64,000 bases of DNA. Source: Gemmatimonadales bacterium. Lineage in GTDB: Bacteria > Gemmatimonadota > Gemmatimonadetes > Gemmatimonadales > GWC2-71-9. This document shows positions 1-64,000 of this stretch, in pieces. Below the pieces are notes generated by a model. It had not been told where the DNA came from. It did not search any database and was given only the letters and a program-made list of their open reading frames with translations. Position numbers and translations under genes: made by a program. The DNA lies in assembly GCA_035602245.1 (NCBI GenBank), contig DATNMO010000022.1, positions 5,836-69,835 on the forward strand, read 5' to 3'. Position 1 is the stretch's first letter, and every line of letters starts with the position of its first letter.

Positions 1-109
1 GGTCGCCGACCAGCTCGGCGATCACCGCGCAGGTCTTGGTGCTGCCGAGGTCCAGGCCGGCAATGAGACTCCCCCCCCCTCCTCCGCGCCCTCCCCGGCG
101 ATCGGACAT
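1..109 (-). CDS. ftsA: Cell division protein FtsA, first 36 codons only (gene continues past the left edge)
   Basis: Own translation of the reverse strand from ATG at 109-107 gives MSDRRGGRGGGGGSLIAGLDLGSTKTCAVIAELVGD. 'AGLDLGSTKT' is the actin-fold phosphate-1 motif at the FtsA N-terminus. It directly follows ftsQ (TGATG 1-nt stop/start overlap). It is absent from the ORF track because it is truncated. Confidence 0.8.
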   Translation of the reverse strand, partial: MSDRRGGRGGGGGSLIAGLDLGSTKTCAVIAELVGD

Positions 110-861
110 CACGCGCTCCTCATCCCCCGGCGCCGCACCACCACCTGGCCCGCGTAGCGTCCGTCGAGCTCGCCATAAGAGCGCGCCTTCGCGGCCAGAT
201 CCCTCGCGACCAGCAGCACGGCCTGTATGACCTCCGGCCCCGCATTGCGCGCCAGCAGCACGCGATGAGCGCCCAACTCCAGGAGTACGTCGCGCATTTC
301 CCCAATCGGCCGCGCGGCATCGATGGTTTGAAACAATGCCGGATCGAACGCCTGGATCCGAGCCAGCACGCCAACCACACCACTGTCGGCGGCCTGTACG
401 ACCGGCAGATCGAGTCCGCCCCCCGCCCCCCCGGTTGCGTGGCTTGCGGGATCGAACGGCAGCGACCGGCCGTCCGCATCCACCACCGTGAGCGCACCCC
501 GCGCATTCGCCACCAACGCGACGGGCTCGATCTCTCGCACGATCACCTTCAATGATCCCGGCGGCCGCCGCGCCACCCTGGCGTCTGCCACGCCAGCCAT
601 CCCCCGAATCCGGTCGGCGAGGACGTTCGTGTCGTCGAACACGCTTGCCTGCGGCGCGAGTCGCAGCGCCCCCAGCACCGCGCCGGCATCGAGGTAACGG
701 ATGCCGACGAGCTCCACCTGCCGCACGCGGAAGAACGCCAAGCGCCGCAGCAACACGGGCGCCGCCGTCCACAGGGCGATGACCGCCAGCGCCGCGCCGC
801 CCCACACGAGGACGCGTCGCGAAGCCCGCGGCAGCCGAGGGAACCGCGGCAGCCATTTCAA
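109..861 (-). CDS. ftsQ: Cell division protein FtsQ (POTRA domain, single N-terminal TM helix)
   Basis: 250-aa ORF with TM segment VLVWGGAALAVIALWTAAPVLL followed by the POTRA-like FFRVRQVELVGIRYLDAGAVLGAL. It lies between murC and ftsA. The start codon at 861-859 is TTG, overlapping the murC stop as TTGA. Confidence 0.8.
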   Translation of the reverse strand: MKWLPRFPRLPRASRRVLVWGGAALAVIALWTAAPVLLRRLAFFRVRQVELVGIRYLDAGAVLGALRLAPQASVFDDTNVLADRIRGMAGVADARVARRPPGSLKVIVREIEPVALVANARGALTVVDADGRSLPFDPASHATGGAGGGLDLPVVQAADSGVVGVLARIQAFDPALFQTIDAARPIGEMRDVLLELGAHRVLLARNAGPEVIQAVLLVARDLAAKARSYGELDGRYAGQVVVRRRGMRSA

Positions 862-2270
862 GGAGCCATCCTCCTTTCCGCCTCGTCGCTCCCGAGCCGC
901 GCCAGCAGCTCGGGTCCGACACGCGTCACATCGCCGGCGCCGAGCGTGAACACGACATCGCCGCGACGCACCGCCCGAGCGACATGCGCCGTCAGTCCCG
1001 CGCGCTCCCGCACGCCCACGGTCGCCGCGCCCGCCCGCGTCGCGCCCCGCACCACGAGGTGATGCGTCACGCCCGCGACCGGCTGCTCGCGCGCGCCGTA
1101 GATCGGGGCGACCACCACCACATCCGCCGCGGCCAACGCCCTTCCCAACGCCTCGCCGTGCAGCGCGGTCCGCGAAAAGAGGTGCGGCTGAAACACGGCC
1201 ATCACGCGCCGGCCGGGGAACGCTTGCCGCGCCGCGGAGAGCGTCGCCGCCACCTCCGTCGGGTGGTGCGCGTAGTCGTCCACCACGGTCACGCCACCCG
1301 CTTCGCCCAGCCGCTCGAACCGCCGGCCCACACCGTGAAAATCCGCGAGCGCCCGGGCACCGGACGCAACATCTGCCCCAAGCGCGTGGAGCACGGCCAG
1401 CGCCGCGGTCGCGTTGCGCACGTTGTGCAGACCGGGGACCGCCAGCACCAACTCCACCGTGTGCCCGCCCGGCAACTCAATGGTCGCCCGCGTGCCACCG
1501 GGCTCGAGCTGCACGTTGTGAATCCGCACGTCGGCCGTGGCGCCAAGTCCTACACGCCAGACCGATCCTCTCCCGCCCTTGAGTCGCGTTGCCACGCGGT
1601 CCGCGCCGGCGTCGTCTGCCCCAACGATCACGCGCCGCGCCCGGCCAGCGAATTCCGTGAACGCATCTTCCAGAGCGTCCAGACTACCGTAGCACTCGAG
1701 GTGATCGGCCTCGACGTTGTTCACGACTGCGACGGTCGGCTGCAGTGCCAGGAAGGCCTTGTCGTACTCGTCGGCCTCCACCACGAAGAGCTGGTCGCCA
1801 CCAACCCGGGCGTTGCCACCCCAGGCAGCGACACGGCCGCCGGCGAGTCCCGTAGGATTTCGCCCGGCGGCCGTGAGTGCCTCCGTTACCATCACTGTGG
1901 TGGTCGTTTTGCCGTGCGTGCCCGCGACCGCCACGAGGCTCCCACCGGCAACCAACTCCCCCAACGCATCCGCCCGGCGAATAACCGGGAGGCCCAAGGC
2001 CCGGGCCCGCTCCAGTTCAGGGTGCTCCCGGGGGACGGCCGCCGTCACCACCACCGCCCGAGCTCCTTCGAGGTGACTCGGGTCGTGTCCCCGCCAAACA
2101 GGGATCTCCAAGGCTGCCAAATCGGCGGCGCCAGCCTCGGAAGGGTCGGAATCGCATCCAGTTATGGCTACTCCGAGGTGCCTAGCGATTAGGGCCAGGG
2201 CGCTCATCCCCGCCCCAGCTATGCCCATGAGGTGGATTGGGCGGGGATCCCCGGGTCGAAACAAGGTCAT
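858..2270 (-). CDS. murC: UDP-N-acetylmuramate--L-alanine ligase
   Basis: 470 aa. N-terminal IHLMGIAGAGMSALA Rossmann motif, Mur-ligase P-loop AGTHGKTTTT, dcw context. Confidence 0.95.
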   Translation of the reverse strand: MTLFRPGDPRPIHLMGIAGAGMSALALIARHLGVAITGCDSDPSEAGAADLAALEIPVWRGHDPSHLEGARAVVVTAAVPREHPELERARALGLPVIRRADALGELVAGGSLVAVAGTHGKTTTTVMVTEALTAAGRNPTGLAGGRVAAWGGNARVGGDQLFVVEADEYDKAFLALQPTVAVVNNVEADHLECYGSLDALEDAFTEFAGRARRVIVGADDAGADRVATRLKGGRGSVWRVGLGATADVRIHNVQLEPGGTRATIELPGGHTVELVLAVPGLHNVRNATAALAVLHALGADVASGARALADFHGVGRRFERLGEAGGVTVVDDYAHHPTEVAATLSAARQAFPGRRVMAVFQPHLFSRTALHGEALGRALAAADVVVVAPIYGAREQPVAGVTHHLVVRGATRAGAATVGVRERAGLTAHVARAVRRGDVVFTLGAGDVTRVGPELLARLGSDEAERRMAP

Positions 2271-2282
2271 CTGTGGGCAGCT

Positions 2283-2309
2283 AATATAGCGAATCTACGA
2301 AACTTGCAA
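2283..2309 (-). promoter_or_regulatory. Candidate sigma70-type promoter in the murG-murC gap
   Basis: This is the only clearly AT-rich spacer in the dcw cluster (2271-2314). The minus strand reads TTGCAA (2309-2304), a 15-nt spacer, then TATATT (2288-2283), 12 nt before the murC ATG. The spacer is shorter than optimal. Motif match only. Confidence 0.25.
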
Positions 2310-2314
2310 AAGCC

Positions 2315-3406
2315 TCAATCCCGTCCGACCAGTGTCAAAACATTTGACATGATGGCCCGGGCGGCGTGGGGGTGTCCCCGACCCCGGGCGGCGTGGGCGA
2401 GAGCTTCGAGTCGTGCGCGGTCGCGGGCGAGCGCAGTCACGGTGTGCCCGAGCGAGTCGGGTGAGAGATCCCGCTCGAGCAGCAGCGCGGCTGCACCCGC
2501 GGTGGCGAGCGCGCGCGCGTTGAACGTCTGATGATCCGCGGCGGCGCTCGGCAGCGGCACGAGCACGCTCGGCTTGCCCCAGGCGCACAGCTCGGCGACC
2601 GTCATCGCGCCCGCGCGCGCAACGACGAGATCGGCCGCGGCGTAGGCGGGCGCGATCGGATCGAAGAAGCCGCGCACGGTGACGCGGCCCGGCACGGCGA
2701 GCGGCGCGTACCGCGCCTCATGCGTCGCGCCCGTTCCCCACAGCACGTTGACTGCGTCGAGCAACCCGCGTTCGAGCGCGCCCGCGAGTGCCTCGTTGAG
2801 CGCACGCGCCCCCTGGCTGCCACCCACCACGAGAACCGTGGGCCTACCTGCGCCCGCGGCCAGATCGAACTCGGCACGCGCGGCCGCGGGGTCGACCTGC
2901 CCCGGAGGCGAAATGGGATTACCCAGAACGAAGACTTGGGTGCGGCCACCGGGCGTGATACGCGCGCGAGCCTCGGGAAAGCCGAGATGCACCTGGCGCG
3001 CGCGGCGCGCGAGCAGCCGCGTCGTAAGCCCCGGGAATGCATTCTGCTCCTGCAGCGCGGTGGGGATCCCGGCGCGCTGCGCGCGCCAGACGAGGGGACC
3101 CGCGGCGTAGCCGCCCGTGCCGATCACGATCGCCGGCCGCTCTGCGGCGAGGACCCGGCCTGCGGCGCGCCACGCCCGCACGGCAATGACGGGCCAGCGC
3201 AGATTTCGCCACCAGGAGTGGCGATACAGCGGCTCCATCGGCAGGAGATGAAACCGGAACGGATGGCGGGGAAGGATCTGCGCTTCTATGCCGCGCGCCG
3301 CGCCCACGAGCACCGGCTCGTGTCCCGCGTCCGCGGCCGCCCCGGCCAGCGCGAGGGCGGGCATAAGATGGCCGCCGGTGCCGCCGCCGGCGATGACGAT
3401 CTTCAC
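2315..3406 (-). CDS. murG: Lipid II synthase MurG (UDP-GlcNAc:lipid I GlcNAc transferase)
   Basis: C-terminal 363 aa of the 761-aa ORF-track entry. Begins VKIVIAGGGTGGHLMPALALA (MurG G-loop). The GTG at 3406-3404 overlaps the ftsW stop (GTGA). The upstream 398 aa of the ORF are Arg/Ala-rich and overlap ftsW in another frame. Confidence 0.93.
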   Translation of the reverse strand: MKIVIAGGGTGGHLMPALALAGAAADAGHEPVLVGAARGIEAQILPRHPFRFHLLPMEPLYRHSWWRNLRWPVIAVRAWRAAGRVLAAERPAIVIGTGGYAAGPLVWRAQRAGIPTALQEQNAFPGLTTRLLARRARQVHLGFPEARARITPGGRTQVFVLGNPISPPGQVDPAAARAEFDLAAGAGRPTVLVVGGSQGARALNEALAGALERGLLDAVNVLWGTGATHEARYAPLAVPGRVTVRGFFDPIAPAYAAADLVVARAGAMTVAELCAWGKPSVLVPLPSAAADHQTFNARALATAGAAALLLERDLSPDSLGHTVTALARDRARLEALAHAARGRGHPHAARAIMSNVLTLVGRD

Positions 3407-4506
3407 GCGCCGCGACGCGCGCGCCCGACGCTCGCCAGCACTCCGGTCGCCGCCAGGGCCACGATTAAGGACGAGCGTCCATACGACATGAACGGCAGGG
3501 TCACGCCGGTCGCGGGAATCACGGCGAGGGTTACGCCGATGTGCAGCACGACGCTGAGGCCGATCATGACCGTGATCCCGGTGGCGAGCAGCTGCCCGAA
3601 CGGATCGCGAGCGCTGCGCGCGATACGGAAGCCGAGCCAGAGAAACGTGCCGAACAGGAGCGCGATCGCGAGCACGCCGACGAACCCCCACTCCTCGCCG
3701 ATCGTCGAGAAGATGAAGTCCGAGTAGGCGTACGGCAGATAGCCGAGCTTTTGCTGGCCCTGCCCAAAGCCCGCCCCAAGGAGCTGCCCCGCCCCGATGC
3801 CGGTGAGCGACTGCTGCACCTGCCACGTGGCTTCGGTGGGCGCGGTGCCGGGATTGAGAAAGGTCAGCACGCGGGCGAGCCGGTATTGTGCCGTCGCAAC
3901 AGCGCCGTACAGCAGCGGCCCCGCGGCGACGCCCAACGCAAGGAAGTGTCCGATCCGCGCGCCGGCGGTGAAGAGGACCGTCCCCGCGAGGATCGCGACA
4001 AGCAGCGCCATGGACAGATGAGGCTCCAGGAAGATGAGCCCGATCAGCGGCACCAGGATCACGACGAACGGCAGGACGCCCCGCTTGAAGTCGCGGAGTT
4101 GGTCGCCCTTCTTCGCGGCAAGCATCGCGCACCACACGACGACGGCGAACTTGGCGAGCTCGGACGGTTGCAGCGTGAGCACGCCGAGGTTTAACCAGCG
4201 GCGCGCGCCGTTGATCGTGGGCGTGATGGGATGCGTGAACGGCAGCAGCGGAATGAGGAGGAGCACGGCGGTCACGCCCAGGAGCGGCCACGCCCAGCGG
4301 CGCCAGCGATGATAATCCGTGCGCGCGAATACAATCGCGAGCAGCCCGCCCACCACCGCGCCGACTGCCTGGCGCAGCGCGAAGCTCGCCCCGACCTGCC
4401 CCCCTGCCGTAGTCACGAGGCTCGACGCGCCGTACACGGCGGCGAGACCGAACACGACCAGCACCGCGGTGACCATCGCGAGCAGCCGGCCTTCCCAGGC
4501 CGTCAC
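3403..4506 (-). CDS. ftsW: SEDS-family peptidoglycan polymerase FtsW
   Basis: Multi-TM protein with the SEDS signature QQSLTGIGAGQLLGAGFGQGQQKLGYLPYAYSDFIFSTIGEEWGF. I place the start at GTG 4506-4504 (VTAWEGRLLAMVTAV...), which overlaps the murD stop as GTGA. The longer ORF (to 4872) would overlap murD by 370 nt. Confidence 0.9.
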   Translation of the reverse strand: MTAWEGRLLAMVTAVLVVFGLAAVYGASSLVTTAGGQVGASFALRQAVGAVVGGLLAIVFARTDYHRWRRWAWPLLGVTAVLLLIPLLPFTHPITPTINGARRWLNLGVLTLQPSELAKFAVVVWCAMLAAKKGDQLRDFKRGVLPFVVILVPLIGLIFLEPHLSMALLVAILAGTVLFTAGARIGHFLALGVAAGPLLYGAVATAQYRLARVLTFLNPGTAPTEATWQVQQSLTGIGAGQLLGAGFGQGQQKLGYLPYAYSDFIFSTIGEEWGFVGVLAIALLFGTFLWLGFRIARSARDPFGQLLATGITVMIGLSVVLHIGVTLAVIPATGVTLPFMSYGRSSLIVALAATGVLASVGRARRGA

Positions 4507-5855
4507 TGTGTCTCGACCAGCCGGCGGAATGTGGCCCCCCGCTCTTCGTAGTTCTTGAACATGTCGTAGCTCGAGCAGGCAGGGGACAGGAGCACGGCAT
4601 CCCCGGACTTCGCCGCGCGCCGCGCGCGGGCCATGACGTCCGCGAACGTCGTGGCGCGCTCGAGTTTGACCTTGTCGCCGAGATCTTTCTCCACGATCGG
4701 CCCGGCTTCTCCGTAGGCGATCACCAGGCGGCATTTGGTCAGGAGGGGAATCAGACCTCCATACGGTTCGCCCTTGTGCCGTCCCCCGAGGAGCAGGACA
4801 TACGGCCGATCCATCGCCGCGACGGCGACGGCGGTCGCCGCAATATTCGTTGCCTTGGAATCGTTGATCCACAGGACGCCGCCGACTTCGCGCACCGGCT
4901 CGAGGCGGTGCGGGAGCGCCTGAAACGACCGCAGCCCCTTGGCGATCAACGCCGGTGAAACGCCCGCCTCGCGCACCGCCAGCGCGGCGGCGAGCGCGTT
5001 GGCGACGTTGTGGTCCCCCAGCAGGTGCAGCTCGTCTCGACGCAGCAGCACCGTCCCCCCCAACCGCAGCACGCGGGCTGCCGTGTCGTACCAGGCGTCC
5101 GCGGATTTGGCGAGCGAGAACTGCACGCGCCGCCCGGGGACGCCGCGCGCGAGGTCCAGAACCAGCGGGTCGTCGGCGTTCAGGACCCAGACGTCATCGG
5201 CGCCGGCATTCCGGAACAGCAGCCGCTTGTCGGCGTAGTACGCGTCCGCCGATGGATACCGGTCGAGATGGTCGGGGGCGAGGTTCGTGAGGACGCCCAC
5301 GTCGGGGGCGAAATCCGGGCTGTCATGCAGCTGGAACGACGACACCTCGACGCTGAGCCATTCGTAGCGATCGTTCGTGAGGGCGACATCGGCCAGCGGG
5401 CGGCCGATATTGCCGGCCGCGGTGGCCTTGAGCCCGGCGGCGCTCAGGAGGTGCGCGATCAGCGCCGTCGTGGTCGTCTTCCCGTTCGTCCCCGTGGTCG
5501 CGATGCTCCGGGTGCGCTCGCCGAGCGCGCGAAAGCCCAGGTCCAGTTCGGAGACGATCTGGACGCCTGCCTCGCGGGCGGCGGTGAGCGGCGGCGCGTC
5601 GGGAGGAACACCGGGGGACACCACGACTCCGGCCGCGCTGCGAATCTTGGCGAGATCGTGACGACCGAGCTCGATCTCCACCCCGGGCAAATCTGCGAGC
5701 GCCGCGGCCGCGGCGCCGGCGTAGGGATGGTCGGATCCGTCACTCGCATACACGCGCACGCCTTCGCGCGCCAGCAGCCGCGCCGCCGCGACCCCGCTCT
5801 TTCCGAGACCCACCACCGCGACGACACCGCGCCGCCACGCGTCAGGCACGATCAT
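4503..5855 (-). CDS. murD: UDP-N-acetylmuramoylalanine--D-glutamate ligase
   Basis: MIVPDAWRRGVVAVVGLGKSGVAAARLL (Rossmann) and TGTNGKTTTT P-loop. ATG 5855-5853 overlaps the mraY stop (ATGA). Confidence 0.93.
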   Translation of the reverse strand: MIVPDAWRRGVVAVVGLGKSGVAAARLLAREGVRVYASDGSDHPYAGAAAAALADLPGVEIELGRHDLAKIRSAAGVVVSPGVPPDAPPLTAAREAGVQIVSELDLGFRALGERTRSIATTGTNGKTTTTALIAHLLSAAGLKATAAGNIGRPLADVALTNDRYEWLSVEVSSFQLHDSPDFAPDVGVLTNLAPDHLDRYPSADAYYADKRLLFRNAGADDVWVLNADDPLVLDLARGVPGRRVQFSLAKSADAWYDTAARVLRLGGTVLLRRDELHLLGDHNVANALAAALAVREAGVSPALIAKGLRSFQALPHRLEPVREVGGVLWINDSKATNIAATAVAVAAMDRPYVLLLGGRHKGEPYGGLIPLLTKCRLVIAYGEAGPIVEKDLGDKVKLERATTFADVMARARRAAKSGDAVLLSPACSSYDMFKNYEERGATFRRLVETQ

Positions 5856-6973
5856 CGCACCTTGAGCGTGGCCAGGGCGATCATCGCGCACAGCACCCCC
5901 AGGATATAGAACCGCATCACCACCTGCGGCTCCGCCCACCCCAACTTTTCGAAGTGGTGATGGAGCGGCGCCATGCGAAACACCTTGTGCGCGTCGGCGT
6001 ACTCTTTGCCATAGCGCCGCTTGCGCCAGCGGTACATCCCCGTCTGCATCAACACCGACACGGTCTCCGCCGCGAACACGCCGCCGGCGATCAGCAGCAG
6101 GAATTCAGTTCGCAGCAGGATCGCTACCGTGCCAAGCGCGCCGCCGATCGCGAGGGCACCGGTGTCGCCCATGAAGACCTGGGCGGGATGCGCGTTGAAC
6201 CAGAGGAAGCCGAGCGTCGCGCCCATGAGGGCGCCGCAAAAAATGGTGAGCTCCCCAGCCCCGGCGAGGTGAATCACGCCGAGATAACGGGCGGCGTCGA
6301 CGCGCCCGAAGAGATAGGCGAACACGGCGAACGCCCCGGCGACGATCACGGTCAGCCCCGCCGCAAGCCCGTCCAGCCCATCCGTCAAATTCACCGCGTT
6401 CGAGCTGGCGGTGATCACGAACGTCACGAACAGGAGGTAGGCCGGCCACGGCAGCACCAAGACGATGTACTTGAACAGCGGCAACTGCGTCGCGGACGCA
6501 TCCACGCTCGAGGTGAGCGGGAAGAGCAACAAGTACACCCCGAGCACGACCCCGAACGAGATCTGGCCCACGAGCTTCCAGCGGGCGACGAGGCCCTGCG
6601 ATTGGCCGCGCACGATCTTCAGGTAGTCGTCCACGAATCCGATCAGGCCCATCCACAGCGTCGCGACGACGGCGACGATCACGTAGCGGCTGTCGAGCCG
6701 TGCCCACAGCAGCGTCGGCACGACGGTGGCGAGAATGATGATGAGCCCGCCCATCGTCGGCGTGCCGCGCTTGCCGTGGTGGCTCGCCGGACCTTCGGCG
6801 CGCACGACCTGGCCGATCTTATGCTCGCGCAATTTGCGGATGATCCACGGCCCCACGATGAACGCGAGCAGGAGCGCCGTGACGGTCGCGCCCGCTGCCC
6901 GAAACGTGATGTAGTTGAAGAGATTGAAGAAGATGTGCTGGCGGGCGAGCGGCGCGAGCAGATGATACAGCAC
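5852..6973 (-). CDS. mraY: Phospho-N-acetylmuramoyl-pentapeptide transferase
   Basis: 373 aa, polytopic. Motifs NAVNLTDGLDGLA and FMGDTGALAIGGALG, C-terminal HHHFE. dcw position. Confidence 0.95.
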   Translation of the reverse strand: MLYHLLAPLARQHIFFNLFNYITFRAAGATVTALLLAFIVGPWIIRKLREHKIGQVVRAEGPASHHGKRGTPTMGGLIIILATVVPTLLWARLDSRYVIVAVVATLWMGLIGFVDDYLKIVRGQSQGLVARWKLVGQISFGVVLGVYLLLFPLTSSVDASATQLPLFKYIVLVLPWPAYLLFVTFVITASSNAVNLTDGLDGLAAGLTVIVAGAFAVFAYLFGRVDAARYLGVIHLAGAGELTIFCGALMGATLGFLWFNAHPAQVFMGDTGALAIGGALGTVAILLRTEFLLLIAGGVFAAETVSVLMQTGMYRWRKRRYGKEYADAHKVFRMAPLHHHFEKLGWAEPQVVMRFYILGVLCAMIALATLKVR

Positions 6974-6991
6974 GTAGTGTCTCTCCGCCCT

Positions 6992-8347
6992 TTAGGTGAG
7001 ATGCTGCAGCACCCGCTCCAAGGCGACGCCCCGCGATGCCTTGAGCAGGATGAGCTCATTCCCCCGCAGCGCCGACTTCAGCTTCGGGCCGAGCGCATCG
7101 GCGTCCGCCGCCGTGATCAACCGTCCGCCCAGCGCCTCTCGCTGGGTCTCGAATACCCGCGCGAAGCCGCCCACCGCCGCGACCAACGCGGGCTTGCGCT
7201 GCGTGATCTCGCGCGCGGCTTCGGCGTGCAATCTTGCACTTTCCGACCCCAACTCCAACATCGTGCCTACCACCACCACCAACGGCCGCCGCTGTCGCCG
7301 GGCGAGCCAGGCGGCCGTTTGCACGGCGCGCCGCAGCGATGCCGGATTGGCGTTGTAGGTGTCATCGATAACAAGGAGACCCCCAATCGGCCGCAACTCC
7401 CCCCGTCCCGCGGGGAGCTGCACGTCCGCCAGCGCCCGCACGGCCGCATTGTGCTCCACGCCCGCCCGCTGGGCGACGGCGAGGGCGATCTGCGCGTTCT
7501 CCAGCTGGTGGAGTCCCAGGACCGGGAGCGTGACCGTCTCTCCAGAATCGAGCGGCATCCGGGGGTGGCCGTCCTTGTCGAGGAACCGATCCAGCAGGGT
7601 GTCGTCGCGGCTCTTTCCGGGCAGGGCCGCCGGGATCACCTGCGCCCGGCGTCGCGCTTCCGGCCACAAGGCGTCCGGTCCTGAGCCGATCACCGCCACC
7701 GGCACACCGTCGAGCAGTGACAGCTTCTCCCGCATCACACCTTCCAGCGAGCCAAGGCCTTCCACGTGGGCGTAACCAATGTTCGTGATGACGGCGATCG
7801 TGGGCTCGATGATCTCGCGCAGCCGCGCGATCTCTCCCGGGACGCTGGCCCCGGCTTCAACGACGAGCGCCTCGGTGTCGTCGGGCGCCGCCAGGATCGT
7901 CAGCGGCACACCCACGAGGTTGTTGAGGTTGCCGCTCGTAGCGTGCACCCGGTACTTGGTCGAGAGGGCGGCGCGGATCATCTCTTTGGTGCTGGTCTTG
8001 CCGCTCGAGCCGGTGATCGCGACGACGGGACTTCCCTCGGGTAGCATGCGTCGGCGCGCGCGCGCGAGCTGACCCAGCGCCACCAGCGTGTCATCTACCT
8101 CGAAGAACGGCAGTCCCTCGATCGGCGGTGTGCCCTGCCGGACGACGGCGGCCGCGGCGCCCTGCGCCTTGGCCTGGGGCAGGAATGTGTGGGCGTCAAA
8201 GTTTGTGCCTTTCAGAGCGACAAACAGCGTGCCCGGAATCCGGTCCCGGGTGTCCGTGGAGACGCCGCTGAACTTGAGCCTCGCCGGCGCGGGTACGCCC
8301 AGCGCATCCGCGACCTCGGCGCTGGTCCACGTCCGTCCGCCCATCAC
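6992..8347 (-). CDS. murF: UDP-MurNAc-tripeptide--D-alanyl-D-alanine ligase
   Basis: 451 aa, P-loop ITGSSGKTSTKEM, Mur-ligase middle and C domains. The GTG start at 8347 overlaps the murE stop (GTGA); an ATG lies one codon downstream. Confidence 0.92.
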   Translation of the reverse strand: MMGGRTWTSAEVADALGVPAPARLKFSGVSTDTRDRIPGTLFVALKGTNFDAHTFLPQAKAQGAAAAVVRQGTPPIEGLPFFEVDDTLVALGQLARARRRMLPEGSPVVAITGSSGKTSTKEMIRAALSTKYRVHATSGNLNNLVGVPLTILAAPDDTEALVVEAGASVPGEIARLREIIEPTIAVITNIGYAHVEGLGSLEGVMREKLSLLDGVPVAVIGSGPDALWPEARRRAQVIPAALPGKSRDDTLLDRFLDKDGHPRMPLDSGETVTLPVLGLHQLENAQIALAVAQRAGVEHNAAVRALADVQLPAGRGELRPIGGLLVIDDTYNANPASLRRAVQTAAWLARRQRRPLVVVVGTMLELGSESARLHAEAAREITQRKPALVAAVGGFARVFETQREALGGRLITAADADALGPKLKSALRGNELILLKASRGVALERVLQHLT

Positions 8348-9834
8348 GCCGCCCCCAGCTCGCGGATGACCTCACGCTCGTCGAAGGGCTCCTTGGTGGT
8401 GCCGACGACCTGATACGTCTCGTGCCCCTTCCCCGCGAGCAGCACAGTATCACCCTGACGCACCAACTCGAGCGCCTGCGCGATCGCCGCGCGCCGGTCC
8501 GCCATGCGATAGTGCGGGCGCTTGCCCATCCCGGCCTCGACGTCGTCGAGAATGAGCTCGGGATCCTCGGTGCGCGGATTATCGGACGTGGCGATGGCCA
8601 CATCCGCGAGCCGCGCGGCGATCTCGCCCATTGGCGCGCGCTTGCCCCTGTCGCGGTCGCCACCCGCGCCGAACACGACGATCACGCGGCCCCCTGGTGG
8701 CGTGACCTCGCGCACCGTCTCGAGCGCACGCTCGAGCGCATCCGGCGTGTGCGCGTAATCGCGCAGCACGACGCACGGATCCACCGCGATGCGCTCCATG
8801 CGCCCCGGCACCTGAGGCGCCGTGGACAGCCGCTCGGCGACCTCAGCGGCGGGCACATCCAACCCCACCGCGCACGCGGCAACGCCGAGGGCATTGGTAA
8901 CGTTGAACCGGCCGAGCAGCGGAAGTGCGACCGGATGGCTTCCTCCCTTCCCCGCCCCACTCCCTGGCGTGACCAGCGTGAAGCGCGCGCCACTCGCATC
9001 CACCGTCACTCCCCGGGCGGTGACATCCCCCCGCTCCCCAAACGTAATTCGCCGCCGTGTGAGCGGCAGCTTCGCCCAGGCGGCATCATCTGCGTTGATC
9101 ACCGTGAGACCGTCAGCGGCGAGATAACTGACGAGCCGAGCTTTGGCGGCGAAGTAGGCGTCGAACGTCTGATGGTAGTCGAGATGGTCGCGGGTCAGGT
9201 TCGTGAAAATGGCAGCCCGGAAGAGCAGCCCGTCCACCCGCCCCTGATCGAGGCTGTGGGAGGAGACTTCCATCGCCACGCCCTGCGCGCCACGCTCCAC
9301 CAGGGCCGCGAGCGTCGCCTGCAGGTCGATGGGGCCGGGGGTCGTGAGGTTGCCGGCCTCGCTCTCGACGGAGCGGCCGCCGGGATCCATGCAGCCCAGC
9401 GTGCCGATCGCGCCCATCGGCCAGAGCACGCTCAAGACGTGGCGAGCGAGAACAACCGACGTGGTCTTGCCGTTGGTGCCGGTGACGCCCACGAGCTGCA
9501 GCCGGGCCGCGGGCCGTCCAAACCATGTCTCGGCGGCCACGGCGGCGGCGCGGCGCCCGTTGCGCACGACGATTTGCGGAATGGCGACGGGCTGCCGAGC
9601 CTCGACGAGAGCCGCGGCAGCCCCCCGCGCGGCCGCCTCGGCGATGAACCGGTGCCCGTCCAGCACGGCCCCCCGCACGGCGCAGAACAGCATGCCCCGT
9701 TCGAGCTTGCGCGCATCGGCCGTGAGACCGGTGATCGCGGGGAGGGCGTTCCCTGTGGACGCGGAGGGGCCCGCCTCGACCAGCAAGCCCGCGCGCGCAA
9801 GCGCGTCCACGACCGCGGTGAGGGACGATGTCAC
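8344..9834 (-). CDS. murE: UDP-MurNAc-L-Ala-D-Glu--2,6-diaminopimelate ligase
   Basis: 496 aa. GVTGTNGKTT P-loop. The SDNPRTEDP (DNPR) motif is typical of meso-DAP-adding MurE. The GTG start overlaps the ftsI stop (GTGA). Confidence 0.93.
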   Translation of the reverse strand: MTSSLTAVVDALARAGLLVEAGPSASTGNALPAITGLTADARKLERGMLFCAVRGAVLDGHRFIAEAAARGAAAALVEARQPVAIPQIVVRNGRRAAAVAAETWFGRPAARLQLVGVTGTNGKTTSVVLARHVLSVLWPMGAIGTLGCMDPGGRSVESEAGNLTTPGPIDLQATLAALVERGAQGVAMEVSSHSLDQGRVDGLLFRAAIFTNLTRDHLDYHQTFDAYFAAKARLVSYLAADGLTVINADDAAWAKLPLTRRRITFGERGDVTARGVTVDASGARFTLVTPGSGAGKGGSHPVALPLLGRFNVTNALGVAACAVGLDVPAAEVAERLSTAPQVPGRMERIAVDPCVVLRDYAHTPDALERALETVREVTPPGGRVIVVFGAGGDRDRGKRAPMGEIAARLADVAIATSDNPRTEDPELILDDVEAGMGKRPHYRMADRRAAIAQALELVRQGDTVLLAGKGHETYQVVGTTKEPFDEREVIRELGAA

Positions 9835-11774
9835 GGTCGCGGCTCGGCGAAAATCGTCACGGTCGAGCCTGTGGGAGCGCTCTCACCCGCCGCGGGCCAG
9901 GTGTGGTGGATGACGCCCCACCCTTTCACGACCACGTGAAAGCCGCGCCGATGCAGCGTGCGCGCCGCCTCGCGCAGCGGCCGCCCCGTCACATCGGGCA
10001 CGGTCCGCGCCGCCTGCACCTGACCACTGTCACGGACGTACGGCCACGGCACCACGTAAGGCACGAAACCGTCCGGTTCCTCGAGCGGGGCGCGCTCAGT
10101 CGCGGGCGCCACGTTGGAGAGGCGCGCGCGGTCGATCGCGACGGTGCGCGCGGCGAGCGCCTGCTCGAGCATCGAGCGGGTCACCGGGGCGGCGGTCTGG
10201 GCCGCGAAGTAGCTCCCCTTCTGGGGGTTGTCGATCTTCATCACGACCACGAGCTGCGGATCGTCGGCGGGAAAGAGCGCGGCGAACGACGCCGTGTACT
10301 GCCCCGGCGCATAGCGGCCGCCGACCACGCGGCGGGCGGTGCCCGTCTTGGCCGCGAGCTGGAAGTTCGCGAGCGCCGCCCGCTCGGCCGTCCCGCCCGC
10401 TTCCACCACGCCGCGCAGCAGATCCCGCAGCTTCGCGGCGACCTGCGACGTCACCACCCGCCGCACCGGCTCGGCGCGATGACGGTAGAGCACCGCCCCG
10501 TCCGGCGCCCGCACCTCGCGAATCAGCGTGGGCTGCAGCAGCACGCCGTTGTTCGCGATCGCGCCGTACGCGGCCGCCAGCTGGATCGGCGTGACCGCCA
10601 GCTCATAGCCGATGGCGAGGCTCGCGGAGCTGGGGCGGGTCCACTCGCGCGGCGGGCGCAGCCGTCCGGGCGATTCGGCGGGGAACTCGACGCCCGTGGG
10701 CGCGCCGAACCCGAAGGCGCGCAGCATGCCGTACTGTTCGTCGGGCCGGAGGCGGGCCGCGAACTTCACGAGGGCGATGTTGCTCGACACCCGAATCGCG
10801 TCCGCCAGCGTCAGCGTAGGCAGCGGATGCTCGTCGGTGACCACGCGGTCCGGCAGACGGTAGCGGCCCCCTTCGCCCGAGACCCGTTCGGTGGGCCGCA
10901 CCCGGTCGTGCGTGATCAGGGCCGCGGCGGCGAAGATCTTGGCGAGCGAGCCCGGCTCGAACGTCTCCGTGAAGGCGCTGGGCCGCATGCTGCCGCCTTC
11001 GCGCCGCGACGCGACGGCCAGCACCTCGCCCGTCGCGGGATCGAGCATCACGACGTCCCCGCCCTCGGCCTGCATGTGGTCGAGCGCATCGTCGAGCGCC
11101 CGCTGCGCGATCTCCTGCAATTCCGCGTCGAGCGTGAGCACGACGTCATGGCCGGCGACCGGCTCCGCGATCAGCCGAGCCGGCGATTCGTACTCGCGAC
11201 CCTCGCGGTCTTTCAATACCACCGCTGCCCCCGGCGTGCCGGCCAGCAGACTATCGAGCAGGCGCTCGAGCCCGCCCCCGCCGCCGGAGCCGCCGCGTCC
11301 GTCGTCTCCCACGCGGCCGATCACTGCGCGGGCGAGCTCGGCCGACGGATAGAAGCGGCGCAGCACCGGCTCCAGGTGCACGCCGCGGAGTCCACGCAGC
11401 GGCTGCACGTCCTGCGCCGTGAACGGCCCCGCGAACCACGCGTACCGCCGCCGCAGGGCACGGTCGAGATCGCCGGGCGCCACCCGTAGCTGGCGCGCGA
11501 GGAACGCCGCGTCGCGCCGCGCGTCCCGCAGCTCGTTGGGCGCGATCCCGACGTGATACGTCTCCTGCGTCAGCGCGATCGCGATGCCGTGACGATCGTA
11601 CAGCGCGCCGCGGCGCGCTTCGAGCACGACCCGCTCGGTACGCTGCGCCGCCGCCGCCGCGGCGTAGCGCCGACCTTCCACCAATTGCACCTGCCCCGCG
11701 CGCACCATCAGCGCCGCGAGGGCGGCGGCGAGGCCGATCTGGACGACACGCAGGCGGACGAGGGGCTTGGCCAT
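9831..11774 (-). CDS. ftsI: Class B penicillin-binding protein (FtsI/PBP3-type transpeptidase) with a C-terminal PASTA domain
   Basis: 647 aa. N-terminal TM anchor, SxxK (GSLAKIF), SxN (VSSNIA), KTGTA motifs. The last 57 aa, TVPDVTGRPLREAARTLHRRGFHVVVKGWGVIHH...GSTVTIFAE, look like a single PASTA repeat. Confidence 0.9.
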   Translation of the reverse strand: MAKPLVRLRVVQIGLAAALAALMVRAGQVQLVEGRRYAAAAAAQRTERVVLEARRGALYDRHGIAIALTQETYHVGIAPNELRDARRDAAFLARQLRVAPGDLDRALRRRYAWFAGPFTAQDVQPLRGLRGVHLEPVLRRFYPSAELARAVIGRVGDDGRGGSGGGGGLERLLDSLLAGTPGAAVVLKDREGREYESPARLIAEPVAGHDVVLTLDAELQEIAQRALDDALDHMQAEGGDVVMLDPATGEVLAVASRREGGSMRPSAFTETFEPGSLAKIFAAAALITHDRVRPTERVSGEGGRYRLPDRVVTDEHPLPTLTLADAIRVSSNIALVKFAARLRPDEQYGMLRAFGFGAPTGVEFPAESPGRLRPPREWTRPSSASLAIGYELAVTPIQLAAAYGAIANNGVLLQPTLIREVRAPDGAVLYRHRAEPVRRVVTSQVAAKLRDLLRGVVEAGGTAERAALANFQLAAKTGTARRVVGGRYAPGQYTASFAALFPADDPQLVVVMKIDNPQKGSYFAAQTAAPVTRSMLEQALAARTVAIDRARLSNVAPATERAPLEEPDGFVPYVVPWPYVRDSGQVQAARTVPDVTGRPLREAARTLHRRGFHVVVKGWGVIHHTWPAAGESAPTGSTVTIFAEPRP

Positions 11775-11776
11775 CG

Positions 11777-12058
11777 TCAGCGCGGAGGAGTCACAGGCAG
11801 CAAGATGATCTCGGTATCAGCAGGCAGCCGCAGCCCTTGGCGCTGTGCGCGCGGCAACAGCACCGCACGGCTCTGCGCGGTGCGGACGCGCCGGTCCAGA
11901 TCGGCGCGGCGGCCCTCGAGCGCGGACCGCTCCTCGCGCAGGTCCGTGAGTGCGCGCGCGGCGTTGAGCGCCGCCGTCTGCCGTGCGATCACGGCCCACA
12001 GCGCCGCGAGCAGCGCGATGAGCCAGAAGGCCACCCAGTGCCGGCCCTTAACTGCCAT
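11777..12058 (-). CDS. ftsL: Cell division protein FtsL-like (small bitopic coiled-coil protein)
   Basis: 93 aa. TM helix HWVAFWLIALLAALWAVIA followed by a coiled-coil. Sits in the canonical slot between rsmH and ftsI. Called by position and architecture only. Confidence 0.6.
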   Translation of the reverse strand: MAVKGRHWVAFWLIALLAALWAVIARQTAALNAARALTDLREERSALEGRRADLDRRVRTAQSRAVLLPRAQRQGLRLPADTEIILLPVTPPR

Positions 12059-12980
12059 CGCCCGTCTCGAAGATGCGGAACTGCGCCGATCGCGCCCGCG
12101 GATTCGCCGCTACTTCGCGGGCGTCGGGGACGATCGGCTTCTTGGTGAGCACGCGCCCCAGCGCGCGGCCACGGCACGTGCACACCGGCTGGCGCGGGGG
12201 GCAGATACAATCCCGGCTCCATTCGCGGAACTCGTGCTTGACGATGCGGTCCTCGCCGGAATGGTAGGTGATGACGCCCAGCCGCCCGCCCGGTTCGAGC
12301 GCGTCGCGGAACGCGGGGAGCGCCGTCGCCAGCGCATCGAACTCGCCGTTCACCGCGATGCGCAGCGCCTGAAACAGCCGCGCAAAGTCGGGGGCCCCCG
12401 AGCGCGGTCCCAGCACGGCGCGGATCGCATTCACATAATCATCGCTGATCGCGAACGGCGCGGAGAGCCGCCGCCGCAGGATCTCCTGCGCGAGCCGGCG
12501 CGCCCGCCGCTCATCCCCGTAGTCGGCAAACGCCGCCGTGAGCCGCTCCGCCGGCCAGCTGTTCAGGACGTCGCGGGCGCTTGGCCCGGCGCCGGGCGTC
12601 ATCCGCATGTCGAGCGGCGCCCCGGGACGAAAGGTAAAACCCCGCTCCGGGGTGTCGACCTGATGCGAGCTCACGCCCAGGTCGAGCAGAATGCGATCGG
12701 GCCGAAAGGCAAGGACGGCGGCCAGCGCGTCGGGGGTCGCGTACTCGGCGGCGACGTAGCGAATGCGGTCGTTGCCCAGTCGGGCACGGGCGGCCGCGAT
12801 CGCCGCGGGATCGCGATCGATGCCCAGGACCTCGGCTCCCGCTTCGCGGAGCACGGCCGCGTGACCGCCACCGCCCAGCGTCGCATCCACGGCGCGCCGG
12901 CTTCCCGTCACCCAGGTACGGACAGCTTCCGCGAGCACCGGGACGTGGTATGGGACGGGTGGCGAGGCGGCCGTGGGCAC
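12048..12980 (-). CDS. rsmH: 16S rRNA (cytosine1402-N4)-methyltransferase RsmH/MraW
   Basis: 310 aa. YHVPVLAEAV, TLGGGGHA (SAM site) and LLDLGVSSHQVD motifs. First gene of the dcw cluster here; no mraZ lies upstream. Confidence 0.92.
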   Translation of the reverse strand: MPTAASPPVPYHVPVLAEAVRTWVTGSRRAVDATLGGGGHAAVLREAGAEVLGIDRDPAAIAAARARLGNDRIRYVAAEYATPDALAAVLAFRPDRILLDLGVSSHQVDTPERGFTFRPGAPLDMRMTPGAGPSARDVLNSWPAERLTAAFADYGDERRARRLAQEILRRRLSAPFAISDDYVNAIRAVLGPRSGAPDFARLFQALRIAVNGEFDALATALPAFRDALEPGGRLGVITYHSGEDRIVKHEFREWSRDCICPPRQPVCTCRGRALGRVLTKKPIVPDAREVAANPRARSAQFRIFETGDGS

Positions 12981-12990
12981 GCTCCATAAT

Positions 12991-13014
12991 AAGAAAACGG
13001 CCCCGCCTGCGGGG
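12991..13014 (-). terminator. Possible intrinsic terminator after tRNA-Asp
   Basis: The minus strand reads CCCCG-CAGG-CGGGG (5-bp GC stem, tetraloop; 13014-13001), then CCG TTTTCTT (12997-12991). The stem is short, so this is weak. The U-tract ends about 10 nt before the rsmH start. Confidence 0.3.
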
Positions 13015-13031
13015 GCAGACGGAGCCTGGAG

Positions 13032-13105
13032 CGGGGCTGACGGGGATCGAACCCGCGACCTCCGGTGTGACAGACCGGCACTCTAACCAGCTGAGCTACA
13101 GCCCC
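13032..13105 (-). tRNA. tRNA-Asp (anticodon GTC)
   Basis: Hand-folded cloverleaf: acceptor GGGGCTG/CAGCCCC, D arm GCTC-AGCTGGTTA-GAGT, anticodon arm CCGGT-CTGTCAC-ACCGG, T arm GCGGG-TTCGATC-CCCGT, discriminator G. CCA is not encoded. Confidence 0.9.
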
Positions 13106-13119
13106 CTACGGAGCGCCGG

Positions 13120-13148
13120 AATATAGACGCGGCTTCAGGTCAATTCAA
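13120..13148 (-). promoter_or_regulatory. Candidate sigma70-type promoter for tRNA-Asp
   Basis: The minus strand reads TTGAAT (13148-13143), a 17-nt spacer, then TATATT (13125-13120), ending 14 nt before the mature tRNA 5' end. The -35 element overlaps the stop codon of the upstream TPR gene. Motif match only. Confidence 0.35.
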
Positions 13149-14951
13149 CGGCGGCTTGCACTTGAACGCTTTTTGGACCTGGGGCTTTGCCTTCTCGTAT
13201 TGCGCCACGAATCCCAGCATCTGGTCCGCCGTCGGCGGATGGACGCGCCGCCCTAACAGGAGCGCGGCCTTCGTGCGCGCGAGCCGGTCGAACACCGTTT
13301 TGGCCTCGTCGCAACGGTTCGGCCCCTTGGCCTTTGTCATTTCCTGATAGGACTTGTTCAAGGTCAACACCGACGACAGGCCGTACCAGAAGCTGGCGTT
13401 GATGCGCACCTGGTAGCGCGGACCGAGCGTATCGATCGGCGCGCGCGGCGCGACGACCTGTAAGAGCGTGTCGAGCCAGACGTAAGCGCGGTCGTAGGCA
13501 CCGGCCTGGGCAAGCTTCGAGCCGCCGGTCAGCATGATGACCGCGGCCGCGAGCCGCTGCGTCGAATCGCTCGAGGCAAGTCCCGGCCGCAAGTAGGGGC
13601 GCGCTGAATCCACGCGCGCCGCGAATTCGCCGCGCACCCGGGACAGGGCAGCCGTATCCGTTTTCAGCCGGTTCGCGGCAGCCGTGTCCCAGGCCGCCCG
13701 GTCAATGATCGTTTTCGCGATCTGCAGGCTGGTGCCCACGTCGTTCGGCTCGAGCGTCAGCGCCTTCTTGTAGACGGCGAGGGCCGAATCGGCCATTCCC
13801 GCGAGCTCGAACGCCGCCGCGCGCGCCCTGATGAAGCTGCCGTTGTTCGGGAAGTTGCGGACCGCTGCACCGGTCAGCTTGAGCAGCGCTTGTGTATCGG
13901 AGACCTGCTGGGCACCCCCCATCGCCGTCTTGAGGAAGGAGCTGTCCGCGAGCAGCGTCGAATCGTTGTGGGCCTTGGCCATCAGGCCGTCGAGGGCGCA
14001 TCGGTACAGCGAGCCTTCGATGCAGATCGTCGTCTTGAGCTCGAGCAGCTGCGGATCGGCGGGGCTGACCTTGAGGCCTTCGTCGACCACTTCGATGGCG
14101 CGCTGGTATTGCTTCATCTGGCGCAACAGCTGCGCGATGCCGAGCCGCTTGCTCGTATTCCGGGGTTCACCCGCGAGCTGGTGGATGAACGCCTCGATCG
14201 CCTTGAGCGTATCGCCCTTCTGCTGGTAGCCGCGCGCGATGTTCTCCCACGCGGTGCCGTTGAGCGAATCCCCTGCCAAGGCGCGCTGCGACTCCGCAAT
14301 CACGCTGTCCACGGGCATCCGCTGCGATTCGTAGATATACGCGATGCAGAGATGCGCGGCGGTCGAGCTGGGGTCGATCGCGAGCGCCTTTTGCGCGGCG
14401 CCGCGGGCGCGGGCGAATTGGCTTTTCTGGCGCTCGCTCGTGCACTCGCGCACTCCCTCGCTCGCGCGGATGATGGTGGCGACCCGCTGCGCGATCGCGT
14501 CGGCGAGCGCCGCGGCGGTGCCCGGGTTGCCGTTCGTCGCGGTGAAGCTCGCCGCCATCCCGGAGCTGCCGATATCGATCACGCGCACCTTGGCGGTCAG
14601 CGCGTTGCCGCTCTTCTCGAAGGAACCGGTGACGTATGCATTGACGGTAAGGAACCGCGCGAGCTGCCGCGCCTGCTGATCGTCGAGCAGCACGTCGCAG
14701 GGGAAACCCGATGCCTTCAGCGCTTCGCACACCTTGGCCTTGGGAACAACCGTCACGTTGTTCTTGGCCAGCTGGCTGATGCGGTCGCGAATCGCATCCG
14801 CGAGGACGATGCTCGCGGCCGAGTCGGCCGACGCCGCCGTGAATGGCAGCACGAGGAGTTTCTCGGTCGGCTCCTGTCTGGCGGCGAGCTGGGCGGACGC
14901 GATCCCCGCCACTGCGGCCATCAGGGCCATTACCAATCGAAGCGCTCTCAC
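13140..14951 (-). CDS. Secreted TPR-repeat protein (function unknown)
   Basis: 603 aa. Signal peptide MRALRLVMALMAAVAGIASA/QL. Multiple TPR-like helical repeats (e.g. AIEAFIHQLAGEPRNTSKRLGIAQLL, ALAVYKKALTLEPNDV). GTG start with GGAGGA 8 nt upstream. Flanked by two tRNA genes. Confidence 0.8.
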   Translation of the reverse strand: MRALRLVMALMAAVAGIASAQLAARQEPTEKLLVLPFTAASADSAASIVLADAIRDRISQLAKNNVTVVPKAKVCEALKASGFPCDVLLDDQQARQLARFLTVNAYVTGSFEKSGNALTAKVRVIDIGSSGMAASFTATNGNPGTAAALADAIAQRVATIIRASEGVRECTSERQKSQFARARGAAQKALAIDPSSTAAHLCIAYIYESQRMPVDSVIAESQRALAGDSLNGTAWENIARGYQQKGDTLKAIEAFIHQLAGEPRNTSKRLGIAQLLRQMKQYQRAIEVVDEGLKVSPADPQLLELKTTICIEGSLYRCALDGLMAKAHNDSTLLADSSFLKTAMGGAQQVSDTQALLKLTGAAVRNFPNNGSFIRARAAAFELAGMADSALAVYKKALTLEPNDVGTSLQIAKTIIDRAAWDTAAANRLKTDTAALSRVRGEFAARVDSARPYLRPGLASSDSTQRLAAAVIMLTGGSKLAQAGAYDRAYVWLDTLLQVVAPRAPIDTLGPRYQVRINASFWYGLSSVLTLNKSYQEMTKAKGPNRCDEAKTVFDRLARTKAALLLGRRVHPPTADQMLGFVAQYEKAKPQVQKAFKCKPPLN

Positions 14952-14985
14952 CTGGTCGTTCCTCCGTTACAAGCTGCTACACCAA

Positions 14986-15059
14986 TGGGCGAAGAGGGAT
15001 TCGAACCCCCGACATCCTGCGTGTAAGGCAGGCGCTCTGAACCGCTGAGCTATTCGCCC
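14986..15059 (-). tRNA. tRNA-Val (anticodon TAC)
   Basis: Hand-folded: acceptor GGGCGAA/TTCGCCC, D arm GCTC-AGCGGTTCA-GAGC, anticodon arm CCTGC-CTTACAC-GCAGG, T arm GGGGG-TTCGAAT-CCCTC, discriminator A. No encoded CCA. Confidence 0.9.
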
Positions 15060-15083
15060 GTGCCATAGAGGAGAGCGAGGGTG

Positions 15084-15269
15084 CTAGAGGGCCAAGCCTA
15101 CCGGAAACAGCACGCAGTAGCCGAGGACGAGCAGCACCGGCGCGAGCGTTGTGGATCCCTTCGACAAGAGCCAATAGCCGATGGCGAGCGATAGCACCGC
15201 CCCGCCCAGGACGAAATAATTCCGTGGGCCGAAGCGGAGGCGTGAGCGGGCGAGTGTTTGCTCTGGCAT
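15084..15269 (-). CDS. Small two-TM membrane protein (DUF3098-like)
   Basis: 61 aa: RFGPRNYFVLGGAVLSLAIGYWLLSKG...LAPVLLVLGYCVLFPVGLAL. Two hydrophobic helices in the pattern I remember for DUF3098 of Bacteroidota. Short ORF, so moderate confidence. Confidence 0.5.
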   Translation of the reverse strand: MPEQTLARSRLRFGPRNYFVLGGAVLSLAIGYWLLSKGSTTLAPVLLVLGYCVLFPVGLAL

Positions 15270-15281
15270 GGCGGCTGGAGT

Positions 15282-16094
15282 CTATTCGTCAATCTCAAGC
15301 TCGTCAAGCAGTTGGCCGTCATCCAACGCGGCGCGCCGGGCCTGGTCGCGGCGCCTCCGGAACATCACCAGCGCGACCAGGATCGCACCGATGGCAAGCC
15401 AGAAGAACCCCATGGCGGCCGCCCAGGACAGCCAGCCGTACCGCGACGCCACGTCCCGCTGCCAGCGCTGCTCGAAGTCGCCTTCCGTCATGTGGTAGGT
15501 GGCGCGCAGCGCCGCGTCGAACGTCTCCGCCTGTGGCAGGTTCGCGAGCAGCGGCGCGAGACCGCGCGCTCCTCCCCACCGATGGAGCAGCAGCACGGCG
15601 GTAGCCGCGAGCGCATAGCCGGTCTCCGCGTCCCCGCGCGCGCCACGCAACGCGCGATCCACGTCGTCGAGATTCATGCGCACGCCGCGGGCCAGCTGCC
15701 AGTTGAGCCGCAGCGCGTCGAGCCGATCCCACTCCTCCGCGGCGACGGCGGCATACCCCTCCTCGAACCAGAGCGGCACCTGACGTCCGACGTGCCAACG
15801 CAACGCCAGATGCGCGAGCTCGTGTCGTAAAGCGACGGCCAGACGGTCGGACGGCCCGACGGCCAACAGTACGACGACTCCGGCGTCCGGAAAGGCGGCG
15901 CCCTCGCTCCACAGCGGCAGCCGGCCGCGCGTGAGCGAGTCGTAGCGCTGGCGTGTGGATGCGAGGATCAGGCGAATCGGGTGATCGGGCAACGCGCCGA
16001 TGCCGGGGAAGCCGGTCGCGTGGTCCACGATCTCTGCGAACGAGGCGGCGATCGCTTCTTGACCGGGCCACGCCACGGCAGTTACACGGCCCAC
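15282..16094 (-). CDS. Putative zinc metallopeptidase (HExxH) with C-terminal TM anchor
   Basis: 270 aa. LRHELAHLALRWH (HExxH) followed by WFEEGYA. C-terminal helix WLSWAAAMGFFWLAIGAILVALVMF. The N-terminus is uncertain: the reading frame stays open upstream through a signal-peptide-like RLALIALLLQGPTVVQ with no canonical start. Confidence 0.7.
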   Translation of the reverse strand: MGRVTAVAWPGQEAIAASFAEIVDHATGFPGIGALPDHPIRLILASTRQRYDSLTRGRLPLWSEGAAFPDAGVVVLLAVGPSDRLAVALRHELAHLALRWHVGRQVPLWFEEGYAAVAAEEWDRLDALRLNWQLARGVRMNLDDVDRALRGARGDAETGYALAATAVLLLHRWGGARGLAPLLANLPQAETFDAALRATYHMTEGDFEQRWQRDVASRYGWLSWAAAMGFFWLAIGAILVALVMFRRRRDQARRAALDDGQLLDELEIDE

Positions 16095-16135
16095 CTGTAC
16101 GACCGTCGGGCCCTGCAGCAGCAGGGCGATGAGCG

Positions 16136-16999
16136 CTAGTCTCGCGGCGGCTCCTCGCCCTTAGCGACCAGCTCGAGCATCTCCTGACACTTCTTGCCCC
16201 AGGGATTGAATTTGTTGGCCTTGAATCCTTCTTCCCACGTGGTTTTGGCCTTCGCCTGGTCGCCGGCGAACCAGTGTGCGCGGCCCAGCTCGTAGTAGGC
16301 CTCGATCAGGTTGGGCCCGAGCTTGATGGTTTTCTGGAAGAAGGTCTGCGCATCCTCGTACATCTCGCGCTGCAGGTAGACGAGCCCGAGATAGAAATGG
16401 GCGTAGAGCGAGGCTTTCTTGTCGTTGGCGAGCCGGATGGCCTTGGACAGATGCTCGATCGCCTCGCCGAAGATCCGCTTCTTCAGGCAGATGTAGCCGA
16501 CGTTGATGCGCGCCAGCGAGTTCGCGGGCTCCTTCATCAAGACTTTTTGGAAGGTCCCGAGGGCGTCGTCGTAATCCTCGTGCAGCATTTGCGCCCAGCC
16601 GAGCAGCGATTCCGCCTGGGTCTCGCCGGGCGAGAGCTGCAGCGCTCGCTGCAGCGACGAGATCGCGCCGGCGTGGTCGCCGAGCGAGATCAGGCTCCAG
16701 CCCTTCTCGATGAAGGTCGAGGCGCCGATGTGATCGGCATGGACGACGGGGCGTTGGCCGGTGAACTCGGGGGCGGCCGCCTGCTTGGTGTCGGCGGTGA
16801 TCTGCTTGTAGCGATCCACGAGCTGGCGGATTTCATCCTTGAGCTGCGTCAGCTCGCCGAGCATGCCGTCCACTTTCTTGAAGTAGGCGATGATCTCGCG
16901 TTTGGCGGCTTCCCGCTCGGCTGTGCCCGGCGCCCCGTCGAGCTGACGCGCGATGGCATCGTATTCCCTTCGCAGGACCATGATCGGCGACTCGGTCAT
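16136..16999 (-). CDS. Coiled-coil + TPR protein, last gene of the Che/Mgl operon
   Basis: 287 aa. N-terminal coiled-coil (LGELTQLKDEIRQLVDRYKQI), then about 5 TPR units (AISSLQRALQLSPGETQA..., AQTFFQKTIKLGPNLIEAYYELG). The ATG overlaps the cheW stop (ATGA). Confidence 0.8.
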   Translation of the reverse strand: MTESPIMVLRREYDAIARQLDGAPGTAEREAAKREIIAYFKKVDGMLGELTQLKDEIRQLVDRYKQITADTKQAAAPEFTGQRPVVHADHIGASTFIEKGWSLISLGDHAGAISSLQRALQLSPGETQAESLLGWAQMLHEDYDDALGTFQKVLMKEPANSLARINVGYICLKKRIFGEAIEHLSKAIRLANDKKASLYAHFYLGLVYLQREMYEDAQTFFQKTIKLGPNLIEAYYELGRAHWFAGDQAKAKTTWEEGFKANKFNPWGKKCQEMLELVAKGEEPPRD

Positions 17000-17460
17000 G
17001 TCGCTCCTTGCAGCGCCAGCTTTTCCTTGGACGTCAGCAGTTTGTTGGTGTTGAGCACGATGATCGTACGCCCGTTCTTGACGACGAGCCCGGTGATGTA
17101 CTCGGCCGCGAGTCCCTTGACGATGCCGGGCGGCGGCGTCACCTCCTGCGCGGGGACCTGCATCACTTCCGTGACTGCATCCACGACGATGCCGATTTTG
17201 CCGCCTTCGAATTCGAGGATCATGGTGCGCGTATCGTCGCGCAGCGGCGCCGCCGCGCCGAGGCGCTTGCGCAGATCCACCAACGGCACGGCGCCGCCTT
17301 GATACCGGAGAATGCCCTCGAGATACTCCGGCGCCTTCGGGAGCGGCGCCGGCGCCTCGTATCGCAAGATGCGCTCCACTTGAAAGATGTTGAAGCCGAA
17401 GTCCTGGCCGCCCACCTTGAAGGTGACCAATTGAACGTCGTCGCCGGCGGTGGTCGTCAC
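16996..17460 (-). CDS. cheW: Chemotaxis coupling protein CheW
   Basis: CheW-domain sequence VQLVTFKVGGQDFGFNIFQVERILRYE...LEGILRYQGGAVPLVDLRKRLG. Start chosen at GTG 17460-17458 (GTGA overlap with the upstream cheW-like stop). The ORF-track start at 17538 adds 26 Arg/Gly-rich residues. Confidence 0.85.
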   Translation of the reverse strand: MTTTAGDDVQLVTFKVGGQDFGFNIFQVERILRYEAPAPLPKAPEYLEGILRYQGGAVPLVDLRKRLGAAAPLRDDTRTMILEFEGGKIGIVVDAVTEVMQVPAQEVTPPPGIVKGLAAEYITGLVVKNGRTIIVLNTNKLLTSKEKLALQGAT

Positions 17461-17864
17461 GCGAGCCGGTCCCCCAGCGCGTCCAGGTCGAGGATTGGCA
17501 CGAGTGCGCCGCCGTGCTCCGCCACGCCCGCCGCCCACGGCAGCGTCTGGCCCCGCGGCACCGGCAGCGACGGCTCCCGCACTACCGCATCGGCGTCGTC
17601 CACCTCAAAGGCGACCTGCCGCCCCCCTCCCAGTTCGACCAGGACGACGGTGCCGCCAGCCTCCGCGGGGGCCGGGCGGCCGGTGAGAAACGCCCCCAGA
17701 TGGATCAGGGGCACGAGGCGCCCGCGCAGCGGCGTGAGCCCGCGGACCGCCGGCATCGAACGAGGGACATCCAGCACTTCCTGCGCGTCCCCCACCTCGA
17801 GCACCTTGGCGACGGGCAGACCGTACGACTTGCCCTCCGCGCGCACCAGCAGATAGCCCTTCAT
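17457..17864 (-). CDS. CheW-like domain protein (short, divergent)
   Basis: 135 aa: [21 protein letters not shown]...[21 protein letters not shown] matches the CheW-fold pattern. The ATG overlaps the cheB stop (ATGA). Confidence 0.8.
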
Positions 17865-18982
17865 CGGCGCGGCTCTCTTCCGGTCCTGCGGCGCGCCAAC
17901 TCGGCGCCGACGCGGTCGGCGATCTGGCCGAGTGGCAATACCGCGTCCACGCCGCCCGCCTGCACCGCCGCCACCGGCATTCCCGGAATCACCGCCGACT
18001 CGCGGTCCTGCGCGAGCCCGGTGCCGCCCGCGTCGTGCATGGCGCGCAGCCCGTCGGCGCCATCGCGCCCCATCCCCGTGAGCACGACGCCCACGCCGCG
18101 TGGGCCGAACACTTCGGCGATGGAGCGAAACAGCGGATCGGCCGCGGGACGCACGCCCCAGATGGGCGCGGACTGGTCGAGCGCGATGATGGGGCCGTCG
18201 GGAGCGGAGCGCACCCGCATATGATAATCGCCCGGGGCCACGTATGCCGTGTCGGCCACGACGGGCGCGCCGTCGTCGGCCTCCACCACGCGCAGCTGGC
18301 TCATCGAGTCGAGGCGCTCGGCGAGGCTGCGGGTGAATTTGGGCGGCATGTGCTGGACGATCAGGACGGCGGCGCCACGTCCCGTGGGCAGGCGGGGCAC
18401 GACATCGGTGAGCGCGCGCGGCCCGCCCGTGGATGCGGCAATCCCGACCGCCAGCACGGCGCGGCCGCGCAACGCCAGCTCGGGCGGATGGACCACGGGC
18501 GCGGGCGGCCGCGCCAGGACCTTCACGTGCGAGAGGTCGGCCGCGAGGGCGCGCCGCACCGCGGTGATGAGCTGGGGCGCGAGCGCCGCAAGCGCCGCCC
18601 GGGGGGAAGAGGAGCCTGCAATATCTGGTGGCGGCTTGGCGACGATCTCGACCGCGCCGAGCTCGAGGGCGCGGATCGCGGTGGCAGTGCCGGGGCCCGC
18701 GTGGGCGCTGACCACGACGATGGGGCGCGGCGATTCGGACATGATGTACCCGATGGCGCCCAGGCCGTCGAGCTCTGGCATCTCGAGGTCGAGCGTCACG
18801 ACGTCGGGGTTGTACTGGTGAATCTTGCGGATGGCGTCCACCCCATCGCGGGCGGTGGCCACGACGCGGAACTCCCCGGTATCCGCGTCCCCACCCCCCA
18901 GCACGTCCACCAGCACGCGCCGCATCAGTGCGCTGTCGTCGGCGACGAGTACCGTGGGCCGGCGATCAGATGACGTGCTCAT
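17861..18982 (-). CDS. cheB: Chemotaxis response regulator protein-glutamate methylesterase CheB
   Basis: REC domain ([13 protein letters not shown]...[13 protein letters not shown]) plus methylesterase motifs [28 protein letters not shown]. Start taken at ATG 18982 ([13 protein letters not shown]), overlapping the cheD end by 17 nt. Confidence 0.9.
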
Positions 18983-19448
18983 CGGCTCCCACCGAGCGGA
19001 TCTCGACCCGGCCGTCCTGCACGTGAAAGCGCACGGAGCGGCCGCGCTCACCGCCCACCGCCTCGCGCAGGATGGGGATTTCGGCGGCGCGCAGGGCGTT
19101 GCGCGCCGCCACGACGTTGCGCTCGCCCATCTGAATCGTGCCGGGCGTCATCAGCTGGCTGAACATGCTGGCGCCCCCCGCGAGCTTGGCGACGAGGCGG
19201 CGCGGATCGGCGCCCAGTGCCTTGAGGCGCTCGACGAGCAGCGGCACCGCGGATTCGGGAAACTTCGCGGGGTTGCTCGCGTCATGCGCGAGGCTCTTGG
19301 ACGGCAGCAGGACGTGCGCCATCGCGCCGGACTTGCTGGTGGGGTCGTGCAGCATGATGGCGACGCAGGAGCCGAGGCCCAGCGTGACCAGTACCCCATC
19401 GCCGCGCTCGGCGGCCCATTCGGCGACCTTGACGATGACTTCCTTCAC
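18966..19448 (-). CDS. cheD: Chemoreceptor glutamine deamidase CheD
   Basis: C-terminal 160 aa of the 396-aa ORF: [18 protein letters not shown] (catalytic Cys), AHVLLP, GGASMF. GTG 19448-19446 overlaps the cheR stop (GTGA). The remaining upstream ORF is Arg/Pro-rich and overlaps cheR. Confidence 0.88.
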
Positions 19449-20260
19449 GGCGCAGTTGGTCTCGTATAGATCCGCTCCCGCGGGTCTACGAGGGTGAGAC
19501 GCTCGCGTGCCGGTCCGAACAGGGTCTCGACTTTCCCGAGCAGGAGCACACCGCCCGGCGCGAGCGCGTCCACGAACACCTGGAACAGCCGCTCCTGGGC
19601 CTGGCGCTCGAAATAGATCACGACGTTGCGGCACACGATCAGGTCGTACGGCGGACGCGGCGGCGGCTCCCGCATCAGGTCGTGGGCGAGGACGTGGACG
19701 AGGGCGCGGACCCCGGGCGCCGGCTGCCCGCCCGAGAAATACCGGCGCTTCAAGTCCGCCGGCATTTCGCTGAATGCGCCGTCGGGGTATTGGGCCTGGC
19801 GGGTGCGCTCGAGGCTCAGGCGGTCCACGTCGGTCGCGTCCACGAACGCGTGCTCGAGGGAATCTGTGCCCGCGGTCTGGGCGATGAGCATGGCGATCGT
19901 GTACGGCTCCTCGCCCGAGGCGCAGCCTGCGGACCAAACGCGGAGCCGCCCGCGCTGGGCGCGCCACAACGCCGCGAGATGCGGCCCCAGCGCGTTCCAC
20001 GTCTCGGCGTTGCGGTAGAACTTGGTGACGTTGATGGTGAGCGCGTCGAGCAGCTCTTGGTACTCGTGCGCGTCCTGATCCAGCAGCCGACTGTAGTCGT
20101 CGTAGGTGTGCACGCCGCGGGCGCGCATGCGCACCGCGATGCGGCGTTTCAAACACTTGTCCTTGTACGACTCGCAGCTCACTCCCCGCGTCGCCGAGAT
20201 CTTTTGCGTCAGCGCCCGGAACGCGCGCTCGTCCTGCGGTCCGCCTCCTGCCGAACTCAC
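19445..20260 (-). CDS. cheR: Chemotaxis protein methyltransferase CheR
   Basis: 271 aa. N-terminal helical domain (YKDKCLKRRIAVRMRARG, TINVTKFYRN) and SAM domain (RVWSAGCASGEEPYTIAM, DLIVCRNVVIYF). The GTG start overlaps the upstream stop (GTGA). Confidence 0.9.
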   Translation of the reverse strand: MSSAGGGPQDERAFRALTQKISATRGVSCESYKDKCLKRRIAVRMRARGVHTYDDYSRLLDQDAHEYQELLDALTINVTKFYRNAETWNALGPHLAALWRAQRGRLRVWSAGCASGEEPYTIAMLIAQTAGTDSLEHAFVDATDVDRLSLERTRQAQYPDGAFSEMPADLKRRYFSGGQPAPGVRALVHVLAHDLMREPPPRPPYDLIVCRNVVIYFERQAQERLFQVFVDALAPGGVLLLGKVETLFGPARERLTLVDPRERIYTRPTAP

Positions 20261-21873
20261 GACAGCGTGCTCAAGGTGTCCAGATTGGCTTTCACGAGTT
20301 CGTGCTTGGGGTTCAGCTCGAGCGCCCGGCGCCAGAGCTCGCTCGCCTGCTCACGGGCGTTTCGCTTGTAGGCGATGTTGCCGAGCTTGAAGAAGACGTC
20401 GTCGCCCAAGTCGGGCGCCAGCTCGACGGCGCGCTGGTAGAGATCCCATGCCTCGTCGTAGCGCGAGCCGCGGTAGGCCAGGTCGCCCAGGTTCTTGGAT
20501 AGCTGGGGCAGTGACGGCTCGTCCTGGAGCGCCGCACGCGCCAGCTCCTCGGCCGCCGGCAGGTCGCCGGCGAGCTCGCGGAGCACTGCGAGGTTGTTGC
20601 GGAGCACGGCGTTCTGGGGATGCGCCTCTACAGCCTGCGCGGCCACCTGCTCGGCCATCTCGAAGTCCCCCGCCGCCGCGGCGGTGAGCACGCGCGCCCA
20701 GTACCAGAGAGGCGGAACGTTCTCGGCGAACAACTCCTTGGCGCGGTCGAGCCGGCCCGCCGCGCTGGCGTGATCCCCCAGCTTCAGCGCGACCACTCCC
20801 CACCCCACGTACACGCGCGGATCGGTGCGCGCGCGCGTCGCCGCTTCGGCGTATGCCGCCTCCGCATCCTCGAGACGCCCCAGCTGCTCGAAGGCGAGTG
20901 CGAGGTTGTGGAGCACGGCGGGCCGGGAACCGCCCTTTTCGGCGGCGAGCCGCAGCGCCTCCATCGCCTCGCGCCAGCGCGCTTGCTTCAGCGCCACCAG
21001 CCCGATGAAGAAGTGCGCGTTGGCGTCGGTCGAGCGCAGCTCGGCCACGCGGCGGAACTCGCGCGCCGCTTCGTCCAGCATGCCCGTCTTGTAGAAGGCG
21101 ACGCCGAGATTACGGTGCTCCTCGACGCGCGCGTCCGTCATCTTCAGGTCTTCGGCGCTGGCGGTGCGGCCGGCGCGGTGCAGGAACCCCGCCGTCACGA
21201 GGCCGTACAGCGCCTTACCGACTTCGAACTCGCCGAGCCCCGAGTCTTCGATGGTCTGATTCACGTCGCGCGAGCCGTCGAGCAGCGGCAGCAGCCGCTC
21301 CTGCATTTCCGTCAATTTCGCATCGCTGATGGCGAGCCGGTCGCGGTCCACGACGAAGATCAGGTCGAACGAAGGGATCTTCTTCTCGATCAGGCTCCAC
21401 TCGTCCACCCGCCGGGCGCCCTCGAGCAGCAGCGATTCGGGGTTGATGGAGACCAGGAAGTCCTGCTGTTCGGGGCGGACGTCGGCCTCGAAGTTGAAGG
21501 TCCCCTGCGTCCACGTGAACAGGTAGTAGACCGACTCCTCGATCTGAATGCGCATGTAGCGCTCCAGCTCCTGCTGCGAGATCACGTTTTGGCCGACGAG
21601 AATCTCGCCCAGCTTTTTGTCGCGCTCCTTGGCCTGGCGGTGGATGGCGGCGTCGAGCTGTTCCTGGCTGATCTTCGCGTGCTTGACGAGGATGTCGCCG
21701 AGCCGGTCGCGGCGGTTGACGATCGACGCGTAGCAGATCCGGCCCTTGTCGAAGTAGATGTATCCGAAGTTCGAGCGGTCGGCGATCGACAGGCAGCCCG
21801 TTTTCTGCCCCAGCGCGAGCAGCTGCAGCACGTCGGGGAGCGACGCCTCTTTGAGCGAGCCCTTGATGGCCAT
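20257..21873 (-). CDS. PATAN/DUF4388-domain protein with GspE-N-like motif and C-terminal TPR array (paralog a)
   Basis: 538 aa. N-terminus [30 protein letters not shown]...GYIYFDKGRICYA is DUF4388/PATAN-like. LGDILVKHAKISQEQLDAAIHRQ...LGEILVGQNVISQQELERYM resembles the T2SS-E N-terminal (MshEN-type) repeat. About 7 TPR units follow. Confidence 0.8.
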   Translation of the reverse strand: MAIKGSLKEASLPDVLQLLALGQKTGCLSIADRSNFGYIYFDKGRICYASIVNRRDRLGDILVKHAKISQEQLDAAIHRQAKERDKKLGEILVGQNVISQQELERYMRIQIEESVYYLFTWTQGTFNFEADVRPEQQDFLVSINPESLLLEGARRVDEWSLIEKKIPSFDLIFVVDRDRLAISDAKLTEMQERLLPLLDGSRDVNQTIEDSGLGEFEVGKALYGLVTAGFLHRAGRTASAEDLKMTDARVEEHRNLGVAFYKTGMLDEAAREFRRVAELRSTDANAHFFIGLVALKQARWREAMEALRLAAEKGGSRPAVLHNLALAFEQLGRLEDAEAAYAEAATRARTDPRVYVGWGVVALKLGDHASAAGRLDRAKELFAENVPPLWYWARVLTAAAAGDFEMAEQVAAQAVEAHPQNAVLRNNLAVLRELAGDLPAAEELARAALQDEPSLPQLSKNLGDLAYRGSRYDEAWDLYQRAVELAPDLGDDVFFKLGNIAYKRNAREQASELWRRALELNPKHELVKANLDTLSTLS

Positions 21874-23831
21874 CAGCGCAACTCCTCGATGACGCGGTCA
21901 GCCGGCGAGGGCCAGTCCCACACCATTTTCTCGCGGCTGCGGACCCCGCCGGCGCTCGACACCACGATGCCGCTGGTGCGGAGACCAGTCGTGCGACGGG
22001 CGGCAGGCGCGCCTTCCAGCACCTCGCGCGCGAGTCCCGCCGACACCGGCGAATCCTGCGCCGCGGCCGCTTCCACCACGCGCTGCACCAGCCCAGTCAG
22101 GCTGCGCACCGAGTCGGTGGGACGGTCGGCGAGATAGTCGCGCAGCGCCGGGTCCGCCGGCACCCGGTGCTGCTTCAAGAGCGGCTCCAGCGCGGCGCGG
22201 CGCAGCTCCCGGTCCGGCTCGCCGATTTCCGCCACCAGCCCGCCCTCGAGGCGGGAGGCAATCCGCTCTTCCAATCCAGCCAGGGTGTTGGGGTGCGCGG
22301 GCGCGGTGAACACCAGCTGGCGGTCGGCATCCAGGAACTGGTTGAAGAGATTGAACAGCTCTTCCTGGGTCCGTTCCTTGCCGGCGAGCAGGTGAATGTC
22401 GTCGAGCAGCAGCGCCGTGGCGCGACGGTAGCGCGCGCGCCACCAGTTCACGCGGTTGCCGTCGATTGCGGCGATCAATTCGTCCACGAACGCCTGAGTC
22501 GAGAGGCAGGCGACCACAGCGCCTTTTTTCTTGGCCAGCTCGATGCCGATCGCGTTCAGGAGGTGGGTTTTCCCGAGACCGCTCCGTCCCACCAGCACGA
22601 GCGGATTGTACTTCTTGCCCGGCGCGGCGATCACGGCGCGGGCCGCCTTGACCGCGACTTCGTTCGACGGTCCCGACGCGTACCCGTCGAGCGGGAAGGC
22701 AGCGGACGGGGCCGGCGGCGGCGCCGCGCCCTCGCGGACCGTGGCCGCCGCCGCTTCTGCTTCCTCCAGGCGATCGGGATCGTGAAACACCTTGCCCCCC
22801 GCGGTCTGGGGATCGAGCGCCGTGACTTCCGCCTCGAGCGCCTTGAGACGCTCGACGTCCTGCACGTAGGCGGCGATCGCTTCGTCCACGGCCGCGGGCG
22901 TATCCTGATCGAGCAGCTTCTCGAGGCGGGCCGTGCGGTAGCCTTCACCTTCCCAGCGCAGCACGGCCTCCGCCACGCGCGCGCGCCACGCCTCCACGGC
23001 TTTGCCGACCGTGACGGTGACGTCGCTCAGGAACTGCGAGAATTCGTCGGCACCCGAAGCGCGGCCCGGCGCCTCGGTCGGCGCACTGCTCCCTGCTCCC
23101 TGCTCCCCGCTTCCGCTTACTCCCAGCACCTGACGCGCCGCTTCGGCATTGATCGGCGTGTCGTTCACCGCCTGGTAGGCGACGATCCGGTTGAGCGCGC
23201 CCATCAGCTCGCGCACGTTGGGAAACGCGATCTTGGCGACGGCCTCGAGCACGCCCGGCTGGAACGACGTACCGCGCTCTTCGGCCTTGCGCCGCAGGAT
23301 CGCCACGCGCGTCTCGTAGTCGGGCACGCCCATGTCCACGACCAGCCCGCCCGAGAAACGGGAGATCAGGCGCTCGTCCAGGTCCGCGATTTCGGCGGGC
23401 GGGCGGTCGCTTGCCAGCACGATCTGATGGCCGGCCTGCTGCAGCGCCTCGGTGAGCCGCAGCAGCTCCGCCTGCATCTCTTTGCGGTTCGTGAGAAACT
23501 GGACGTCGTCCACGAGCAGCGCGTCCACGTTCTGGAACCGGCGCCGGAACACGTCCCCCTGCCCCGCCGCGATCGCGGCGTGGAACGCCTCCACGTACTC
23601 GTCCAGCGTCAGGTATTCGATGTTGAGCTTGGGGGCGAGCGTCTTGGCGGCGTGCCCGATGGCCATCAGGAGGTGCGTCTTGCCCAGGCCGGAGCCGCTA
23701 TAGATGAACAGCGGGTTGTACGCCGACCCGGGATTCTCCGCGACGGTACTGCCCGCCGTCACCGCGAGCCGGTTTGCCGCGCCCACGACGAACGTATCGA
23801 AGCTGAAGCGCGGATTCAGGGTGCTGGTCAT
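21873..23831 (-). CDS. Tandem DnaA-like AAA+ ATPase (two DnaA domain-III modules, no domain I/II and no domain IV)
   Basis: 652 aa. Module 1 (aa 1-235): [19 protein letters not shown], Walker A GSGLGKTH, Walker [49 protein letters not shown]. Module 2 (aa ~378-605): [72 protein letters not shown]. No HTH or DnaA-signature segment is recognisable. ATGA-coupled to mglA. Confidence 0.85.
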
Positions 23832-24427
23832 GCTGGGCTCCCCGCCGCGAGCCGCTTCAGCACCAGCTCGGAGATGCTCTTCAGCGTCTCGAATACGCCG
23901 GTGCCATGCAGCGCGTCGGCCGCAAAGCTCGGCACCCCGCGGAAGTTCAAGGCGTCGTCGAGCTCGGGCTGCGTGAGGATGAGCTCGCGCGGCAGGTCCT
24001 GCTTGTTGTACTGCATCACGAGCGGCATGGCGCGGACATCCACCCCGTGCTCGAGCAGATTGCTCTGCAGGTTCTGGAGGCTCTCCAGGTTTTCGTCGAG
24101 CTGGCGGGCCTGGCTGTCGCCGACGAACACGACGCCGTCCGACCCTTGCAGCACCAGGCGCCGGGTGGCGTTGTAGTAAACCTGGCCCGGTACGGTGTAG
24201 AGCTGGAAGCGGGTCGTGAATCCCGAGATCTGGCCGAGGTCGATCGGGAGGAAGTCGAAGAACAGCGTGCGGTCGGTCTGGGTGGCAAGCGACACCATGC
24301 GGCCCCGGCGCGTCTCGGGTACCCGCCCGTACACGTAATGCAGGTTCGTCGTCTTGCCGGACCGACCGGGTCCGTAATAGACGATCTTGCAGGTGATTTC
24401 GCGGGTCGTGAAGTTCACCAGGGACAC
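23828..24427 (-). CDS. mglA: MglA-type Ras-like small GTPase
   Basis: 199 aa, collinear with Myxococcus MglA as I remember it: [21 protein letters not shown] (P-loop), [11 protein letters not shown] (switch I), [10 protein letters not shown] (switch II PGQ), QYNKQDL (NKxD). GTG start 3 nt after the mglB-like stop. Confidence 0.9.
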
Positions 24428-24430
24428 CGG

Positions 24431-24901
24431 CTATCTCCCGAACAGCGTGTTCAGACTGTCAGTCAGCTCGCGCTCGAAGTCCGCCGCCAACACCTGCTTG
24501 GGGACCGCACCCTTGGGGCTCGCTGCCTTCAGGTCCGCCGCAAGTTGCTCATAGAATAACTGCACCAGGCCGATCGATGAAATATCGAGGTCGTAAACCG
24601 CTAGCACCGCGAGCGTGCCGCGCTCGGTCACGAAGGTCGCCAGAAAGATGCCGTGCCGGTGTCCCTGGTGATTCAAGGCCGCGAAGGGCGGCTGGCGGAG
24701 CTGGCGCGCCAGCTCCGCCGTCGTGGCGACGATCGCCGCGCCGAGCGCGGCCGCCGACATCACATCCACCGCGCGCGAGAACCCCGATTGGGCGAGCACT
24801 TGGCCCGCCGGCGTCAGCACCAACACCAGACGCACCGATGCCTCTTTGACGAAGTCGGTGAGCGGCTGCAGCGTCCAGCTCTCGACCGCACGCGTGCTCA
24901 C
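24431..24901 (-). CDS. MglB-like Roadblock/LC7-domain protein (putative GAP partner of MglA)
   Basis: C-terminal 156 aa of a 350-aa ORF: LTDFVKEASVRLVLVLTPAGQVLAQSGF...GIFLATFVTERGTLAVLAVYDLD is a Roadblock fold pattern with a C-terminal extension. Sits immediately upstream of mglA as in mglBA operons. GTG 24901 overlaps the upstream stop (GTGA). Confidence 0.75.
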   Translation of the reverse strand: MSTRAVESWTLQPLTDFVKEASVRLVLVLTPAGQVLAQSGFSRAVDVMSAAALGAAIVATTAELARQLRQPPFAALNHQGHRHGIFLATFVTERGTLAVLAVYDLDISSIGLVQLFYEQLAADLKAASPKGAVPKQVLAADFERELTDSLNTLFGR

Positions 24902-25242
24902 ACGACCATCTCCGCGGCGCGCAGCAGCTCGAGCCGCACGAGGCCGATGTTCACGTCGGGCTCGGCGACGGCCACGACGAGGATTCCTCCCGCGGAGGTC
25001 CCCGGCACGACCAGCAACGCGCCACGCTCTCCCTGGAGATGCCAGAACACGCTCACCCCGATGCCTGCCGCCTCCATCGCGCGGCGCAGCCGCCCCGCGA
25101 GGCTCGCGGCCAGCGCCGCCACCGCGCCGCCCTTGATGCCTTCCATCAGTTGTTCGGCGACGACGAGCCCGTCGTCGGCCGAGACGAGCATGGCGCCGCG
25201 CACGCCGCGCACGCGGGTGATGAGGTCCAGGGCGGCGCTCAC
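24898..25242 (-). CDS. Roadblock/LC7-domain protein
   Basis: 114 aa: LDLITRVRGVRGAMLVSADDGLVVAEQLMEG...ERGALLVVPGTSAGGILVVAVAEPDVNIGLVRLELLRAAE is canonical Robl_LC7 layout. The GTG start overlaps the upstream stop (GTGA). Confidence 0.75.
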   Translation of the reverse strand: MSAALDLITRVRGVRGAMLVSADDGLVVAEQLMEGIKGGAVAALAASLAGRLRRAMEAAGIGVSVFWHLQGERGALLVVPGTSAGGILVVAVAEPDVNIGLVRLELLRAAEMVV

Positions 25243-26093
25243 GTCTCGCGCTCCAGCCAGCGCCGCGCCATCGTCGTCGCGCGTTGCGCGAGAATGGCGA
25301 GCCGCCCCAGGGGAACGCCGCGGTCGCGGACAACGAGCAGTAACGCCTCCGGCGTGGGATGGGAGAGGTGGACGTTGCCGTGCTGTCCCTCCGCCGAGAG
25401 CCCGCTCCAGGCGCCGAGGCCCAGGAGCTTGGCGGTGCGCGCCGCCTCCTGCGATACGCCCGCGAGATACGCGGCGACGGCATCCGTTACGTCAGTACCA
25501 GACTTGTCCTTCAAGGCACCGCCAAGGACACGACCAGCGCCGTCGATAAGCAATAAGCCTTCGTTGGCGCCCTCGAGGCCCGCGAACACACGGGATTCGT
25601 CGAGCGACGCCGGCGATGGAGCGGCGGCGGTTGGGGCGGTCGGGGCGGTCGGCGTCGCGGGTGCCTCCGGCGGCGCGGCCGGAGACGGCGGCGCCGCTCC
25701 CCCGCGCACCATCGCGATCGCCTGCGCGATGCTGGGGTCGTCGGGCTCGATCCGCTGCGCCAGATCGAGGTGCGCCTCGGCTTGGGTGAGGTCACCGACC
25801 TTGAAGTATAGGAACGCGAGCCCCTTCAGGGCGCCGGTGTGGTTCGGCGCGATGCGCACCGTCATGTCCCACTCATCGAACGCCTTCTCATAGTCGTGCT
25901 TGTCCGTCAGGATGCGCGCGTACAAATCATGCGCGTCGGCGAGGTGCGGATGCCGCTCGAGGCCGTTCACCGCGACGCGCGCGGCGGCATCGAGCTGGCC
26001 CTTGCGCCGCAGCGCTTCGCCGAGCCGCAAGAACACGAGGCTGTGCGGATCCTGCGCCAGCTGGGCGGAGAGTGCGCGGACGTCGTCAGCCAT
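25239..26093 (-). CDS. TPR - Pro/Ala linker - Roadblock/LC7 fusion protein
   Basis: 284 aa from ATG 26093 (MADDVRALSAQLAQDP...). It has 3 TPR-like units, the linker APPSPAAPPEAPATPTAPTAPTAAAPSPA, and then GLLLIDGAGRVLGG...NVHLSHPTPEALLLVVRDRGVPLGRLAILAQRA (Roadblock pattern). The start overlaps the upstream stop by 8 nt. Confidence 0.65.
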   Translation of the reverse strand: MADDVRALSAQLAQDPHSLVFLRLGEALRRKGQLDAAARVAVNGLERHPHLADAHDLYARILTDKHDYEKAFDEWDMTVRIAPNHTGALKGLAFLYFKVGDLTQAEAHLDLAQRIEPDDPSIAQAIAMVRGGAAPPSPAAPPEAPATPTAPTAPTAAAPSPASLDESRVFAGLEGANEGLLLIDGAGRVLGGALKDKSGTDVTDAVAAYLAGVSQEAARTAKLLGLGAWSGLSAEGQHGNVHLSHPTPEALLLVVRDRGVPLGRLAILAQRATTMARRWLERET

Positions 26094-27270
26094 GGCTGCC
26101 CGCCCGCATAGCCAGGAACACCCGCGCCGCATCGCGCGCGCGCTGCACCTCCTCGATCTGCGTCAACTCGTCCGGGCTGCGGGGGGCGAGCCGCTCCCAC
26201 TGATCCCAGCTCTCGAGGGCCTCGCCGAACCGGCCGATCGCCACCAGGGCGAACCCGAGGTGCCGGTGCGCCGCGGCGAGCAGCGGATCGAGCCGCAGCG
26301 CGCGCCGCAGCTCCTCGACGCCGGGGGCGCCGCGGCCCTGCGCCAGATGGATGCGGCCGAGCAACAGGTGCACGGTCGCGTCGTGCGGCTGCGTGTTGGC
26401 CGCCTGCTCGGCGGCCGCGCGCGCCCCGTCGAAGTCTTTCGCCTGCAGCGCCTGTTCGGCTTTCGCGACCAGCTCCGCGAGATCGGCCAGCGCGCTTCCC
26501 CCTCCTCCTGCTCCGCCCGCCCCCCCGCGGCCACGCTTGGCCGTGCCCGGATCCACCAGCACGATGACACCGGCGCTCTCCAACCCGAACAGCGTCTTGG
26601 CGACCTCGAAGTCCGAACGACCGAGCTCGGTGGCGAGGGCGCGCACGGCGCGCTGCCCGTCGATGAGCGCCAACACTTCCCACTCGGGCGGCAGCAGGTC
26701 GAGCTCACCGCCCGGACCCTCGGGCGGCGGCGCCAGCGACGGTACAACCCCCACATGTGGAATGCGGTTCTCGATCCGTGCCCATTCGTCGATGCGGCGC
26801 GCGCCTTCCATTAAGAGCGCCTCCACCGGAATCCGCACCTCGGCGCCGCTGGGCACCTCCCGCTCGGGTTCCTCGTTGAACGAGAAGTACCCCTCGTTCC
26901 AGCTCATCACCTCGAACACGACTTCCTCGATCTGGAAGCGCACCTGGCGCTCCACCTCGCGCTGCGTGATCACGCCAAGGGCCACCAGGATCTCGCCGAG
27001 GCGGCGCTTGTCGCCCTGGCGCTGCTGCATGTCGCGGGCACGCTCGAGATCGGCTTCCGTGATCTTGCCGGTGCGCAGCAGCAGGCCCCCGAGGGGATGC
27101 GGATTGCTGCGGATCTCCGCGAACACGATGACGCCATTGTCGAAATAGATCGTGCCCTGGTTGTGCCGCAGCTCCGAGGTCACGCGCAGCGCGCCCGTCT
27201 TGCGGCTCAAGTCGAGCAGCTGGAAGACGTCGTGGATGCCGAGCTCGCGGAGCGGCCCTTCAATCGCCAT
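26086..27270 (-). CDS. PATAN/DUF4388-domain protein with GspE-N-like motif and TPR tail (paralog b)
   Basis: 394 aa. MAIEGPLRELGIHDVFQLLDLSRKTGALRVTS...GTIYFDNGVIVFA (DUF4388), LGGLLLRTGKITEADLERARDMQ...LGEILVALGVITQREVERQV, then a second DUF4388-like segment (EWEVLALIDGQRAVRALA...) and 3 TPR units. Same architecture as 20257-21873. Confidence 0.8.
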   Translation of the reverse strand: MAIEGPLRELGIHDVFQLLDLSRKTGALRVTSELRHNQGTIYFDNGVIVFAEIRSNPHPLGGLLLRTGKITEADLERARDMQQRQGDKRRLGEILVALGVITQREVERQVRFQIEEVVFEVMSWNEGYFSFNEEPEREVPSGAEVRIPVEALLMEGARRIDEWARIENRIPHVGVVPSLAPPPEGPGGELDLLPPEWEVLALIDGQRAVRALATELGRSDFEVAKTLFGLESAGVIVLVDPGTAKRGRGGAGGAGGGGSALADLAELVAKAEQALQAKDFDGARAAAEQAANTQPHDATVHLLLGRIHLAQGRGAPGVEELRRALRLDPLLAAAHRHLGFALVAIGRFGEALESWDQWERLAPRSPDELTQIEEVQRARDAARVFLAMRAGSHG

Positions 27271-27283
27271 TGGGCGCCATCCC

Positions 27284-30013
27284 TCAGGCCGCGTCCGACG
27301 TGGAAAAGATGTGCTGCAGGTCGAGCGCCGTGCGCGCGTGCATGCGCGCGCGCTGGGCGTACGGCCCGCCGGGATCGATGCGCGTCACCCGTTCCCAAGC
27401 TTCGACCGCCTCGCCGTAGCTCTGCACACGGGCGAGCGTGGCGCCGAGGTAGAACAGCGCCCCGGTGTGCTCGGGATCGAACTTGAGGGCGCGGCGGAAT
27501 GCCTCGAGCGCCTCGGCGTTGCGTTTATCGTCGAGCAGCGCGCGCCCCAGCAGCAGCAGCGCGTCGAGGTCGTAGGGGTCCTGCTCCAGCATCTCGGCCA
27601 GCCGCACGACGGCGTCGCGGAGCCGGCCCGAGCGGCGCAGCAAGTCCGACAGGGCGAGCGCCGCTTCGTGGAACGTAGGCAGGGCCTCGAGCGCCTGCTC
27701 GTAGGCGCGCTGGGCCGGTGCCCACTCCTCGTCCTGCTCGTGCAGGCGTCCGAGGTCCAGCCACACCTGGACGAATCCGTGATCGAGGTCGAGCGCGGCT
27801 TTATACGCCTGCCGCGCCCCTTGTCGATCGCCGACCTTGAGCGCGATGTCGCCCTGGAGCTTGTGCAGATCGGGCCGGGCCGGCGCGCGCGTTTGCGCCT
27901 GCCGCAACGCGGTGAGCGCGCCCGCCGCGTCCCCGACGGCGGCGCGCGCTTTGGCGGCGGCCAGGAGCACCTCGACATCCTCGGGCGCGCGCGCCACCAA
28001 TTCCTCGACGAGCGGCAGCGCTTCCGCGGCCCGTTGGACCGCGAGCAGGCTCTTCACCTCGCCCAGCGCGGCGGCGGCGTTGGCCGCGTCGAGCGTCCGC
28101 GCCTCGCGATAGCGCTCCAGCGCCTCGCCGTGGAGGCCACGCTGCGCATAGATGTCGCCGAGCAGGGTGGCCGCCTGGCCGCGGTCCGCGCCGCGCTGCA
28201 CGGCGCGCATCGCTTCCGCCACCGCGAGGTCCATCATCCCCTTGCTCACGTAGTCGCGTGCCAGCGCGAGCGCATCGTCCTTCGATTTCTGAGCGGCGCC
28301 CTGCGCCGCCGCGCCCTGGGCGGTGCCGGACGATGCGGGCGCGAGCTCCTGGAAAATGTTGTCGAGCAGCCGTTGGTCGAAGGCGAACTCGGTGCCCAGG
28401 TTCTCGGCGGTCACGTCCGCGGAGATCTCGGGGACGATCCCGATCGCCACGGTTTCGTACTGCAGGTCGATCGCCAGCGCGAACTTCTGCGAGACGTAGT
28501 AGGGGTCGAGCTCGAGCGCGCGCTTGGTCGCCCGCAGCGCGCCGTCGAAATCGCCGAGGTTCGAGAGCGTGAAGCTCAAGTTGTAGTGGGCACCCGCATT
28601 CTGGGGATCCGCCTCGACCGCGCGCACGAATGCGTTGCGGGCGTCCGGAAACCGCTTCAGCTCGACGAGCACGAGGCCCACGCCGTTCCAGGCGGGAGCC
28701 GACGTCGGATGGTCGGCGAGCACCTGGCGGTAGGCCTCGAGGGCCAGCTGGAAGCGGCGCAGGTGCGTCAAGAGCAGCGCGAGGTTGAGCCGCGCGCCCA
28801 CGAACCCGGAGGAGAGCTGCAGCGCGCGCCGGAATGCCTCAATCGCGTCCTCGGTGTCGCTCTGGTGGGCGAGCACGACCCCGACGTTGTTCCACGCCAG
28901 GGCGTAGCGCGGGTCCACCTCCGCCGCCTGGCGGTAGGACGCGAGCGCGTCGGCGGTGCGGCCGGCCTGATGCAGGACCACGCCACGCTCGTTCCACAGT
29001 TTGGGAGAGTCCGGCACGTCGTGGATCAGCGACTCGTACAGGTCCAGCGCGTCCGCGAAGTCGCGCTTCAGCAGGTGGACCTCCGCCATGGCCTGGCGCA
29101 CGAGGCGGCGGTCTTCGCCCCGCTCGATCGCGAGCCTGTATTCGCGCAGCGCCTCCGCGTAATAGCCCTTCTGGCGGAACGCGAGGCCCAAGTTGTAATG
29201 CGCCAGCTCGCTTCCCTCGGCGACTTCCGGCGCCGGCGCATCGCGCACCCGGTCCTCGGCTGACTGGCGCTCCGCGCGGTAGCGCTCGAGCGACAGGTTG
29301 GTCTGCGCGCGGGCGAGCGGCGGGTTGAGCTGGATGGCCCGCTTCGACGCCGCGCGCGCGTCCTGATGACGGCCCATGTCCCCCAGCACGAACGCCATCA
29401 GGTAGTGCGCGTTGGCGTTGTCGGGGTTCAATGCCACCGCCCGCTCGAGCTCTGCCAGGGCCGGCTCGTTCAGCCCGCGGTTGTAGTAGACCTCGCCCAA
29501 ATAGAAGTGCACGACGCTGGACTCGGGATCCAACTCGACGGCGCGCAGCAGCCAGTCCGTGGCGATCTCCAGGCGGCCCCGGCTCTTCTCGGCGAGCCCG
29601 AGCTGGATCAGGGCCGCCACGTCCTTGGGCTTGTGGGCGAGCAGCTCCTCGAACTCCGCGACCGCTTCGTCGAAAGCGCCGAGGATCGCGTAGGTGCGGC
29701 CCAGCTCCCAGCGCGGCTCGCGCTCGTCGGGCGCCTGCCGGAGCCGCTCCTGCAGCTCGGCGACACGGCGGTCGTAGTAGCCGGTGTTGTGGTAGGAAAT
29801 CTCGAGGTTGCGCTGCGCGACCTGCATCTTGGGGTCGAGCTCGAGCGCGCGCGTGAACTGCTCGATGGCCTCGGGGACGAGGCCCTTCTGGTAGTAGAGG
29901 ACCCCGAGATTGTTATGCGCGCCCGCATCCGACGGATCGATCCGGCGGGCGAAGGATCGGAGAACGGCGAGGTCGCGTTCGGAAACGGGCGGCGTCGCAG
30001 CTGGCGCCGTCAC
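27284..30013 (-). CDS. Large TPR-repeat scaffold protein (909 aa)
   Basis: Nearly the entire length reads as consecutive 34-aa TPR units (NLGVLYYQKGLVPEAIEQFTRALELDPK..., repeated more than 20 times). No signal peptide, TM helix or catalytic motif was seen. GTG start 3 nt after the cheC stop. Confidence 0.85.
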   Translation of the reverse strand: MTAPAATPPVSERDLAVLRSFARRIDPSDAGAHNNLGVLYYQKGLVPEAIEQFTRALELDPKMQVAQRNLEISYHNTGYYDRRVAELQERLRQAPDEREPRWELGRTYAILGAFDEAVAEFEELLAHKPKDVAALIQLGLAEKSRGRLEIATDWLLRAVELDPESSVVHFYLGEVYYNRGLNEPALAELERAVALNPDNANAHYLMAFVLGDMGRHQDARAASKRAIQLNPPLARAQTNLSLERYRAERQSAEDRVRDAPAPEVAEGSELAHYNLGLAFRQKGYYAEALREYRLAIERGEDRRLVRQAMAEVHLLKRDFADALDLYESLIHDVPDSPKLWNERGVVLHQAGRTADALASYRQAAEVDPRYALAWNNVGVVLAHQSDTEDAIEAFRRALQLSSGFVGARLNLALLLTHLRRFQLALEAYRQVLADHPTSAPAWNGVGLVLVELKRFPDARNAFVRAVEADPQNAGAHYNLSFTLSNLGDFDGALRATKRALELDPYYVSQKFALAIDLQYETVAIGIVPEISADVTAENLGTEFAFDQRLLDNIFQELAPASSGTAQGAAAQGAAQKSKDDALALARDYVSKGMMDLAVAEAMRAVQRGADRGQAATLLGDIYAQRGLHGEALERYREARTLDAANAAAALGEVKSLLAVQRAAEALPLVEELVARAPEDVEVLLAAAKARAAVGDAAGALTALRQAQTRAPARPDLHKLQGDIALKVGDRQGARQAYKAALDLDHGFVQVWLDLGRLHEQDEEWAPAQRAYEQALEALPTFHEAALALSDLLRRSGRLRDAVVRLAEMLEQDPYDLDALLLLGRALLDDKRNAEALEAFRRALKFDPEHTGALFYLGATLARVQSYGEAVEAWERVTRIDPGGPYAQRARMHARTALDLQHIFSTSDAA

Positions 30014-30016
30014 GGA

Positions 30017-30634
30017 TCAGGTCAGGCGGATGGCGTCGAAGATGGCCTTGAGGGACGCCAAGTCGGGCAAGAGCAGGAAGTGGCCGCGCAGCCCGTCTTG
30101 GGCATCGATGTTGAACTCCGTCTCGACGCAAAACACGAAGTCCCGGTCGTGCCCGAAGTTCAGGTAGGTCGTCGTGAGGACGGCGGCCGAGACATCCACC
30201 ACCAGGCTCGGCACGGACGGCAACAGCAGCATCCCCATGAACTCCGACAGCGCATTCATGTACGCGCCCGAGAGGATGTTACCGGCTTCCTTGAGGCAGG
30301 ACTGCTCGATGGTCTCGAACGCGCTGGTCGTCCCCAGGGGGCGGCGCAGCAGCATGTCGCACAGCCGCCGCGCCACCGGCTCTGGGAAGAGGAGCAGCGT
30401 ACGCCCCGTGAGGTCCCCCAGCATGTGCATCAGCACGGCAGCGACGACCGCCTGCGGGTCGCCGAGGAGCGAGGGCACCTCCTCGAGCCGCGCGATATTG
30501 ATCTCCGGCACGGAGATCATGATCCGCCGGTTCGTCATCTGCGACAGCGCGGTGGCGGCGTGGCCGGCGCCGATGTTGGCGACCTCCCGCAGGGCGTCGA
30601 GCTGCAGCGCCTTCAGATCGCGGACGTCCTCCAT
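30017..30634 (-). CDS. cheC: CheY-P phosphatase CheC
   Basis: 205 aa with both CheC-type ExxNxxxG sites: LREVANIGAGHAATAL and LKEAGNILSGAYMNAL. Confidence 0.85.
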   Translation of the reverse strand: MEDVRDLKALQLDALREVANIGAGHAATALSQMTNRRIMISVPEINIARLEEVPSLLGDPQAVVAAVLMHMLGDLTGRTLLLFPEPVARRLCDMLLRRPLGTTSAFETIEQSCLKEAGNILSGAYMNALSEFMGMLLLPSVPSLVVDVSAAVLTTTYLNFGHDRDFVFCVETEFNIDAQDGLRGHFLLLPDLASLKAIFDAIRLT

Positions 30635-30646
30635 GCCCTCTCCTCT

Positions 30647-32557
30647 CTACACCAGTCCGGCGGCGTCGAGAATCAGCGCCGGGACTCCGTCGCCCATGAT
30701 CGTCGCGCCGCTGAACACCGGCAGCGTGCCCCGGGGCGCCTGGAACCCCTTCACGACGATCTCCTGCTGGCTGACCATCCCATCCACCACGATGCCCGTG
30801 CACCGTTCGCCCATTTCCAGCACGATCACCGGGCGGCGGGCCGGCGGCGGCGCGGCGTCGGCGGCGACGCCGAGCAGGCTGCGGAGGTGCACGAGCGGCA
30901 CCACGCGATCGCGCAGCACCATCGCCTCGCGGCCTTCCATCGTCGTGATCGCCGTCGTGCCGAATTCGACCGTCTCGGCGACGTAGGTGAGCGGCAGCGC
31001 GTAGCGCTCCGGGCCCACGGCGGCGATCAGCGCGCGCACGATCGCGAGCGTGACGGGCAGGCGCAGCACGAACGTCGTGCCCTTCCCCGGCTGGGTGCGG
31101 ATCTCGATCGAACCGCCGAGCGCGCGGATCCGCGTCATCGCCACATCGATGCCGACGCCCCGGCCCGACACGTTCGTGACGGCGTCCGCCGTCGAGAAGC
31201 CGGGACGTGCGAGCACGCGCAGCAGCGCGTCGTCCGACAACGTTTCGACGTGCGGGCCCACCAGCCCTTCGCGCTTCGCCTTCGCGAGGATCCGCGCGCG
31301 GTCGATGCCGCCGCCGTCATCCGAGATGCTGATCGCGACGCTGGAGCGCTCGCGGACCGCGGCGAGCACGATCTCGCCTTCCGGCTTTTTCTTGCGGCGG
31401 GTGCGCTCGGCGGGCGTTTCGATCCCGTGGTCCACCGCGTTGCGGAGCAGGTGCACCAGCGGGTCGCCCAGCTCGTCGAGGATCGCGCGATCCAGCTCGA
31501 TTTCCTTCCCTTCCACACGGAACGCGATCTGCTTGTGGAGCTGGCGCGCGAGGTCGCGCACCAGGCGCGGGAAGCGATCGAAGACCTGCCACACCGGCGT
31601 CATCCGCGCCTGGATGATTTCGGCTTGCAGATCGGCGGAAAGCCGCGAGATCTGAATGGCGACATCGTCGATCGCGGGTTCCCGGAAGCGCGCCGCCAGC
31701 TCGTTCAGCCGCCCGCGCGCGGTGACCAACTCTCCGATCAGGTCCATGAGCGCGTCGAGCCGCCGCAGGTCCACCCGGATGTGGCGGCCGCGCCCCCCTC
31801 CACCGGCACTCTCCGCCGGCGTCACCTGCCCCTCGTCGCCCCCGCCCTCCCCCGCGACCGTCACCCGCTCCACGTCGCCTACGGACCGGACCGCGGCTTC
31901 GATCGCCGCGGCCGTCGCCGCCGTATCGATGTCGAAGGCGAAGCGACCGTCGAAGTCGTCGGCTTCGAACGCCGAAAGCGGAGGCTGGATGCGTTGCACA
32001 CTGCCCAGGCTCTGCGCTTTGCGGACGATCAGCATGGCGCGCCCGCCCTTGAGCTGCGCCTCGGGACGGAGAATCACGTGAACCGGGCGACCGGCAGCGG
32101 CAGGCGGGGGCGGGGGCGCGAGCGGCTCGGCAGGCTCGGCAGGTTGTGGCTCCCGCGCCGGCGCGGCGCGTGGCGCCAGCCGAGCCACCGCGCGGTCCAG
32201 ATCCGCGACGACGCCGGCCAGATCGGCCTCGCGCTCGCGGTTCGCCACCGCCAGGCCGACGGCTTTCTCGAGCGCGTCGGTGGCGCGGAACAAGAGCTGC
32301 AGCGTGTCGTCCGTCGGAGGGCGGCCGCCGCGCCGCAAGTGATCGAGCAGATTCTCCATGCGGTGGGCGAGATCGGCGACCCGGGCGTAGCCCATGGTGG
32401 CCGCCATGCCCTTCACCGTATGTACCGCGCGGAAGATCCCGCTGACCGGTTCCGGCGAGGCCGGGCGGCGCTCCCACTCGAGCAGCAGCTGGTTGCAGGC
32501 GCTCAAGTGCTCGCGGCTCTCGGCCAGGAACAGCTCGGCGTACTGCGACAGATCCAT
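30647..32557 (-). CDS. cheA: Chemotaxis histidine kinase CheA (P1-P2-like-P3-P4-P5)
   Basis: 636 aa from ATG 32557 (MDLSQYAELFLAES). Hpt His in FRAVHTVKGMAATMG. Dimerisation IRVDLRRLDALMDLIGELV. N-box HLLRNAVDHGIE, G1 DDGGGID, G2 SGRGVGIDV. C-terminal CheW-like P5 (RYALPLTYVAETVEF). The ORF-track start at 32683 overlaps cheY. Confidence 0.92.
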   Translation of the reverse strand: MDLSQYAELFLAESREHLSACNQLLLEWERRPASPEPVSGIFRAVHTVKGMAATMGYARVADLAHRMENLLDHLRRGGRPPTDDTLQLLFRATDALEKAVGLAVANREREADLAGVVADLDRAVARLAPRAAPAREPQPAEPAEPLAPPPPPAAAGRPVHVILRPEAQLKGGRAMLIVRKAQSLGSVQRIQPPLSAFEADDFDGRFAFDIDTAATAAAIEAAVRSVGDVERVTVAGEGGGDEGQVTPAESAGGGGRGRHIRVDLRRLDALMDLIGELVTARGRLNELAARFREPAIDDVAIQISRLSADLQAEIIQARMTPVWQVFDRFPRLVRDLARQLHKQIAFRVEGKEIELDRAILDELGDPLVHLLRNAVDHGIETPAERTRRKKKPEGEIVLAAVRERSSVAISISDDGGGIDRARILAKAKREGLVGPHVETLSDDALLRVLARPGFSTADAVTNVSGRGVGIDVAMTRIRALGGSIEIRTQPGKGTTFVLRLPVTLAIVRALIAAVGPERYALPLTYVAETVEFGTTAITTMEGREAMVLRDRVVPLVHLRSLLGVAADAAPPPARRPVIVLEMGERCTGIVVDGMVSQQEIVVKGFQAPRGTLPVFSGATIMGDGVPALILDAAGLV

Positions 32558-32559
32558 GG

Positions 32560-32922
32560 CTAGCCCAGCACGCGCTGGACGGCTTCGAGCACGCGGGACG
32601 GCTGGAATGGTTTGACGACGAAGTCCTTGGCCCCCGCCTGGATGGCCTCCACGACCAGCGCTTGCTGGCCCATGGCGCTGCACATCAGGATCTTGGCGTC
32701 GGGGTCGTGCTTGACGATTTCCCGGACGGCATCAATGCCCCCCATGTCGGGCATCACGATGTCCATCGTCACGAGATCGGGCTTGAGCTGCCGGTATTTC
32801 TCCACCGCCTGCGACCCGGTTTCAGCCTCACCGACGACCTCGAACCCGGCCTGCGCCAGGATGTCGGTGATCATCGTGCGCATGAAGATCGCGTCGTCAC
32901 AGACGAGAACAGTGTGGCTCAC
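32560..32922 (-). CDS. cheY: Chemotaxis response regulator CheY
   Basis: 120 aa single REC domain: VLVCDDAIFMR, LVTMDIVMPDMGG (phospho-Asp), CSAMG, FVVKPF. GTG start preceded by AAGGAGG. Confidence 0.92.
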   Translation of the reverse strand: MSHTVLVCDDAIFMRTMITDILAQAGFEVVGEAETGSQAVEKYRQLKPDLVTMDIVMPDMGGIDAVREIVKHDPDAKILMCSAMGQQALVVEAIQAGAKDFVVKPFQPSRVLEAVQRVLG

Positions 32923-32932
32923 TGCTCCCTCC

Positions 32933-33436
32933 TTAAGTAGTCATAATCGGGCCCAGTAGCGCCGCGATGTCCAGAACCACGAAGAGCTGTCCGTTGCGCC
33001 GGCCCACCGCTCGCACCAGCGTCGGATCGACGCCCGCGAGCCCAGTGCGATCCTCGAGCGTCGTGTCGCCGACCGCGAGCATATCCATGACCTCGTCCAC
33101 CGTGAAGCCGACGAGCTTGCGGCCTGTTTCTCCTTCGCCTTTCGCTCCCAACTCCAGGATGATCGTCGAGCCTTGCCGCTCCCCGTTTTCCGAGGGAGAG
33201 CCGGGTGGGAGCGGGGGTGCGGGAGTGGGGGGCGACTGCCCCAGAGCACGCCACCCTTCCACGACGGTCACCAGCGTGCCGCGGATATTCACGAGCCCCG
33301 CGACGACCGGGGGCGCGCCCGGAATACGCGTCGTTGGGAGGCGCGGGAGAATCTCCCGCACTTGGTCGACCTCGGCCGCGCAAGCCAGGTTTCCCACACG
33401 GAAAACGAGCAGTCGGGCGAGGCTTGCTTCACTCAT
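32933..33436 (-). CDS. cheW: Chemotaxis coupling protein CheW (third copy)
   Basis: 167 aa from ATG 33436: RLLVFRVGNLACAAEVDQVREILP...VAGLVNIRGTLVTVVEGWRALG is a CheW fold pattern. The start overlaps the rluD stop by 8 nt. Confidence 0.8.
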   Translation of the reverse strand: MSEASLARLLVFRVGNLACAAEVDQVREILPRLPTTRIPGAPPVVAGLVNIRGTLVTVVEGWRALGQSPPTPAPPLPPGSPSENGERQGSTIILELGAKGEGETGRKLVGFTVDEVMDMLAVGDTTLEDRTGLAGVDPTLVRAVGRRNGQLFVVLDIAALLGPIMTT

Positions 33437-34454
33437 CGGATGTGAAGAAGCCAAGATACTGCAAGGGGTTGGGCTCGGCAAGCAAGTTTGCGTCGTCTGC
33501 CGCCGCGGCCAGCGCGGGCCGCAAATCCGCGGGCCATTCTGACATGAGCTCGAGCGGCGCGCCGCTCACCGGATGCGCGAACCTGAGCGCCGCCGCGTGC
33601 AACAACTGCCGCGGTGCGAGCGCCTCGAGCCGTTCGGCCGCGGCGCGCGCCGACGGGGTGACGCGGCGGCTCCCCCCGAACGCATACTCGCGGTCGCCCA
33701 CCACCGGACAGCCGACGTGCGCGAGGTGGACGCGGATTTGGTGCGTGCGCCCGGTGCCGAGGCGGACGCGCAGGAGATCGGCGTTGGCGAAGCGCGCCAC
33801 GACGGCGGCGTGCGTGACGGCGTGGCGCCCGCCCTCCGCGACCGTCATGCGCTTGCGCTCCTTGGGATGGCGCGCGATCGGCGCCTCGATGTCCACGGCA
33901 TTCTTGCGGAGATGGCCCCAGACGAGCGCCGCGTAGATGCGCGTGACCTGGCGCCGCTCGATCGCGCCCGCGAGGCGGCGGTGGGCGAGATCGGTCTTGG
34001 CGACGAGGAGCAGACCGGAGGTATCACGGTCCAGCCGATGCACGATCCCCGGCCGCCCTGCCGTCACGCCACTCGACAATTCCGTGCCCCGCCCCACGAG
34101 GACGTTCACCAGCGTGTCGTTCCAGTGACCGGGGCCGGGGTGAACGACGAGACCGGCGGGCTTGTCGAGCACCGCGAGGTGCTCGTCTTCGTAGATGAAG
34201 CGCAATTCCGCGTGCGCGGGGGCGTAGGTGCGCGGCGGGGGCTCGTCGGGAGGAAACTGGACCGTGACTTCGGCACCGCGCTCGAGCACGGCGGAGGCGC
34301 GGAGCGGCTTGCCGCGCGCACTGACGCGCTTGTCGGCGATGAGGCGTCCGGCCTGGGTACGCGAGAGGGCGAGCTGATCGGCGAGGAAGCGGTCGAGACG
34401 TTCCGTCTGGTCCGCCGTGACACAAAACGTCACGGCAGCGGGGGGTGGAGTCAC
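33429..34454 (-). CDS. rluD: 23S rRNA pseudouridine synthase, RluD/RluA family
   Basis: S4-like N-terminus (ERLDRFLADQLALSRTQAGRLI), catalytic HRLDRDTSGLLLVAK, and GRTHQIRVHLAH. Start chosen at GTG 34454 (GTGA overlap with the lspA stop). The longer ORF overlaps lspA. Confidence 0.88.
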   Translation of the reverse strand: MTPPPAAVTFCVTADQTERLDRFLADQLALSRTQAGRLIADKRVSARGKPLRASAVLERGAEVTVQFPPDEPPPRTYAPAHAELRFIYEDEHLAVLDKPAGLVVHPGPGHWNDTLVNVLVGRGTELSSGVTAGRPGIVHRLDRDTSGLLLVAKTDLAHRRLAGAIERRQVTRIYAALVWGHLRKNAVDIEAPIARHPKERKRMTVAEGGRHAVTHAAVVARFANADLLRVRLGTGRTHQIRVHLAHVGCPVVGDREYAFGGSRRVTPSARAAAERLEALAPRQLLHAAALRFAHPVSGAPLELMSEWPADLRPALAAAADDANLLAEPNPLQYLGFFTSDE

Positions 34455-34966
34455 GGCTCCGCCGCCTGCGCCTCCTTGGCCCGCTGCTGCGCGCGACCCT
34501 CTTGCCAGAGGGAGAGTCCCAACGCGATGGCGCCGACCGTTATGGCCGAATCGGCGACGTTGAAGGTGGGCCAGCGCCAGGCACCGATGCCGATATCCAG
34601 AAAGTCCACGACGCCCTGCGCGCTGCGGATGCGGTCGATGAGGTTGCCGACCGCGCCGCCACATACGAGCGCCAGCGCCAGCAGCCGGAACCGGTCGCCG
34701 GGACGGGTGCTGCGCACCAGCGACCCGAGCACGAACAGAGCGACGATGGCGAGCCCGAAGAAGATCCAGCGCGAGTTCTCGCCCAGGTGCAAGCCGAACG
34801 CGGCGCCCTGGTTGTAGACGAGGCGCAGCTGCACGAACTCACCGATGACCGGCAACGGCAGCCGCCGCGCCAGGAATGCTTCAGCGATCAGCTTGGTGAC
34901 GAAGTCGGCGACGACCACCGCCACCGCCGTCCCCCAGAACAGCCGACGCTCAGCGGCGTTTACCAT
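34451..34966 (-). CDS. lspA: Lipoprotein signal peptidase II
   Basis: 171 aa from ATG 34966. 4 TM helices. Motifs NQGAAFG and FNVADSAITVG. Confidence 0.85.
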   Translation of the reverse strand: MVNAAERRLFWGTAVAVVVADFVTKLIAEAFLARRLPLPVIGEFVQLRLVYNQGAAFGLHLGENSRWIFFGLAIVALFVLGSLVRSTRPGDRFRLLALALVCGGAVGNLIDRIRSAQGVVDFLDIGIGAWRWPTFNVADSAITVGAIALGLSLWQEGRAQQRAKEAQAAEP

Positions 34967-35369
34967 CTTCTTCTTTCGCCTTGCACTTGATGCACAGGCG
35001 CGCGTGGGGAAGCGCGTCCAGGCGGTCGAAGCCGATTTCATCACCGCACTGTTCGCATTTCCCGAACCGCTCCGGCGTGCCGTACAGCCGGCGCAACGCC
35101 TCGTTCACGTGCCACAGGTAGCGACCCTCCTGCGACGCGAACAGGAACTGCTTCTCTCGTTCCATCGCGTCGGTGCCCTGGTCGGCCATGTGAAAGGAGT
35201 AGCTCGAGAGGTCGCCGTCCGAGGCCTGGAGGCTCGAGTTGAACGACTCGCCGTAGTGACCCAGCTCCTTGATGACGCGGGTGCGCTCCTCGAGGAGCCG
35301 CTTTTCGAGATGGCTCAGCTGTTTCTTGCTGAGGCCTTTCGCTTTCACTTTCGTGGATTTCGTCGGCAT
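34950..35369 (-). CDS. DksA/TraR-family C4 zinc-finger protein (YlyA-like position)
   Basis: 139 aa. Coiled-coil N-terminal half and CEQCGDEIGFDRLDALPHARLCIKCK zinc finger. Located between ileS and lspA. Confidence 0.8.
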   Translation of the reverse strand: MPTKSTKVKAKGLSKKQLSHLEKRLLEERTRVIKELGHYGESFNSSLQASDGDLSSYSFHMADQGTDAMEREKQFLFASQEGRYLWHVNEALRRLYGTPERFGKCEQCGDEIGFDRLDALPHARLCIKCKAKEEDGKRR

Positions 35370-38300
35370 TATCGGGTTCCGCCCTTTCGTCCGTCGTGAC
35401 GCCGCAACGCAATCGTCGCGCGGCGTCCTTCGATGTCTACGTCACGCTGCAAGTCGGGCTCATCGAGCACGGCGCCCAGCACCAGCCGCCGCGCCAGCGT
35501 CTCACCTTCGACGAACCCCTGAAACGCGCGGGTCGCGGCGACCACGTCTTCGGCGCCGGCGACGCTCAACTCGATGCGCGTCGTGTATTCGTACCCCGCC
35601 TCCTTGCGGAGACGCTGGACGCGATTCACGACTTCGCGCGCCAGTCCTTCCTGGATCAAGTCCTCCGTCAACTCCGGGTCGAGCGCGACGACGTAGGGGC
35701 CGTCGGCCTGCACGAGCCATTCGCTCGCCACTTCGCGCGCGACCGTCACATCCTCAGGCCGGAGCTCCCACTCGCCCGCCCGCACGACTTCGCCCTGCTC
35801 CAGCTGCTGCAGCTGCACCGCGCCGAGGTCCGCGACGGCGGCCGCGGCGCGGGGCGTGTCCTTCCCGTACCGCTTCCCGAGGGTCCGAAAATTGGCCTTC
35901 CCGCGGAGCCGCACCAGGTCATGATCGGATGCGACGACCTGGACGTTCTTTACGTTGACTTCGGCAGCCAAGATATCTAATAGGTCTGACAAGGCCGGGC
36001 CCTGGGCGGCCGCCGGCACGGCCAGCTGCATGCGCGCCAGCGGCTGCCGCACCCGCAGATTGTGCGTTTCCCGGGCCGCCCGCGCGAGCGAGGCGAGCCG
36101 CCGCACCGTGGTCATCGCCGCCAGCAGCTCCGGCGCCCGGTGCCCCCGGTCGACGGGGAACGGCGCCAGGTGGACCGACACGCCGGTAAGGGCGCGATGC
36201 ACCGAGTCGGAGATGAACGGACCGGCCGGGGCGAGCAGACGGACCGCCGCCACCAGCGTCTCGTGCAGCGTCTCGAGGGCCACGGGATCGGTCGCGCGGT
36301 CGGGCGCCCAGAAGCGCGGGCGGTTGCGGCGCACGTACCAGCGCGATAGATCCTCGCCCACGAAATCCATGATCGCCCGCACGCCTGCCGTGACGTCGTA
36401 GGCCGACCAGGCCTGGCGCACGCTGGTCACGACTTCGTCGAGGCGCGCGAGCAGCCAGCGGTCCGCGGAGGGGCGCTGGTCGGGCGGCGTGGCGTCGGCT
36501 TCCGCGGGCGGCTGCCAGTCCTGCGCGTAACGGCGAAAAAAATCGTAGGTCGAGCGCAGCGTGTTGAGGAACCCGCCCGCCACTTCGGGGATCTGGCGCT
36601 GGTCGAAGCGCTTGGGGAGCCAGACCTGACTCTGACTGAGGAGATAGAGCCGCACGGCATCGGCGCCGTGCGCTTCCAGCACCTCCCAGGGGTTCACGAC
36701 GTTGCCCTTGCTCTTGGACATCTTCTGGCCCTGCGCATCGAGCACGAGCTCGTTGACGATCACGTGCTTGTATACCTGCGCGTCGAGGGCCGTCGCCCCG
36801 ATCGCGAGCAGCGAGTAGAACCAGCCGCGCGTTTGATCCACACCCTCGCAGATGAAATCGGCCGGGAAATGCGCCTTGAAATCCGCCTGGTGCTCGAACG
36901 GGTAGTGCCATTGCGCGTACGGCATCGAACCCGAGTCGAACCATGCGTCGATCACTTCGGGAACGCGGCGCATCGTGCCGCCGCACTGGCGGCACGCCCA
37001 GGTGTAGCCGTCGATATGGGGCTTGTGCGGATCGAAGTCCGCGGGCAACGCCTTCCCCCAGCGCTGGGCCAACTCATCGTAGGAGCCGATCACTTCGCGG
37101 TGCTCGCGATCGGTATCGCACTCCCACACGTTCAGCGGCGTGCCCCAGTAGCGGTCGCGCGACAGGGCCCAGTCCACATTGTTCTCGAGCCACTCGCCGA
37201 AGCGGCCGGTGCCGACCTCGGGCGGGTGCCACGCGACCTCGCGGTTCACCTCGAGCATCCGGGCTTTGACCGCCGTCGTGCGCACGAACCAGGAGCTGCG
37301 GGCGTAGTAGATGAGCGCCGAGTCGCAGCGCCAGCAGAAGGGATAGCTGTGGGAGTAGGGGCGCGTCTCGACCCAACGACCCTCGTGCTTCAGCCGCTCG
37401 ATGATGAGCCGGTTCGTTTCCTTGTCGGTGACGAGCTTGCCTTCGATCTCCGGCCAGTTGGTCCCCTGAAACGTACCGTCCGGCGCGACGGGATTCACAA
37501 ACGCGAGCCCGTACTGCTGCCCGGCCGCGTAGTCGTCGGCGCCGAAGGCGGGCGCCATGTGCACCAGGCCCGTGCCCTCGTCGGCGCTGACGAATGCGCC
37601 CGCCACGACGACGGCGCGCTGCCCGTCCGGCGGCAGCGGCACCAGTTCGAGCGGCCGGAGGTATTTCTGACCGACCAGGTCGCGGCCGGGGTAACTCGCC
37701 ACGCGCTGCGCCTGGGCCAGGGGCTTGCCGTGCACGTGCACATCGGCCGCCCGCCGGGCCGCGGCGATGTAGCGCACGCCGTCCAGCTCCCACTCGCCGT
37801 ACTCGAGGTCCGGGTGCACCGCGACCGCCACGTTGGCCAGCAGCGTCCAGGGCGTGGTGGTCCAGATCACGAGCTGGCGTGCCTTGTCCCCGGCGAGCGG
37901 GAAGGTCACGTACACCGAGTTCGTTTGCACGGTCTCGTACCCTTGCGCGACCTCGTGCGACGACAGCGCCGTGCCGCAGCGCGGGCAGTACGGCAAGACC
38001 TTGTGGCCGCGGTACAGCAGCGCCTTCTCATGCAGCCGCTTGAGCAGCCACCAGACCGTCTCGATGTACGGATTGCTGTAGGTGATGTAGGGGTGCTCGT
38101 AATCCAGCCAGTAGCCGATGCGATCCGACAGCGCCTCCCAGTCGGCCTTGTATTTGAACACGCTCTCGCGGCACAGCCGGTTGAACCGTTCGACGCCGTA
38201 GGCCTCGATCCCTTTTTTGCCGTTGATACCGAGCTGTTTCTCGATCTCGATCTCGACGGGCAGGCCGTGGGTGTCCCAGCCGGCGATGCGGGTCACTCCC

Positions 38301-38533
38301 TGCCCCAACATCGTGTGATAGCGGCACACCAGGTCCTTGATCGTCCGCGAGAAGACGTGGTGGATCCCCGGCCGGCCGTTGGCGGTGGGCGGCCCCTCGT
38401 AGAAGATGAAGGGGGGACCATAGCGGGTCGCTTCGGTGACACGCGCGAACAGCCGCTCGCGCTTCCACGTCGCGAGCAGCTCCTTCTCCAGCGCGTCGAC
38501 GGGCTGGGTCGGGTCCGAGGGCGGGTACGCCAT
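35369..38533 (-). CDS. ileS: Isoleucine--tRNA ligase (long, Thermus/eukaryote-like form)
   Basis: 1054 aa from ATG 38533 (MAYPPSDPTQ). YEGPPTANGRPGIHHV (HIGH region), CP1 editing domain, KMSKSKGN. Stop/start junctions on both sides overlap by 1 nt. Confidence 0.95.
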   Translation of the reverse strand: MAYPPSDPTQPVDALEKELLATWKRERLFARVTEATRYGPPFIFYEGPPTANGRPGIHHVFSRTIKDLVCRYHTMLGQGVTRIAGWDTHGLPVEIEIEKQLGINGKKGIEAYGVERFNRLCRESVFKYKADWEALSDRIGYWLDYEHPYITYSNPYIETVWWLLKRLHEKALLYRGHKVLPYCPRCGTALSSHEVAQGYETVQTNSVYVTFPLAGDKARQLVIWTTTPWTLLANVAVAVHPDLEYGEWELDGVRYIAAARRAADVHVHGKPLAQAQRVASYPGRDLVGQKYLRPLELVPLPPDGQRAVVVAGAFVSADEGTGLVHMAPAFGADDYAAGQQYGLAFVNPVAPDGTFQGTNWPEIEGKLVTDKETNRLIIERLKHEGRWVETRPYSHSYPFCWRCDSALIYYARSSWFVRTTAVKARMLEVNREVAWHPPEVGTGRFGEWLENNVDWALSRDRYWGTPLNVWECDTDREHREVIGSYDELAQRWGKALPADFDPHKPHIDGYTWACRQCGGTMRRVPEVIDAWFDSGSMPYAQWHYPFEHQADFKAHFPADFICEGVDQTRGWFYSLLAIGATALDAQVYKHVIVNELVLDAQGQKMSKSKGNVVNPWEVLEAHGADAVRLYLLSQSQVWLPKRFDQRQIPEVAGGFLNTLRSTYDFFRRYAQDWQPPAEADATPPDQRPSADRWLLARLDEVVTSVRQAWSAYDVTAGVRAIMDFVGEDLSRWYVRRNRPRFWAPDRATDPVALETLHETLVAAVRLLAPAGPFISDSVHRALTGVSVHLAPFPVDRGHRAPELLAAMTTVRRLASLARAARETHNLRVRQPLARMQLAVPAAAQGPALSDLLDILAAEVNVKNVQVVASDHDLVRLRGKANFRTLGKRYGKDTPRAAAAVADLGAVQLQQLEQGEVVRAGEWELRPEDVTVAREVASEWLVQADGPYVVALDPELTEDLIQEGLAREVVNRVQRLRKEAGYEYTTRIELSVAGAEDVVAATRAFQGFVEGETLARRLVLGAVLDEPDLQRDVDIEGRRATIALRRHDGRKGGTR

Positions 38534-39351
38534 CAGTTGAGGCGCTCCAGTACGCCGCGCACCACGGCGGCAAGCTGGGGCTCGGTGGCGCGCGCGATGG
38601 CGATGATCTTTTCGATCGACGTCGGCTCGAGCGCGTCGGGCAGGCAATTGTCCGTGATGATGGACAGCCCCAGCACGCGCATGCCCTGCTGCACCGCAAC
38701 GATCACTTCGGGCACAGTGCTCATCCCCACGACGTCCGCGCCCAGCGCCCGCAGCATGCGGTACTCGGCGCGCGTCTCGAGATTCGGACCGGCGACCGCG
38801 ACGTACACGCCCTCGCGCATCAGGATGCGGCGATCGAGCGCGACCGCGCGCGCCAGCGCGCGCAGCTCGGGGTCGTACGCCGCCGACATGTCGGGGAATC
38901 GCGGACCGTCGGCGTCCACATTGGGTCCGACCAGCGGATTGTCACCCAACAGATTGATGTGGTCGGAGATCAGCACCAGGTCACCGGTCGCCCACAGCGG
39001 GTGCATCCCACCAGAGATGTTCGACACGACCAGCGTGGTCGCGCCCAGCGCCTTGAGGACGCGCACGGGAAACGCAACCTGCTGCAGCGTGTAGCCCTCG
39101 TAGCGGTGGAAGCGCCCTTGCATCATCGCGACGCGCCGGCCCGCGAGCGTGCCGACGAGCAATCGCCCCGCGTGCGTCTCGACGGTGGACAGCGGGAAGC
39201 CGGGGATGTCGGCGTACGGGATCGTCGCGTCGGGCTTGAGCTCGTCGGCCAACGCCCCGAGCCCAGTGCCGAGAATCACCGCCACGTCTGGAACGAGTGC
39301 GGTCCGCGCCCGCACGGCGCGGACCGCCTCGGCGACGGCCTTCCCCGTCAC
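38533..39351 (-). CDS. Purine nucleoside phosphorylase (trimeric PNP/PunA type)
   Basis: 272 aa: AVILGTGLG, HAGRLLVGTLAGRRVAMMQGRFHRYEGY, VVSNISGGM, VGMSTVPEV. The GTG start overlaps the divIVA stop (GTGA). Confidence 0.9.
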   Translation of the reverse strand: MTGKAVAEAVRAVRARTALVPDVAVILGTGLGALADELKPDATIPYADIPGFPLSTVETHAGRLLVGTLAGRRVAMMQGRFHRYEGYTLQQVAFPVRVLKALGATTLVVSNISGGMHPLWATGDLVLISDHINLLGDNPLVGPNVDADGPRFPDMSAAYDPELRALARAVALDRRILMREGVYVAVAGPNLETRAEYRMLRALGADVVGMSTVPEVIVAVQQGMRVLGLSIITDNCLPDALEPTSIEKIIAIARATEPQLAAVVRGVLERLN

Positions 39352-39818
39352 CCGCGTTGTCCGTCGAGCGCGCGCAGCTCGGCGAGCTGTCGCTCGAGCA
39401 GGGCCCGGAATCCGCCGACATACTGCTGGTATTGGCGTTCCGTTTCGGCCATGCGTGCCTGCACGGCACTCTCGGCGCCGCGCGCTTCGTCCAGCAGGCG
39501 CTTCGCTTCCGCTTCGGCCTCGCGCACGATGACTTGCCCCTCGCGCTCGGCGGCGGCCCGGGTCTCCTGCCGCAGCTGCTGGGCCGCGACTAACGCCTCG
39601 TTCATCGCTCTTTCGCGCTCGCGGAACACGCGCAGCTGTTCGGTCAGCGCCGCCAGGCGCTCCTCGAGCACCGACCGATCGCGGATCGCGCGCTCGAGCG
39701 CATCGGCGACCCGCATGCGGAAGTCCTCGACACTGTTCGTGTCGTAGCCGCGCATGGTCTTGCGGAACTCCTGCTTGCGGATGTCGAGCGGCGTGAGCGT
39801 GAAGGCGTCGTCGCTCAC
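39348..39818 (-). CDS. divIVA: DivIVA-domain protein
   Basis: 156 aa from GTG 39818: FTLTPLDIRKQEFRKTMRGYDTNSVEDF is the DivIVA N-terminal lipid-binding motif. A long coiled-coil follows. GTGA overlap with the yggS stop. Confidence 0.8.
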   Translation of the reverse strand: MSDDAFTLTPLDIRKQEFRKTMRGYDTNSVEDFRMRVADALERAIRDRSVLEERLAALTEQLRVFRERERAMNEALVAAQQLRQETRAAAEREGQVIVREAEAEAKRLLDEARGAESAVQARMAETERQYQQYVGGFRALLERQLAELRALDGQRG

Positions 39819-40480
39819 GTCGTCCTCGGTCCGAACAGGACGGTACCCAAGCGGATCACCGTTGCTCCCTCCGCGACTGCCGTAGCGTAGTCGGCGGACA
39901 TCCCCATCGAGAGGATCGGCAGCCATAGGTCTTCCTCCTTCTTGATCGTATCCCGCAGGACGCGCAGACCCCGGAAGGTCCGGCGCTGCACGTCCACGTC
40001 GTCGGTCAACGGAGCCAACGTCATCAGTCCCTCGAGGCGCAGGCCCCCGAGGGCGGCGATCTGCCGTGCCAGGGCCGGCGCCTGCTCGGGCAGGCAGCCG
40101 CTCTTCTGCGGCTCACGTGCCACGTTCACCTGCAACAACACCCGCAGAGCCTCGGCGCGTTGGTTCAATGCGTCAGCCAGCTCAAACGAGTCCAGCGAAT
40201 GCACCAACTCGAATCGACCGGGCACGAGCTTCGCCTTGTTGCGCTGCAGGTGGCCGATCAGGTGCCAGCGGATATCAGTCCGTGGCAATGCGTCCTGCTT
40301 CTGCACCGCTTCCTGGACGCGGTTCTCGCCGATGTCGGCGATTCCCGCCGCGAGCGCCGCTTGGATCGCATCTGTGCCGAAGCCCTTGGTGACGGCGACG
40401 ATCGTGACCGGCTGCGCGGCCAGGCGCGCGATTTCGGCCCTCACCTGGGCCAAGCGCTCCGGGAGGGCCTCGAAACTCAT
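39815..40480 (-). CDS. yggS: YggS/YlmE-family pyridoxal-phosphate homeostasis protein
   Basis: 221 aa: TIVAVTKGF (PLP Lys), IGENRVQEA, HLIGHLQRNK, LSMGMSADY. Confidence 0.9.
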   Translation of the reverse strand: MSFEALPERLAQVRAEIARLAAQPVTIVAVTKGFGTDAIQAALAAGIADIGENRVQEAVQKQDALPRTDIRWHLIGHLQRNKAKLVPGRFELVHSLDSFELADALNQRAEALRVLLQVNVAREPQKSGCLPEQAPALARQIAALGGLRLEGLMTLAPLTDDVDVQRRTFRGLRVLRDTIKKEEDLWLPILSMGMSADYATAVAEGATVIRLGTVLFGPRTT

Positions 40481-40508
40481 AGCCGATCAATATACTGGGG
40501 GTTCAGCG

Positions 40509-42806
40509 CTACGGGCGGAACAGGCTCTGCACCCCCTCAGTTTCGATGCGGCGGACGATGTCGGCCAGCGGGCGGCTGGGATTCAGATGGTACGCCCGGC
40601 GCAGGTAGGCGAGCGCCAGGGGCTGATCGCCCCGGAGCGCGGCGGCGTTGCCAAGCTCGAGATAGGGAACCGAGAAGGAGGTGGCGACCTGCTGCGCGGC
40701 GGGCTCCAAGTCGAGACTGTCGACCGCGAACAGTTTGCCGTAATGAAACACGGAATCCGTGAGCAGCGCGGTCCGCGCGGAATCGACCATCGTGCCCTGA
40801 ATGCCGTGGACAAAACGCTTCACGGTGTCGGCCCGGGGGACCACTTTGAACGCGAGTCCCTGCAGCGTGAGATGCGGGTCGAGGCCGAGCCACGAGCCGC
40901 GACCCGAGGACACGCCGAATGTGACGGGACGTCCGGGCGGGGGCAGGTACGACGCCATCGTGTAGAGGATCACCTGATCCGCGACGCGGAACACCTGCCC
41001 CTTGCGAATCGGCAGCTCGAAGGCGCCGGCACGGAAGGCGCCGTCCTCGCTGATGCGCAGCGGCACCATAGAGGCGATGTCCTCCGGTGTGAGCCGCAAC
41101 GCGGGGCCGGGCGGGGGGCGCGGTGGGGCGAGCGCGCGATAGATCCGCGGGGCGCCACCGGGATCGAACGGCCGTGTCGGCCGTGACGCGAGCTGTCGCA
41201 GGTACCAATCGAGATTGGCGAGCGACAGGTTGATGAGCGTGACGTCCTGGCGGACGCCCTCGACCTCCTGCAGGTACCAGACCGGGAACGTGTCGTTGTC
41301 CCCGAAGGTGAAGATCACGCCGTACGGCTCGACCGACTGCAGCAGGTTGTAGGCGAAGTCGCGGGCGATCGTGGCATCGGGCCCGTAGCGGCGCGAGGCG
41401 GCCCGGAAGTTCGCGGCGAACGGGAGCAGCACGATCGCGGCGGCGACGCCAAGCGCCCACCGCGGCAGCGGACCGGCGCGCGCCACCCGGCGCAGTGCCG
41501 GGACGAGCCCGATCCCCGCCAGCACACTCCACACCTGGAAGCTCACGACGAAGAAGTAGTCGCGCTCGCGCACCTCGTGCTGATCGATGCCGGGGTAGCG
41601 GTCCCAGAACAGCGAGAACCCCGGCTTGAAGTTCATGTAGATGACGAGCCCGAGCCCGGTCACGAGCCAGAGCGTGCCCAGCAGGTATGCGATGCCGCGA
41701 TCGCGGCGCTGCGCGGAATCGAATCCCAGCAGGCCGAGCACTGTGAACAGGAGCGTGGTCAGCACCATGCCCACCAGGGGCAATGCCCTGCCCCATTGCC
41801 ACGACCAGTACTGGAAGTAGTTGGTGAGCTGCTGGACGAGCAGCGCCAGCGTGCGGCCGGGATTGCCGGACCCCGGTGGGAACAGCGGATTGTCGAGCGG
41901 ACCGCGCGCGCCATACTGCTCGCGGCGGATCACGGCGAGGAGATTCTGCCACGTTTCGGGGTCGGCCTCGTCGAGCAGCGGCTGCAGGCCCGAGCGGATG
42001 TAGAGGAACGCGTAGGTCGAGACGCCGACGGCAGCCACGCCGACGGCCACCAGCGGAAAGGCCACCGAGCCCGCGAGCACGCACGCCACGAGCGCGCCCC
42101 CGAACAGGACCCCGGCGACGTACAGGAGCGGCGTGCTGCCGAGCCCGACGGCGATGAGCACGATCCACAGCGCGCTCAGCGCCGCCCATTCGGCCCGCTC
42201 GACGCGCCGCACGGCGGGCTCGGCGGCGGGGGCCGTGCGCAGCGTGTAATGAATGAACACCGACACCGCCGGTCCGACGAGCAGGGCCAGCAGGTGGTTC
42301 CCAATGGAAAGCGCGGCGACGTACACGATGAGCAGCAGGATGTGCGACGCGCGAGTCTCCCCCCCCTCCCCCCCAGGGCCGCGGAGATCGCGCCAGCGCA
42401 GACACAGCCACGTGATGGCGGCGATGCTGAACATCGCCACCGTGTAGACCTCGGTCTCGTTGCTGTTCTGCCACACGCTGAACGTGAACGCCGACAGGAT
42501 GGCGGCCGCGGCGGCGCCGCCGCTGCGCAGCACGCGCTCCTCGCCCGCGAGCAAGCGGTGCGTGACGAGGAACAGACATCCCGCCCCGGCCGCCGAGAAG
42601 CAGGCGCTCATCAGGTTCAACCGCCACGCGTATGCGCCGAGCGGCACGACGCCGCCCCACACGTGGCCGACGAGCACGAACAGCGGCGTGCCCGGCGGAT
42701 GGGGAATGCCGAGCACCTTGGCGGCGGTAATGAATTCGCCCGCGTCCCACAGCGTGACGGTGGGGGCGAGCGTGATCACATACCCGATGAGCACCAGGAA
42801 GACCAC
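40509..42806 (-). CDS. DUF2723-family polytopic membrane protein (GT-C-like, TMEM260-type) with C-terminal TPR
   Basis: 765 aa. N-terminus TLAPTVTLWDAGEFITAAKVLGIPHPPGTPLF is the DUF2723 signature as I recall it. About 11 TM helices, then a soluble domain ending in a TPR-like ALAYLRRAYHLNP. The first canonical start (GTG 42806) leaves only 11 residues before the motif, so the N-terminus may be mis-set. Confidence 0.8.
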   Translation of the reverse strand: MVFLVLIGYVITLAPTVTLWDAGEFITAAKVLGIPHPPGTPLFVLVGHVWGGVVPLGAYAWRLNLMSACFSAAGAGCLFLVTHRLLAGEERVLRSGGAAAAAILSAFTFSVWQNSNETEVYTVAMFSIAAITWLCLRWRDLRGPGGEGGETRASHILLLIVYVAALSIGNHLLALLVGPAVSVFIHYTLRTAPAAEPAVRRVERAEWAALSALWIVLIAVGLGSTPLLYVAGVLFGGALVACVLAGSVAFPLVAVGVAAVGVSTYAFLYIRSGLQPLLDEADPETWQNLLAVIRREQYGARGPLDNPLFPPGSGNPGRTLALLVQQLTNYFQYWSWQWGRALPLVGMVLTTLLFTVLGLLGFDSAQRRDRGIAYLLGTLWLVTGLGLVIYMNFKPGFSLFWDRYPGIDQHEVRERDYFFVVSFQVWSVLAGIGLVPALRRVARAGPLPRWALGVAAAIVLLPFAANFRAASRRYGPDATIARDFAYNLLQSVEPYGVIFTFGDNDTFPVWYLQEVEGVRQDVTLINLSLANLDWYLRQLASRPTRPFDPGGAPRIYRALAPPRPPPGPALRLTPEDIASMVPLRISEDGAFRAGAFELPIRKGQVFRVADQVILYTMASYLPPPGRPVTFGVSSGRGSWLGLDPHLTLQGLAFKVVPRADTVKRFVHGIQGTMVDSARTALLTDSVFHYGKLFAVDSLDLEPAAQQVATSFSVPYLELGNAAALRGDQPLALAYLRRAYHLNPSRPLADIVRRIETEGVQSLFRP

Positions 42807-42834
42807 GGCGGCGGCCTCCCGGTACGCCGGGCGA

Positions 42835-43635
42835 TCAGGTAGCAGGCTGGGTCACGCGCTCGCCGCCTTCGAGATGAGAGACGGCACCCGAGAGCAGGTC
42901 GCGCACCTGTTGCGGTGTGAGATGGCGGTACAGTAGGCCGTGGCTCGCGACGGAGATCGTCGAGGTTTCCTCCGACACGACCAGGACCGTCGCATCGGTT
43001 TCTTCGGACAGGCCGAGCGCGGCGCGGTGGCGCGTCCCGAGCGACTTGTCGGACACCTTGAACTGCGTGAGCGGCAGCACGCACCCCGCGCCGATCATCT
43101 GATCGCCGCGGATGAGCACCGCGCCGTCGTGCAGCGGCGAGTAGGGCGTGAACACGGTCGTCAGCAGGTCGGCCGAGACCTTGGCTTCCATGGGCACGCC
43201 GGTCGTGATGAACTCCTCGAGACCGATATCCCCCTCGACCGCGATGATCGCGCCCGTGCCGGCGCGCGACAGTCGATCCAGCGCTTCGGCGATCTCCTCG
43301 GCCACGGATTGTCGGTCGCCGCGCGAGAAGGCCCGCATGAACCGCGACTGGCCCAGCCGCGCCAGCGCGTTGCGCAGCTCCGGCTGGAATACCACCACCG
43401 CCGCGAACGCCCCGTACGTGAACACGACGCCCAGCAGCGAGCTGATCATCGTGAACTTGGCGAACACCGCGACGAAGTACGTGAGCGACAGGATCACGAG
43501 ACCGATGACGATCTGCAGCGCGCGCGTCCCCACGAGAAACAGCAGAAAGCGGTAGATCACGAACGAGACCAGCAGGATCTCGAACAGATCCGGCCAGAGC
43601 CGCGGCGCGAGGAATTTGAAGGCGTCGACGTTCAC
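42835..43635 (-). CDS. cdaA: Diadenylate cyclase CdaA (membrane-anchored, DisA_N/DAC domain)
   Basis: 266 aa from GTG 43635. 3 N-terminal TM helices. DAC motifs PLHDGAVLIRG and GTRHRAALGLSEETDA. GTGA overlap with the folP stop. Confidence 0.85.
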   Translation of the reverse strand: MNVDAFKFLAPRLWPDLFEILLVSFVIYRFLLFLVGTRALQIVIGLVILSLTYFVAVFAKFTMISSLLGVVFTYGAFAAVVVFQPELRNALARLGQSRFMRAFSRGDRQSVAEEIAEALDRLSRAGTGAIIAVEGDIGLEEFITTGVPMEAKVSADLLTTVFTPYSPLHDGAVLIRGDQMIGAGCVLPLTQFKVSDKSLGTRHRAALGLSEETDATVLVVSEETSTISVASHGLLYRHLTPQQVRDLLSGAVSHLEGGERVTQPAT

Positions 43636-44798
43636 GTTGGGTTCGTCGTAGCGCTCGCCAGGGTGAGGGCCTCGCGCGTCAGAGCGACGTCGTGGACCCG
43701 AAACAGCCGCGCGCCCCGCTCCCACGCGAGCGCGCAGGCGACGGCGGTGGCGCGGTCGCGGTCCTCCACCGGCTGTCCGGTCGCGGCCCCGAGGAACCGC
43801 TTGCGCGACAGGCCCACCGCTACAGGATAGCCAAGGGCGACGATCGTTGCCAGTTCGTCGAGCAGGCGGAAGTTGTGCGCCGCCGTCTTGGCGAACCCGA
43901 ACCCGGGGTCGAGGACGATCCGTTCCCTGGCAATCCCGCCCTGCTCCGCCCGCTCGGCGACCGCCCCGAGCTCCGCCGCCACCTCGACCGCCACGTGCCG
44001 GTAGTCGGCCAGGCTGTCCATCGTCGCCGGGGTGCCGCGCGTGTGCATCAGCACGGCGCCGGCTTGGGCCTCCGCCACGATCCCCACCTGGGCGGGATCG
44101 AAACTGAATCCGGACACGTCGTTGACGACGGCGGCCCCCGCGTCCAGCGCCGCGCGCGCCACCGCGGCCTTGCGCGTGTCAATCGAGACGGGCCCGATGC
44201 CGCGCCGCGCGAGCGCGGCCACCACCGGCACCACGCGCGCGATCTCCTCCTCGACGGACACGGGTGGGGCGCCCGGACGAGTGGATTCACCACCGACGTC
44301 GAGCAGCCGAGAGCCGTCAGCCATCAGCTGCTCAGCGTGCGCAAGGGCGGCGTCGACCGTGGGCAGATGGCCCCCGTCGGAGAACGAATCGGGCGTGACG
44401 TTGATGATGCCGATGATGACCGGCTGCGCGAGCGACAATTCCGCGTCGCGGATCGTCCAGCTCCTCGGTGGCTCCGCGCGGGCGGCGAGCACGCGGCCGA
44501 GTGCGGGGGCGAGGCGCGCGAGCGCGGGCGGCGCGCGGTCGTAGCGCGCCAGCGGCGCGAGCCGGCTCGCCGCGCCGGCGACGAGCGCCCAGCCGTCGCC
44601 GGTGAGCACGTCGGCGCCGGACTTGGCGGCCCAGTGCACGAGCGCTTCGCGCTCGTCTTCCGTGATCGCTTCGATGAGGACGACCAGCGGCTGGACGCCG
44701 ATGGCGGCGAACCAGGCGGGCTGGGCCTCCCAGCCACGAGCCGCGAGCGCCGCGCCCACCGCCTCGGGGGTGTGCGCGGCGAGCGCGGTGACCTTCAT
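43632..44798 (-). CDS. folP: Dihydropteroate synthase with ~115-aa N-terminal extension
   Basis: 388 aa from ATG 44798. The pterin-binding domain starts at IIGIINVTPDSFSDGG, followed by DVGGESTRPG and NDVSG. It is preceded by an unassigned domain (MKVTALAAHTPEAVGAALAARGWEAQ...). Confidence 0.88.
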   Translation of the reverse strand: MKVTALAAHTPEAVGAALAARGWEAQPAWFAAIGVQPLVVLIEAITEDEREALVHWAAKSGADVLTGDGWALVAGAASRLAPLARYDRAPPALARLAPALGRVLAARAEPPRSWTIRDAELSLAQPVIIGIINVTPDSFSDGGHLPTVDAALAHAEQLMADGSRLLDVGGESTRPGAPPVSVEEEIARVVPVVAALARRGIGPVSIDTRKAAVARAALDAGAAVVNDVSGFSFDPAQVGIVAEAQAGAVLMHTRGTPATMDSLADYRHVAVEVAAELGAVAERAEQGGIARERIVLDPGFGFAKTAAHNFRLLDELATIVALGYPVAVGLSRKRFLGAATGQPVEDRDRATAVACALAWERGARLFRVHDVALTREALTLASATTNPT

Positions 44799-44800
44799 GA

Positions 44801-45958
44801 CTACCGGAGCGCTTGCACGACGCGGAGTCGCGCGGCCCGCCACGCGGGGAAGAATCCGCCCACGAGTCCCATCACTACGGCGAAGAGCACGCCGGCGAGG
44901 AGCAGCCCCGGCGTCACGCGAAACGCGAACGCGACCTCGCTGAACGAGTTCCAGTTGGTCGTACTAGTGACGATCCCGTTGATCGGCAGCGCGAGCAGGG
45001 CGCCCGCGATGCCGCCCAGGAACGCGATCGCCGCAGCCTCCGCCAGGAACGACACGAGGACGCTGCGCGGCGCGAAGCCGAGCGTGAGCAGCACGGCGAT
45101 CTCCGGCGTGCGCGACGCGACCGCGGCGTACATCGTGTTCACCGCGCCGAACACCGCCCCTACCGCCATGATGCTCGTGATCATGACCGCGAGCACGGTG
45201 AGGATCTTCGTGAGGATCCCCGACTGGCCGGCATAGAATGCCGATTCCCGCTGCGCCTGCACGGTCAGCCGCTGGTCGCCTTCGAGGGCCCGCTTCACCT
45301 CGTCGAACGCCGCGGGGTCGCGCAGCCGGAAGATGATGGATTGGAACACCTCGCCGCGGAACACCGGCATGAACTGCTCGGCTTCGCCCCACACTTCGGA
45401 CTCGAGAGACGACCCGCTTGCCTCGAAGTGCCCGACCACGGTCCAATCGCGCCCGGCAAAGCGCAGCGTGTCGCCGATCGCCGTGTGGGCGAAGCGCGGG
45501 ACGATCTTTTTGCCGAGGATGACCTCGCTGCGGCCCGACGTGAACTTCCGGCCCGCGACGATGTGGACGTTGCGGACCGCGAAGGCTTCATCCCCGACGC
45601 CGCGGGCAACCACGTTGTTTACGCCTTCGCCCACCGCACGGGGGATGTTGATCACCACGAACGTCTCGGACGACATCAGCGGCCGCCCCTCCGCTCCCGC
45701 GGCGATGCGGGGATCGGCGGCGATGAGGCGCGCGCTTTCGCGCGGCAGACCGCTCTCCATTTCGCTCGTCGCCCCGCGCCGCAGCACGATGACGTTGTCG
45801 GGGGAGCCCGTCTTGACGAGCGTCGCCCGGAAGCCGTTGGCGAGGGCGAGCATCGCTACGAACACCGCGACGACCAGCGCCACGCCCAGCGCCGTCATCG
45901 CGGTCGAGACGGGCCGCTGCGCGATGCTGCGCAGGTTGTAGATGAAGGGGATCTTCAT
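44801..45958 (-). CDS. ABC transporter permease, FtsX/MacB-like
   Basis: 385 aa. N-terminal TM, large periplasmic domain, C-terminal 3-TM FtsX-type domain. The ATG overlaps the upstream permease stop (ATGA). Confidence 0.85.
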   Translation of the reverse strand: MKIPFIYNLRSIAQRPVSTAMTALGVALVVAVFVAMLALANGFRATLVKTGSPDNVIVLRRGATSEMESGLPRESARLIAADPRIAAGAEGRPLMSSETFVVINIPRAVGEGVNNVVARGVGDEAFAVRNVHIVAGRKFTSGRSEVILGKKIVPRFAHTAIGDTLRFAGRDWTVVGHFEASGSSLESEVWGEAEQFMPVFRGEVFQSIIFRLRDPAAFDEVKRALEGDQRLTVQAQRESAFYAGQSGILTKILTVLAVMITSIMAVGAVFGAVNTMYAAVASRTPEIAVLLTLGFAPRSVLVSFLAEAAAIAFLGGIAGALLALPINGIVTSTTNWNSFSEVAFAFRVTPGLLLAGVLFAVVMGLVGGFFPAWRAARLRVVQALR

Positions 45959-47097
45959 TCGACGTGCCGCAGCGCCTGCACGATCGACAGCCGCGCCGCC
46001 CGGACCGCGGGCACGATGCCGCTCACCACCGCGAGGCCCAGGGCGATGGCGAAGCCGATCACGAGGGTCCCCGCCGACACGTCGAACCCGGGCAGAAAGC
46101 CAAATCCGTTGAAGCCCGTGCCGGAGTAGAGCAGTTTCGCGCCGCCCAGGCCCAGGATCGCGCCCGTGAGGGTCAGCACAGAGGCCTCGAGCATCACGAG
46201 GAGGAAGAGCGTGCGGTCGGTGAAGCCGATCGTCTTGAGGACCGCCACCTCACCGGTCCGCTCGCGCGCCGTCATCATCATCGCGTTGGCGGTCACCATC
46301 AGGATCGCGAACACCACGGCCATGCCGATCGAGTTCATCAGGAACTGCACGTTTCCCCACATCGTCACGAAGCTCTGGTTGAACGCCTTCTCGGTCATGG
46401 TCTTGGTGGCCGCGCTCGAGTTCCGGAACATGTCGTCGATCGTCTGCGCCACGCCCGCCGCGAGCGACGGGTCGGTCAGCTGGAGCGTGTACCATCCCGG
46501 CGAGATGCGGTGCTGCAGGCGCTCATCCAGGGCGGCATACTGGAAGATGAACGAGCGGTCGTCGATCGCCCGCACGCTGGGCGTGTACACGCCGCGAATG
46601 GTGAATATCCAGTCGCCGGGGAAGATCGTTCCCTTGATCGTCACGTTCTGGCCGACCTTCCACCCGAACTGCTCCATCAAGCCCCTGCCGACGAGCGCCG
46701 CGGTCCGCTCGCGCAGAAACGCTTCCTTCTGGTCCGGGGGCACCACGATCTCGGGATACATCGCGAGGTAGGATTCGGGATCCACAGCGAATGTCGCAAA
46801 GAAGACCTTGCCGTCGCCGTACTGGCCGCCGAACCAATTGGCCCAGGAGACGGCCTTGACGCCGGGCACGGCCTCGAGGCGCGCCTTGTAGCTCATCGGC
46901 AGGGGAAACACGATGGCCGTGGCGTTCTGGACGCCCATGCGCGACGCGCTCGCGACCTCCGTGCCCGCGTTGAGCGTGGTCACCACGGAGCGCAGCGACG
47001 CGAACAGGAACGTCGCCAATGCGACACCCAGCATCGTGAGGATCGTGCGCAGCTTGTGGCGGCGCAGGTTCGCGAAGACGAGGGGCAGGAGCTTCAT
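45955..47097 (-). CDS. ABC transporter permease, FtsX/MacB-like (second copy)
   Basis: 380 aa from ATG 47097 (MKLLPLVFANLRRHKLRTILTMLGVALATF). Same architecture as its neighbour. ATGA overlap with the ATPase stop. The longer ORF overlaps the ATPase gene. Confidence 0.85.
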   Translation of the reverse strand: MKLLPLVFANLRRHKLRTILTMLGVALATFLFASLRSVVTTLNAGTEVASASRMGVQNATAIVFPLPMSYKARLEAVPGVKAVSWANWFGGQYGDGKVFFATFAVDPESYLAMYPEIVVPPDQKEAFLRERTAALVGRGLMEQFGWKVGQNVTIKGTIFPGDWIFTIRGVYTPSVRAIDDRSFIFQYAALDERLQHRISPGWYTLQLTDPSLAAGVAQTIDDMFRNSSAATKTMTEKAFNQSFVTMWGNVQFLMNSIGMAVVFAILMVTANAMMMTARERTGEVAVLKTIGFTDRTLFLLVMLEASVLTLTGAILGLGGAKLLYSGTGFNGFGFLPGFDVSAGTLVIGFAIALGLAVVSGIVPAVRAARLSIVQALRHVE

Positions 47098-47765
47098 GTC
47101 GCCAGGACCCCCTTGTCGAGGTGCAGCACCTGCCCGGCCTTCTCGGCGGCGTGCGCGTCGTGCGTCACGATGATGATCGTCTTGCGGAACTCGGTGTTCA
47201 GCCGCCGCAACAGCCCCAACACTTCCTCGGCCGATTTCTTGTCGAGCTGCCCCGTGGGCTCGTCGAGCAGGATCAGCGTGGGATCGGAGACGATGGCCCG
47301 CGCGATCGCGGCGCGCTGCTCCTGGCCGCCGGAGAGCTGGCGGGGATAGTGATCGAGGCGGTCGTCGAGCCCCACGACCCCAAGGGCGAGGCGCACCCGC
47401 TCGCCCCGCTCTTTCTTGGACAGCCGCGTGAGCAGGAGCGGCAGCTCGACGTTCTGGAACGCCGTCAGCACCGGCAGCAGGTTGTAGGACTGGAACACGA
47501 ACCCGATGTGCCGCGCGCGCCACGTCGCCAGGGCGGACGGCGTCATCGAGCTCACGACCGCTCCGGCGACCGTGACCGTGCCGCTCGTCGGCTTGTCGAG
47601 CCCGGCGATCAGGTTGAGGAGCGTGGACTTGCCGCTCCCGGAGGGCCCCATGAGCGCCGTGAAGCTGCCCTCGGCGAAGTCGAGCGTGAGATTGTCGAAC
47701 ACCTCGATGACTTGGGTGTCGCGCTGGAACGATTTGGTGACATTGCGGACTTCGACAAGAGCCAT
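47094..47765 (-). CDS. ABC transporter ATP-binding protein (MacB/LolD-like)
   Basis: 223 aa: GPSGSGKSTLLN (Walker A), LSGGQEQRAAIARA (signature), LILLDEPTGQLD (Walker B). Confidence 0.92.
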   Translation of the reverse strand: MALVEVRNVTKSFQRDTQVIEVFDNLTLDFAEGSFTALMGPSGSGKSTLLNLIAGLDKPTSGTVTVAGAVVSSMTPSALATWRARHIGFVFQSYNLLPVLTAFQNVELPLLLTRLSKKERGERVRLALGVVGLDDRLDHYPRQLSGGQEQRAAIARAIVSDPTLILLDEPTGQLDKKSAEEVLGLLRRLNTEFRKTIIIVTHDAHAAEKAGQVLHLDKGVLAT

Positions 47766-47806
47766 GAGAAACCTGTTGTCAGTTGTCTGTGGTCAGTGCT
47801 CAGTGA

Positions 47807-49053
47807 TCACTGCGCTACTTTTACGCGCTGGCCCTCGTGGGGAGTTTCAACACCACTCACCAGCAACAGCTCGCCGCCGGAAAGCCCGGACCGAATCTCG
47901 CGCAAATTACCGCTCACCGGACCCGCGTCAACGTCGCGCCGTTCCAGGCGACCATTGCGGACGATCCATACGACGGCGCGGCCGCCCTCGGCACGGACGG
48001 CGGCGGCCGGCACGGTGAGCCGGCGCGCGGGCGCGGCGCCGGTACTGGCGGGCGCCGCTTCGTCGAGAAACTCGACCTTGGCCCCCATCTCCGACAGGAT
48101 GCGCGGGTCGCGATCGATGATCGCGACCTTCACTTGTACGGTGGCGCGCTGCCGGTCCGCCGTCGGCACCACCTGCCGCACCGCCCCGCGGAACGTGGTG
48201 TCGGGATAGGCGTCGAGCGTGATGCGCGCCCGCTGGCCGCTGCGCACGCGCGCGATGTACGCCTCATTCACGTCCACTTCCACCTCGAGCGTCGCCAGGT
48301 CGGCCATCGTGACGACCGCGCCGCGCGTGAGCCCACCGCCCACCGAAGGCGCGACCACCTCGCCCACTTCCGCCTCCTTGCGGAGGACCGTGCCCGTGAA
48401 GGGCGCGCGAATGAACGTGTTCTCGAGGTTGGCCTGCGCGACGCGCAGGCCCGCCGCGGCCGCCTCGACCCGGGCCTCTTGGGCATGCACGCGCGCGTCG
48501 GCCTGGCGCGCCCGGCTGTCGGCGGCCTCGACCTCCTGCGGCGACACGAGATTCGCGTTCTGAGCATGGACGTCGCGGACGCGCGTGTAGTCGCGCTGCA
48601 GCTGGTCGCGATTCGACTCCGCCTCGATCAGCGTGGCGCGGGCGCTCGCCAGCTCCGCCTCCGCCTGGGTCACCGCGGCGGTATAGTCGGCGTTGTCGAG
48701 GCGGGCGATCACGGCCCCCTTTTGTACCTCCGACCCCTCGCTCACGCCGAGGTAGGCGAGCCGTCCGGCAATCTTGGCGGAGACGGCGGCCTTGGTGCGC
48801 GCGACCACGTATCCATTCGCGACGATGCCTACGGACGCGGCCCCATCTCCCGTCCCCCCCCCTCCTCCCCCGTTGCCGGTCGAGGAGACGGTGACGACCT
48901 GAACCGGCACGGCCGATCCGCGCGCCAGGAGTACGATGGCCACGACCACGACGATAGCCACCCCGCCGATCCAGAGAGCGCGGGTAAACGCGCGCTGGAC
49001 CGCCGGCGGAGGATCGTCGCGATTAATCTGGAGCTTCGCGAGGTCGGGAGCGG

Positions 49054-49057
<4 letters not shown>
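47807..49057 (-). CDS. Efflux periplasmic adaptor (HlyD/MacA-type membrane fusion protein)
   Basis: 416 aa. N-terminal TM, lipoyl/alpha-hairpin pattern (coiled AAVTQAEAELASARATLIEAESNRDQLQRDY) and beta-barrel C-terminus. The GTG start overlaps the ftsH stop (GTGA). Confidence 0.85.
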
Positions 49058-51042
<1,985 letters not shown>

Positions 51043-51597
51043 CTACGTCAGACTCGCAATATAAGGAAGGTGCCGGAAGTTCTCCGCGTGATCGAGGCCG
51101 TAGCCGACCAGGAACAGTCGCGGGGCGTCGAAACCCACGAACTTCGCTTCCAGCTCCAAGTGTTCCGCTATGTGCTTGTGCAACAACGCGCAGATCTCCA
51201 AGGTCTTGGGCCGGCGCTCGCGCAGCAGCGTCACCAACCGGTTCAGCGTCTTGCCGGTGTCGATGATGTCCTCGACCAGCAGGATGTGCTTCCCCGCGAG
51301 CTCGGTCTCCGGGTCATACACCAGCTTCACATGGCCGCTCGACACCGTATCGCTGCCGTAACTCGCCGCGACCAGGAAATCCACCTGCAGCGGCCGCTCG
51401 ATGCGCCGCACCAGATCGCTCAAGAAGATGAAGCTGCCCTTGAGCAGGCCGAGCACGAGCAGGTCGCCGTCGGGATAGGCCGCGGTGATCTCGCGCCCCA
51501 ACTCGCGCACCCGGCGCGCGATCGTCTCTTCGTCGAAGACGATCCGCGCGAACTCACGCCCGCCGGTCTGCCTGAGCTGAGCCGTACTCGCTAACAT
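51043..51597 (-). CDS. hpt: Hypoxanthine phosphoribosyltransferase
   Basis: 184 aa. PRPP-binding motif ILLVEDIIDTGKTL. tilS-hpt-ftsH is a widely conserved order. Confidence 0.9.
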   Translation of the reverse strand: MLASTAQLRQTGGREFARIVFDEETIARRVRELGREITAAYPDGDLLVLGLLKGSFIFLSDLVRRIERPLQVDFLVAASYGSDTVSSGHVKLVYDPETELAGKHILLVEDIIDTGKTLNRLVTLLRERRPKTLEICALLHKHIAEHLELEAKFVGFDAPRLFLVGYGLDHAENFRHLPYIASLT

Positions 51598-52963
51598 CCA
51601 ACCTCACCGCGGGAGTTCCCGGCGCCGGCAGTGCATCCGCACTACGACAGATGCCCGGCACCCACAGAATCGTCTTTCCTCTACTGACGACCGGATAGCG
51701 CGCGCGCTCGCTCCGCGGCACCCGCGCCTCCATCAACAACCGCCTGAGCGGCCGGTGTCCTACCCCGCCCAGCGGGACCAGCGCGTCACCGGCAGCCGGC
51801 GCGCGCAGCTCCCATTCCGCGCCGTCCACCCAGGTCGTCCAGGTCGCGCGCTCGATCCGGTGCGGCGCCGCGGCAGGCGACCATGTGATCTCGAAGTCGC
51901 CGAAGCGCGCGTTACCCTGCTCTCCCGCCGGCAAGACGCGCTCCAATGCGCAGCCCACCTGGGAGCCCCCCCCCCGCCCCCCCCGGGTCACGCGCAGCTG
52001 ATCGAACGCTACCTCCGCCGTCCAGCCGTCGCCGAGGGAGAGCCGGCGCCCGGAAGGGCGTTGCGCGAGCGCCAGGAGCCGGCGCGCCTGCGCGGGTCCG
52101 AGCAGGCATCCCGCGCGCCGGGCCGCTGCGCGCAACAGCGCCACCGACAATGCGTTATCATAGCCGCACAGCACTTTCCGGGCAACGGTAAAGCTCGCGC
52201 CGTCCACGTGAAGCCCAAGCTCGGGAACGAGTTCCAGCGCGCGATCCCACGCGTGGCGGTCGCTGGCCGCATGCCTGCCAAGAGCGATCGCATCCGCACC
52301 CACGCGTGGTCCCATCCGTTCGGTGAGAAGCGGAAGCAGCGTGCCTCGGACCCACGAGCGTAAGTGTTTCGGATCGCGATTCGCGGGGTCGTCGTGCACC
52401 GGCAGCGTGCGCGCCGCCGCGTACACGGCCAGCTCGCGGCGCGTGAACGGCAGCAGCGGCCGCACCAACCCTCCCCGTCCCCGGCGCGCGATCCCCGCCA
52501 GCCCGGCCGGCGCGCTGCCACGCAACGCGCGCAGCACCACGGTCTCGATCTGGTCGTCGCGGTGATGCGCGGTCACGACGTAGGCGGCGCCGTGGCGGCG
52601 TTGCACGTCACGCAGCCACGCATAGCGCGCGCGCCGCGCGACGGTCTCAGTCGTGTCCGGCCCCAATTTCAGCTCACCCAGCTCAAACGGAATCCCGTAT
52701 CGCGCCGCCAGCTCTCTAACCGCCTGACCGACTAACCAACTGTCCTTCTGAATCCCGTGATCCGCGTGGGCAACAACGAGCTCCAAGCCCATCTCCTGCG
52801 CGACGCCGTGCAGGAGATCGAGCAGCACGACGGAATCGGCGCCGCCCGAAACGGCAACGACCGCGATTCGGGACGAGGGAGAGCGCACCCGAAACAGCCG
52901 TGCGCGCTCGACGTGCGCGCGAAACCGCTCGGGCAGCGACAGGGCTGGGGGGGCTGGGGACAT
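51554..52963 (-). CDS. tilS: tRNA(Ile)-lysidine synthase
   Basis: 469 aa from ATG 52963. PP-loop IAVVAVSGGADSVVLL, TAHHRDDQIET, C-terminal substrate-binding domain. Overlaps the hpt start by 44 nt. The longer ORF (to 53536) is antisense to the plus-strand flavin reductase gene. Confidence 0.85.
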   Translation of the reverse strand: MSPAPPALSLPERFRAHVERARLFRVRSPSSRIAVVAVSGGADSVVLLDLLHGVAQEMGLELVVAHADHGIQKDSWLVGQAVRELAARYGIPFELGELKLGPDTTETVARRARYAWLRDVQRRHGAAYVVTAHHRDDQIETVVLRALRGSAPAGLAGIARRGRGGLVRPLLPFTRRELAVYAAARTLPVHDDPANRDPKHLRSWVRGTLLPLLTERMGPRVGADAIALGRHAASDRHAWDRALELVPELGLHVDGASFTVARKVLCGYDNALSVALLRAAARRAGCLLGPAQARRLLALAQRPSGRRLSLGDGWTAEVAFDQLRVTRGGRGGGSQVGCALERVLPAGEQGNARFGDFEITWSPAAAPHRIERATWTTWVDGAEWELRAPAAGDALVPLGGVGHRPLRRLLMEARVPRSERARYPVVSRGKTILWVPGICRSADALPAPGTPAVRLDVSEYGSAQADRRA

Positions 52964-52975
52964 ATATCTTGAAGT

Positions 52976-53581
52976 ATGCCTCCCCCCCACCCCGACCGCA
53001 CCTATCAACTGCTCCGTAATCTGACCTCTCCCGTCGTGGCGATCACGTCCGAGCGCGGCGGCAAGGAAAACGGCATGATCTCGGACTCCGCCGTGCGCGC
53101 CTCGATCGTGCCGACGGTCCCCCGGGTGTCGGTGTACGTCCATAAGTTCAATTTCAGCCACGATCTGATCTTCAATACCGGCCGTTTCGTGATGCACCTC
53201 TTGCACACGGGGCAGTTCGACCTGATCCGGCGGCTCGGGTTTCAAAGCGGCCGCGACCGCGACAAGCTGGCGGATATACCGCACCGCCGGGGGACGCTGG
53301 GGGCGCCGGTCCTCGACGAGTGTTACGCCCATTTCGAGTGCCGGGTGGCGAACGTGATGGATACCGGCAGCTCGACGCTGTTTCTTGGGGACGTGGTGGA
53401 TGTGGGGTTCGGGAAGGCGACGGGACCCACCGGGGAAGTGATGACGGCGGCGTACTTCCGGGCCAACATGCCGACCGGGTGGCGGCAGGAGTACGAAGGG
53501 CAGCTCCAAGCGGCGCAGCGCATTGCCGAAGCGCAATCGCGGGACATCCGCGCCGTTACCTGGAAGGATCTACCGCGTTAG
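52976..53581 (+). CDS. Flavin reductase-like (split-barrel FMN-binding) protein
   Basis: 201 aa: VVAITSERGGKENGMISDSA...SVYVHKFNFSHDLI...HFECRVANVMDTGSSTLFLGDV matches the Flavin_Reduct domain pattern. One of only two plus-strand genes. Confidence 0.75.
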   Translation: MPPPHPDRTYQLLRNLTSPVVAITSERGGKENGMISDSAVRASIVPTVPRVSVYVHKFNFSHDLIFNTGRFVMHLLHTGQFDLIRRLGFQSGRDRDKLADIPHRRGTLGAPVLDECYAHFECRVANVMDTGSSTLFLGDVVDVGFGKATGPTGEVMTAAYFRANMPTGWRQEYEGQLQAAQRIAEAQSRDIRAVTWKDLPR

Positions 53582-53811
53582 GCGATGCCTTCCTCATCAT
53601 CCGGAGGTGAATCGAACAGCGGAGGATCTTCATAGACGATGGGCGGGGTGCAGGTGCAGCGTCCTTCGTGCGGCAGGGCGAACTGCGCGCTTGCGCGGGG
53701 CGGCCGGAACTCAATGGTCGCCGGATTGTGGATGAAGCCCCCGCAGAAATGGCAGTGGATCGTGCTCACAATTTCCTCTCCGGGCGCACGAGCCTCGGTC
53801 ACACCATTCAC
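53578..53811 (-). CDS. Hypothetical small Cys-rich protein
   Basis: 77 aa with HCHFCGG ... CTCTPP (possible zinc ribbon) and an acidic tail. It is the only ORF filling an otherwise ~380-nt non-coding stretch in a very compact region. No family recognised. Confidence 0.35.
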   Translation of the reverse strand: MNGVTEARAPGEEIVSTIHCHFCGGFIHNPATIEFRPPRASAQFALPHEGRCTCTPPIVYEDPPLFDSPPDDEEGIA

Positions 53812-53962
53812 TTCAGTCCCGGCATGGGCAAGACCCGCCGTTCCCGCAAAACGTCAACTCGCGCATTCACAGCAAGTTGGCTGGGGGGCCGGAGGGCCCT
53901 CGCGCCCCGCGACGCGCAGCGATAGTTTCGCCGCTCTTCCTCAATCCTCTCAGGAGCTTTCT

Positions 53963-54427
53963 ATGCGCCCTTGGTTCCAGGCTGTTCTCGCAATCGCCGC
54001 CGTAGCATGCCGGCCCGCTCCCCCTGCGGTGTCCGACGCCGACAAGACGGGCATTCGCGCCGCAGGCGACAGCTTCGTGGTGTTTTTCCGCACGAATCGC
54101 GACTCCGCAACGGCCGCTCTGTACACAGAGAATGCGGTCCTGATGCCGCCGAATCGAGGGGCTGTGGAGGGTCGGGCGGCGATCCGCGCGTTCTTCGAGG
54201 CGTTTCCGGCGCTGCCAGACTTCACTGCCACGCCCATCGACATCGACGGGCGGGGCGATCTCGCCTACGTCCGCGGGACGTACGCGTTCACGATGCCTGG
54301 GGCGAGCGGCCGGCCTGCGATGTCGGACCACGGCAAGTTTGTCGAGGTCCGGCGGCGCCAGCCGGACGGCAAGTGGCTCGTTTCCGTCGACATCTTCAAT
54401 TCGGATGTGCCGCTGCCGACGAAATGA
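53963..54427 (+). CDS. NTF2-fold lipoprotein (SnoaL/DUF4440-like)
   Basis: 154 aa from ATG 53963, with AGGAG 7 nt upstream. Lipobox AIAAVAC. ALYTENAVLMPPNRGAVEGRAAIRAFF...GKWLVSVDIFNSD is the DUF4440/SnoaL pattern. The upstream part of the ORF-track entry lacks an RBS and overlaps the small minus-strand ORF. Confidence 0.7.
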   Translation: MRPWFQAVLAIAAVACRPAPPAVSDADKTGIRAAGDSFVVFFRTNRDSATAALYTENAVLMPPNRGAVEGRAAIRAFFEAFPALPDFTATPIDIDGRGDLAYVRGTYAFTMPGASGRPAMSDHGKFVEVRRRQPDGKWLVSVDIFNSDVPLPTK

Positions 54428-54520
54428 CGCCGTCGTCGTGAAGCAGGACGTGCCGAGGGAACCATGTTGAACGGGGGATGACGACCACCGGCTTTCTGTT
54501 CCCTGGGCTGCTCGACCTGC

Positions 54521-55459
54521 TCAATCGACCGAGGGACGGAGCTCGCGCGCCTCGGCCGTGAGGCGGCTAAACCCGGCGCGGCCCACAATCGCCAGCCCGA
54601 TCGCGAGTATCGGCAACACCTGAATCGCCTGGAGGGCGAGGCCCGCGGCCACGCCGCGCTCTGCCGGGACGCCAAACGGCAGCAGCGCGGCGGCCATGGC
54701 CGCCTGCGTTATTCCCGCGTTAGCCGGAGTGATCCGGATGATGCCGCCGAGATTGACGGCCAGCAGCGCCGTGAACGATGCCGCGGGTGAGGCGGCGACG
54801 TGGGTCGCCCGCAGGGCCAGATCGTACGTCGCCCACTGGGCGCCCCAATTCACGATGGCGAGGAGGGTCGGCACGAGCAGCCGCCCGCCCCGCCCCATCA
54901 CGCCGAGCTCGACCGCTGCCGGCCGCAGGCGCTGCGGCAGCCAGGTCACCAGTCGCTCCCACACGCGGAATCGGACCATCACGAATGTCGCGAGCAACAG
55001 GATCGCGCCGGCGAGCTGCGCGGCCCGCACCGCGGGGGGCAGATCGAACGCCAACGGCGCTACCACCAAGAACACCGCCAGCCCCAGCGCTTCCACGATG
55101 CGAGACCCCACGACCGATACGATGGCGGCCCGGATCGGCACCTGATCCCGCCGCATGACGACGGAGACGCGGGCGGCCTCACCCGTCACCCCGACGCCGA
55201 CGACGTTCACGGCCGTTCCGATCAGATTGGCCTCCTGCGCCACCCACCAACGGTTCGGCGCCAGCGCCCCAAGGAGCAGGTGCCAGGCCCAGCCTTTCGC
55301 GACGGGCGAGATGAGATTCACGAGCAGGGCCCCGGCCAGCAGCAGGCCATTCGTGCCCGCGAGTGCCGCGCCGGTTTCGTCCCAGGGGAAGTGAAACGCG
55401 AGCCGCAGCACGAGGGCGAGGCCCGCGAGTCCGAGCAGCCACCAGATCCAGCGCTTCAC
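54521..55459 (-). CDS. Flippase-like membrane protein (UPF0104 / MprF lysyl-PG-synthase TM-domain family)
   Basis: 312 aa, about 8 TM helices. N-terminus KRWIWWLLGLAGLALVLRL and repeated Gly/Ala-rich helices, as in UPF0104. The GTG start overlaps the deacetylase stop (GTGA). Confidence 0.7.
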   Translation of the reverse strand: MKRWIWWLLGLAGLALVLRLAFHFPWDETGAALAGTNGLLLAGALLVNLISPVAKGWAWHLLLGALAPNRWWVAQEANLIGTAVNVVGVGVTGEAARVSVVMRRDQVPIRAAIVSVVGSRIVEALGLAVFLVVAPLAFDLPPAVRAAQLAGAILLLATFVMVRFRVWERLVTWLPQRLRPAAVELGVMGRGGRLLVPTLLAIVNWGAQWATYDLALRATHVAASPAASFTALLAVNLGGIIRITPANAGITQAAMAAALLPFGVPAERGVAAGLALQAIQVLPILAIGLAIVGRAGFSRLTAEARELRPSVD

Positions 55460-56166
55460 GGCACCAGCTCCCCGAGGGGCCGGAGCTCGTAGCCCGCGGC
55501 CCGGGCGTCGCGGATGATGCCCGGCAGCGCGTCTACGGTGGGCCGACGGTCGCCCTCTGGGTCGTAGCCATCGCCGTCATGGAGGAGGATGATGGCGCCC
55601 GGCGCGAGTTTGACGCGGACGCGGCGGCGGATCTCTTCGGCTGGCGGCCGCGCCGAGTCCCACACGCCAAAGCTCCACCCAAACACGGTGTAGCCCAGGC
55701 GGCGCACGGCGCCGGCAACGAACGGGTTGCGGTAGCCATGCGGGGCGCGGAAGGTGCTGGGCATCCGGCCGGTGGCGTGCGCGATCGCCGCGTGCGCGCG
55801 CTCCAGCTCGGCGCGAATCCGCGCGGGACCGCGGCGGTGCAGCTTCACGTGATGGAACGTGTGATTCCCGACATCGTGCCCGGCATCCGCCACCCGCCGG
55901 GCCGCGCCGGGAAAACGCTCGACGTGCGACCCGACCATAAAGAAGGCCGCGGGCACTGCGTGCGCGGCCAGGGTATCGAGAATCGGCTCGGTCGCGGCCG
56001 GGTTGGGGCCGTCGTCGAATGTGAGATAGACCTGGCGCTGGTTGCGCGGCCCCCAGCCGATCGCTCGGCCGAACAAGCTGCTGTTCGGATAATAGGCGCC
56101 GATCGCGAGTGCCCCCCCTGTCCCCAATGCGGCTCCCCCTGCACCGGCGAGCAGGAGATCGATCAT
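55456..56166 (-). CDS. Polysaccharide deacetylase (NodB homology, CE4)
   Basis: 236 aa: YLTFDDGPNP (motif 1), VGNHTFHH (motif 2), RAPHGY, ILLHDG. N-terminal TM helix. The ATG overlaps the GT stop (ATGA). Confidence 0.88.
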   Translation of the reverse strand: MIDLLLAGAGGAALGTGGALAIGAYYPNSSLFGRAIGWGPRNQRQVYLTFDDGPNPAATEPILDTLAAHAVPAAFFMVGSHVERFPGAARRVADAGHDVGNHTFHHVKLHRRGPARIRAELERAHAAIAHATGRMPSTFRAPHGYRNPFVAGAVRRLGYTVFGWSFGVWDSARPPAEEIRRRVRVKLAPGAIILLHDGDGYDPEGDRRPTVDALPGIIRDARAAGYELRPLGELVP

Positions 56167-57269
56167 CGCATCACTCGTTCATACACGGCGAGGACTCGAT
56201 CCGCGATACGCGGCCAGGCGAAGCCCGCGGACTTCGTCAGTCCCGCCGCTGCCATCGTGGCGCGGCGTTGCGGATCACCGATCAGCTGCACGACGGCCCG
56301 CGCCCACGCCGACGGATCGTCGCGAGCGACCAGCACCGCTTCGCGGCCGCCGTCGATCAACTCGCGGAACCCCGTGATGTCGGAGACGACCATCGGCGTC
56401 CCGCAGGCCATCGCCTCGAGCAGAGTGATGCCGAACGACGCCTTGGTCGAGGGGCAGAGATAGAGATCGGCATCGCCGTAGTAGCGCGGCCGCGCGCCGT
56501 CCACCTGCCCCACGAATTGCACCGCGGCTCCCAGTGCGGCCGCCCGACGCTGGTAGTGACCGCGCAGCGGTCCGTCGCCCACCACGACGAGGCGGGTGCT
56601 CGGATAGTGCGTCAGGATCTGCGGCATCGCGGCGAGCACGTTCTCGAGTCCGTTGCGGGGATCGAGACGGCCGAGGAAGAGGAGGCGGGGGCTCTGGGTC
56701 AGGGCGTCCGCGGGCCGGCGGCCATCGGGGTGGAAGTACTCCACGTTGACGCCGTTCGGGATGATCTCCCAGTCGGCGCGGAAGTAGCGGGACATCGCCT
56801 CGACCACGGGAACGCTCACCGCGATGCAAGCCGCAACGCGATCGAGCCGCCGCTGCAGCAGCGGCCGGAAGAAGCGGTAGGCGAGGGAGTACTGAAACCA
56901 GGTGTGGGAGGTGGCAACCACGGGGAGGCCGAGGCGCCAGGCCGCGCTCGACGCCACGAGGCCGAGCGTCGGGGCGATCACATCGTGGACGTGGACGAGA
57001 TCGATGCGTCGTTCGCGCAGCAGATCGGTGACGCGGCGCGTCAGCCCCCATCCGGTCGTGACGCGCGCGAAGGAGCCGTTGCTGTAGATGACGCGGCTCG
57101 TCCCCACGCGCCAGACGAAGTCGGGGTCGTTCCGCTCGCCCGCCATGTGCGAGGTGATGATGGTGGCCTCGTGGCCGCGGCGGCGGAGCTCGAGGGCAAA
57201 GTTGTGGACGTGCTCGGTGACGCCACCGAGGTGGGGGTAGTAGAACTCCGTGACTAAGGCGACGCGCAT
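56163..57269 (-). CDS. GT4-family (GT-B) glycosyltransferase
   Basis: 368 aa from ATG 57269: MRVALVTEFYYPHLGGVTEHV, and C-terminal FGITLLEAMACGTPMVVSD (EX7E region). I reject the ORF-track start at 57296 because it would translate through the hairpin and T7 terminator-like element. Confidence 0.88.
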   Translation of the reverse strand: MRVALVTEFYYPHLGGVTEHVHNFALELRRRGHEATIITSHMAGERNDPDFVWRVGTSRVIYSNGSFARVTTGWGLTRRVTDLLRERRIDLVHVHDVIAPTLGLVASSAAWRLGLPVVATSHTWFQYSLAYRFFRPLLQRRLDRVAACIAVSVPVVEAMSRYFRADWEIIPNGVNVEYFHPDGRRPADALTQSPRLLFLGRLDPRNGLENVLAAMPQILTHYPSTRLVVVGDGPLRGHYQRRAAALGAAVQFVGQVDGARPRYYGDADLYLCPSTKASFGITLLEAMACGTPMVVSDITGFRELIDGGREAVLVARDDPSAWARAVVQLIGDPQRRATMAAAGLTKSAGFAWPRIADRVLAVYERVMR

Positions 57270-57273
57270 CCCC

Positions 57274-57292
57274 AAAAAAACGCGCGCCGCGT
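57274..57292 (-). terminator. Possible intrinsic terminator after tRNA(CAT)
   Basis: The minus strand reads ACGCG-GCG-CGCGT (57292-57280) running into TTTTTTT (57280-57274). A T7 run is conspicuous in this GC-rich sequence. The stem is only 5 bp. It ends 4 nt before the GT4 ATG. Confidence 0.35.
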
Positions 57293-57329
57293 CCAAAGGT
57301 CAATTGGAGAGACAATGCGGTAGGGAAAG

Positions 57330-57403
57330 TAGCGGCGGTCGGACTCGAACCGACGACCCGCGGATTATGATTCCGCTGCTCTAACCAGCTGAGCTACGCC
57401 GCC
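57330..57403 (-). tRNA. tRNA with CAT anticodon (elongator Met or lysidine-dependent Ile2; not initiator-like)
   Basis: Hand-folded: acceptor GGCGGCG/CGCCGCT (G1-U72), D arm GCTC-AGCTGGTTA-GAGC, anticodon arm GCGGA-ATCATAA-TCCGC, T arm GTCGG-TTCGAGT-CCGAC, discriminator A. It lacks the three G-C pairs at the bottom of the anticodon stem and the 1-72 mismatch typical of initiators. Confidence 0.85.
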
Positions 57404-57418
57404 ATCAGGGACAAAATC

Positions 57419-58630
57419 CTAGTGACCCCGCCGCCCTCCCGGTAGGGGCGGCCACCCTTTCGGCAGCCGCATGAGCCCCGGCCGGATCGGCTCGCTGCGC
57501 GCCGCCGCCCCGCTCGGCGTGGTCGCCGCCGCTACCGTGAGCACGTACGGGCCCGTCTCCTGCGCCGTGCTCGTCCCGACCAGAATGAGGAACGGACCCG
57601 CCGACGGCACCGCATACTCGATGTAAGCATTGGGGTTCCCGCTCGCGCTATCGTCGTTCGCGGCCACCTGGGTCCCGCCGCGATTAAAGAGCCGGAGGGT
57701 CGGGTTGATCGCCGCCGATCGCGCCGCGATGCGGAGCACGCTCCCGATTCGCGCGTAGATCGCCACGTTATCAAAGTAGTGCGCCGCCCCGCCGGTCGAG
57801 TCAACGCAGTCAGTCGGCATGATCGCGTCCGCGACCGTGACACCCCGCGTCACCCACACCAGGTTGCAATTGGCCAGTGTTGCCGGCCGCAGCTCCGCCG
57901 ATAGCGTGTACGGCCCGGTCATCATGGTATCCCACGAGCTGGGCGCGATGACGAAACTTCCGCCCGGCGCAGCAATGACGTCGATCCGCGAATGCGCGGT
58001 CGCTCCCGACGCGACGTCGCCGTTGAATGCCAGGTACTCGCCCCCCAAACGGTACAGCTCCACCCAGGTATCGAACGCGCTGGAGGACATGCTGATGTGC
58101 AGGCTTTGCTGCTCCGCCGGCAAATCCATCTTCAGAAAGTCCACGAAGAACAGGTTCCCATTGCAGTCGGTCTTGGTGAGTGAGCCGGACACGGTCGCGC
58201 CGAGCGCATAAGGCACGTAATAGGTGCAGGGATCCACCGCCGTGAGGTGAAAGTCGAACGGGTCGATCCCCCCCCCGCTGACGGCCGCGCGCACGACGAC
58301 CGGCCCGATCTGATTCCCGAGCGTGATCGTCGTGGACGCGGTACCCTGACCATCCGTCGTGGAGACTGCGGGACTCGGCGTGGCCGCGTCCGCCGGGGTT
58401 ACGGTCCAACTCACCGTCGCACCCTGCGAGGGCTTCCCGGTCGAACCGCGCACGACGAAGCTGAGTGGGAACGGAAGCTGGCTCCCCGTGGCCGCCACCT
58501 GGCTGTCGCCCACCACCCCGGTCACCGACGTCGGACGCCCCGGGACACCGGAATCAAGACAAGCAACTCCAACGCCGGCTGCGCACGCGAGGGCGCACGC
58601 GATGTGACGCGGCGGGCCCAGCCTAGTCAT
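57419..58630 (-). CDS. Lipoprotein: Ig-like (Big) domain + two Cys-bracketed beta-sandwich (pre-peptidase-C-terminal-like) modules, paralog B
   Basis: 403 aa from ATG 58630. Signal/lipobox ...AAGVGVAC. The Big-like segment VTGVVGDSQVAATGSQLPFPLSFVVRGSTGKPSQGATVSWTV is close to identical in paralog A. Two modules carry DPC...TDC and NC...TDC cysteines and ...LYRLGGEYLAFNGD / LRLFNRGGTQVAANDD strands. Confidence 0.7.
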   Translation of the reverse strand: MTRLGPPRHIACALACAAGVGVACLDSGVPGRPTSVTGVVGDSQVAATGSQLPFPLSFVVRGSTGKPSQGATVSWTVTPADAATPSPAVSTTDGQGTASTTITLGNQIGPVVVRAAVSGGGIDPFDFHLTAVDPCTYYVPYALGATVSGSLTKTDCNGNLFFVDFLKMDLPAEQQSLHISMSSSAFDTWVELYRLGGEYLAFNGDVASGATAHSRIDVIAAPGGSFVIAPSSWDTMMTGPYTLSAELRPATLANCNLVWVTRGVTVADAIMPTDCVDSTGGAAHYFDNVAIYARIGSVLRIAARSAAINPTLRLFNRGGTQVAANDDSASGNPNAYIEYAVPSAGPFLILVGTSTAQETGPYVLTVAAATTPSGAAARSEPIRPGLMRLPKGWPPLPGGRRGH

Positions 58631-59852
58631 GCCGGCGCAGTCCGGGGAGTTGCCGCGCCTCAGGCAGGGGCAGCGGCGCGAACGGCAACGGCTCCCTGCC
58701 CCTCCCCCATCCGGCTGTAGCACGCGGCCCCGGGCCCAGCGACACCGACCCGCCTGCCACCAGGGTATAGGCGCCGGTCGCGCCGGCAACCACGGTGCCG
58801 GGAGACACTACGTACACGGCCGTTACTACCACAGGGAAGTCGATGACGGCGTCGGTCGTCGTCGTCCCGTTGTTCGAGGCCGCCAACACGTACCCGGTGT
58901 CCCGTTGGATCCGGAAGAGTTTCAACTTGGGGTCGAACGCCGCTGAGTGCTGCGTGAACCGCAGGGTGTCGCCGAGAGTGGCGAACGCGATGATGCCAAG
59001 TTCATCGCGATAGGAGACTGGGGTTGTCGTTGAGTCCGGGCAATCGGTCGTGGCGATGTTATCGGTGATCGTGACGCCGCGCGTGATCCAGATCGCCTCG
59101 TTGCATCCCGCCACCGTCTGAGCCCGAACCGCCGACGTCAGCGTGTAGGGGCCAGTCGCGAACTCGAGGCGTGAATTGGGCGCGAGCACGTACGTACCGG
59201 GCGCGAGGATCATTTGCACCCGCGCATTCGTATTGCCCGGAGCGATGTCGTTAGCAAAGGCCATTTGCGGACCGCTGGCCCTGAACACATCGAGCCAGGC
59301 GTCGAAGCTGGGCGCGGTCTCGGTCGCGGTAACGCCTTGTTGCGACGTAATGGTGAATATGTAGAAGTCGGTGTAGTAATTGCCGCCAAACTTACAGTCC
59401 GAGGTGGTCAACGCGGCGTTGACGGTCGCGCCGATCGTATAGGACGCGGCGTACGCGCAGGGATCGATGACCAACGCATGGAAGACGACGGGCTGAATCC
59501 CCGTCACGTTAGCCCGGATGACCACGTCTCCGATAATCCCACCAAGCGTGACGGTGGTCGCCGCCGTGCCTTGGGCGTCGGTCGTAGAGACCGACGGCGC
59601 GAATGTCGCCCCGGCCGCCGGCGTCGCGGTCCAGGTCACCGACACGCCCGGCAGCGGTTGGCCACTCGCGCTGAGGACGACGAAGCTGAGGGGGAACGGG
59701 AGCTGGGTCCCGGCGGACGCCACCTGACTGTCACCGGCGATCCCGGTTACGGACGCCGCCGATAGGCCGGTGGAATTCTTGCCGCCACAAGCAACGGCGA
59801 GGCTGATCGCCCCGGCGAGCGATGCGAGGTGGAAACGAGACAGCGCGGTCAT
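58623..59852 (-). CDS. Lipoprotein: Ig-like (Big) domain + two Cys-bracketed beta-sandwich modules, paralog A
   Basis: 409 aa. Lipobox SLAVAC/GG. VTGIAGDSQVASAGTQLPFPLSFVVLSASGQPLPGVSVTWTA. Modules with DPC...TSDC and GC...TTDC cysteines. The stop overlaps the start of paralog B by 8 nt. Confidence 0.7.
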   Translation of the reverse strand: MTALSRFHLASLAGAISLAVACGGKNSTGLSAASVTGIAGDSQVASAGTQLPFPLSFVVLSASGQPLPGVSVTWTATPAAGATFAPSVSTTDAQGTAATTVTLGGIIGDVVIRANVTGIQPVVFHALVIDPCAYAASYTIGATVNAALTTSDCKFGGNYYTDFYIFTITSQQGVTATETAPSFDAWLDVFRASGPQMAFANDIAPGNTNARVQMILAPGTYVLAPNSRLEFATGPYTLTSAVRAQTVAGCNEAIWITRGVTITDNIATTDCPDSTTTPVSYRDELGIIAFATLGDTLRFTQHSAAFDPKLKLFRIQRDTGYVLAASNNGTTTTDAVIDFPVVVTAVYVVSPGTVVAGATGAYTLVAGGSVSLGPGPRATAGWGRGREPLPFAPLPLPEARQLPGLRRHD

Positions 59853-59864
59853 GAGGGTCCTCCG

Positions 59865-62146
<2,282 letters not shown>

Positions 62147-62150
<4 letters not shown>

Positions 62151-63106
62151 TGCGCGAAGTGATCGTACCCTGGAGGCATCGGGACCTGCTTGCCCGCCTG
62201 GACCAGCCGCGCCCCACCTCGCCGCCCGCCGGCGCCGCGCAGGCAGACGCCGATGCGGCTCAGGTGGATACCCGTGTCGGCCCGGAACTCCGAGGCGCTC
62301 GCGTCGCTGAACGTCGGCGGCATGGTGAGCAGCAGCTCGAATTCCTCCCCGCTCGCCACCGCGGCGAGCGCATCCACGCCCTCCCAACACGGGATGTGCT
62401 CCATGTCGATCTCGATGCCGACCTGAGAGGCCGCGGAAAGGTGCTGGGCGTCGGCGGCGAGACCGTCCGAGATGTCGATCATCGCGGTGGCGCCATGCGA
62501 CGCGAGCCACCGGCCCGCTTCAATCCGTGGCTCGGGACAGGCGTAGCGGTTGCGGAGCACGTCCGGGAGCTTCTTGCCCGCGTGGAACCCGGCCAGCGCG
62601 AGCGCGGCGCCCCCCAGATAGCCGGTGACCCACAGGCCGTCGCCCTCGTGCGCTCCCGCCCGGCGGACGGGTCGTTCGGCGGTGCCGAGCACGCACACGT
62701 CGATCAGGTAGCGGTCCGAGCGAACCAGATCACCGCCCAACACCCGCGCGCCGAGGTTGTGCACCATCGTCGCCACCCCCGCCATGATGTCGGCGGCGGG
62801 ATCGCTGCCGTTGGTAATGGCGGGGATCCCCAACGAGACGAGCACGCCGAATGGCGTCGCCCCGTCGGCGGCGAGATCGGAGAGCGCGGACCCTGCCGCC
62901 CGAAACCCGATGTCCTTGAAGTCGAGCCAATCGGTGCGGAAATGGACGCCTTCCAGGGAAGAGTCGACGCTCACAGCCAGCATTGTGCGGCCGAGCGGAA
63001 TGACCGCGCAGTCGTCCCCCAGGTCCTCGCCGTTGGCCCCGACCTCGGCGATGCGCTGGAAGATCGTGCGCAGGCGATCGAATTCCTTGCCAGGGCCGAG
63101 GTTCAT
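62147..63106 (-). CDS. thiL: Thiamine-monophosphate kinase
   Basis: 319 aa from ATG 63106: LGDDCAVIPL, VSVDSSLEGVHF, AIR-synthase-like fold pattern, DISDGLAAD. ATGA overlap with the upstream stop. Confidence 0.88.
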
Positions 63107-64000
63107 CGGATACGTACCAGGCCGCTGTCGGTGGCCACCCACAGGAAGTCGCGATCGGTCGTCACGTCGCGCACGGCGGCGGGGACCTCGAACGGCACCG
63201 GGTGCACACGAATAGACGCGCGCGCAATCTCAGCCTGCGCGAGGCCGAGCGTCCCACCGATCCAGAGCCCGCCGTTCGGATCAGCGGCGAGCGCGGTGGG
63301 GATGCCCAGGTTGAGCGGCAGGGGCATGGCGGTCCACGCATGCGATGTCGGATTCCGCCACAGCAGCTCTCTTTCGGTCACCATCGCGATGGTATCCTGA
63401 AGACGCGCCAGGGCGTACACCGGAACGCGCGAGCTGGGGCGATCGGCGAGTTCGGGAGGCGTCGTGATCGTCGCGGCTCCCGGAAGCAGCTGCCCCAGAC
63501 CGGCTGCCGTCCCGACCCACAGCGTCTCGCTGACCGCGAGCAGGCTCAGGATCGGCAGGCCGCTCCGACCGAGCGGCACAACGCGATCGTCCTGCGTGAT
63601 GACGGAGAGACCGCGCGTGGTCCCGACCCACACGCCGTCCGGCGCGCGCGCGAGACTCGTGGCGTTGGGCAGATCAAAGAGGCGCGCGCGGAACGACGCA
63701 GGATCGATGCGCAACACGCCCTGTTCCGTGGCCAGCCAGAGTTGATTCGCGGCGGTGAGCAGCCGCCGTGAATAGAGGAAGGTAAAGCCGAGCGCCGCAC
63801 CGCCCCCTTCGTTGGTGCGCGTCGCGGAGAGATCGGTGGCCACCCACGTCAGGCCACGCCGCTGGCCGGGCCGCGCGTTGGCAGCGGCCCAGATCCCATC
63901 CGGCGCCGATGCGACGGCGCCGACACCGGGAGCGACGAGTCCGTAACTGAGCACTTCCCATTCCCCCGTTTGCTTATCTACTCGCACCAACCCCATCCCG
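63103..64000 (-). CDS. Beta-propeller repeat protein (two-component-regulator-propeller-like), C-terminal part; the gene probably continues past the right edge
   Basis: Repeated units of the form xLW(V/L/I)(G/A)TxxGL: QLWLATEQGVLRI, GVWVGTTRGLSVI, TLWVGTAAGLGQL, GLWIGGTLGLAQA, FLWVATDSGLVRI. The frame is open to the window edge. Confidence 0.6.
   Translation of the reverse strand, partial: GMGLVRVDKQTGEWEVLSYGLVAPGVGAVASAPDGIWAAANARPGQRRGLTWVATDLSATRTNEGGGAALGFTFLYSRRLLTAANQLWLATEQGVLRIDPASFRARLFDLPNATSLARAPDGVWVGTTRGLSVITQDDRVVPLGRSGLPILSLLAVSETLWVGTAAGLGQLLPGAATITTPPELADRPSSRVPVYALARLQDTIAMVTERELLWRNPTSHAWTAMPLPLNLGIPTALAADPNGGLWIGGTLGLAQAEIARASIRVHPVPFEVPAAVRDVTTDRDFLWVATDSGLVRIR

Follow-up and report, generated by a model that had tools for sequence, protein, structure and literature searches.

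Chemosensory gene sets that include CheC and CheD usually drive flagella or archaella. Links between chemosensory signalling and MglA-type GTPases, TPR proteins and PATAN domains have been described in other systems. Frz acts on MglA/MglB (PMC4316618). In another case, MglA has the TPR protein Bd2492 as a binding partner, within a hub at the pole to which a c-di-GMP receptor also belongs (PMC3983030). Che-like Tax systems use the PATAN domain as their output domain, and this domain binds PilB1/PilC (bioRxiv 10.1101/2021.06.11.447907). What comes nearest in the literature to the locus described here is one line of a table, which lists 'PATAN>MglA>-PATAN>' under Gemmatimonas aurantiaca GAU_1409 (PMC4316618). 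A preliminary description of this DNA knew of no characterised system of such composition, and our literature search likewise found no published one.

The locus lies in a 64-kb window, the whole stretch of DNA analysed, which comes from a Gemmatimonadales bacterium; the bacteria with this arrangement are soil members of the phylum Gemmatimonadota. According to the ORF listing and inspection of start codons, positions 16136-33436 hold 18 consecutive minus-strand CDS, running from 33436 down to 16136 (all genes discussed below are on this strand). The 17 junctions, in gene order, measure +10, +2, +12, +3, +13, -8, -4, -4, +3, -4, -1, -4, -4, -17, -4, -4 and -4 nt: 11 are overlaps and the remaining six are gaps of at most 13 nt. 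Recomputation thus reproduced the preliminary figures (18 CDS, junctions from -17 to +13 nt, 11 overlaps). Every domain label is backed by Pfam, PDB or NCBIfam searches, and the gene order and labels proposed earlier stand for all 18 products: CheW, CheY (REC), CheA, CheC, a 909-aa TPR protein, DUF4388/PATAN+TPR, TPR+Robl_LC7, Robl_LC7, MglB-like Robl_LC7, small GTPase, an ATPase with two Bac_DnaA matches, DUF4388+TPR, CheR, CheD, CheB, CheW, CheW and TPR. The GTPase block does lie between the cheWYAC and cheRDB halves, with the content and nested order first reported, and its borders with the che genes are packed like the rest (CheC-TPR909, +3 nt; PATAN2-CheR, -4 nt).

The boundaries of the cluster are functional, not physical. 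An 8-nt overlap joins the rluD stop to the start of the first cheW, genes remain closely packed further upstream through rluD and lspA to ileS, and no terminator-like site was found on the coding strand until 13026-12999. As the window is almost wholly minus-strand, co-orientation alone says little. The window has no MCP gene, inside or outside the cluster, and no pilus or flagellar gene, so the output is not indicated by the window itself.

The upstream che half opens with a CheW of 167 aa (32933..33436; Pfam CheW 8e-24), the least conserved gene of the cluster (mean identity 65% over 46 loci). It is followed by cheY (32560..32922), preceded by a strong AGGAGG ribosome-binding site and coding for a single-domain response regulator of 120 aa (Response_reg 1e-31). 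CheY shares about 72% of its residues with T. maritima CheY (1tmy, E = 1e-51), and its mean identity over 48 loci is 96.5%. The CheA histidine kinase (636 aa, 30647..32557; Pfam Hpt, P2, H-kinase_dim, HATPase_c and CheW) has the P1(Hpt)-P2-P3-P4-P5 architecture and no receiver domain; its top NCBIfam match is haloarchaeal CheA, under the cutoff of that model. CheC, the CheY~P phosphatase (205 aa, 30017..30634; Pfam CheC 4e-23), matches Thermotogales CheC best in NCBIfam (3e-48), and both ExxN active-site motifs can be read in its sequence.

The adaptation half downstream begins with the CheR methyltransferase (271 aa, 19445..20260; Pfam CheR 6e-43 and CheR_N), which is missing from variant types B, C and D. 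Next come the CheD deamidase (160 aa, 18966..19448; 7e-29) and the CheB methylesterase (373 aa, 17861..18982; CheB_methylest 1e-63 and Response_reg), which has a receiver domain at its N-terminus. The second and third CheW (135 aa, 17457..17864, 1e-20; and 154 aa, 16996..17460, 2.6e-33) are missing from a 16-gene variant (L089, L090). The che set as a whole resembles the Thermotoga/Bacillus/archaeal (F1-like) type with CheC and CheD. It is not Frz-like: the cluster has no CheA-CheY fusion, no FrzZ and no MCP.

TPR909, a large TPR scaffold of 909 aa (27284..30013; Pfam TPR families), is the first gene of the inner module and the most faithful neighbour of the tandem ATPase: its orthologue stands upstream of the ATPase in L084, L087, L089, L090, L092 and L093, and directly upstream even in L081 (30% identity, E = 1e-99). 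The terminal gene of the cluster codes for another TPR protein, TPR287 (16136..16999; Pfam TPR families). Its orthologues, 57-68% identical, adjoin PATAN2 in L087, L092 and L093; since TPR287 directly follows PATAN2 in che-less variants, we assign it to the inner module.

Both PATAN proteins carry TPR repeats after the DUF4388/PATAN domain. PATAN1-TPR (394 aa, 26086..27270; Pfam DUF4388 3e-32) has an MshEN-like insertion in this domain (aa 59-112, nt 26935-27096), and PATAN2-TPR (538 aa, 20257..21873; 9e-40) has tandem MshEN-type motifs (aa 57-108, nt 21550-21705), with at least 90% conservation of the RLG..LV...L...Q and K.G..LV...L...Q residues. They score 42.8 and 52.3 bits, respectively, against the c-di-GMP motif model NF053729 of NCBIfam (cutoff 38), and the key motif residues are conserved in both. 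Judging by these sequence features, both proteins probably bind c-di-GMP through the MshEN-type motif. Neither has a receiver domain, whereas the cyanobacterial PATAN is coupled to CheA by one.

Three Roadblock proteins are encoded between PATAN1 and mglA. The Roadblock call is weak in the window copy of the TPR-Roadblock fusion (284 aa, 25239..26093; Pfam TPR and Robl_LC7, E = 6e-4), but it is backed by a match of aa 203-277 to the NCBIfam MglB model (7.5e-6) and by unmarked Robl_LC7 matches in orthologues. A stand-alone Roadblock/LC7 protein of 114 aa (24898..25242; Robl_LC7 1e-8) is followed by the MglB-like protein, a putative GAP subunit of 156 aa (24431..24901; Robl_LC7 25.3 bits, cutoff 23), located directly upstream of mglA. 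Its top PDB matches are all MglB (6h5b, E = 1e-6), while its NCBIfam MglB match (1.5e-7) is far under the equivalog cutoff.

The GTPase (199 aa, 23828..24427) was assigned to the MglA family in the preliminary description, and it is a true MglA: it matches the MglA structures 5ymx, 6h17 and 3t12 over its full length (E = 7e-73 to 8e-68), M. xanthus MglA coming first at 7e-73. It is of Group-1 type and carries all Group-1 catalytic features, with a 17-residue motif including the Arg finger, YTVPGQ (Thr for Asp, catalytic Gln) and NKQD. MglA is 75-80% identical in every Mgl-bearing lineage. Within the cluster, conservation is highest for CheY and for MglA (mean 91%), which is what one would expect of hub proteins that have several partners.

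AAA2, the tandem DnaA-domain-III ATPase (652 aa, 21873..23831; two Bac_DnaA matches, 2.9e-101), consists of two modules (approximately aa 1-235 and 375-606) separated by a conserved helical linker (aa 263-367) and followed by a conserved C-terminal tail, REKMVWxWP...DRxIEE. It has neither DnaA domain I nor the DNA-binding domain IV, and no clamp-binding motif was seen by eye at its N-terminus. The top Foldseek match of its AlphaFold model (pLDDT 83.8) is B. subtilis DnaA domain III (8bv3, 46% identity, TM 0.95); module 1 is the part with this 46% identity, whereas module 2 resembles Hda. The Walker A (K51/K421) and Walker B (D108/D477) residues do not vary among 16 members sharing 31-56% identity. 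The family, whose members are routinely misnamed DnaA, appears restricted to Gemmatimonadota.

Collinear and contiguous gene order was seen at 78 of 80 related species-level loci. L083, L089 and L090 share this order as well; their ATPase and CheA have 36-50% and 46-51% identity, respectively, to the proteins of the window. An arrangement shared so widely, including by far more divergent lineages, is not due to chance, and its conservation, which is phylum-wide, goes far beyond what local synteny would lead one to expect. The stable unit is formed by the inner nine genes: TPR, PATAN-TPR, TPR-Roadblock, Roadblock, MglB-like, MglA, tandem ATPase, PATAN-TPR and TPR. In the L092/L087 clade this module is intact in the same chromosomal slot, and CheY and CheC are the only che genes at the locus (CheA, CheW, CheR, CheD and CheB being absent there), with the phospho-acceptor residues of CheY and both ExxN sites of CheC intact. 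L093 (type C) has the inner block in the same chromosomal slot and no che genes at the locus. L084 (type D), from a deep low-GC lineage, combines CheW/Y/A/C, TPR, PATAN and ATPase without MglA, MglB or Roadblock. Only TPR and ATPase are left in L081 (type E); a bactofilin pair lies near them.

Independent assortment of che and mgl, which would speak against the preliminary interpretation, is thus seen in part: the linkage is conserved in the 78 loci and in divergent lineages, but L093, L092/L087, L084 and L081 separate the blocks. These variants are better described by a stable module of nine genes with che genes on its flanks than by an insertion of Mgl genes into a che operon. The partnership that goes deepest is that of TPR909 with the tandem ATPase, not that of che with MglA. 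By the composition of L084, the tie between che and the module is older than the Mgl insertion; taken with L093, it also shows that neither link is obligatory.

We tentatively favour, at somewhat less than an even chance, one integrated Gemmatimonadota-specific unit, in which a c-di-GMP-sensitive polarity module of MglA, TPR, PATAN and ATPase proteins receives its input from CheY~P, with CheC resetting the latter. The input side would be a Thermotoga/Bacillus-type pathway with receptors encoded elsewhere, in which the three CheW, CheA and CheY, together with the CheC phosphatase and CheR/CheD/CheB adaptation, yield CheY~P. CheY~P would then act on the nine-gene cytoplasmic module, with TPR909 and TPR287 as its large scaffolds, the PATAN-TPR proteins adding c-di-GMP binding and the Roadblock set regulating MglA. 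The ATPase would oligomerise in an ATP-dependent manner, like DnaA. The module would set the cell pole at which a machine is active; the analogies with MglA-TPR effectors and with PATAN-PilB binding make a motility organelle the likeliest such machine. The contacts between proteins, the binding of c-di-GMP and the direction of signalling are predictions of this scheme, as is the output, be it surface motility, the flagellum or division. The reduced variants point at CheY, as L092 and L087 keep it with CheC beside an intact module. Against the scheme speak the separability of the blocks, the absence of a receiver domain from the PATAN proteins and that of MCP, pilus and flagellar genes from the window.

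Elsewhere, NTPases nested in che operons do positioning, as exemplified by ParC/ParP in Vibrio and PpfA in Rhodobacter sphaeroides cheOp3. By analogy, the che genes might serve ordinary flagellar chemotaxis while the nested NTPase and scaffold genes see to the positioning or partitioning of the chemosensory array and/or the polar flagellum. The F1-like che set with its Thermotoga-like CheY, the three CheW paralogues and the many TPR scaffolds would fit, as would the single polar flagellum of Gemmatimonas and the co-induction of CheA with flagellar genes in one Gemmatimonas study (PMC9862903). Such a flagellum and a CheY of flagellar/archaellar type also count against the favoured reading, since running the flagellar motor may be all that the che genes do. 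We nevertheless regard array positioning as unlikely: a CheW-like gene would be expected to be kept for it, whereas L092 and L087 hold CheY and CheC and no CheW-like adaptor, the module persists without che genes in L093, and TPR and ATPase stand alone in L081. A ParA/MinD-type ATPase is absent, and neither MglA nor a DnaA-like ATPase is known from any positioning system.

The blocks found apart in types C, D and E could also be two or three independent systems, flagellar chemotaxis and an unrelated MglA/Roadblock/PATAN/TPR/ATPase block, whose adjacency and translational coupling are historical. The whole rluD...mraW region is syntenic in these genomes, and inertia could account for some of the conserved adjacency, which also weighs against the integrated unit; the flanks (rluD to Peptidase_MA, TPR, mraW) are conserved too, and tight packing reaches the unrelated ileS, lspA and rluD. 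We consider this quite improbable, because three or more deep clades of the ATPase tree share the split layout, signalling half upstream and adaptation half downstream, with overlapping start/stop codons at both borders, CheY and CheC stay beside the module where the remaining che genes have been lost, and the unrelated lineage L084 again joins che to TPR/PATAN/ATPase. The name Gemmatimonas refers to budding, and the cluster of types A, B and C is invariably found between divIVA-ileS-lspA-rluD and the dcw cluster (mraW, ftsL, ftsI, mur). Together with the DnaA- and Hda-like modules of the ATPase and the bactofilins of L081, this could suggest that the module, through its ATPase, couples chemosensory-like signalling and c-di-GMP to division-site choice, polar growth, budding or the control of replication. 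Adjacency to dcw is context only, however, the ATPase lacks DnaA domains I and IV and a visible clamp-binding motif, and all MglA and PATAN precedents concern motility machines, which makes a cell-cycle output the least probable of the readings considered.

For the integrated unit that we favour, the che genes flanking the nine-gene block suggest that sensing is coupled directly to cell polarity in a way not characterised before.

Reading the minus-strand frames and candidate starts gave 18 consecutive coding sequences, running from position 33436 down to 16136 of the window. The 17 junctions between them measure +10, +2, +12, +3, +13, -8, -4, -4, +3, -4, -1, -4, -4, -17, -4, -4 and -4 nt, exactly the 11 overlaps and six gaps of at most 13 nt counted in the preliminary description, and Pfam agreed with the label it had given to each of the 18 products. 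The upstream che half encodes CheW, CheY, CheA (Hpt-P2-dimerisation-HATPase-CheW) and CheC. It is followed by genes for a 909-aa TPR protein (TPR909), a DUF4388 (PATAN) protein with TPR repeats (g06, 26086-27270), a TPR-Roadblock protein, a Roadblock protein, an MglB-like Roadblock protein (g09, 24431-24901), a small GTPase, a protein with two Bac_DnaA ATPase domains (AAA2, 652 aa, 21873-23831) and a second DUF4388-TPR protein (g12, 20257-21873). CheR, CheD, CheB, two further CheW and a 287-aa TPR protein complete the downstream end, all on the minus strand. The last of these and the eight genes from TPR909 to g12 are referred to below as the inner nine-gene module.

The cluster is flanked (109-16094 and 33429-40480) by a divIVA block (yggS, divIVA, PNP, ileS, dksA-like, lspA, rluD) on one side and by the dcw division and cell-wall cluster (mraW, ftsL-like, ftsI, murE, murF, mraY, murD, murG, murC, ftsQ) on the other; no mraZ was seen upstream of mraW in the window. 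Nearly all genes of the window lie on the minus strand, so co-orientation is nothing special here. Since rluD overlaps cheW by 8 nt and the tight packing runs upstream to ileS, the "operon" is delimited by function and not by a physical edge. Promoter and terminator scans provided no usable operon boundaries: on the coding strand no terminator-like site was found until 13026-12999, just before mraW, where the only strong terminator-like hairpin of that strand (12999-13026) follows directly after tRNA-Asp (13031-13105).

Between the cluster and this hairpin lie a gene for a Peptidase_MA_2 protein with a C-terminal membrane helix (15282-16094), a conserved 61-aa two-helix membrane ORF (15084-15269) with 55-63-aa counterparts in four related loci (L083, L090, L092, L093), tRNA-Val (14986-15059) and a 603-aa TPR lipoprotein-like gene (TPR603, 13140-14951) flanked by the two tRNA genes. 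On the other side, 9 kb upstream and on the same strand, a CdaA-type diadenylate cyclase (c-di-AMP synthase) gene (42835-43725) is located beside folP and a TMEM260-like glycosyltransferase gene.

The che set appears to be F1-like (Bacillus/Thermotoga/archaeal type), because of the closest relatives of CheY, CheA and CheC and the presence of both CheC and CheD. CheY shares about 72% of its residues with its Thermotoga maritima counterpart, and the best NCBIfam models are haloarchaeal for CheA and CheY and Thermotogales for CheC, all scored under their equivalog cutoffs. The gene content of the F1 class (CheA with P1-P5, CheW, CheY, CheR, CheB, CheC and CheD) is present in full. According to Pfam, CheA has no receiver domain, receiver domains occur in the cluster only in CheY and CheB, and no receptor (MCP, MCPsignal domain) gene is found in the cluster or elsewhere in the 64-kb window.

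The GTPase can be considered a bona fide Group-1 MglA. According to Wuichet and Sogaard-Andersen (2015), this group is recognised by overall similarity, by a TxxGQ G3 motif with the catalytic Gln and an Arg finger, and by an adjacent Roadblock/MglB gene. Residues 1-196 align with the Myxococcus xanthus structures 5ymx/6h17/6hjh (E = 7e-73) and with Thermus thermophilus 3t12 (E = 8e-68); this full-length similarity, together with the Group-1 motifs, upholds the initial assignment to the MglA family. The protein is about 62% identical to M. xanthus MglA, has the same catalytic residues, and contains the P-loop, an intrinsic Arg finger in switch I (TDRTLFFDF), the Thr-for-Asp G3 with the catalytic Gln (YTVPGQ) and NKQD. 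TDRTLFFDF and YTVPGQ align with M. xanthus R53 and T78/Q82, and both the Arg-finger and G3 motifs recur in the MglA orthologues of loci L086, L092 and L093.

g09 is located directly upstream of mglA with a gap of 3 nt and has a Robl_LC7 match (25.3 bits against a cutoff of 23). Its top eight PDB relatives, the only significant ones, are all MglB (best E = 1e-6). The NCBIfam MglB equivalog NF052242, whose name suggests that it is a Thermus-type model, scores 31.6 bits against a cutoff of 200. As this cutoff is far from being reached, we call g09 "MglB-like" and regard it as a putative GAP of MglA. Two more Roadblock proteins are encoded before g09, one of them being the fusion with TPR repeats.

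Both g06 and g12 are strong matches to PF14332 (PATAN, DUF4388; 111.7 and 136 bits against a cutoff of 25). No Response_reg match was found in either protein, TPR repeats standing in place of the receiver, and an assignment to PatA-type (PATAN-REC) regulators was rejected for lack of the C-terminal receiver domain. Both also exceed the cutoff (38 bits) of NF053729, an NCBIfam model of the MshE-related c-di-GMP motif, with 42.8 bits for g06 (26935-27096) and 52.3 bits for g12 (21550-21705). The matches cover the alpha-helical insertion of the PATAN domain, which thus resembles the PilB/MshE N-terminal motif. The MshEN motif is a tandem of the 24-residue pattern RLGxx(L/V/I)(L/V/I)xxG(L/V/I)(L/V/I)xxxxLxxxLxxQ (PMC5013675). 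Each of the two motifs in g12 departs from a relaxed version of this pattern at one position, while in g06 the first Arg is replaced by Pro and the spacer is longer. Across about 90 orthologous segments, conservation of the residues RLG...LV...L...Q (twice), which contact c-di-GMP in MshEN (PMC5013675), reaches at least 90%. The PATAN proteins are therefore likely to provide a c-di-GMP input to the MglA module, one that the preliminary description had not mentioned among its inputs.

AAA2 yielded two Bac_DnaA matches in Pfam. Each half corresponds to DnaA domain III and shows Walker A/B, sensor and box VII-like motifs. In its AlphaFold model (pLDDT 83.8), the AAA+ modules (about 1-235 and 375-606) are joined by a three-helix linker (263-367), with two disordered stretches and a short C-terminal helix. 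The top Foldseek match is domain III of Bacillus subtilis DnaA (8bv3; 46% identity, TM 0.95). Although the 16 family members compared are only 31-56% identical, none departs from the Walker A lysine or the Walker B aspartate in either module; a linker motif (DEFxxFL...W...GY.T..L) and a C-terminal tail (REKMVWxWP...DRxIEE) are conserved as well.

Neither Pfam nor the model reveals DnaA domain I or the DNA-binding domain IV. AAA2 nevertheless reaches 502 bits on the DnaA equivalog TIGR00362 (cutoff 343.9), because it has two copies of domain III; on TIGR03420 (Hda/HdaA) it scores 177.6 bits against a cutoff of 194.8, with module 2 only. We rejected the replication initiator DnaA, as domains I and IV are missing and the build is tandem, and likewise Hda/HdaA, as the equivalog cutoff is missed and the protein is a tandem and not a single domain III. 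The family shares its domain III with DnaA and Hda but differs from them in the tandem arrangement, the family-specific helical linker, the conserved tail, the lack of domains I and IV, and in being encoded beside TPR, PATAN and MglA genes. In public databases it is named "chromosomal replication initiator protein DnaA" or "DnaA/Hda family protein". Judging from its architecture, this naming is a systematic misannotation in Gemmatimonadota genomes, and it could mislead origin or dnaA calls there.

All AAA2 relatives with a source name, both among 50%-identity representatives and in further homologue searches, come from Gemmatimonadota, and a homologue search with a Gemmatimonadaceae ATPase gave only MAG or metagenome proteins and none from cultured strains. 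A scan of one genome per species yielded 185 relatives, of which 80 (73-90% identity), nearly all from Gemmatimonadales/Gemmatimonadota MAGs, were kept and compared by tblastn with the 18 products and the flanks. Gene set, order and orientation agree in 78 of these 80 loci, and the 35 loci of sufficient length have all 18 genes. Conservation is by far the highest in CheY (mean identity 96.5%) and MglA (91%) and lowest in CheW-1 (65%). Since the flanking rluD, Peptidase_MA and TPR603 are conserved among these close relatives too, such a comparison cannot separate function from synteny. Two loci with 77-78% ATPase identity (L047, L056) belong to MAGs named Myxococcales and Thermoleophilaceae; their full synteny with Gemmatimonadales loci indicates that they are probably mis-binned contigs.

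More distant relatives were obtained by a search of 50%-identity representatives followed by exact-sequence contig look-ups, Pfam annotation of neighbours and a tblastn re-check. The representatives include dozens of full-length tandem ATPases (about 640-700 aa), down to 33% identity, and their loci fall into several types. Type A18, found in the window and in the Gemmatimonadaceae locus L083 (ATPase 50% identical), has CheW-CheY-CheA-CheC, then TPR-PATAN-TPR·Roadblock-Roadblock-MglB-MglA-AAA2-PATAN, then CheR-CheD-CheB-CheW-CheW and the terminal TPR gene. Type A16 (L089, L090; ATPase 36-41%) lacks the last two CheW genes. In type B (L092, L087; ATPase 36-38%) only CheY-CheC precede the module and the second PATAN gene is followed directly by the terminal TPR gene; CheW, CheA, CheR, CheD and CheB are absent from these loci, the L087 sequence being truncated on the 5' side, immediately before cheY. 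The type B CheY and CheC have intact phospho-acceptor and ExxN active-site residues. Type C (L093; ATPase 42%) has the intact nine-gene module and no che gene at the locus.

Type D (L084, a low-G+C contig; ATPase about 32%) reads CheW-CheY-CheA-(STAND-like ATPase)-CheW-CheC-TPR-PATAN-AAA2, with MglA, MglB, Roadblock and adaptation genes absent from the locus. Of the two extra genes between its CheA and CheC (4035-5923), one encodes an AAA_22/STAND-like ATPase of 272 aa, the other a CheW-domain protein that is unusually long (344 aa). In type E (L081, from a low-G+C Gemmatimonadota MAG; ATPase 33%) only a TPR909 orthologue (30% identity, E = 1e-99) accompanies AAA2. Two bactofilin genes (3765-4667) lie about 6 kb upstream of this pair in the same orientation; bactofilins serve as a scaffold for the MglA paralogue SofG in Myxococcus.

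Types A, B and C share one chromosomal slot, between ileS-dksA-lspA-rluD and Peptidase_MA-TPR-mraW-ftsL-ftsI-murE, and it is kept in lineages as distant as L083, L089, L090, L092 and L093. This conserved slot and the uniform G+C content of the window (about 69% throughout, range 0.67-0.72) led us to reject a recent horizontal island. Peptidase_MA_2 and TPR603 directly follow the cluster in types A, B and C, not in D and E, and may belong to the same functional neighbourhood. Wherever a lineage has MglA, its identity remains at 75-80%. In a rough neighbour-joining tree of the ATPase, type A falls into three separate clades and type B into one, type C forms a branch of its own, and types D and E group in a deep low-G+C clade. 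With midpoint rooting only, the most economical reading would be that the high-G+C lineages started from type A and lost their che genes step by step, CheY and CheC last. The pair of TPR909 and AAA2 is the only part present in every variant. Judged by these loci, the stable unit is the inner nine genes, with TPR909 and AAA2 as the oldest core.

The preliminary description saw here a hard-wired chemosensory-to-GTPase switch, whose che and mgl blocks should not assort independently. The interleaving is indeed real and its order is conserved throughout type A. The blocks are separable in types C and D, with L093 lacking che genes and L084 lacking MglA, so that each can do without the other at the locus. 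Independent assortment, which was to refute the initial reading, is thus seen in part, and that reading is supported only partly. Tentatively, we propose a CheY~P- and c-di-GMP-responsive MglA/TPR/PATAN/AAA2 polarity module, a reading to which we give not quite even confidence. That the two systems are independent and merely lie in inherited synteny seems quite unlikely: the split gene order survives at 36-50% ATPase identity, with stop and start codons that overlap where che genes meet the module on either side, CheY and the phosphatase CheC stay with the module when the other che genes go, and an unrelated deep lineage again joins CheW/Y/A/C to TPR-PATAN-AAA2. All three point to functional coupling.

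The retention of CheY and CheC also favours a CheY~P signal feeding the module over a module that positions the chemoreceptor array. ParC/ParP of Vibrio and PpfA of Rhodobacter sphaeroides are ParA/MinD-type positioning ATPases that are nested in che operons and have a CheW-like or receptor partner. They resemble the present cluster in that a che operon encloses genes for nucleotide-dependent spatial regulators, but the NTPases here are MglA and the tandem DnaA-III ATPase. As none of the 18 products has a CbiA, ParA or MinD-type match, we rejected the identification of the cluster as a ParC/ParP or PpfA system. A comparable role in organising arrays or flagella is rather unlikely as well, since an array-positioning module would be expected to keep a CheW-like adaptor and the reduced variants keep CheY/CheC, not CheW. 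A cell-cycle or morphogenesis (division) output could be argued from the constant position between divIVA...rluD and the dcw cluster and from the DnaA/Hda ancestry of AAA2; we consider it quite unlikely too.

For the CheY~P- and c-di-GMP-responsive polarity module, the proposed contacts are made plausible by precedents: Frz controls MglA/MglB (PMC4316618), MglA binds TPR proteins such as Bd2492, with which it forms part of a polar hub alongside a c-di-GMP receptor (PMC3983030), and in cyanobacterial che-like systems the PATAN domain acts as the output domain, where it contacts the pilus motor PilB1/PilC (bioRxiv 10.1101/2021.06.11.447907). By analogy with the PATAN and MglA precedents, the positioned machine may be a type IV pilus. 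A flagellum is also in play, given the polar flagellum of Gemmatimonas (PMC9862903) and the flagellar-type CheY. A calcium-induced CheA of the G. phototrophica transcriptome (PMC9862903) may or may not be that of the cluster, its locus tag being compatible with both.

Compared with the Frz-MglA/MglB(/RomR) system of M. xanthus, the cluster likewise combines a Che-type phosphorelay, a Group-1 MglA and a Roadblock-type GAP, which here are proposed to set or switch polarity jointly. However, frz and mglBA are separate loci in Myxococcus (PMC4316618), whereas the genes are interleaved here. CheC and CheD are present, and two more Roadblock proteins, two PATAN-TPR proteins, TPR scaffolds and the tandem DnaA-III ATPase are additional. 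Frz orthology was rejected, as the cluster has no FrzE-type CheA-CheY fusion, no FrzZ dual-receiver protein and no FrzCD receptor. The general annotation of the window products includes no RomR or RomX domain.

The cyanobacterial Tax/Pix/Pil systems with PatA-type regulators also encode PATAN proteins inside che-like clusters, but here PATAN is fused to TPR and not to a receiver, and CheY is a separate single-domain protein; the cyanobacterial loci have neither MglA/MglB nor a DnaA-like ATPase. The MglA-TPR(Bd2492)-RomR-CdgA hub of Bdellovibrio bacteriovorus similarly unites MglA, a TPR protein and, as a further part, a c-di-GMP receptor at one pole (PMC3983030); the PATAN motif may take the place of that receptor here. 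In Bdellovibrio, however, the genes are dispersed, there is no Che pathway and no MglB, and c-di-GMP is received by a degenerate GGDEF protein instead of through an MshEN-type motif. In actinobacterial conservons (CvnA-D), a single operon links a histidine kinase to a Roadblock protein and to a GTPase of the MglA family, presumed to be the output (PMC4316618). Their kinase is a membrane sensor and not CheA, their GTPase belongs to Group 2 without the Arg finger, and adaptation enzymes, PATAN, TPR and AAA+ proteins are lacking. A Pfam search of the cluster found neither DUF742 (CvnC) nor a membrane sensor kinase (CvnA), and we rejected its identification as a conservon.

All the domains are of known kinds, and an association of MglA/MglB with PATAN has been noted before, as in G. 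aurantiaca GAU_1409 ("PATAN>MglA>-PATAN>"; PMC4316618, Table S2). Beyond such neighbourhood remarks, the literature searched held nothing on a che-MglA-PATAN-DnaA-like cluster. No description was found of a full che pathway interleaved with such a module, of the set of three Roadblock proteins, of the family of tandem DnaA-III ATPases with its obligate TPR partner, of the MshEN-type motif in these PATAN-TPR proteins in an MglA context, or of the natural reduction series, in agreement with the earlier statement that no characterised system of this composition was known. The cluster would thus represent chemosensory control of a small-GTPase polarity module, in which one component family, that of the ATPase, is new in architecture and context. 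The surprise to specialists should be moderate.

To our knowledge, the coupling of a Che pathway to an MglA-type switch has been worked out only in Myxococcus, where the genes lie scattered and the links between the two (FrzX/FrzZ/RomR) proved difficult to identify. In the present case one conserved cluster brings together the candidate connectors between Che and MglA, and the gene-loss variants (from the full set to CheY and CheC to none, and one without MglA) already show which parts belong together. The coupling thereby becomes a matter of concrete pairwise tests in culturable Gemmatimonas species. The cluster also defines a phylum-restricted family of tandem DnaA-like ATPases in a non-replicative context, and adds a likely c-di-GMP input, via the MshEN-type PATAN motif, to MglA systems. 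We further speculate, while considering it quite improbable, that TPR909 and AAA2 form a new ATP-driven self-assembling spatial scaffold derived from a replication initiator, marking the pole or the cell-cycle state, onto which MglA, c-di-GMP and lastly che were layered. If so, it would be a three-input (phosphorylation, GTP, c-di-GMP) polarity computer without a counterpart in model bacteria.

Follow-up and report, generated by a model that had tools for sequence, protein, structure and literature searches.

The stretch of DNA analysed here (64 kb, referred to below as the window) contains a minus-strand operon in which genes of a chemosensory (Che) system flank those for the small GTPase MglA, for Roadblock/LC7 proteins and for PATAN (DUF4388) and TPR proteins, with a gene for an AAA+ protein inserted directly after mglA (Table 1). 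The start of this gene and the stop of mglA share ATGA, a 4-nt overlap, and its own stop and the start of the downstream PATAN gene share TGATG, both junctions having been read correctly in the first-pass annotation; similarly, the MglB-like gene starts on a GTG within the GTGA that ends the Roadblock gene upstream. The latter occupies the slot filled by a 114-118-aa Robl_LC7 gene in the related loci L083, L086, L087, L088 and L089, but tblastn with the 115-aa Roadblock protein of L083 gave no match to it at E <= 1e-5, and its Roadblock identity is therefore assigned by position only. With its CheC and CheD, the Che cluster is also compatible with a flagellar-type system. The 64-kb window holds no pilus genes, and neither dnaN nor any other replication gene occurs in the operon or in the rest of the window.

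Table 1. Genes of the operon and parts of the AAA+ protein, in window coordinates.
Feature	Position	Strand	Remarks
TPR protein	16136-16999	-	
CheW	16996-17538	-	
CheW	17457-17864	-	
CheB	17861-19051	-	
CheD	18966-~19450	-	
CheR	19445-20260	-	part of downstream Che/TPR block, 16136-20260
2xPATAN (DUF4388) + TPR protein	20257-21873	-	MshE-related c-di-GMP motif; start overlaps AAA+ stop
Tandem DnaA-domain-III AAA+ gene	21873-23831	-	652 aa; stop codon 21873-21875
C-terminal tail motif	21876-21935	-	aa 633-652
Linker 2	21936-22007	-	aa 609-632; variable, predicted disordered
C-module, DnaA domain III	22008-22697	-	aa 379-608
Pro-rich connector	22698-22727	-	aa 369-378
Middle domain	22728-23048	-	aa 262-368; ~107 aa, conserved, helical, family-specific
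Linker 1	23049-23123	-	aa 237-261; variable, predicted disordered
N-module, DnaA domain III	23124-23819	-	aa 5-236
mglA	23828-24427	-	199 aa; full-length match to M. xanthus MglA 5YMX, E 7e-73
MglB-like Roadblock/LC7	24431-24901	-	Pfam Robl_LC7; weak NCBIfam MglB match
Second small Roadblock-type protein (putative)	24898-25242	-	114 aa; by position
TPR + Roadblock fusion	25239-26132	-	
PATAN (DUF4388) + TPR protein	26086-27270	-	MshE-related c-di-GMP-binding motif
909-aa all-TPR protein (TPR909)	27284-30013	-	
CheC	30017-30646	-	upstream Che genes, 30017-33415
CheA	30647-32731	-	
CheY	32560-32940	-	
CheW	~32942-33415	-	

Architecture of the AAA+ protein

From N- to C-terminus, the protein comprises a first DnaA domain III, a disordered linker, a helical domain peculiar to this family, the second DnaA domain III, another such linker and a conserved peptide at the C-terminus. 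Its ORF, with GC3 at 0.83-0.94 throughout in a single frame, begins at the first start codon downstream of an in-frame stop (ORF listing), so that there is no hidden N-terminal domain, and only four residues precede the N-module. Against Pfam, the whole protein matches Bac_DnaA (PF00308) over two stretches (E 2.9e-101, 337 bits), with no match to DnaA_N or Bac_DnaA_C anywhere in the 652 residues (E <= 0.01), just as had been foreseen for such a search. TIGR00362 pairs residues 2-236 with model positions 101-335 of 437, that is, with domain III only, and the N- and C-modules share 36% identity (E 8e-42). Together with the matches to B. subtilis DnaA (8BV3) given below, these results establish the two complete domain III modules claimed in the first pass, whose quoted motifs (Walker A and B, RLISRF, SVRSLTGLV and the tail) are all present. 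The absence of domains I, II and IV is likewise borne out by Pfam and by hhalign, where the middle-domain profile attains probabilities of 0.11% against domain I and 0.09% against domain IV; Bac_DnaA_C (PF08299) finds no match in the middle domain and tail even at E <= 10. The NCBI pipeline labels the family 'DnaA/Hda family protein'.

The N-module aligns with domain III of 8BV3 over 233 aa with no gaps (E 2.5e-61), and the two structures superpose with a TM of 0.95 and an rmsd of 1.4 A (46% identity in the structural alignment; Foldseek). It has the Walker A lysine K51, Walker B D108/D109, an SDR sensor I, box VII R154/R158 and sensor II R207, and is substituted at ssDNA-contact positions (H84, E118). 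In the family census its ATP site hardly varies (Walker A Lys in 77/77; Walker B 77/75, the first Asp in 77/77). The C-module has K421, D477/D478, R523/R527 and R576 at the corresponding Walker A, Walker B, box VII and sensor II positions, a sensor I that is degenerate in the window protein (APA, not SDR), and the canonical ssDNA-contact residues I453 and K485-E-R487-T488, the ISM isoleucine and K-E-R-T-Q motif being established ssDNA contacts of DnaA (A. aeolicus 3R8F and B. subtilis 8BTG structures). Across the family, I453 is kept in 48/77 members and R487 in 57/77 (motif census). The first-pass description as a DnaA-type AAA+ protein devoid of a DNA-binding domain thus stands. The C-module resembles DnaA and not Hda, matching 8BV3 at E 3.4e-41 and E. 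coli Hda (5X06) at 1.7e-5.

DnaA oligomerises in an ATP-dependent manner through the box VII arginine. In the motif census, both modules conserve the residues of their ATP sites, and the C-module Arg finger is retained in 69/77 members; pairing this finger with the ATP site of the N-module gives a composite site that is intact in 67/77, the reciprocal one in 50/77, an asymmetry that is only suggestive. Loss of the Arg finger in the N-module shows no correlation with loss of the ATP site in the C-module (Fisher p = 1.0), which leaves the idea of a fixed pseudo-dimer only weakly supported, and the AF2 model has low inter-domain confidence (pTM 0.47) and no confident packing between modules. The earlier proposal of an internally dimeric protein is thus a conjecture.

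Both linkers have pLDDT below 50 in the AF2 model (239-263 and 610-634), low conservation (0.23 and 0.26) and variable length in the family (7-88 and 9-59 aa). The segment of ~142 aa between the modules, initially described as an Ala/Glu-rich joining segment, does have that composition (21% Ala, 11% Glu) but is no plain linker, as a conserved helical domain spans residues 262-368, with the consensus DEFxxFLSEV...WRxRV..ILRWxxEGxRTxRLExLL...FRDPD and invariant F267, G297 and L303. Modelled by itself, this domain reaches pLDDT 89.3 and pTM 0.74 (AF2); it has no fold match in the PDB (best E 5.9) and no Pfam family, and is found in every family member and missing from other DnaA-III architectures. 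The C-terminal tail of ~45 aa is also present, its description being revised in that the last 20 aa are a conserved motif (EK..W.WP....R..EE-x-x-end) with the same conservation, 0.59, as the N-module. Counts among 77 members are 68 for E634, 67 for K635, 73 for W640, 65 for P641, 63 for R646, 64 for E649 and 63 for E650, and in nearly all members the protein ends two residues past the EE.

Distribution and gene neighbourhood

Gemmatimonadota is a phylum of soil bacteria. The middle domain was found in no fewer than 352 species-level genomes, virtually all of them Gemmatimonadota, and independent assemblies supply more than 300 homologs of full length (600-730 aa), with end-to-end alignment holding down to 31% identity. 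The family is of deep ancestry within the phylum, where its inheritance has been vertical. Canonical DnaAs (448-460 aa, with domains I and IV) appear as separate database matches to a family member. In keeping with the first impression of a novel architecture, no description of it was found in the literature searched.

The 4-nt overlap with mglA is retained in 78/79 loci, the junction with the downstream PATAN gene lies within +/-1 nt in 81/81, and the 12-gene order CheA-CheC-TPR909-PATAN_TPR-TPR_Robl-Robl-MglA-AAA+-PATAN2_TPR-CheR-CheD-CheB is collinear across all 80 loci where the contig is long enough, recurring in members of only 35-41% identity. No protein of the cluster is more conserved than MglA (87-96% identity), and the cluster lies in conserved synteny between ileS-lspA and the dcw cell-division cluster. 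Most Gemmatimonadota have an MglA/MglB-PATAN-TPR module wired into a Che chemosensory operon, and the recruitment of the AAA+ gene into a polarity/chemosensory operon, as first proposed, is upheld by these conserved mglA, PATAN, Roadblock, TPR and Che neighbours. One lineage, L087, has lost CheA, CheR, CheD and CheB and retained CheY-CheC-TPR-PATAN-Robl-MglA-AAA+-PATAN, which places the AAA+ protein in the Mgl/PATAN/TPR core.

The association with mglA is nevertheless not universal. In the deepest branch no mglA adjoins the AAA+ gene, whose partner there is a long TPR gene or a PATAN gene; TPR909 orthologs lie directly upstream of it in L081 and L084 (E 6e-98 and 3e-77, aligned over ~800 aa), making TPR909 the sole window neighbour whose ortholog still adjoins the AAA+ gene in that branch. 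Deepest-branch members retain both modules and the middle domain, and one of two deep paralogs keeps the tail: the motif persists in lineages where the long TPR gene is the neighbour, and the paralog adjoining a PATAN gene instead has it replaced, a correlation that has two lineages as its basis.

Comparison with known systems

Like DnaA, the Gemmatimonadota protein has full domain III modules with Walker A/B, box VII arginines and a sensor II arginine in each, but it lacks domains I (helicase/regulator binding), II and IV (DnaA-box binding), has a doubled domain III with an added helical domain and C-terminal motif, and is encoded in an mglA/PATAN/TPR/che operon, away from dnaN or an origin. 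With Hda, HdaA and HdaB it shares membership of the DnaA family and the lack of a DNA-binding domain. Hda, however, has one module, binds the clamp through an N-terminal motif and has its function in RIDA, whereas the window protein has two modules, and no beta-clamp motif (QL[SP]LPL-like) was seen on reading its N-terminus and the segment before the C-module. These differences, the TIGR03420 (Hda) score of 177.6 bits, below the cutoff of 194.8, and the closer match of the C-module to DnaA led us to reject an Hda/HdaA identity.

The neighbourhood recalls the MglA/MglB, SgmX and Frz systems of M. xanthus in its true MglA, Roadblock/MglB-type proteins, PATAN proteins and Che system, and TPR909, like SgmX, is a very long all-TPR protein, the two being likened by architecture. 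Unlike in Myxococcus, whose MglA module is not known to include an AAA+ ATPase, the components in the window all lie in one operon, with the AAA+ gene translationally coupled to mglA. In M. xanthus, MglA-GTP recruits the 14-TPR SgmX, whereby type IV pili are activated, and PATAN proteins co-occur with SgmX (PMC11580455).

Closer parallels to the AAA+ protein are fusions in which DnaA-III, here too without domain IV and in some cases with two modules per chain, is tied to c-di-GMP-type MshEN domains, TPR arrays and type IV pilus genes. They comprise MshEN+DnaA-III proteins encoded between pilD and pilB-pilT-pilC in three Candidatus Fermentibacteria assemblies, and fusions of a TPR array to DnaA-III (P0245, P0266 and P0268); no GTPase was found near the Fermentibacteria or TPR-fused relatives. 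They differ in their N-terminal MshEN domain or TPR array and in lacking the middle domain, tail motif and adjacent mglA, and, being equally uncharacterised, they are parallels and no explanation of the Gemmatimonadota protein. They do, as independent clues, point to pilus or polarity control.

Proposed role and alternatives

We consider it probable that the AAA+ protein is a non-replicative, ATP-gated assembly switch or scaffold of the MglA/MglB-PATAN-TPR module wired to the Che system, and on our best reading it is not a replication initiator: a conserved, uncharacterised protein in which a doubled DnaA ATP-binding core has been built into a polarity/motility operon rather than into replication. 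The overlapping start and stop codons would have it made in fixed proportion with MglA and the PATAN-TPR protein. ATP-bound modules may associate head to tail as in DnaA, inside one chain or between chains, presumably through the best-conserved composite site, the invariant N-module ATP pocket with the C-module arginine finger. Such ATP/ADP-gated association would alter the display of the middle domain, and of the tethered C-terminal peptide, to partners, the prime candidate being the ~900-aa SgmX-like TPR protein, into whose TPRs the peptide might dock in the fashion of an EEVD tail. Inputs could be MglA-GTP and the PATAN proteins with their c-di-GMP motif, and the likely output would be where a polar machine, for example type IV pili, is placed or how active it is.

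Several points count against this scaffold reading, among them the unconfident inter-module packing, the uncorrelated losses, the absence of pilus genes from the window, the Che gene content and the two-lineage basis of the tail-TPR correlation. In addition, the ssDNA-contact residues retained in the C-module would be superfluous for a pure protein scaffold, and interaction with DnaA could be the reason why the N-module is so unusually close to the real initiator. These last two features would fit a coupling of polarity to replication or the cell cycle, an idea raised in the first pass, in which the protein caps or co-assembles with a genuine DnaA filament, or binds ssDNA through its C-module, and replication initiation would answer to the chemosensory or polarity state. 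The gap-free N-module alignment, the retained Arg fingers and ATP sites, the ISM isoleucine and K-E-R-T-Q motif of the C-module, the adjacency of the cluster to dcw across the phylum and the precedents of Hda and HdaB, DnaA-related regulators lacking a DNA-binding domain, all lend it some weight, and the Gemmatimonadota type species divides by budding. We nonetheless think such coupling unlikely, as operon and window hold no replication gene, the protein has no clamp-binding motif or domain I, the N-module ssDNA contacts are replaced (H84, E118), every conserved neighbour is a GTPase, Roadblock, PATAN, TPR or Che protein, pilus clusters and not origins are where related DnaA-III architectures occur, and the dcw adjacency is perhaps mere inherited synteny. 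The protein might instead be dedicated to regulating the MglA nucleotide cycle (as an exchange factor that depends on ATP, a modulator of a GAP or a sequestering protein, not a TPR scaffold). This role, comparable with that of RomR, RomX and RomY in Myxococcus, would fit the near-constant mglA overlap, the high conservation of MglA, the two or three Roadblock proteins and a cluster in which no RomR-like gene was noticed; it is made rather improbable by the deepest-branch members, which keep modules and middle domain with no adjacent mglA, and by the Fermentibacteria and TPR-fused relatives, which have no GTPase nearby.

A ring-forming double-AAA+ unfoldase or remodeller can be credited with very little probability. 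The protein does share two AAA+ modules per polypeptide with p97, NSF and ClpB, and Foldseek lists p97, Rix7 and NVL, but at rmsd 20-27 A and TM ~0.27, values that reflect merely two AAA+ folds in one chain. Those proteins belong to another AAA+ clade and form closed stacked hexamers with pore loops, whereas each module here has the DnaA-type, initiator-clade fold (TM 0.95 to 8BV3), and the modules are separated by an insert of ~140 aa with a disordered linker; initiator-clade AAA+ proteins form open spirals and have no substrate pore loops. As for an artefact (frameshift, assembly fusion or decaying pseudogene) or a mobile or defence element (IstB-like helper, conflict system), weak secondary matches to IstB_IS21 and generic P-loop models are set against the homologs from independent assemblies, uniform GC3, chromosomal synteny from ileS-lspA to dcw and a PADLOC search that yields generic P-loop and TPR matches only; the comparative data refute this reading, whose probability is negligible, and confirm the architecture as real. 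An IstB/DnaC helper was rejected on scores of 59 bits for IstB_IS21 against 337 for Bac_DnaA, and of 91 bits for NF038214 against a cutoff of 200, and no transposase lies near the AAA+ gene.

More broadly and more tentatively than the scaffold reading itself, DnaA domain III may have been exapted outside replication, in bacteria of the FCB group, as an unrecognised class of ATP-driven, self-assembling motility or polarity switches. If so, the Gemmatimonadota tandem form would supply a missing landmark or regulator for the positioning of MglA and of its effectors, the TPR/PATAN proteins, and the MshEN-fused forms would do the equivalent job at Fermentibacteria type IV pili under c-di-GMP control; in a stronger variant, the retained DnaA-like surfaces would also contact the real initiator and couple polarity to replication. 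The best database matches of the MshEN and TPR fusions, after their own family, are the Gemmatimonadota proteins described here.

Architecture of the tandem AAA+ protein

The AAA+ reading frame, with a third-position GC of 0.83-0.94 throughout and in a single frame, starts at the first start codon past an in-frame stop, which leaves no hidden N-terminal domain. Pfam places two stretches of Bac_DnaA (PF00308, E 2.9e-101) in its product and neither DnaA_N nor Bac_DnaA_C, NCBIfam TIGR00362 aligns residues 2-236 with positions 101-335 of its 437, that is, with domain III only, and the modules share 36% identity (E 8e-42). The first-pass annotation of two DnaA domain-III modules lacking domains I and IV is thus borne out, and the motifs it quoted are all present exactly. 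Judged by sequence, both modules are DnaA-type rather than Hda-type: the N-module aligns gap-free over 233 residues with domain III of B. subtilis DnaA (E 2.5e-61), and the C-module matches DnaA with an E of 3.4e-41 versus 1.7e-5 for E. coli Hda. In Foldseek, a module superposes on the B. subtilis domain III structure (8BV3) with a TM score of 0.95 and an rmsd of 1.4 Å.

Seven regions (see table) emerge when 30 diverse members are aligned, 77 de-replicated ones are surveyed and the protein is modelled with AlphaFold2 (mean pLDDT 85.8). The stretch between the modules, previously described as an Ala/Glu-rich linker, is variable and disordered in its initial part but consists mostly of a conserved helical middle domain. 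F267, G297 and L303 never vary in it, and conservation of W293, T300, D351 and P352 is 90% or higher. When modelled by itself, this domain is predicted confidently (pLDDT 89.3, pTM 0.74); it matched no Pfam family, and a fold search of the PDB gave no significant neighbour (best E 5.9). A cryptic DnaA domain IV or I was rejected, profile comparison yielding probabilities of 0.09% and 0.11%, respectively. The tail is as conserved as the N-module (0.59), with E634, K635, W640, P641, R646, E649 and E650 each present in 63-73 of the 77 members and the chain ending two residues past the EE pair. Chemoreceptors carry an NWETF pentapeptide that tethers CheR and CheB; a like function for the tail was discarded, as it is retained in a lineage without either enzyme.

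The Walker A lysine occurs in all 77 N-modules and in 69 C-modules, the paired Walker B aspartates in 77 and 75 versus 71 and 65, the Arg finger in 59 versus 69, the Sensor II arginine in 71 versus 58, and the Sensor I aspartate in 60 versus 42 (the C-module studied here has APA for SDR). A composite site formed by the C-module Arg finger and the N-module ATP pocket would be intact in 67/77 members and the reciprocal one in 50/77. Coupled decay of one composite site was nevertheless rejected, because N-module Arg-finger and C-module ATP-site losses are uncorrelated (Fisher p = 1.0) and the overall asymmetry alone remains. The earlier description of the protein as internally dimeric, in the sense of a fixed intramolecular pseudo-dimer, is therefore no more than tentative, and the AlphaFold2 model gives the relative placement of the two modules with low confidence (pTM 0.47). 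A neighbour-joining tree of DnaA-III modules, with long branches and no support values, is informative only in grouping N- with N- and C- with C-modules within the main clade.

Features of the AAA+ protein, of its locus and of related loci
Feature	Position	Strand	Remarks
AAA+ gene	21873-23831	-	652 aa
N-module	aa 5-236		DnaA domain III
Linker 1	aa 237-261		variable, disordered; 7-88 aa across family
Middle domain	aa 262-368		conserved helical domain
Connector	aa 369-378		Pro-rich
C-module	aa 379-608		DnaA domain III
Linker 2	aa 609-632		variable, disordered; 9-59 aa across family
Tail	aa 633-652		conserved motif
Whole cluster with flanks	5852-38941		compared with L083, L087, L088, L089
TPR gene	13140-14966
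tRNA gene	~15000-15075	-	between TPR and peptidase_MA genes; Rfam RF00005, 45 bits, match clipped at search-range edge
peptidase_MA gene	15282-16160
Che genes	16136-33415	-	CheA, CheY, CheC, CheD, CheR, CheB, three CheW
ORF containing CheD	18966-20156		396 aa; CheD confined to last ~160 codons
2xPATAN-TPR gene	20257-21873	-	NF053729, E 3.5e-14
MglB-like gene	24431-24901	-	GTG start overlaps 114-aa ORF stop (GTGA)
350-aa ORF	24431-25483	-	over-extended: GC3 0.71, N-terminal half Arg-rich nonsense
Small Roadblock-type protein	24898-25242	-	114 aa, different frame; assigned by position, not by sequence match
PATAN-TPR gene	26086-27270	-	NF053729, E 3.4e-11
TPR909 gene	27284-30013	-	909 aa, all TPR
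Locus lacking CheA, CheR, CheD, CheB	L087 3024-13563		Gemmatimonadota
Surroundings of AAA+ paralogs of GCA_003697105.1	L081 3765-4667 and 12099-12701; L085 3863-7497		deepest branch
MshEN/DnaA-III blocks	L090 2359-13973; L092 5797-15198; L093 5800-17268		Candidatus Fermentibacteria
TPR+DnaA-III locus	L091 4028-8188		ribF, hemA, LysM genes; sole such context examined

Gene context, distribution and the deepest branch

The minus strand reads CheW, CheY, CheA, CheC, the long all-TPR protein TPR909, PATAN-TPR, TPR-Roadblock, a small Roadblock-type protein, an MglB-like Roadblock protein, MglA, the AAA+ protein, 2xPATAN-TPR, CheR, CheD, CheB, two CheW and a TPR protein. Both neighbours of the AAA+ gene are as first annotated, the upstream one encoding a genuine MglA (full-length match to M. 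xanthus MglA, E 7e-73, with the TVPGQ motif) and the downstream one two PATAN (DUF4388) domains plus TPRs, and the reported junctions, ATGA with mglA and TGATG with the PATAN gene, are real. The cluster is flanked by ileS-lspA on one side and by a peptidase gene, a TPR gene and the dcw genes (rsmH, ftsI, murE, murF, mraY and others) on the other, and the 64-kb window contains no pilus, flagellar or replication genes. CheR, CheB and CheD require a methyl-accepting chemoreceptor as substrate; the ORFs scanned from ileS to the dcw cluster included no gene for one. The two PATAN proteins match NF053729 (‘cyclic di-GMP-binding domain, MshE-related’) at about residues 57-112, inside the PATAN region, and align with the N-terminal MshEN, a c-di-GMP-binding domain, of the DnaA-III protein P0207, suggesting that both may be c-di-GMP binders.

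The twelve-gene order from CheA to CheB is collinear in all sufficiently long loci among 80 compared, recurs in a Gemmatimonadaceae MAG and a 287-kb contig, and is unchanged in members just 35-41% identical to the AAA+ protein studied here. The 4-nt overlap of mglA stop and AAA+ start is found in 78/79 loci, and in 81/81 the AAA+ stop and the start of the PATAN gene differ by one nucleotide at most. A lineage that lost CheA, CheR, CheD and CheB (L087) retains, in the same chromosomal slot, CheY, CheC, the long TPR protein, PATAN-TPR, the Roadblock proteins, MglA, AAA+ and 2xPATAN-TPR, which assigns the AAA+ protein to the Mgl/PATAN/TPR core and not to the Che kinase and adaptation machinery; in another (L088), CheB alone is missing. 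The whole cluster occupies the same slot across the phylum, bounded by ileS-lspA-rluD and by a peptidase_MA, TPR and rsmH-ftsL-ftsI-mur (dcw) block.

Independent metagenome assemblies supply more than 120 full-length homologs of 84-93% identity, all named ones Gemmatimonadales. In an exhaustive search of 1.84 billion representative sequences, dozens of clusters formed at 50% identity matched the protein over its full length (1-652; 640-697 aa), with identities as low as 31-36%; the named members, most divergent included, are all Gemmatimonadota. The family-specific middle domain, queried with a 10-sequence subset of its alignment in one genome per species, was found in 352 genomes, the best 80 of which are all Gemmatimonadota bar one MAG labelled Myxococcales. 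The latter (L070, DASWGQ010000203.1) carries a complete Gemmatimonadota-type cluster of identical synteny, with 74-90% identity to the proteins described here; its label is most likely a binning error rather than a sign of horizontal transfer.

The P0170/P0302-type members of the deepest branch (~34% identity) have no adjacent mglA, and immediately upstream lies an 817-867-aa ortholog of TPR909 (E 6e-98 and 3e-77 over ~800 residues), pointing to the long TPR protein as the oldest conserved partner. One MAG of this branch (GCA_003697105.1) encodes two AAA+ paralogs. The first is preceded by two bactofilin genes, gatC/gatA and the gene for the long TPR protein, and the next gene downstream specifies a conserved 200-aa protein, apparently with a signal peptide and a TM helix at its C-terminus; the second (P0304) comes after a PATAN-only gene and an unrelated 241-aa helical protein without a Pfam family. 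The 200- and 241-aa proteins were dismissed as hidden MglA homologs: neither has similarity to MglA, and the former has its apparent signal peptide and TM helix. All deep-branch members, P0304 among them, retain the middle domain (E 1e-17 to 1e-26); the tail motif is present in the lineage next to the long TPR gene, and another sequence takes its place in the PATAN-adjacent paralog, so that the tail co-varies with the long TPR protein, in two lineages only.

DnaA domain III without domain IV elsewhere

Three further proteins (P0245, P0266, P0268; 876-1,395 aa) join a long TPR array to one C-terminal DnaA-III module, and two (P0207, P0211) read MshEN, DnaA-III, ~1,280 aa, DnaA-III. Three Candidatus Fermentibacteria assemblies share a block of pilD, MshEN+2xDnaA-III (~980 aa), MshEN (~430 aa), MshEN+DnaA-III (~425 aa), MshEN+DnaA-III...DnaA-III (~1,990 aa), a TonB_C protein and pilB, followed in L090 by pilT, pilC and pilS; the DnaA-III proteins of the block are named just ‘ATP-binding protein’, and they lack the Gemmatimonadota middle domain and tail. 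Taken with the PATAN motif, these fusions and pil clusters indicate that domain-IV-less DnaA-III recurs in the company of TPR arrays, of domains of the c-di-GMP type and of type IV pilus genes.

Proposed role and its alternatives

As far as comparison of genes and proteins can tell, the AAA+ protein is a conserved, non-initiator, two-ATP-site DnaA-family protein and a stoichiometric component of the MglA/MglB-PATAN-TPR module, and that it serves there in a non-replicative capacity is highly probable. DnaA-DnaA association is ATP-dependent and proceeds via the box VII arginine; by analogy, the ATP-bound modules would pair head to tail, in cis or in trans, and this pairing would act as an assembly switch. 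Partners would bind to the middle domain and to the C-terminal peptide on its flexible tether, the long TPR protein being the prime candidate. Taken whole, this switch or scaffold model seems to us rather probable; docking of the tail into the TPR protein specifically is a tentative proposal. Type IV pili of M. xanthus are switched on when MglA-GTP recruits SgmX, a protein of 14 TPRs with which PATAN proteins co-occur (PMC11580455), a plausible output for the AAA+ module too.

That the protein couples replication to polarity appears unlikely. It lacks DnaA domains I and IV, differs from Hda in module number, score cutoff and clamp-binding motif, and would at most resemble the AAA+ core of DnaA in how it works. 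In favour of such a coupling, the C-module retains the canonical residues by which DnaA contacts single-stranded DNA (I453 in 48/77 members; K-E-R487-T-Q, with the arginine in 57/77); against it, the corresponding N-module positions are substituted (H84, E118). A dedicated regulator of the MglA cycle is likewise improbable: the association with mglA put forward initially holds for the overlapping genes of the main family but not for the deepest branch. A ring unfoldase is very hard to credit, whole-protein Foldseek matches to p97-type proteins being trivial (rmsd >20 Å), and an artefact, such as a frameshift, or a mobile or defence element harder still, given the independent full-length homologs and the hundreds of genomes with the middle domain; a defence-system reading was rejected, PADLOC matches being generic only.

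As an AAA+ module devoted to the opening of replication origins, DnaA domain III is a textbook example, and to our knowledge its only well-known offshoots (Hda, HdaB, DnaC/IstB) still serve DNA replication or transposition. Here it is duplicated, stripped of every DNA-targeting domain, extended by a novel domain and a tail of the docking type, and fixed by translational coupling in a small-GTPase polarity operon through the entire history of a major soil phylum. The literature searched describes neither a tandem DnaA-III architecture nor a DnaA-like MglA partner, and the main survey of prokaryotic small GTPases noted the PATAN neighbours of mglA and not the AAA+ one. The MglA paradigm has so far comprised the GTPase, GAP, GEF and TPR/response-regulator effectors; were the proposed role true, it would gain an ATP-gated assembly component, and the protein and its Fermentibacteria relatives linked to pili would form a functional class of their own among ATPases derived from DnaA. 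For experiments, the protein offers handles in its two ATP sites, its two Arg fingers, its tail and its middle domain. Databases name family members ‘DnaA/Hda family protein’, ‘AAA family ATPase’ or ‘chromosomal replication initiator protein DnaA’, and the last of these is a widespread misannotation that the present finding corrects.
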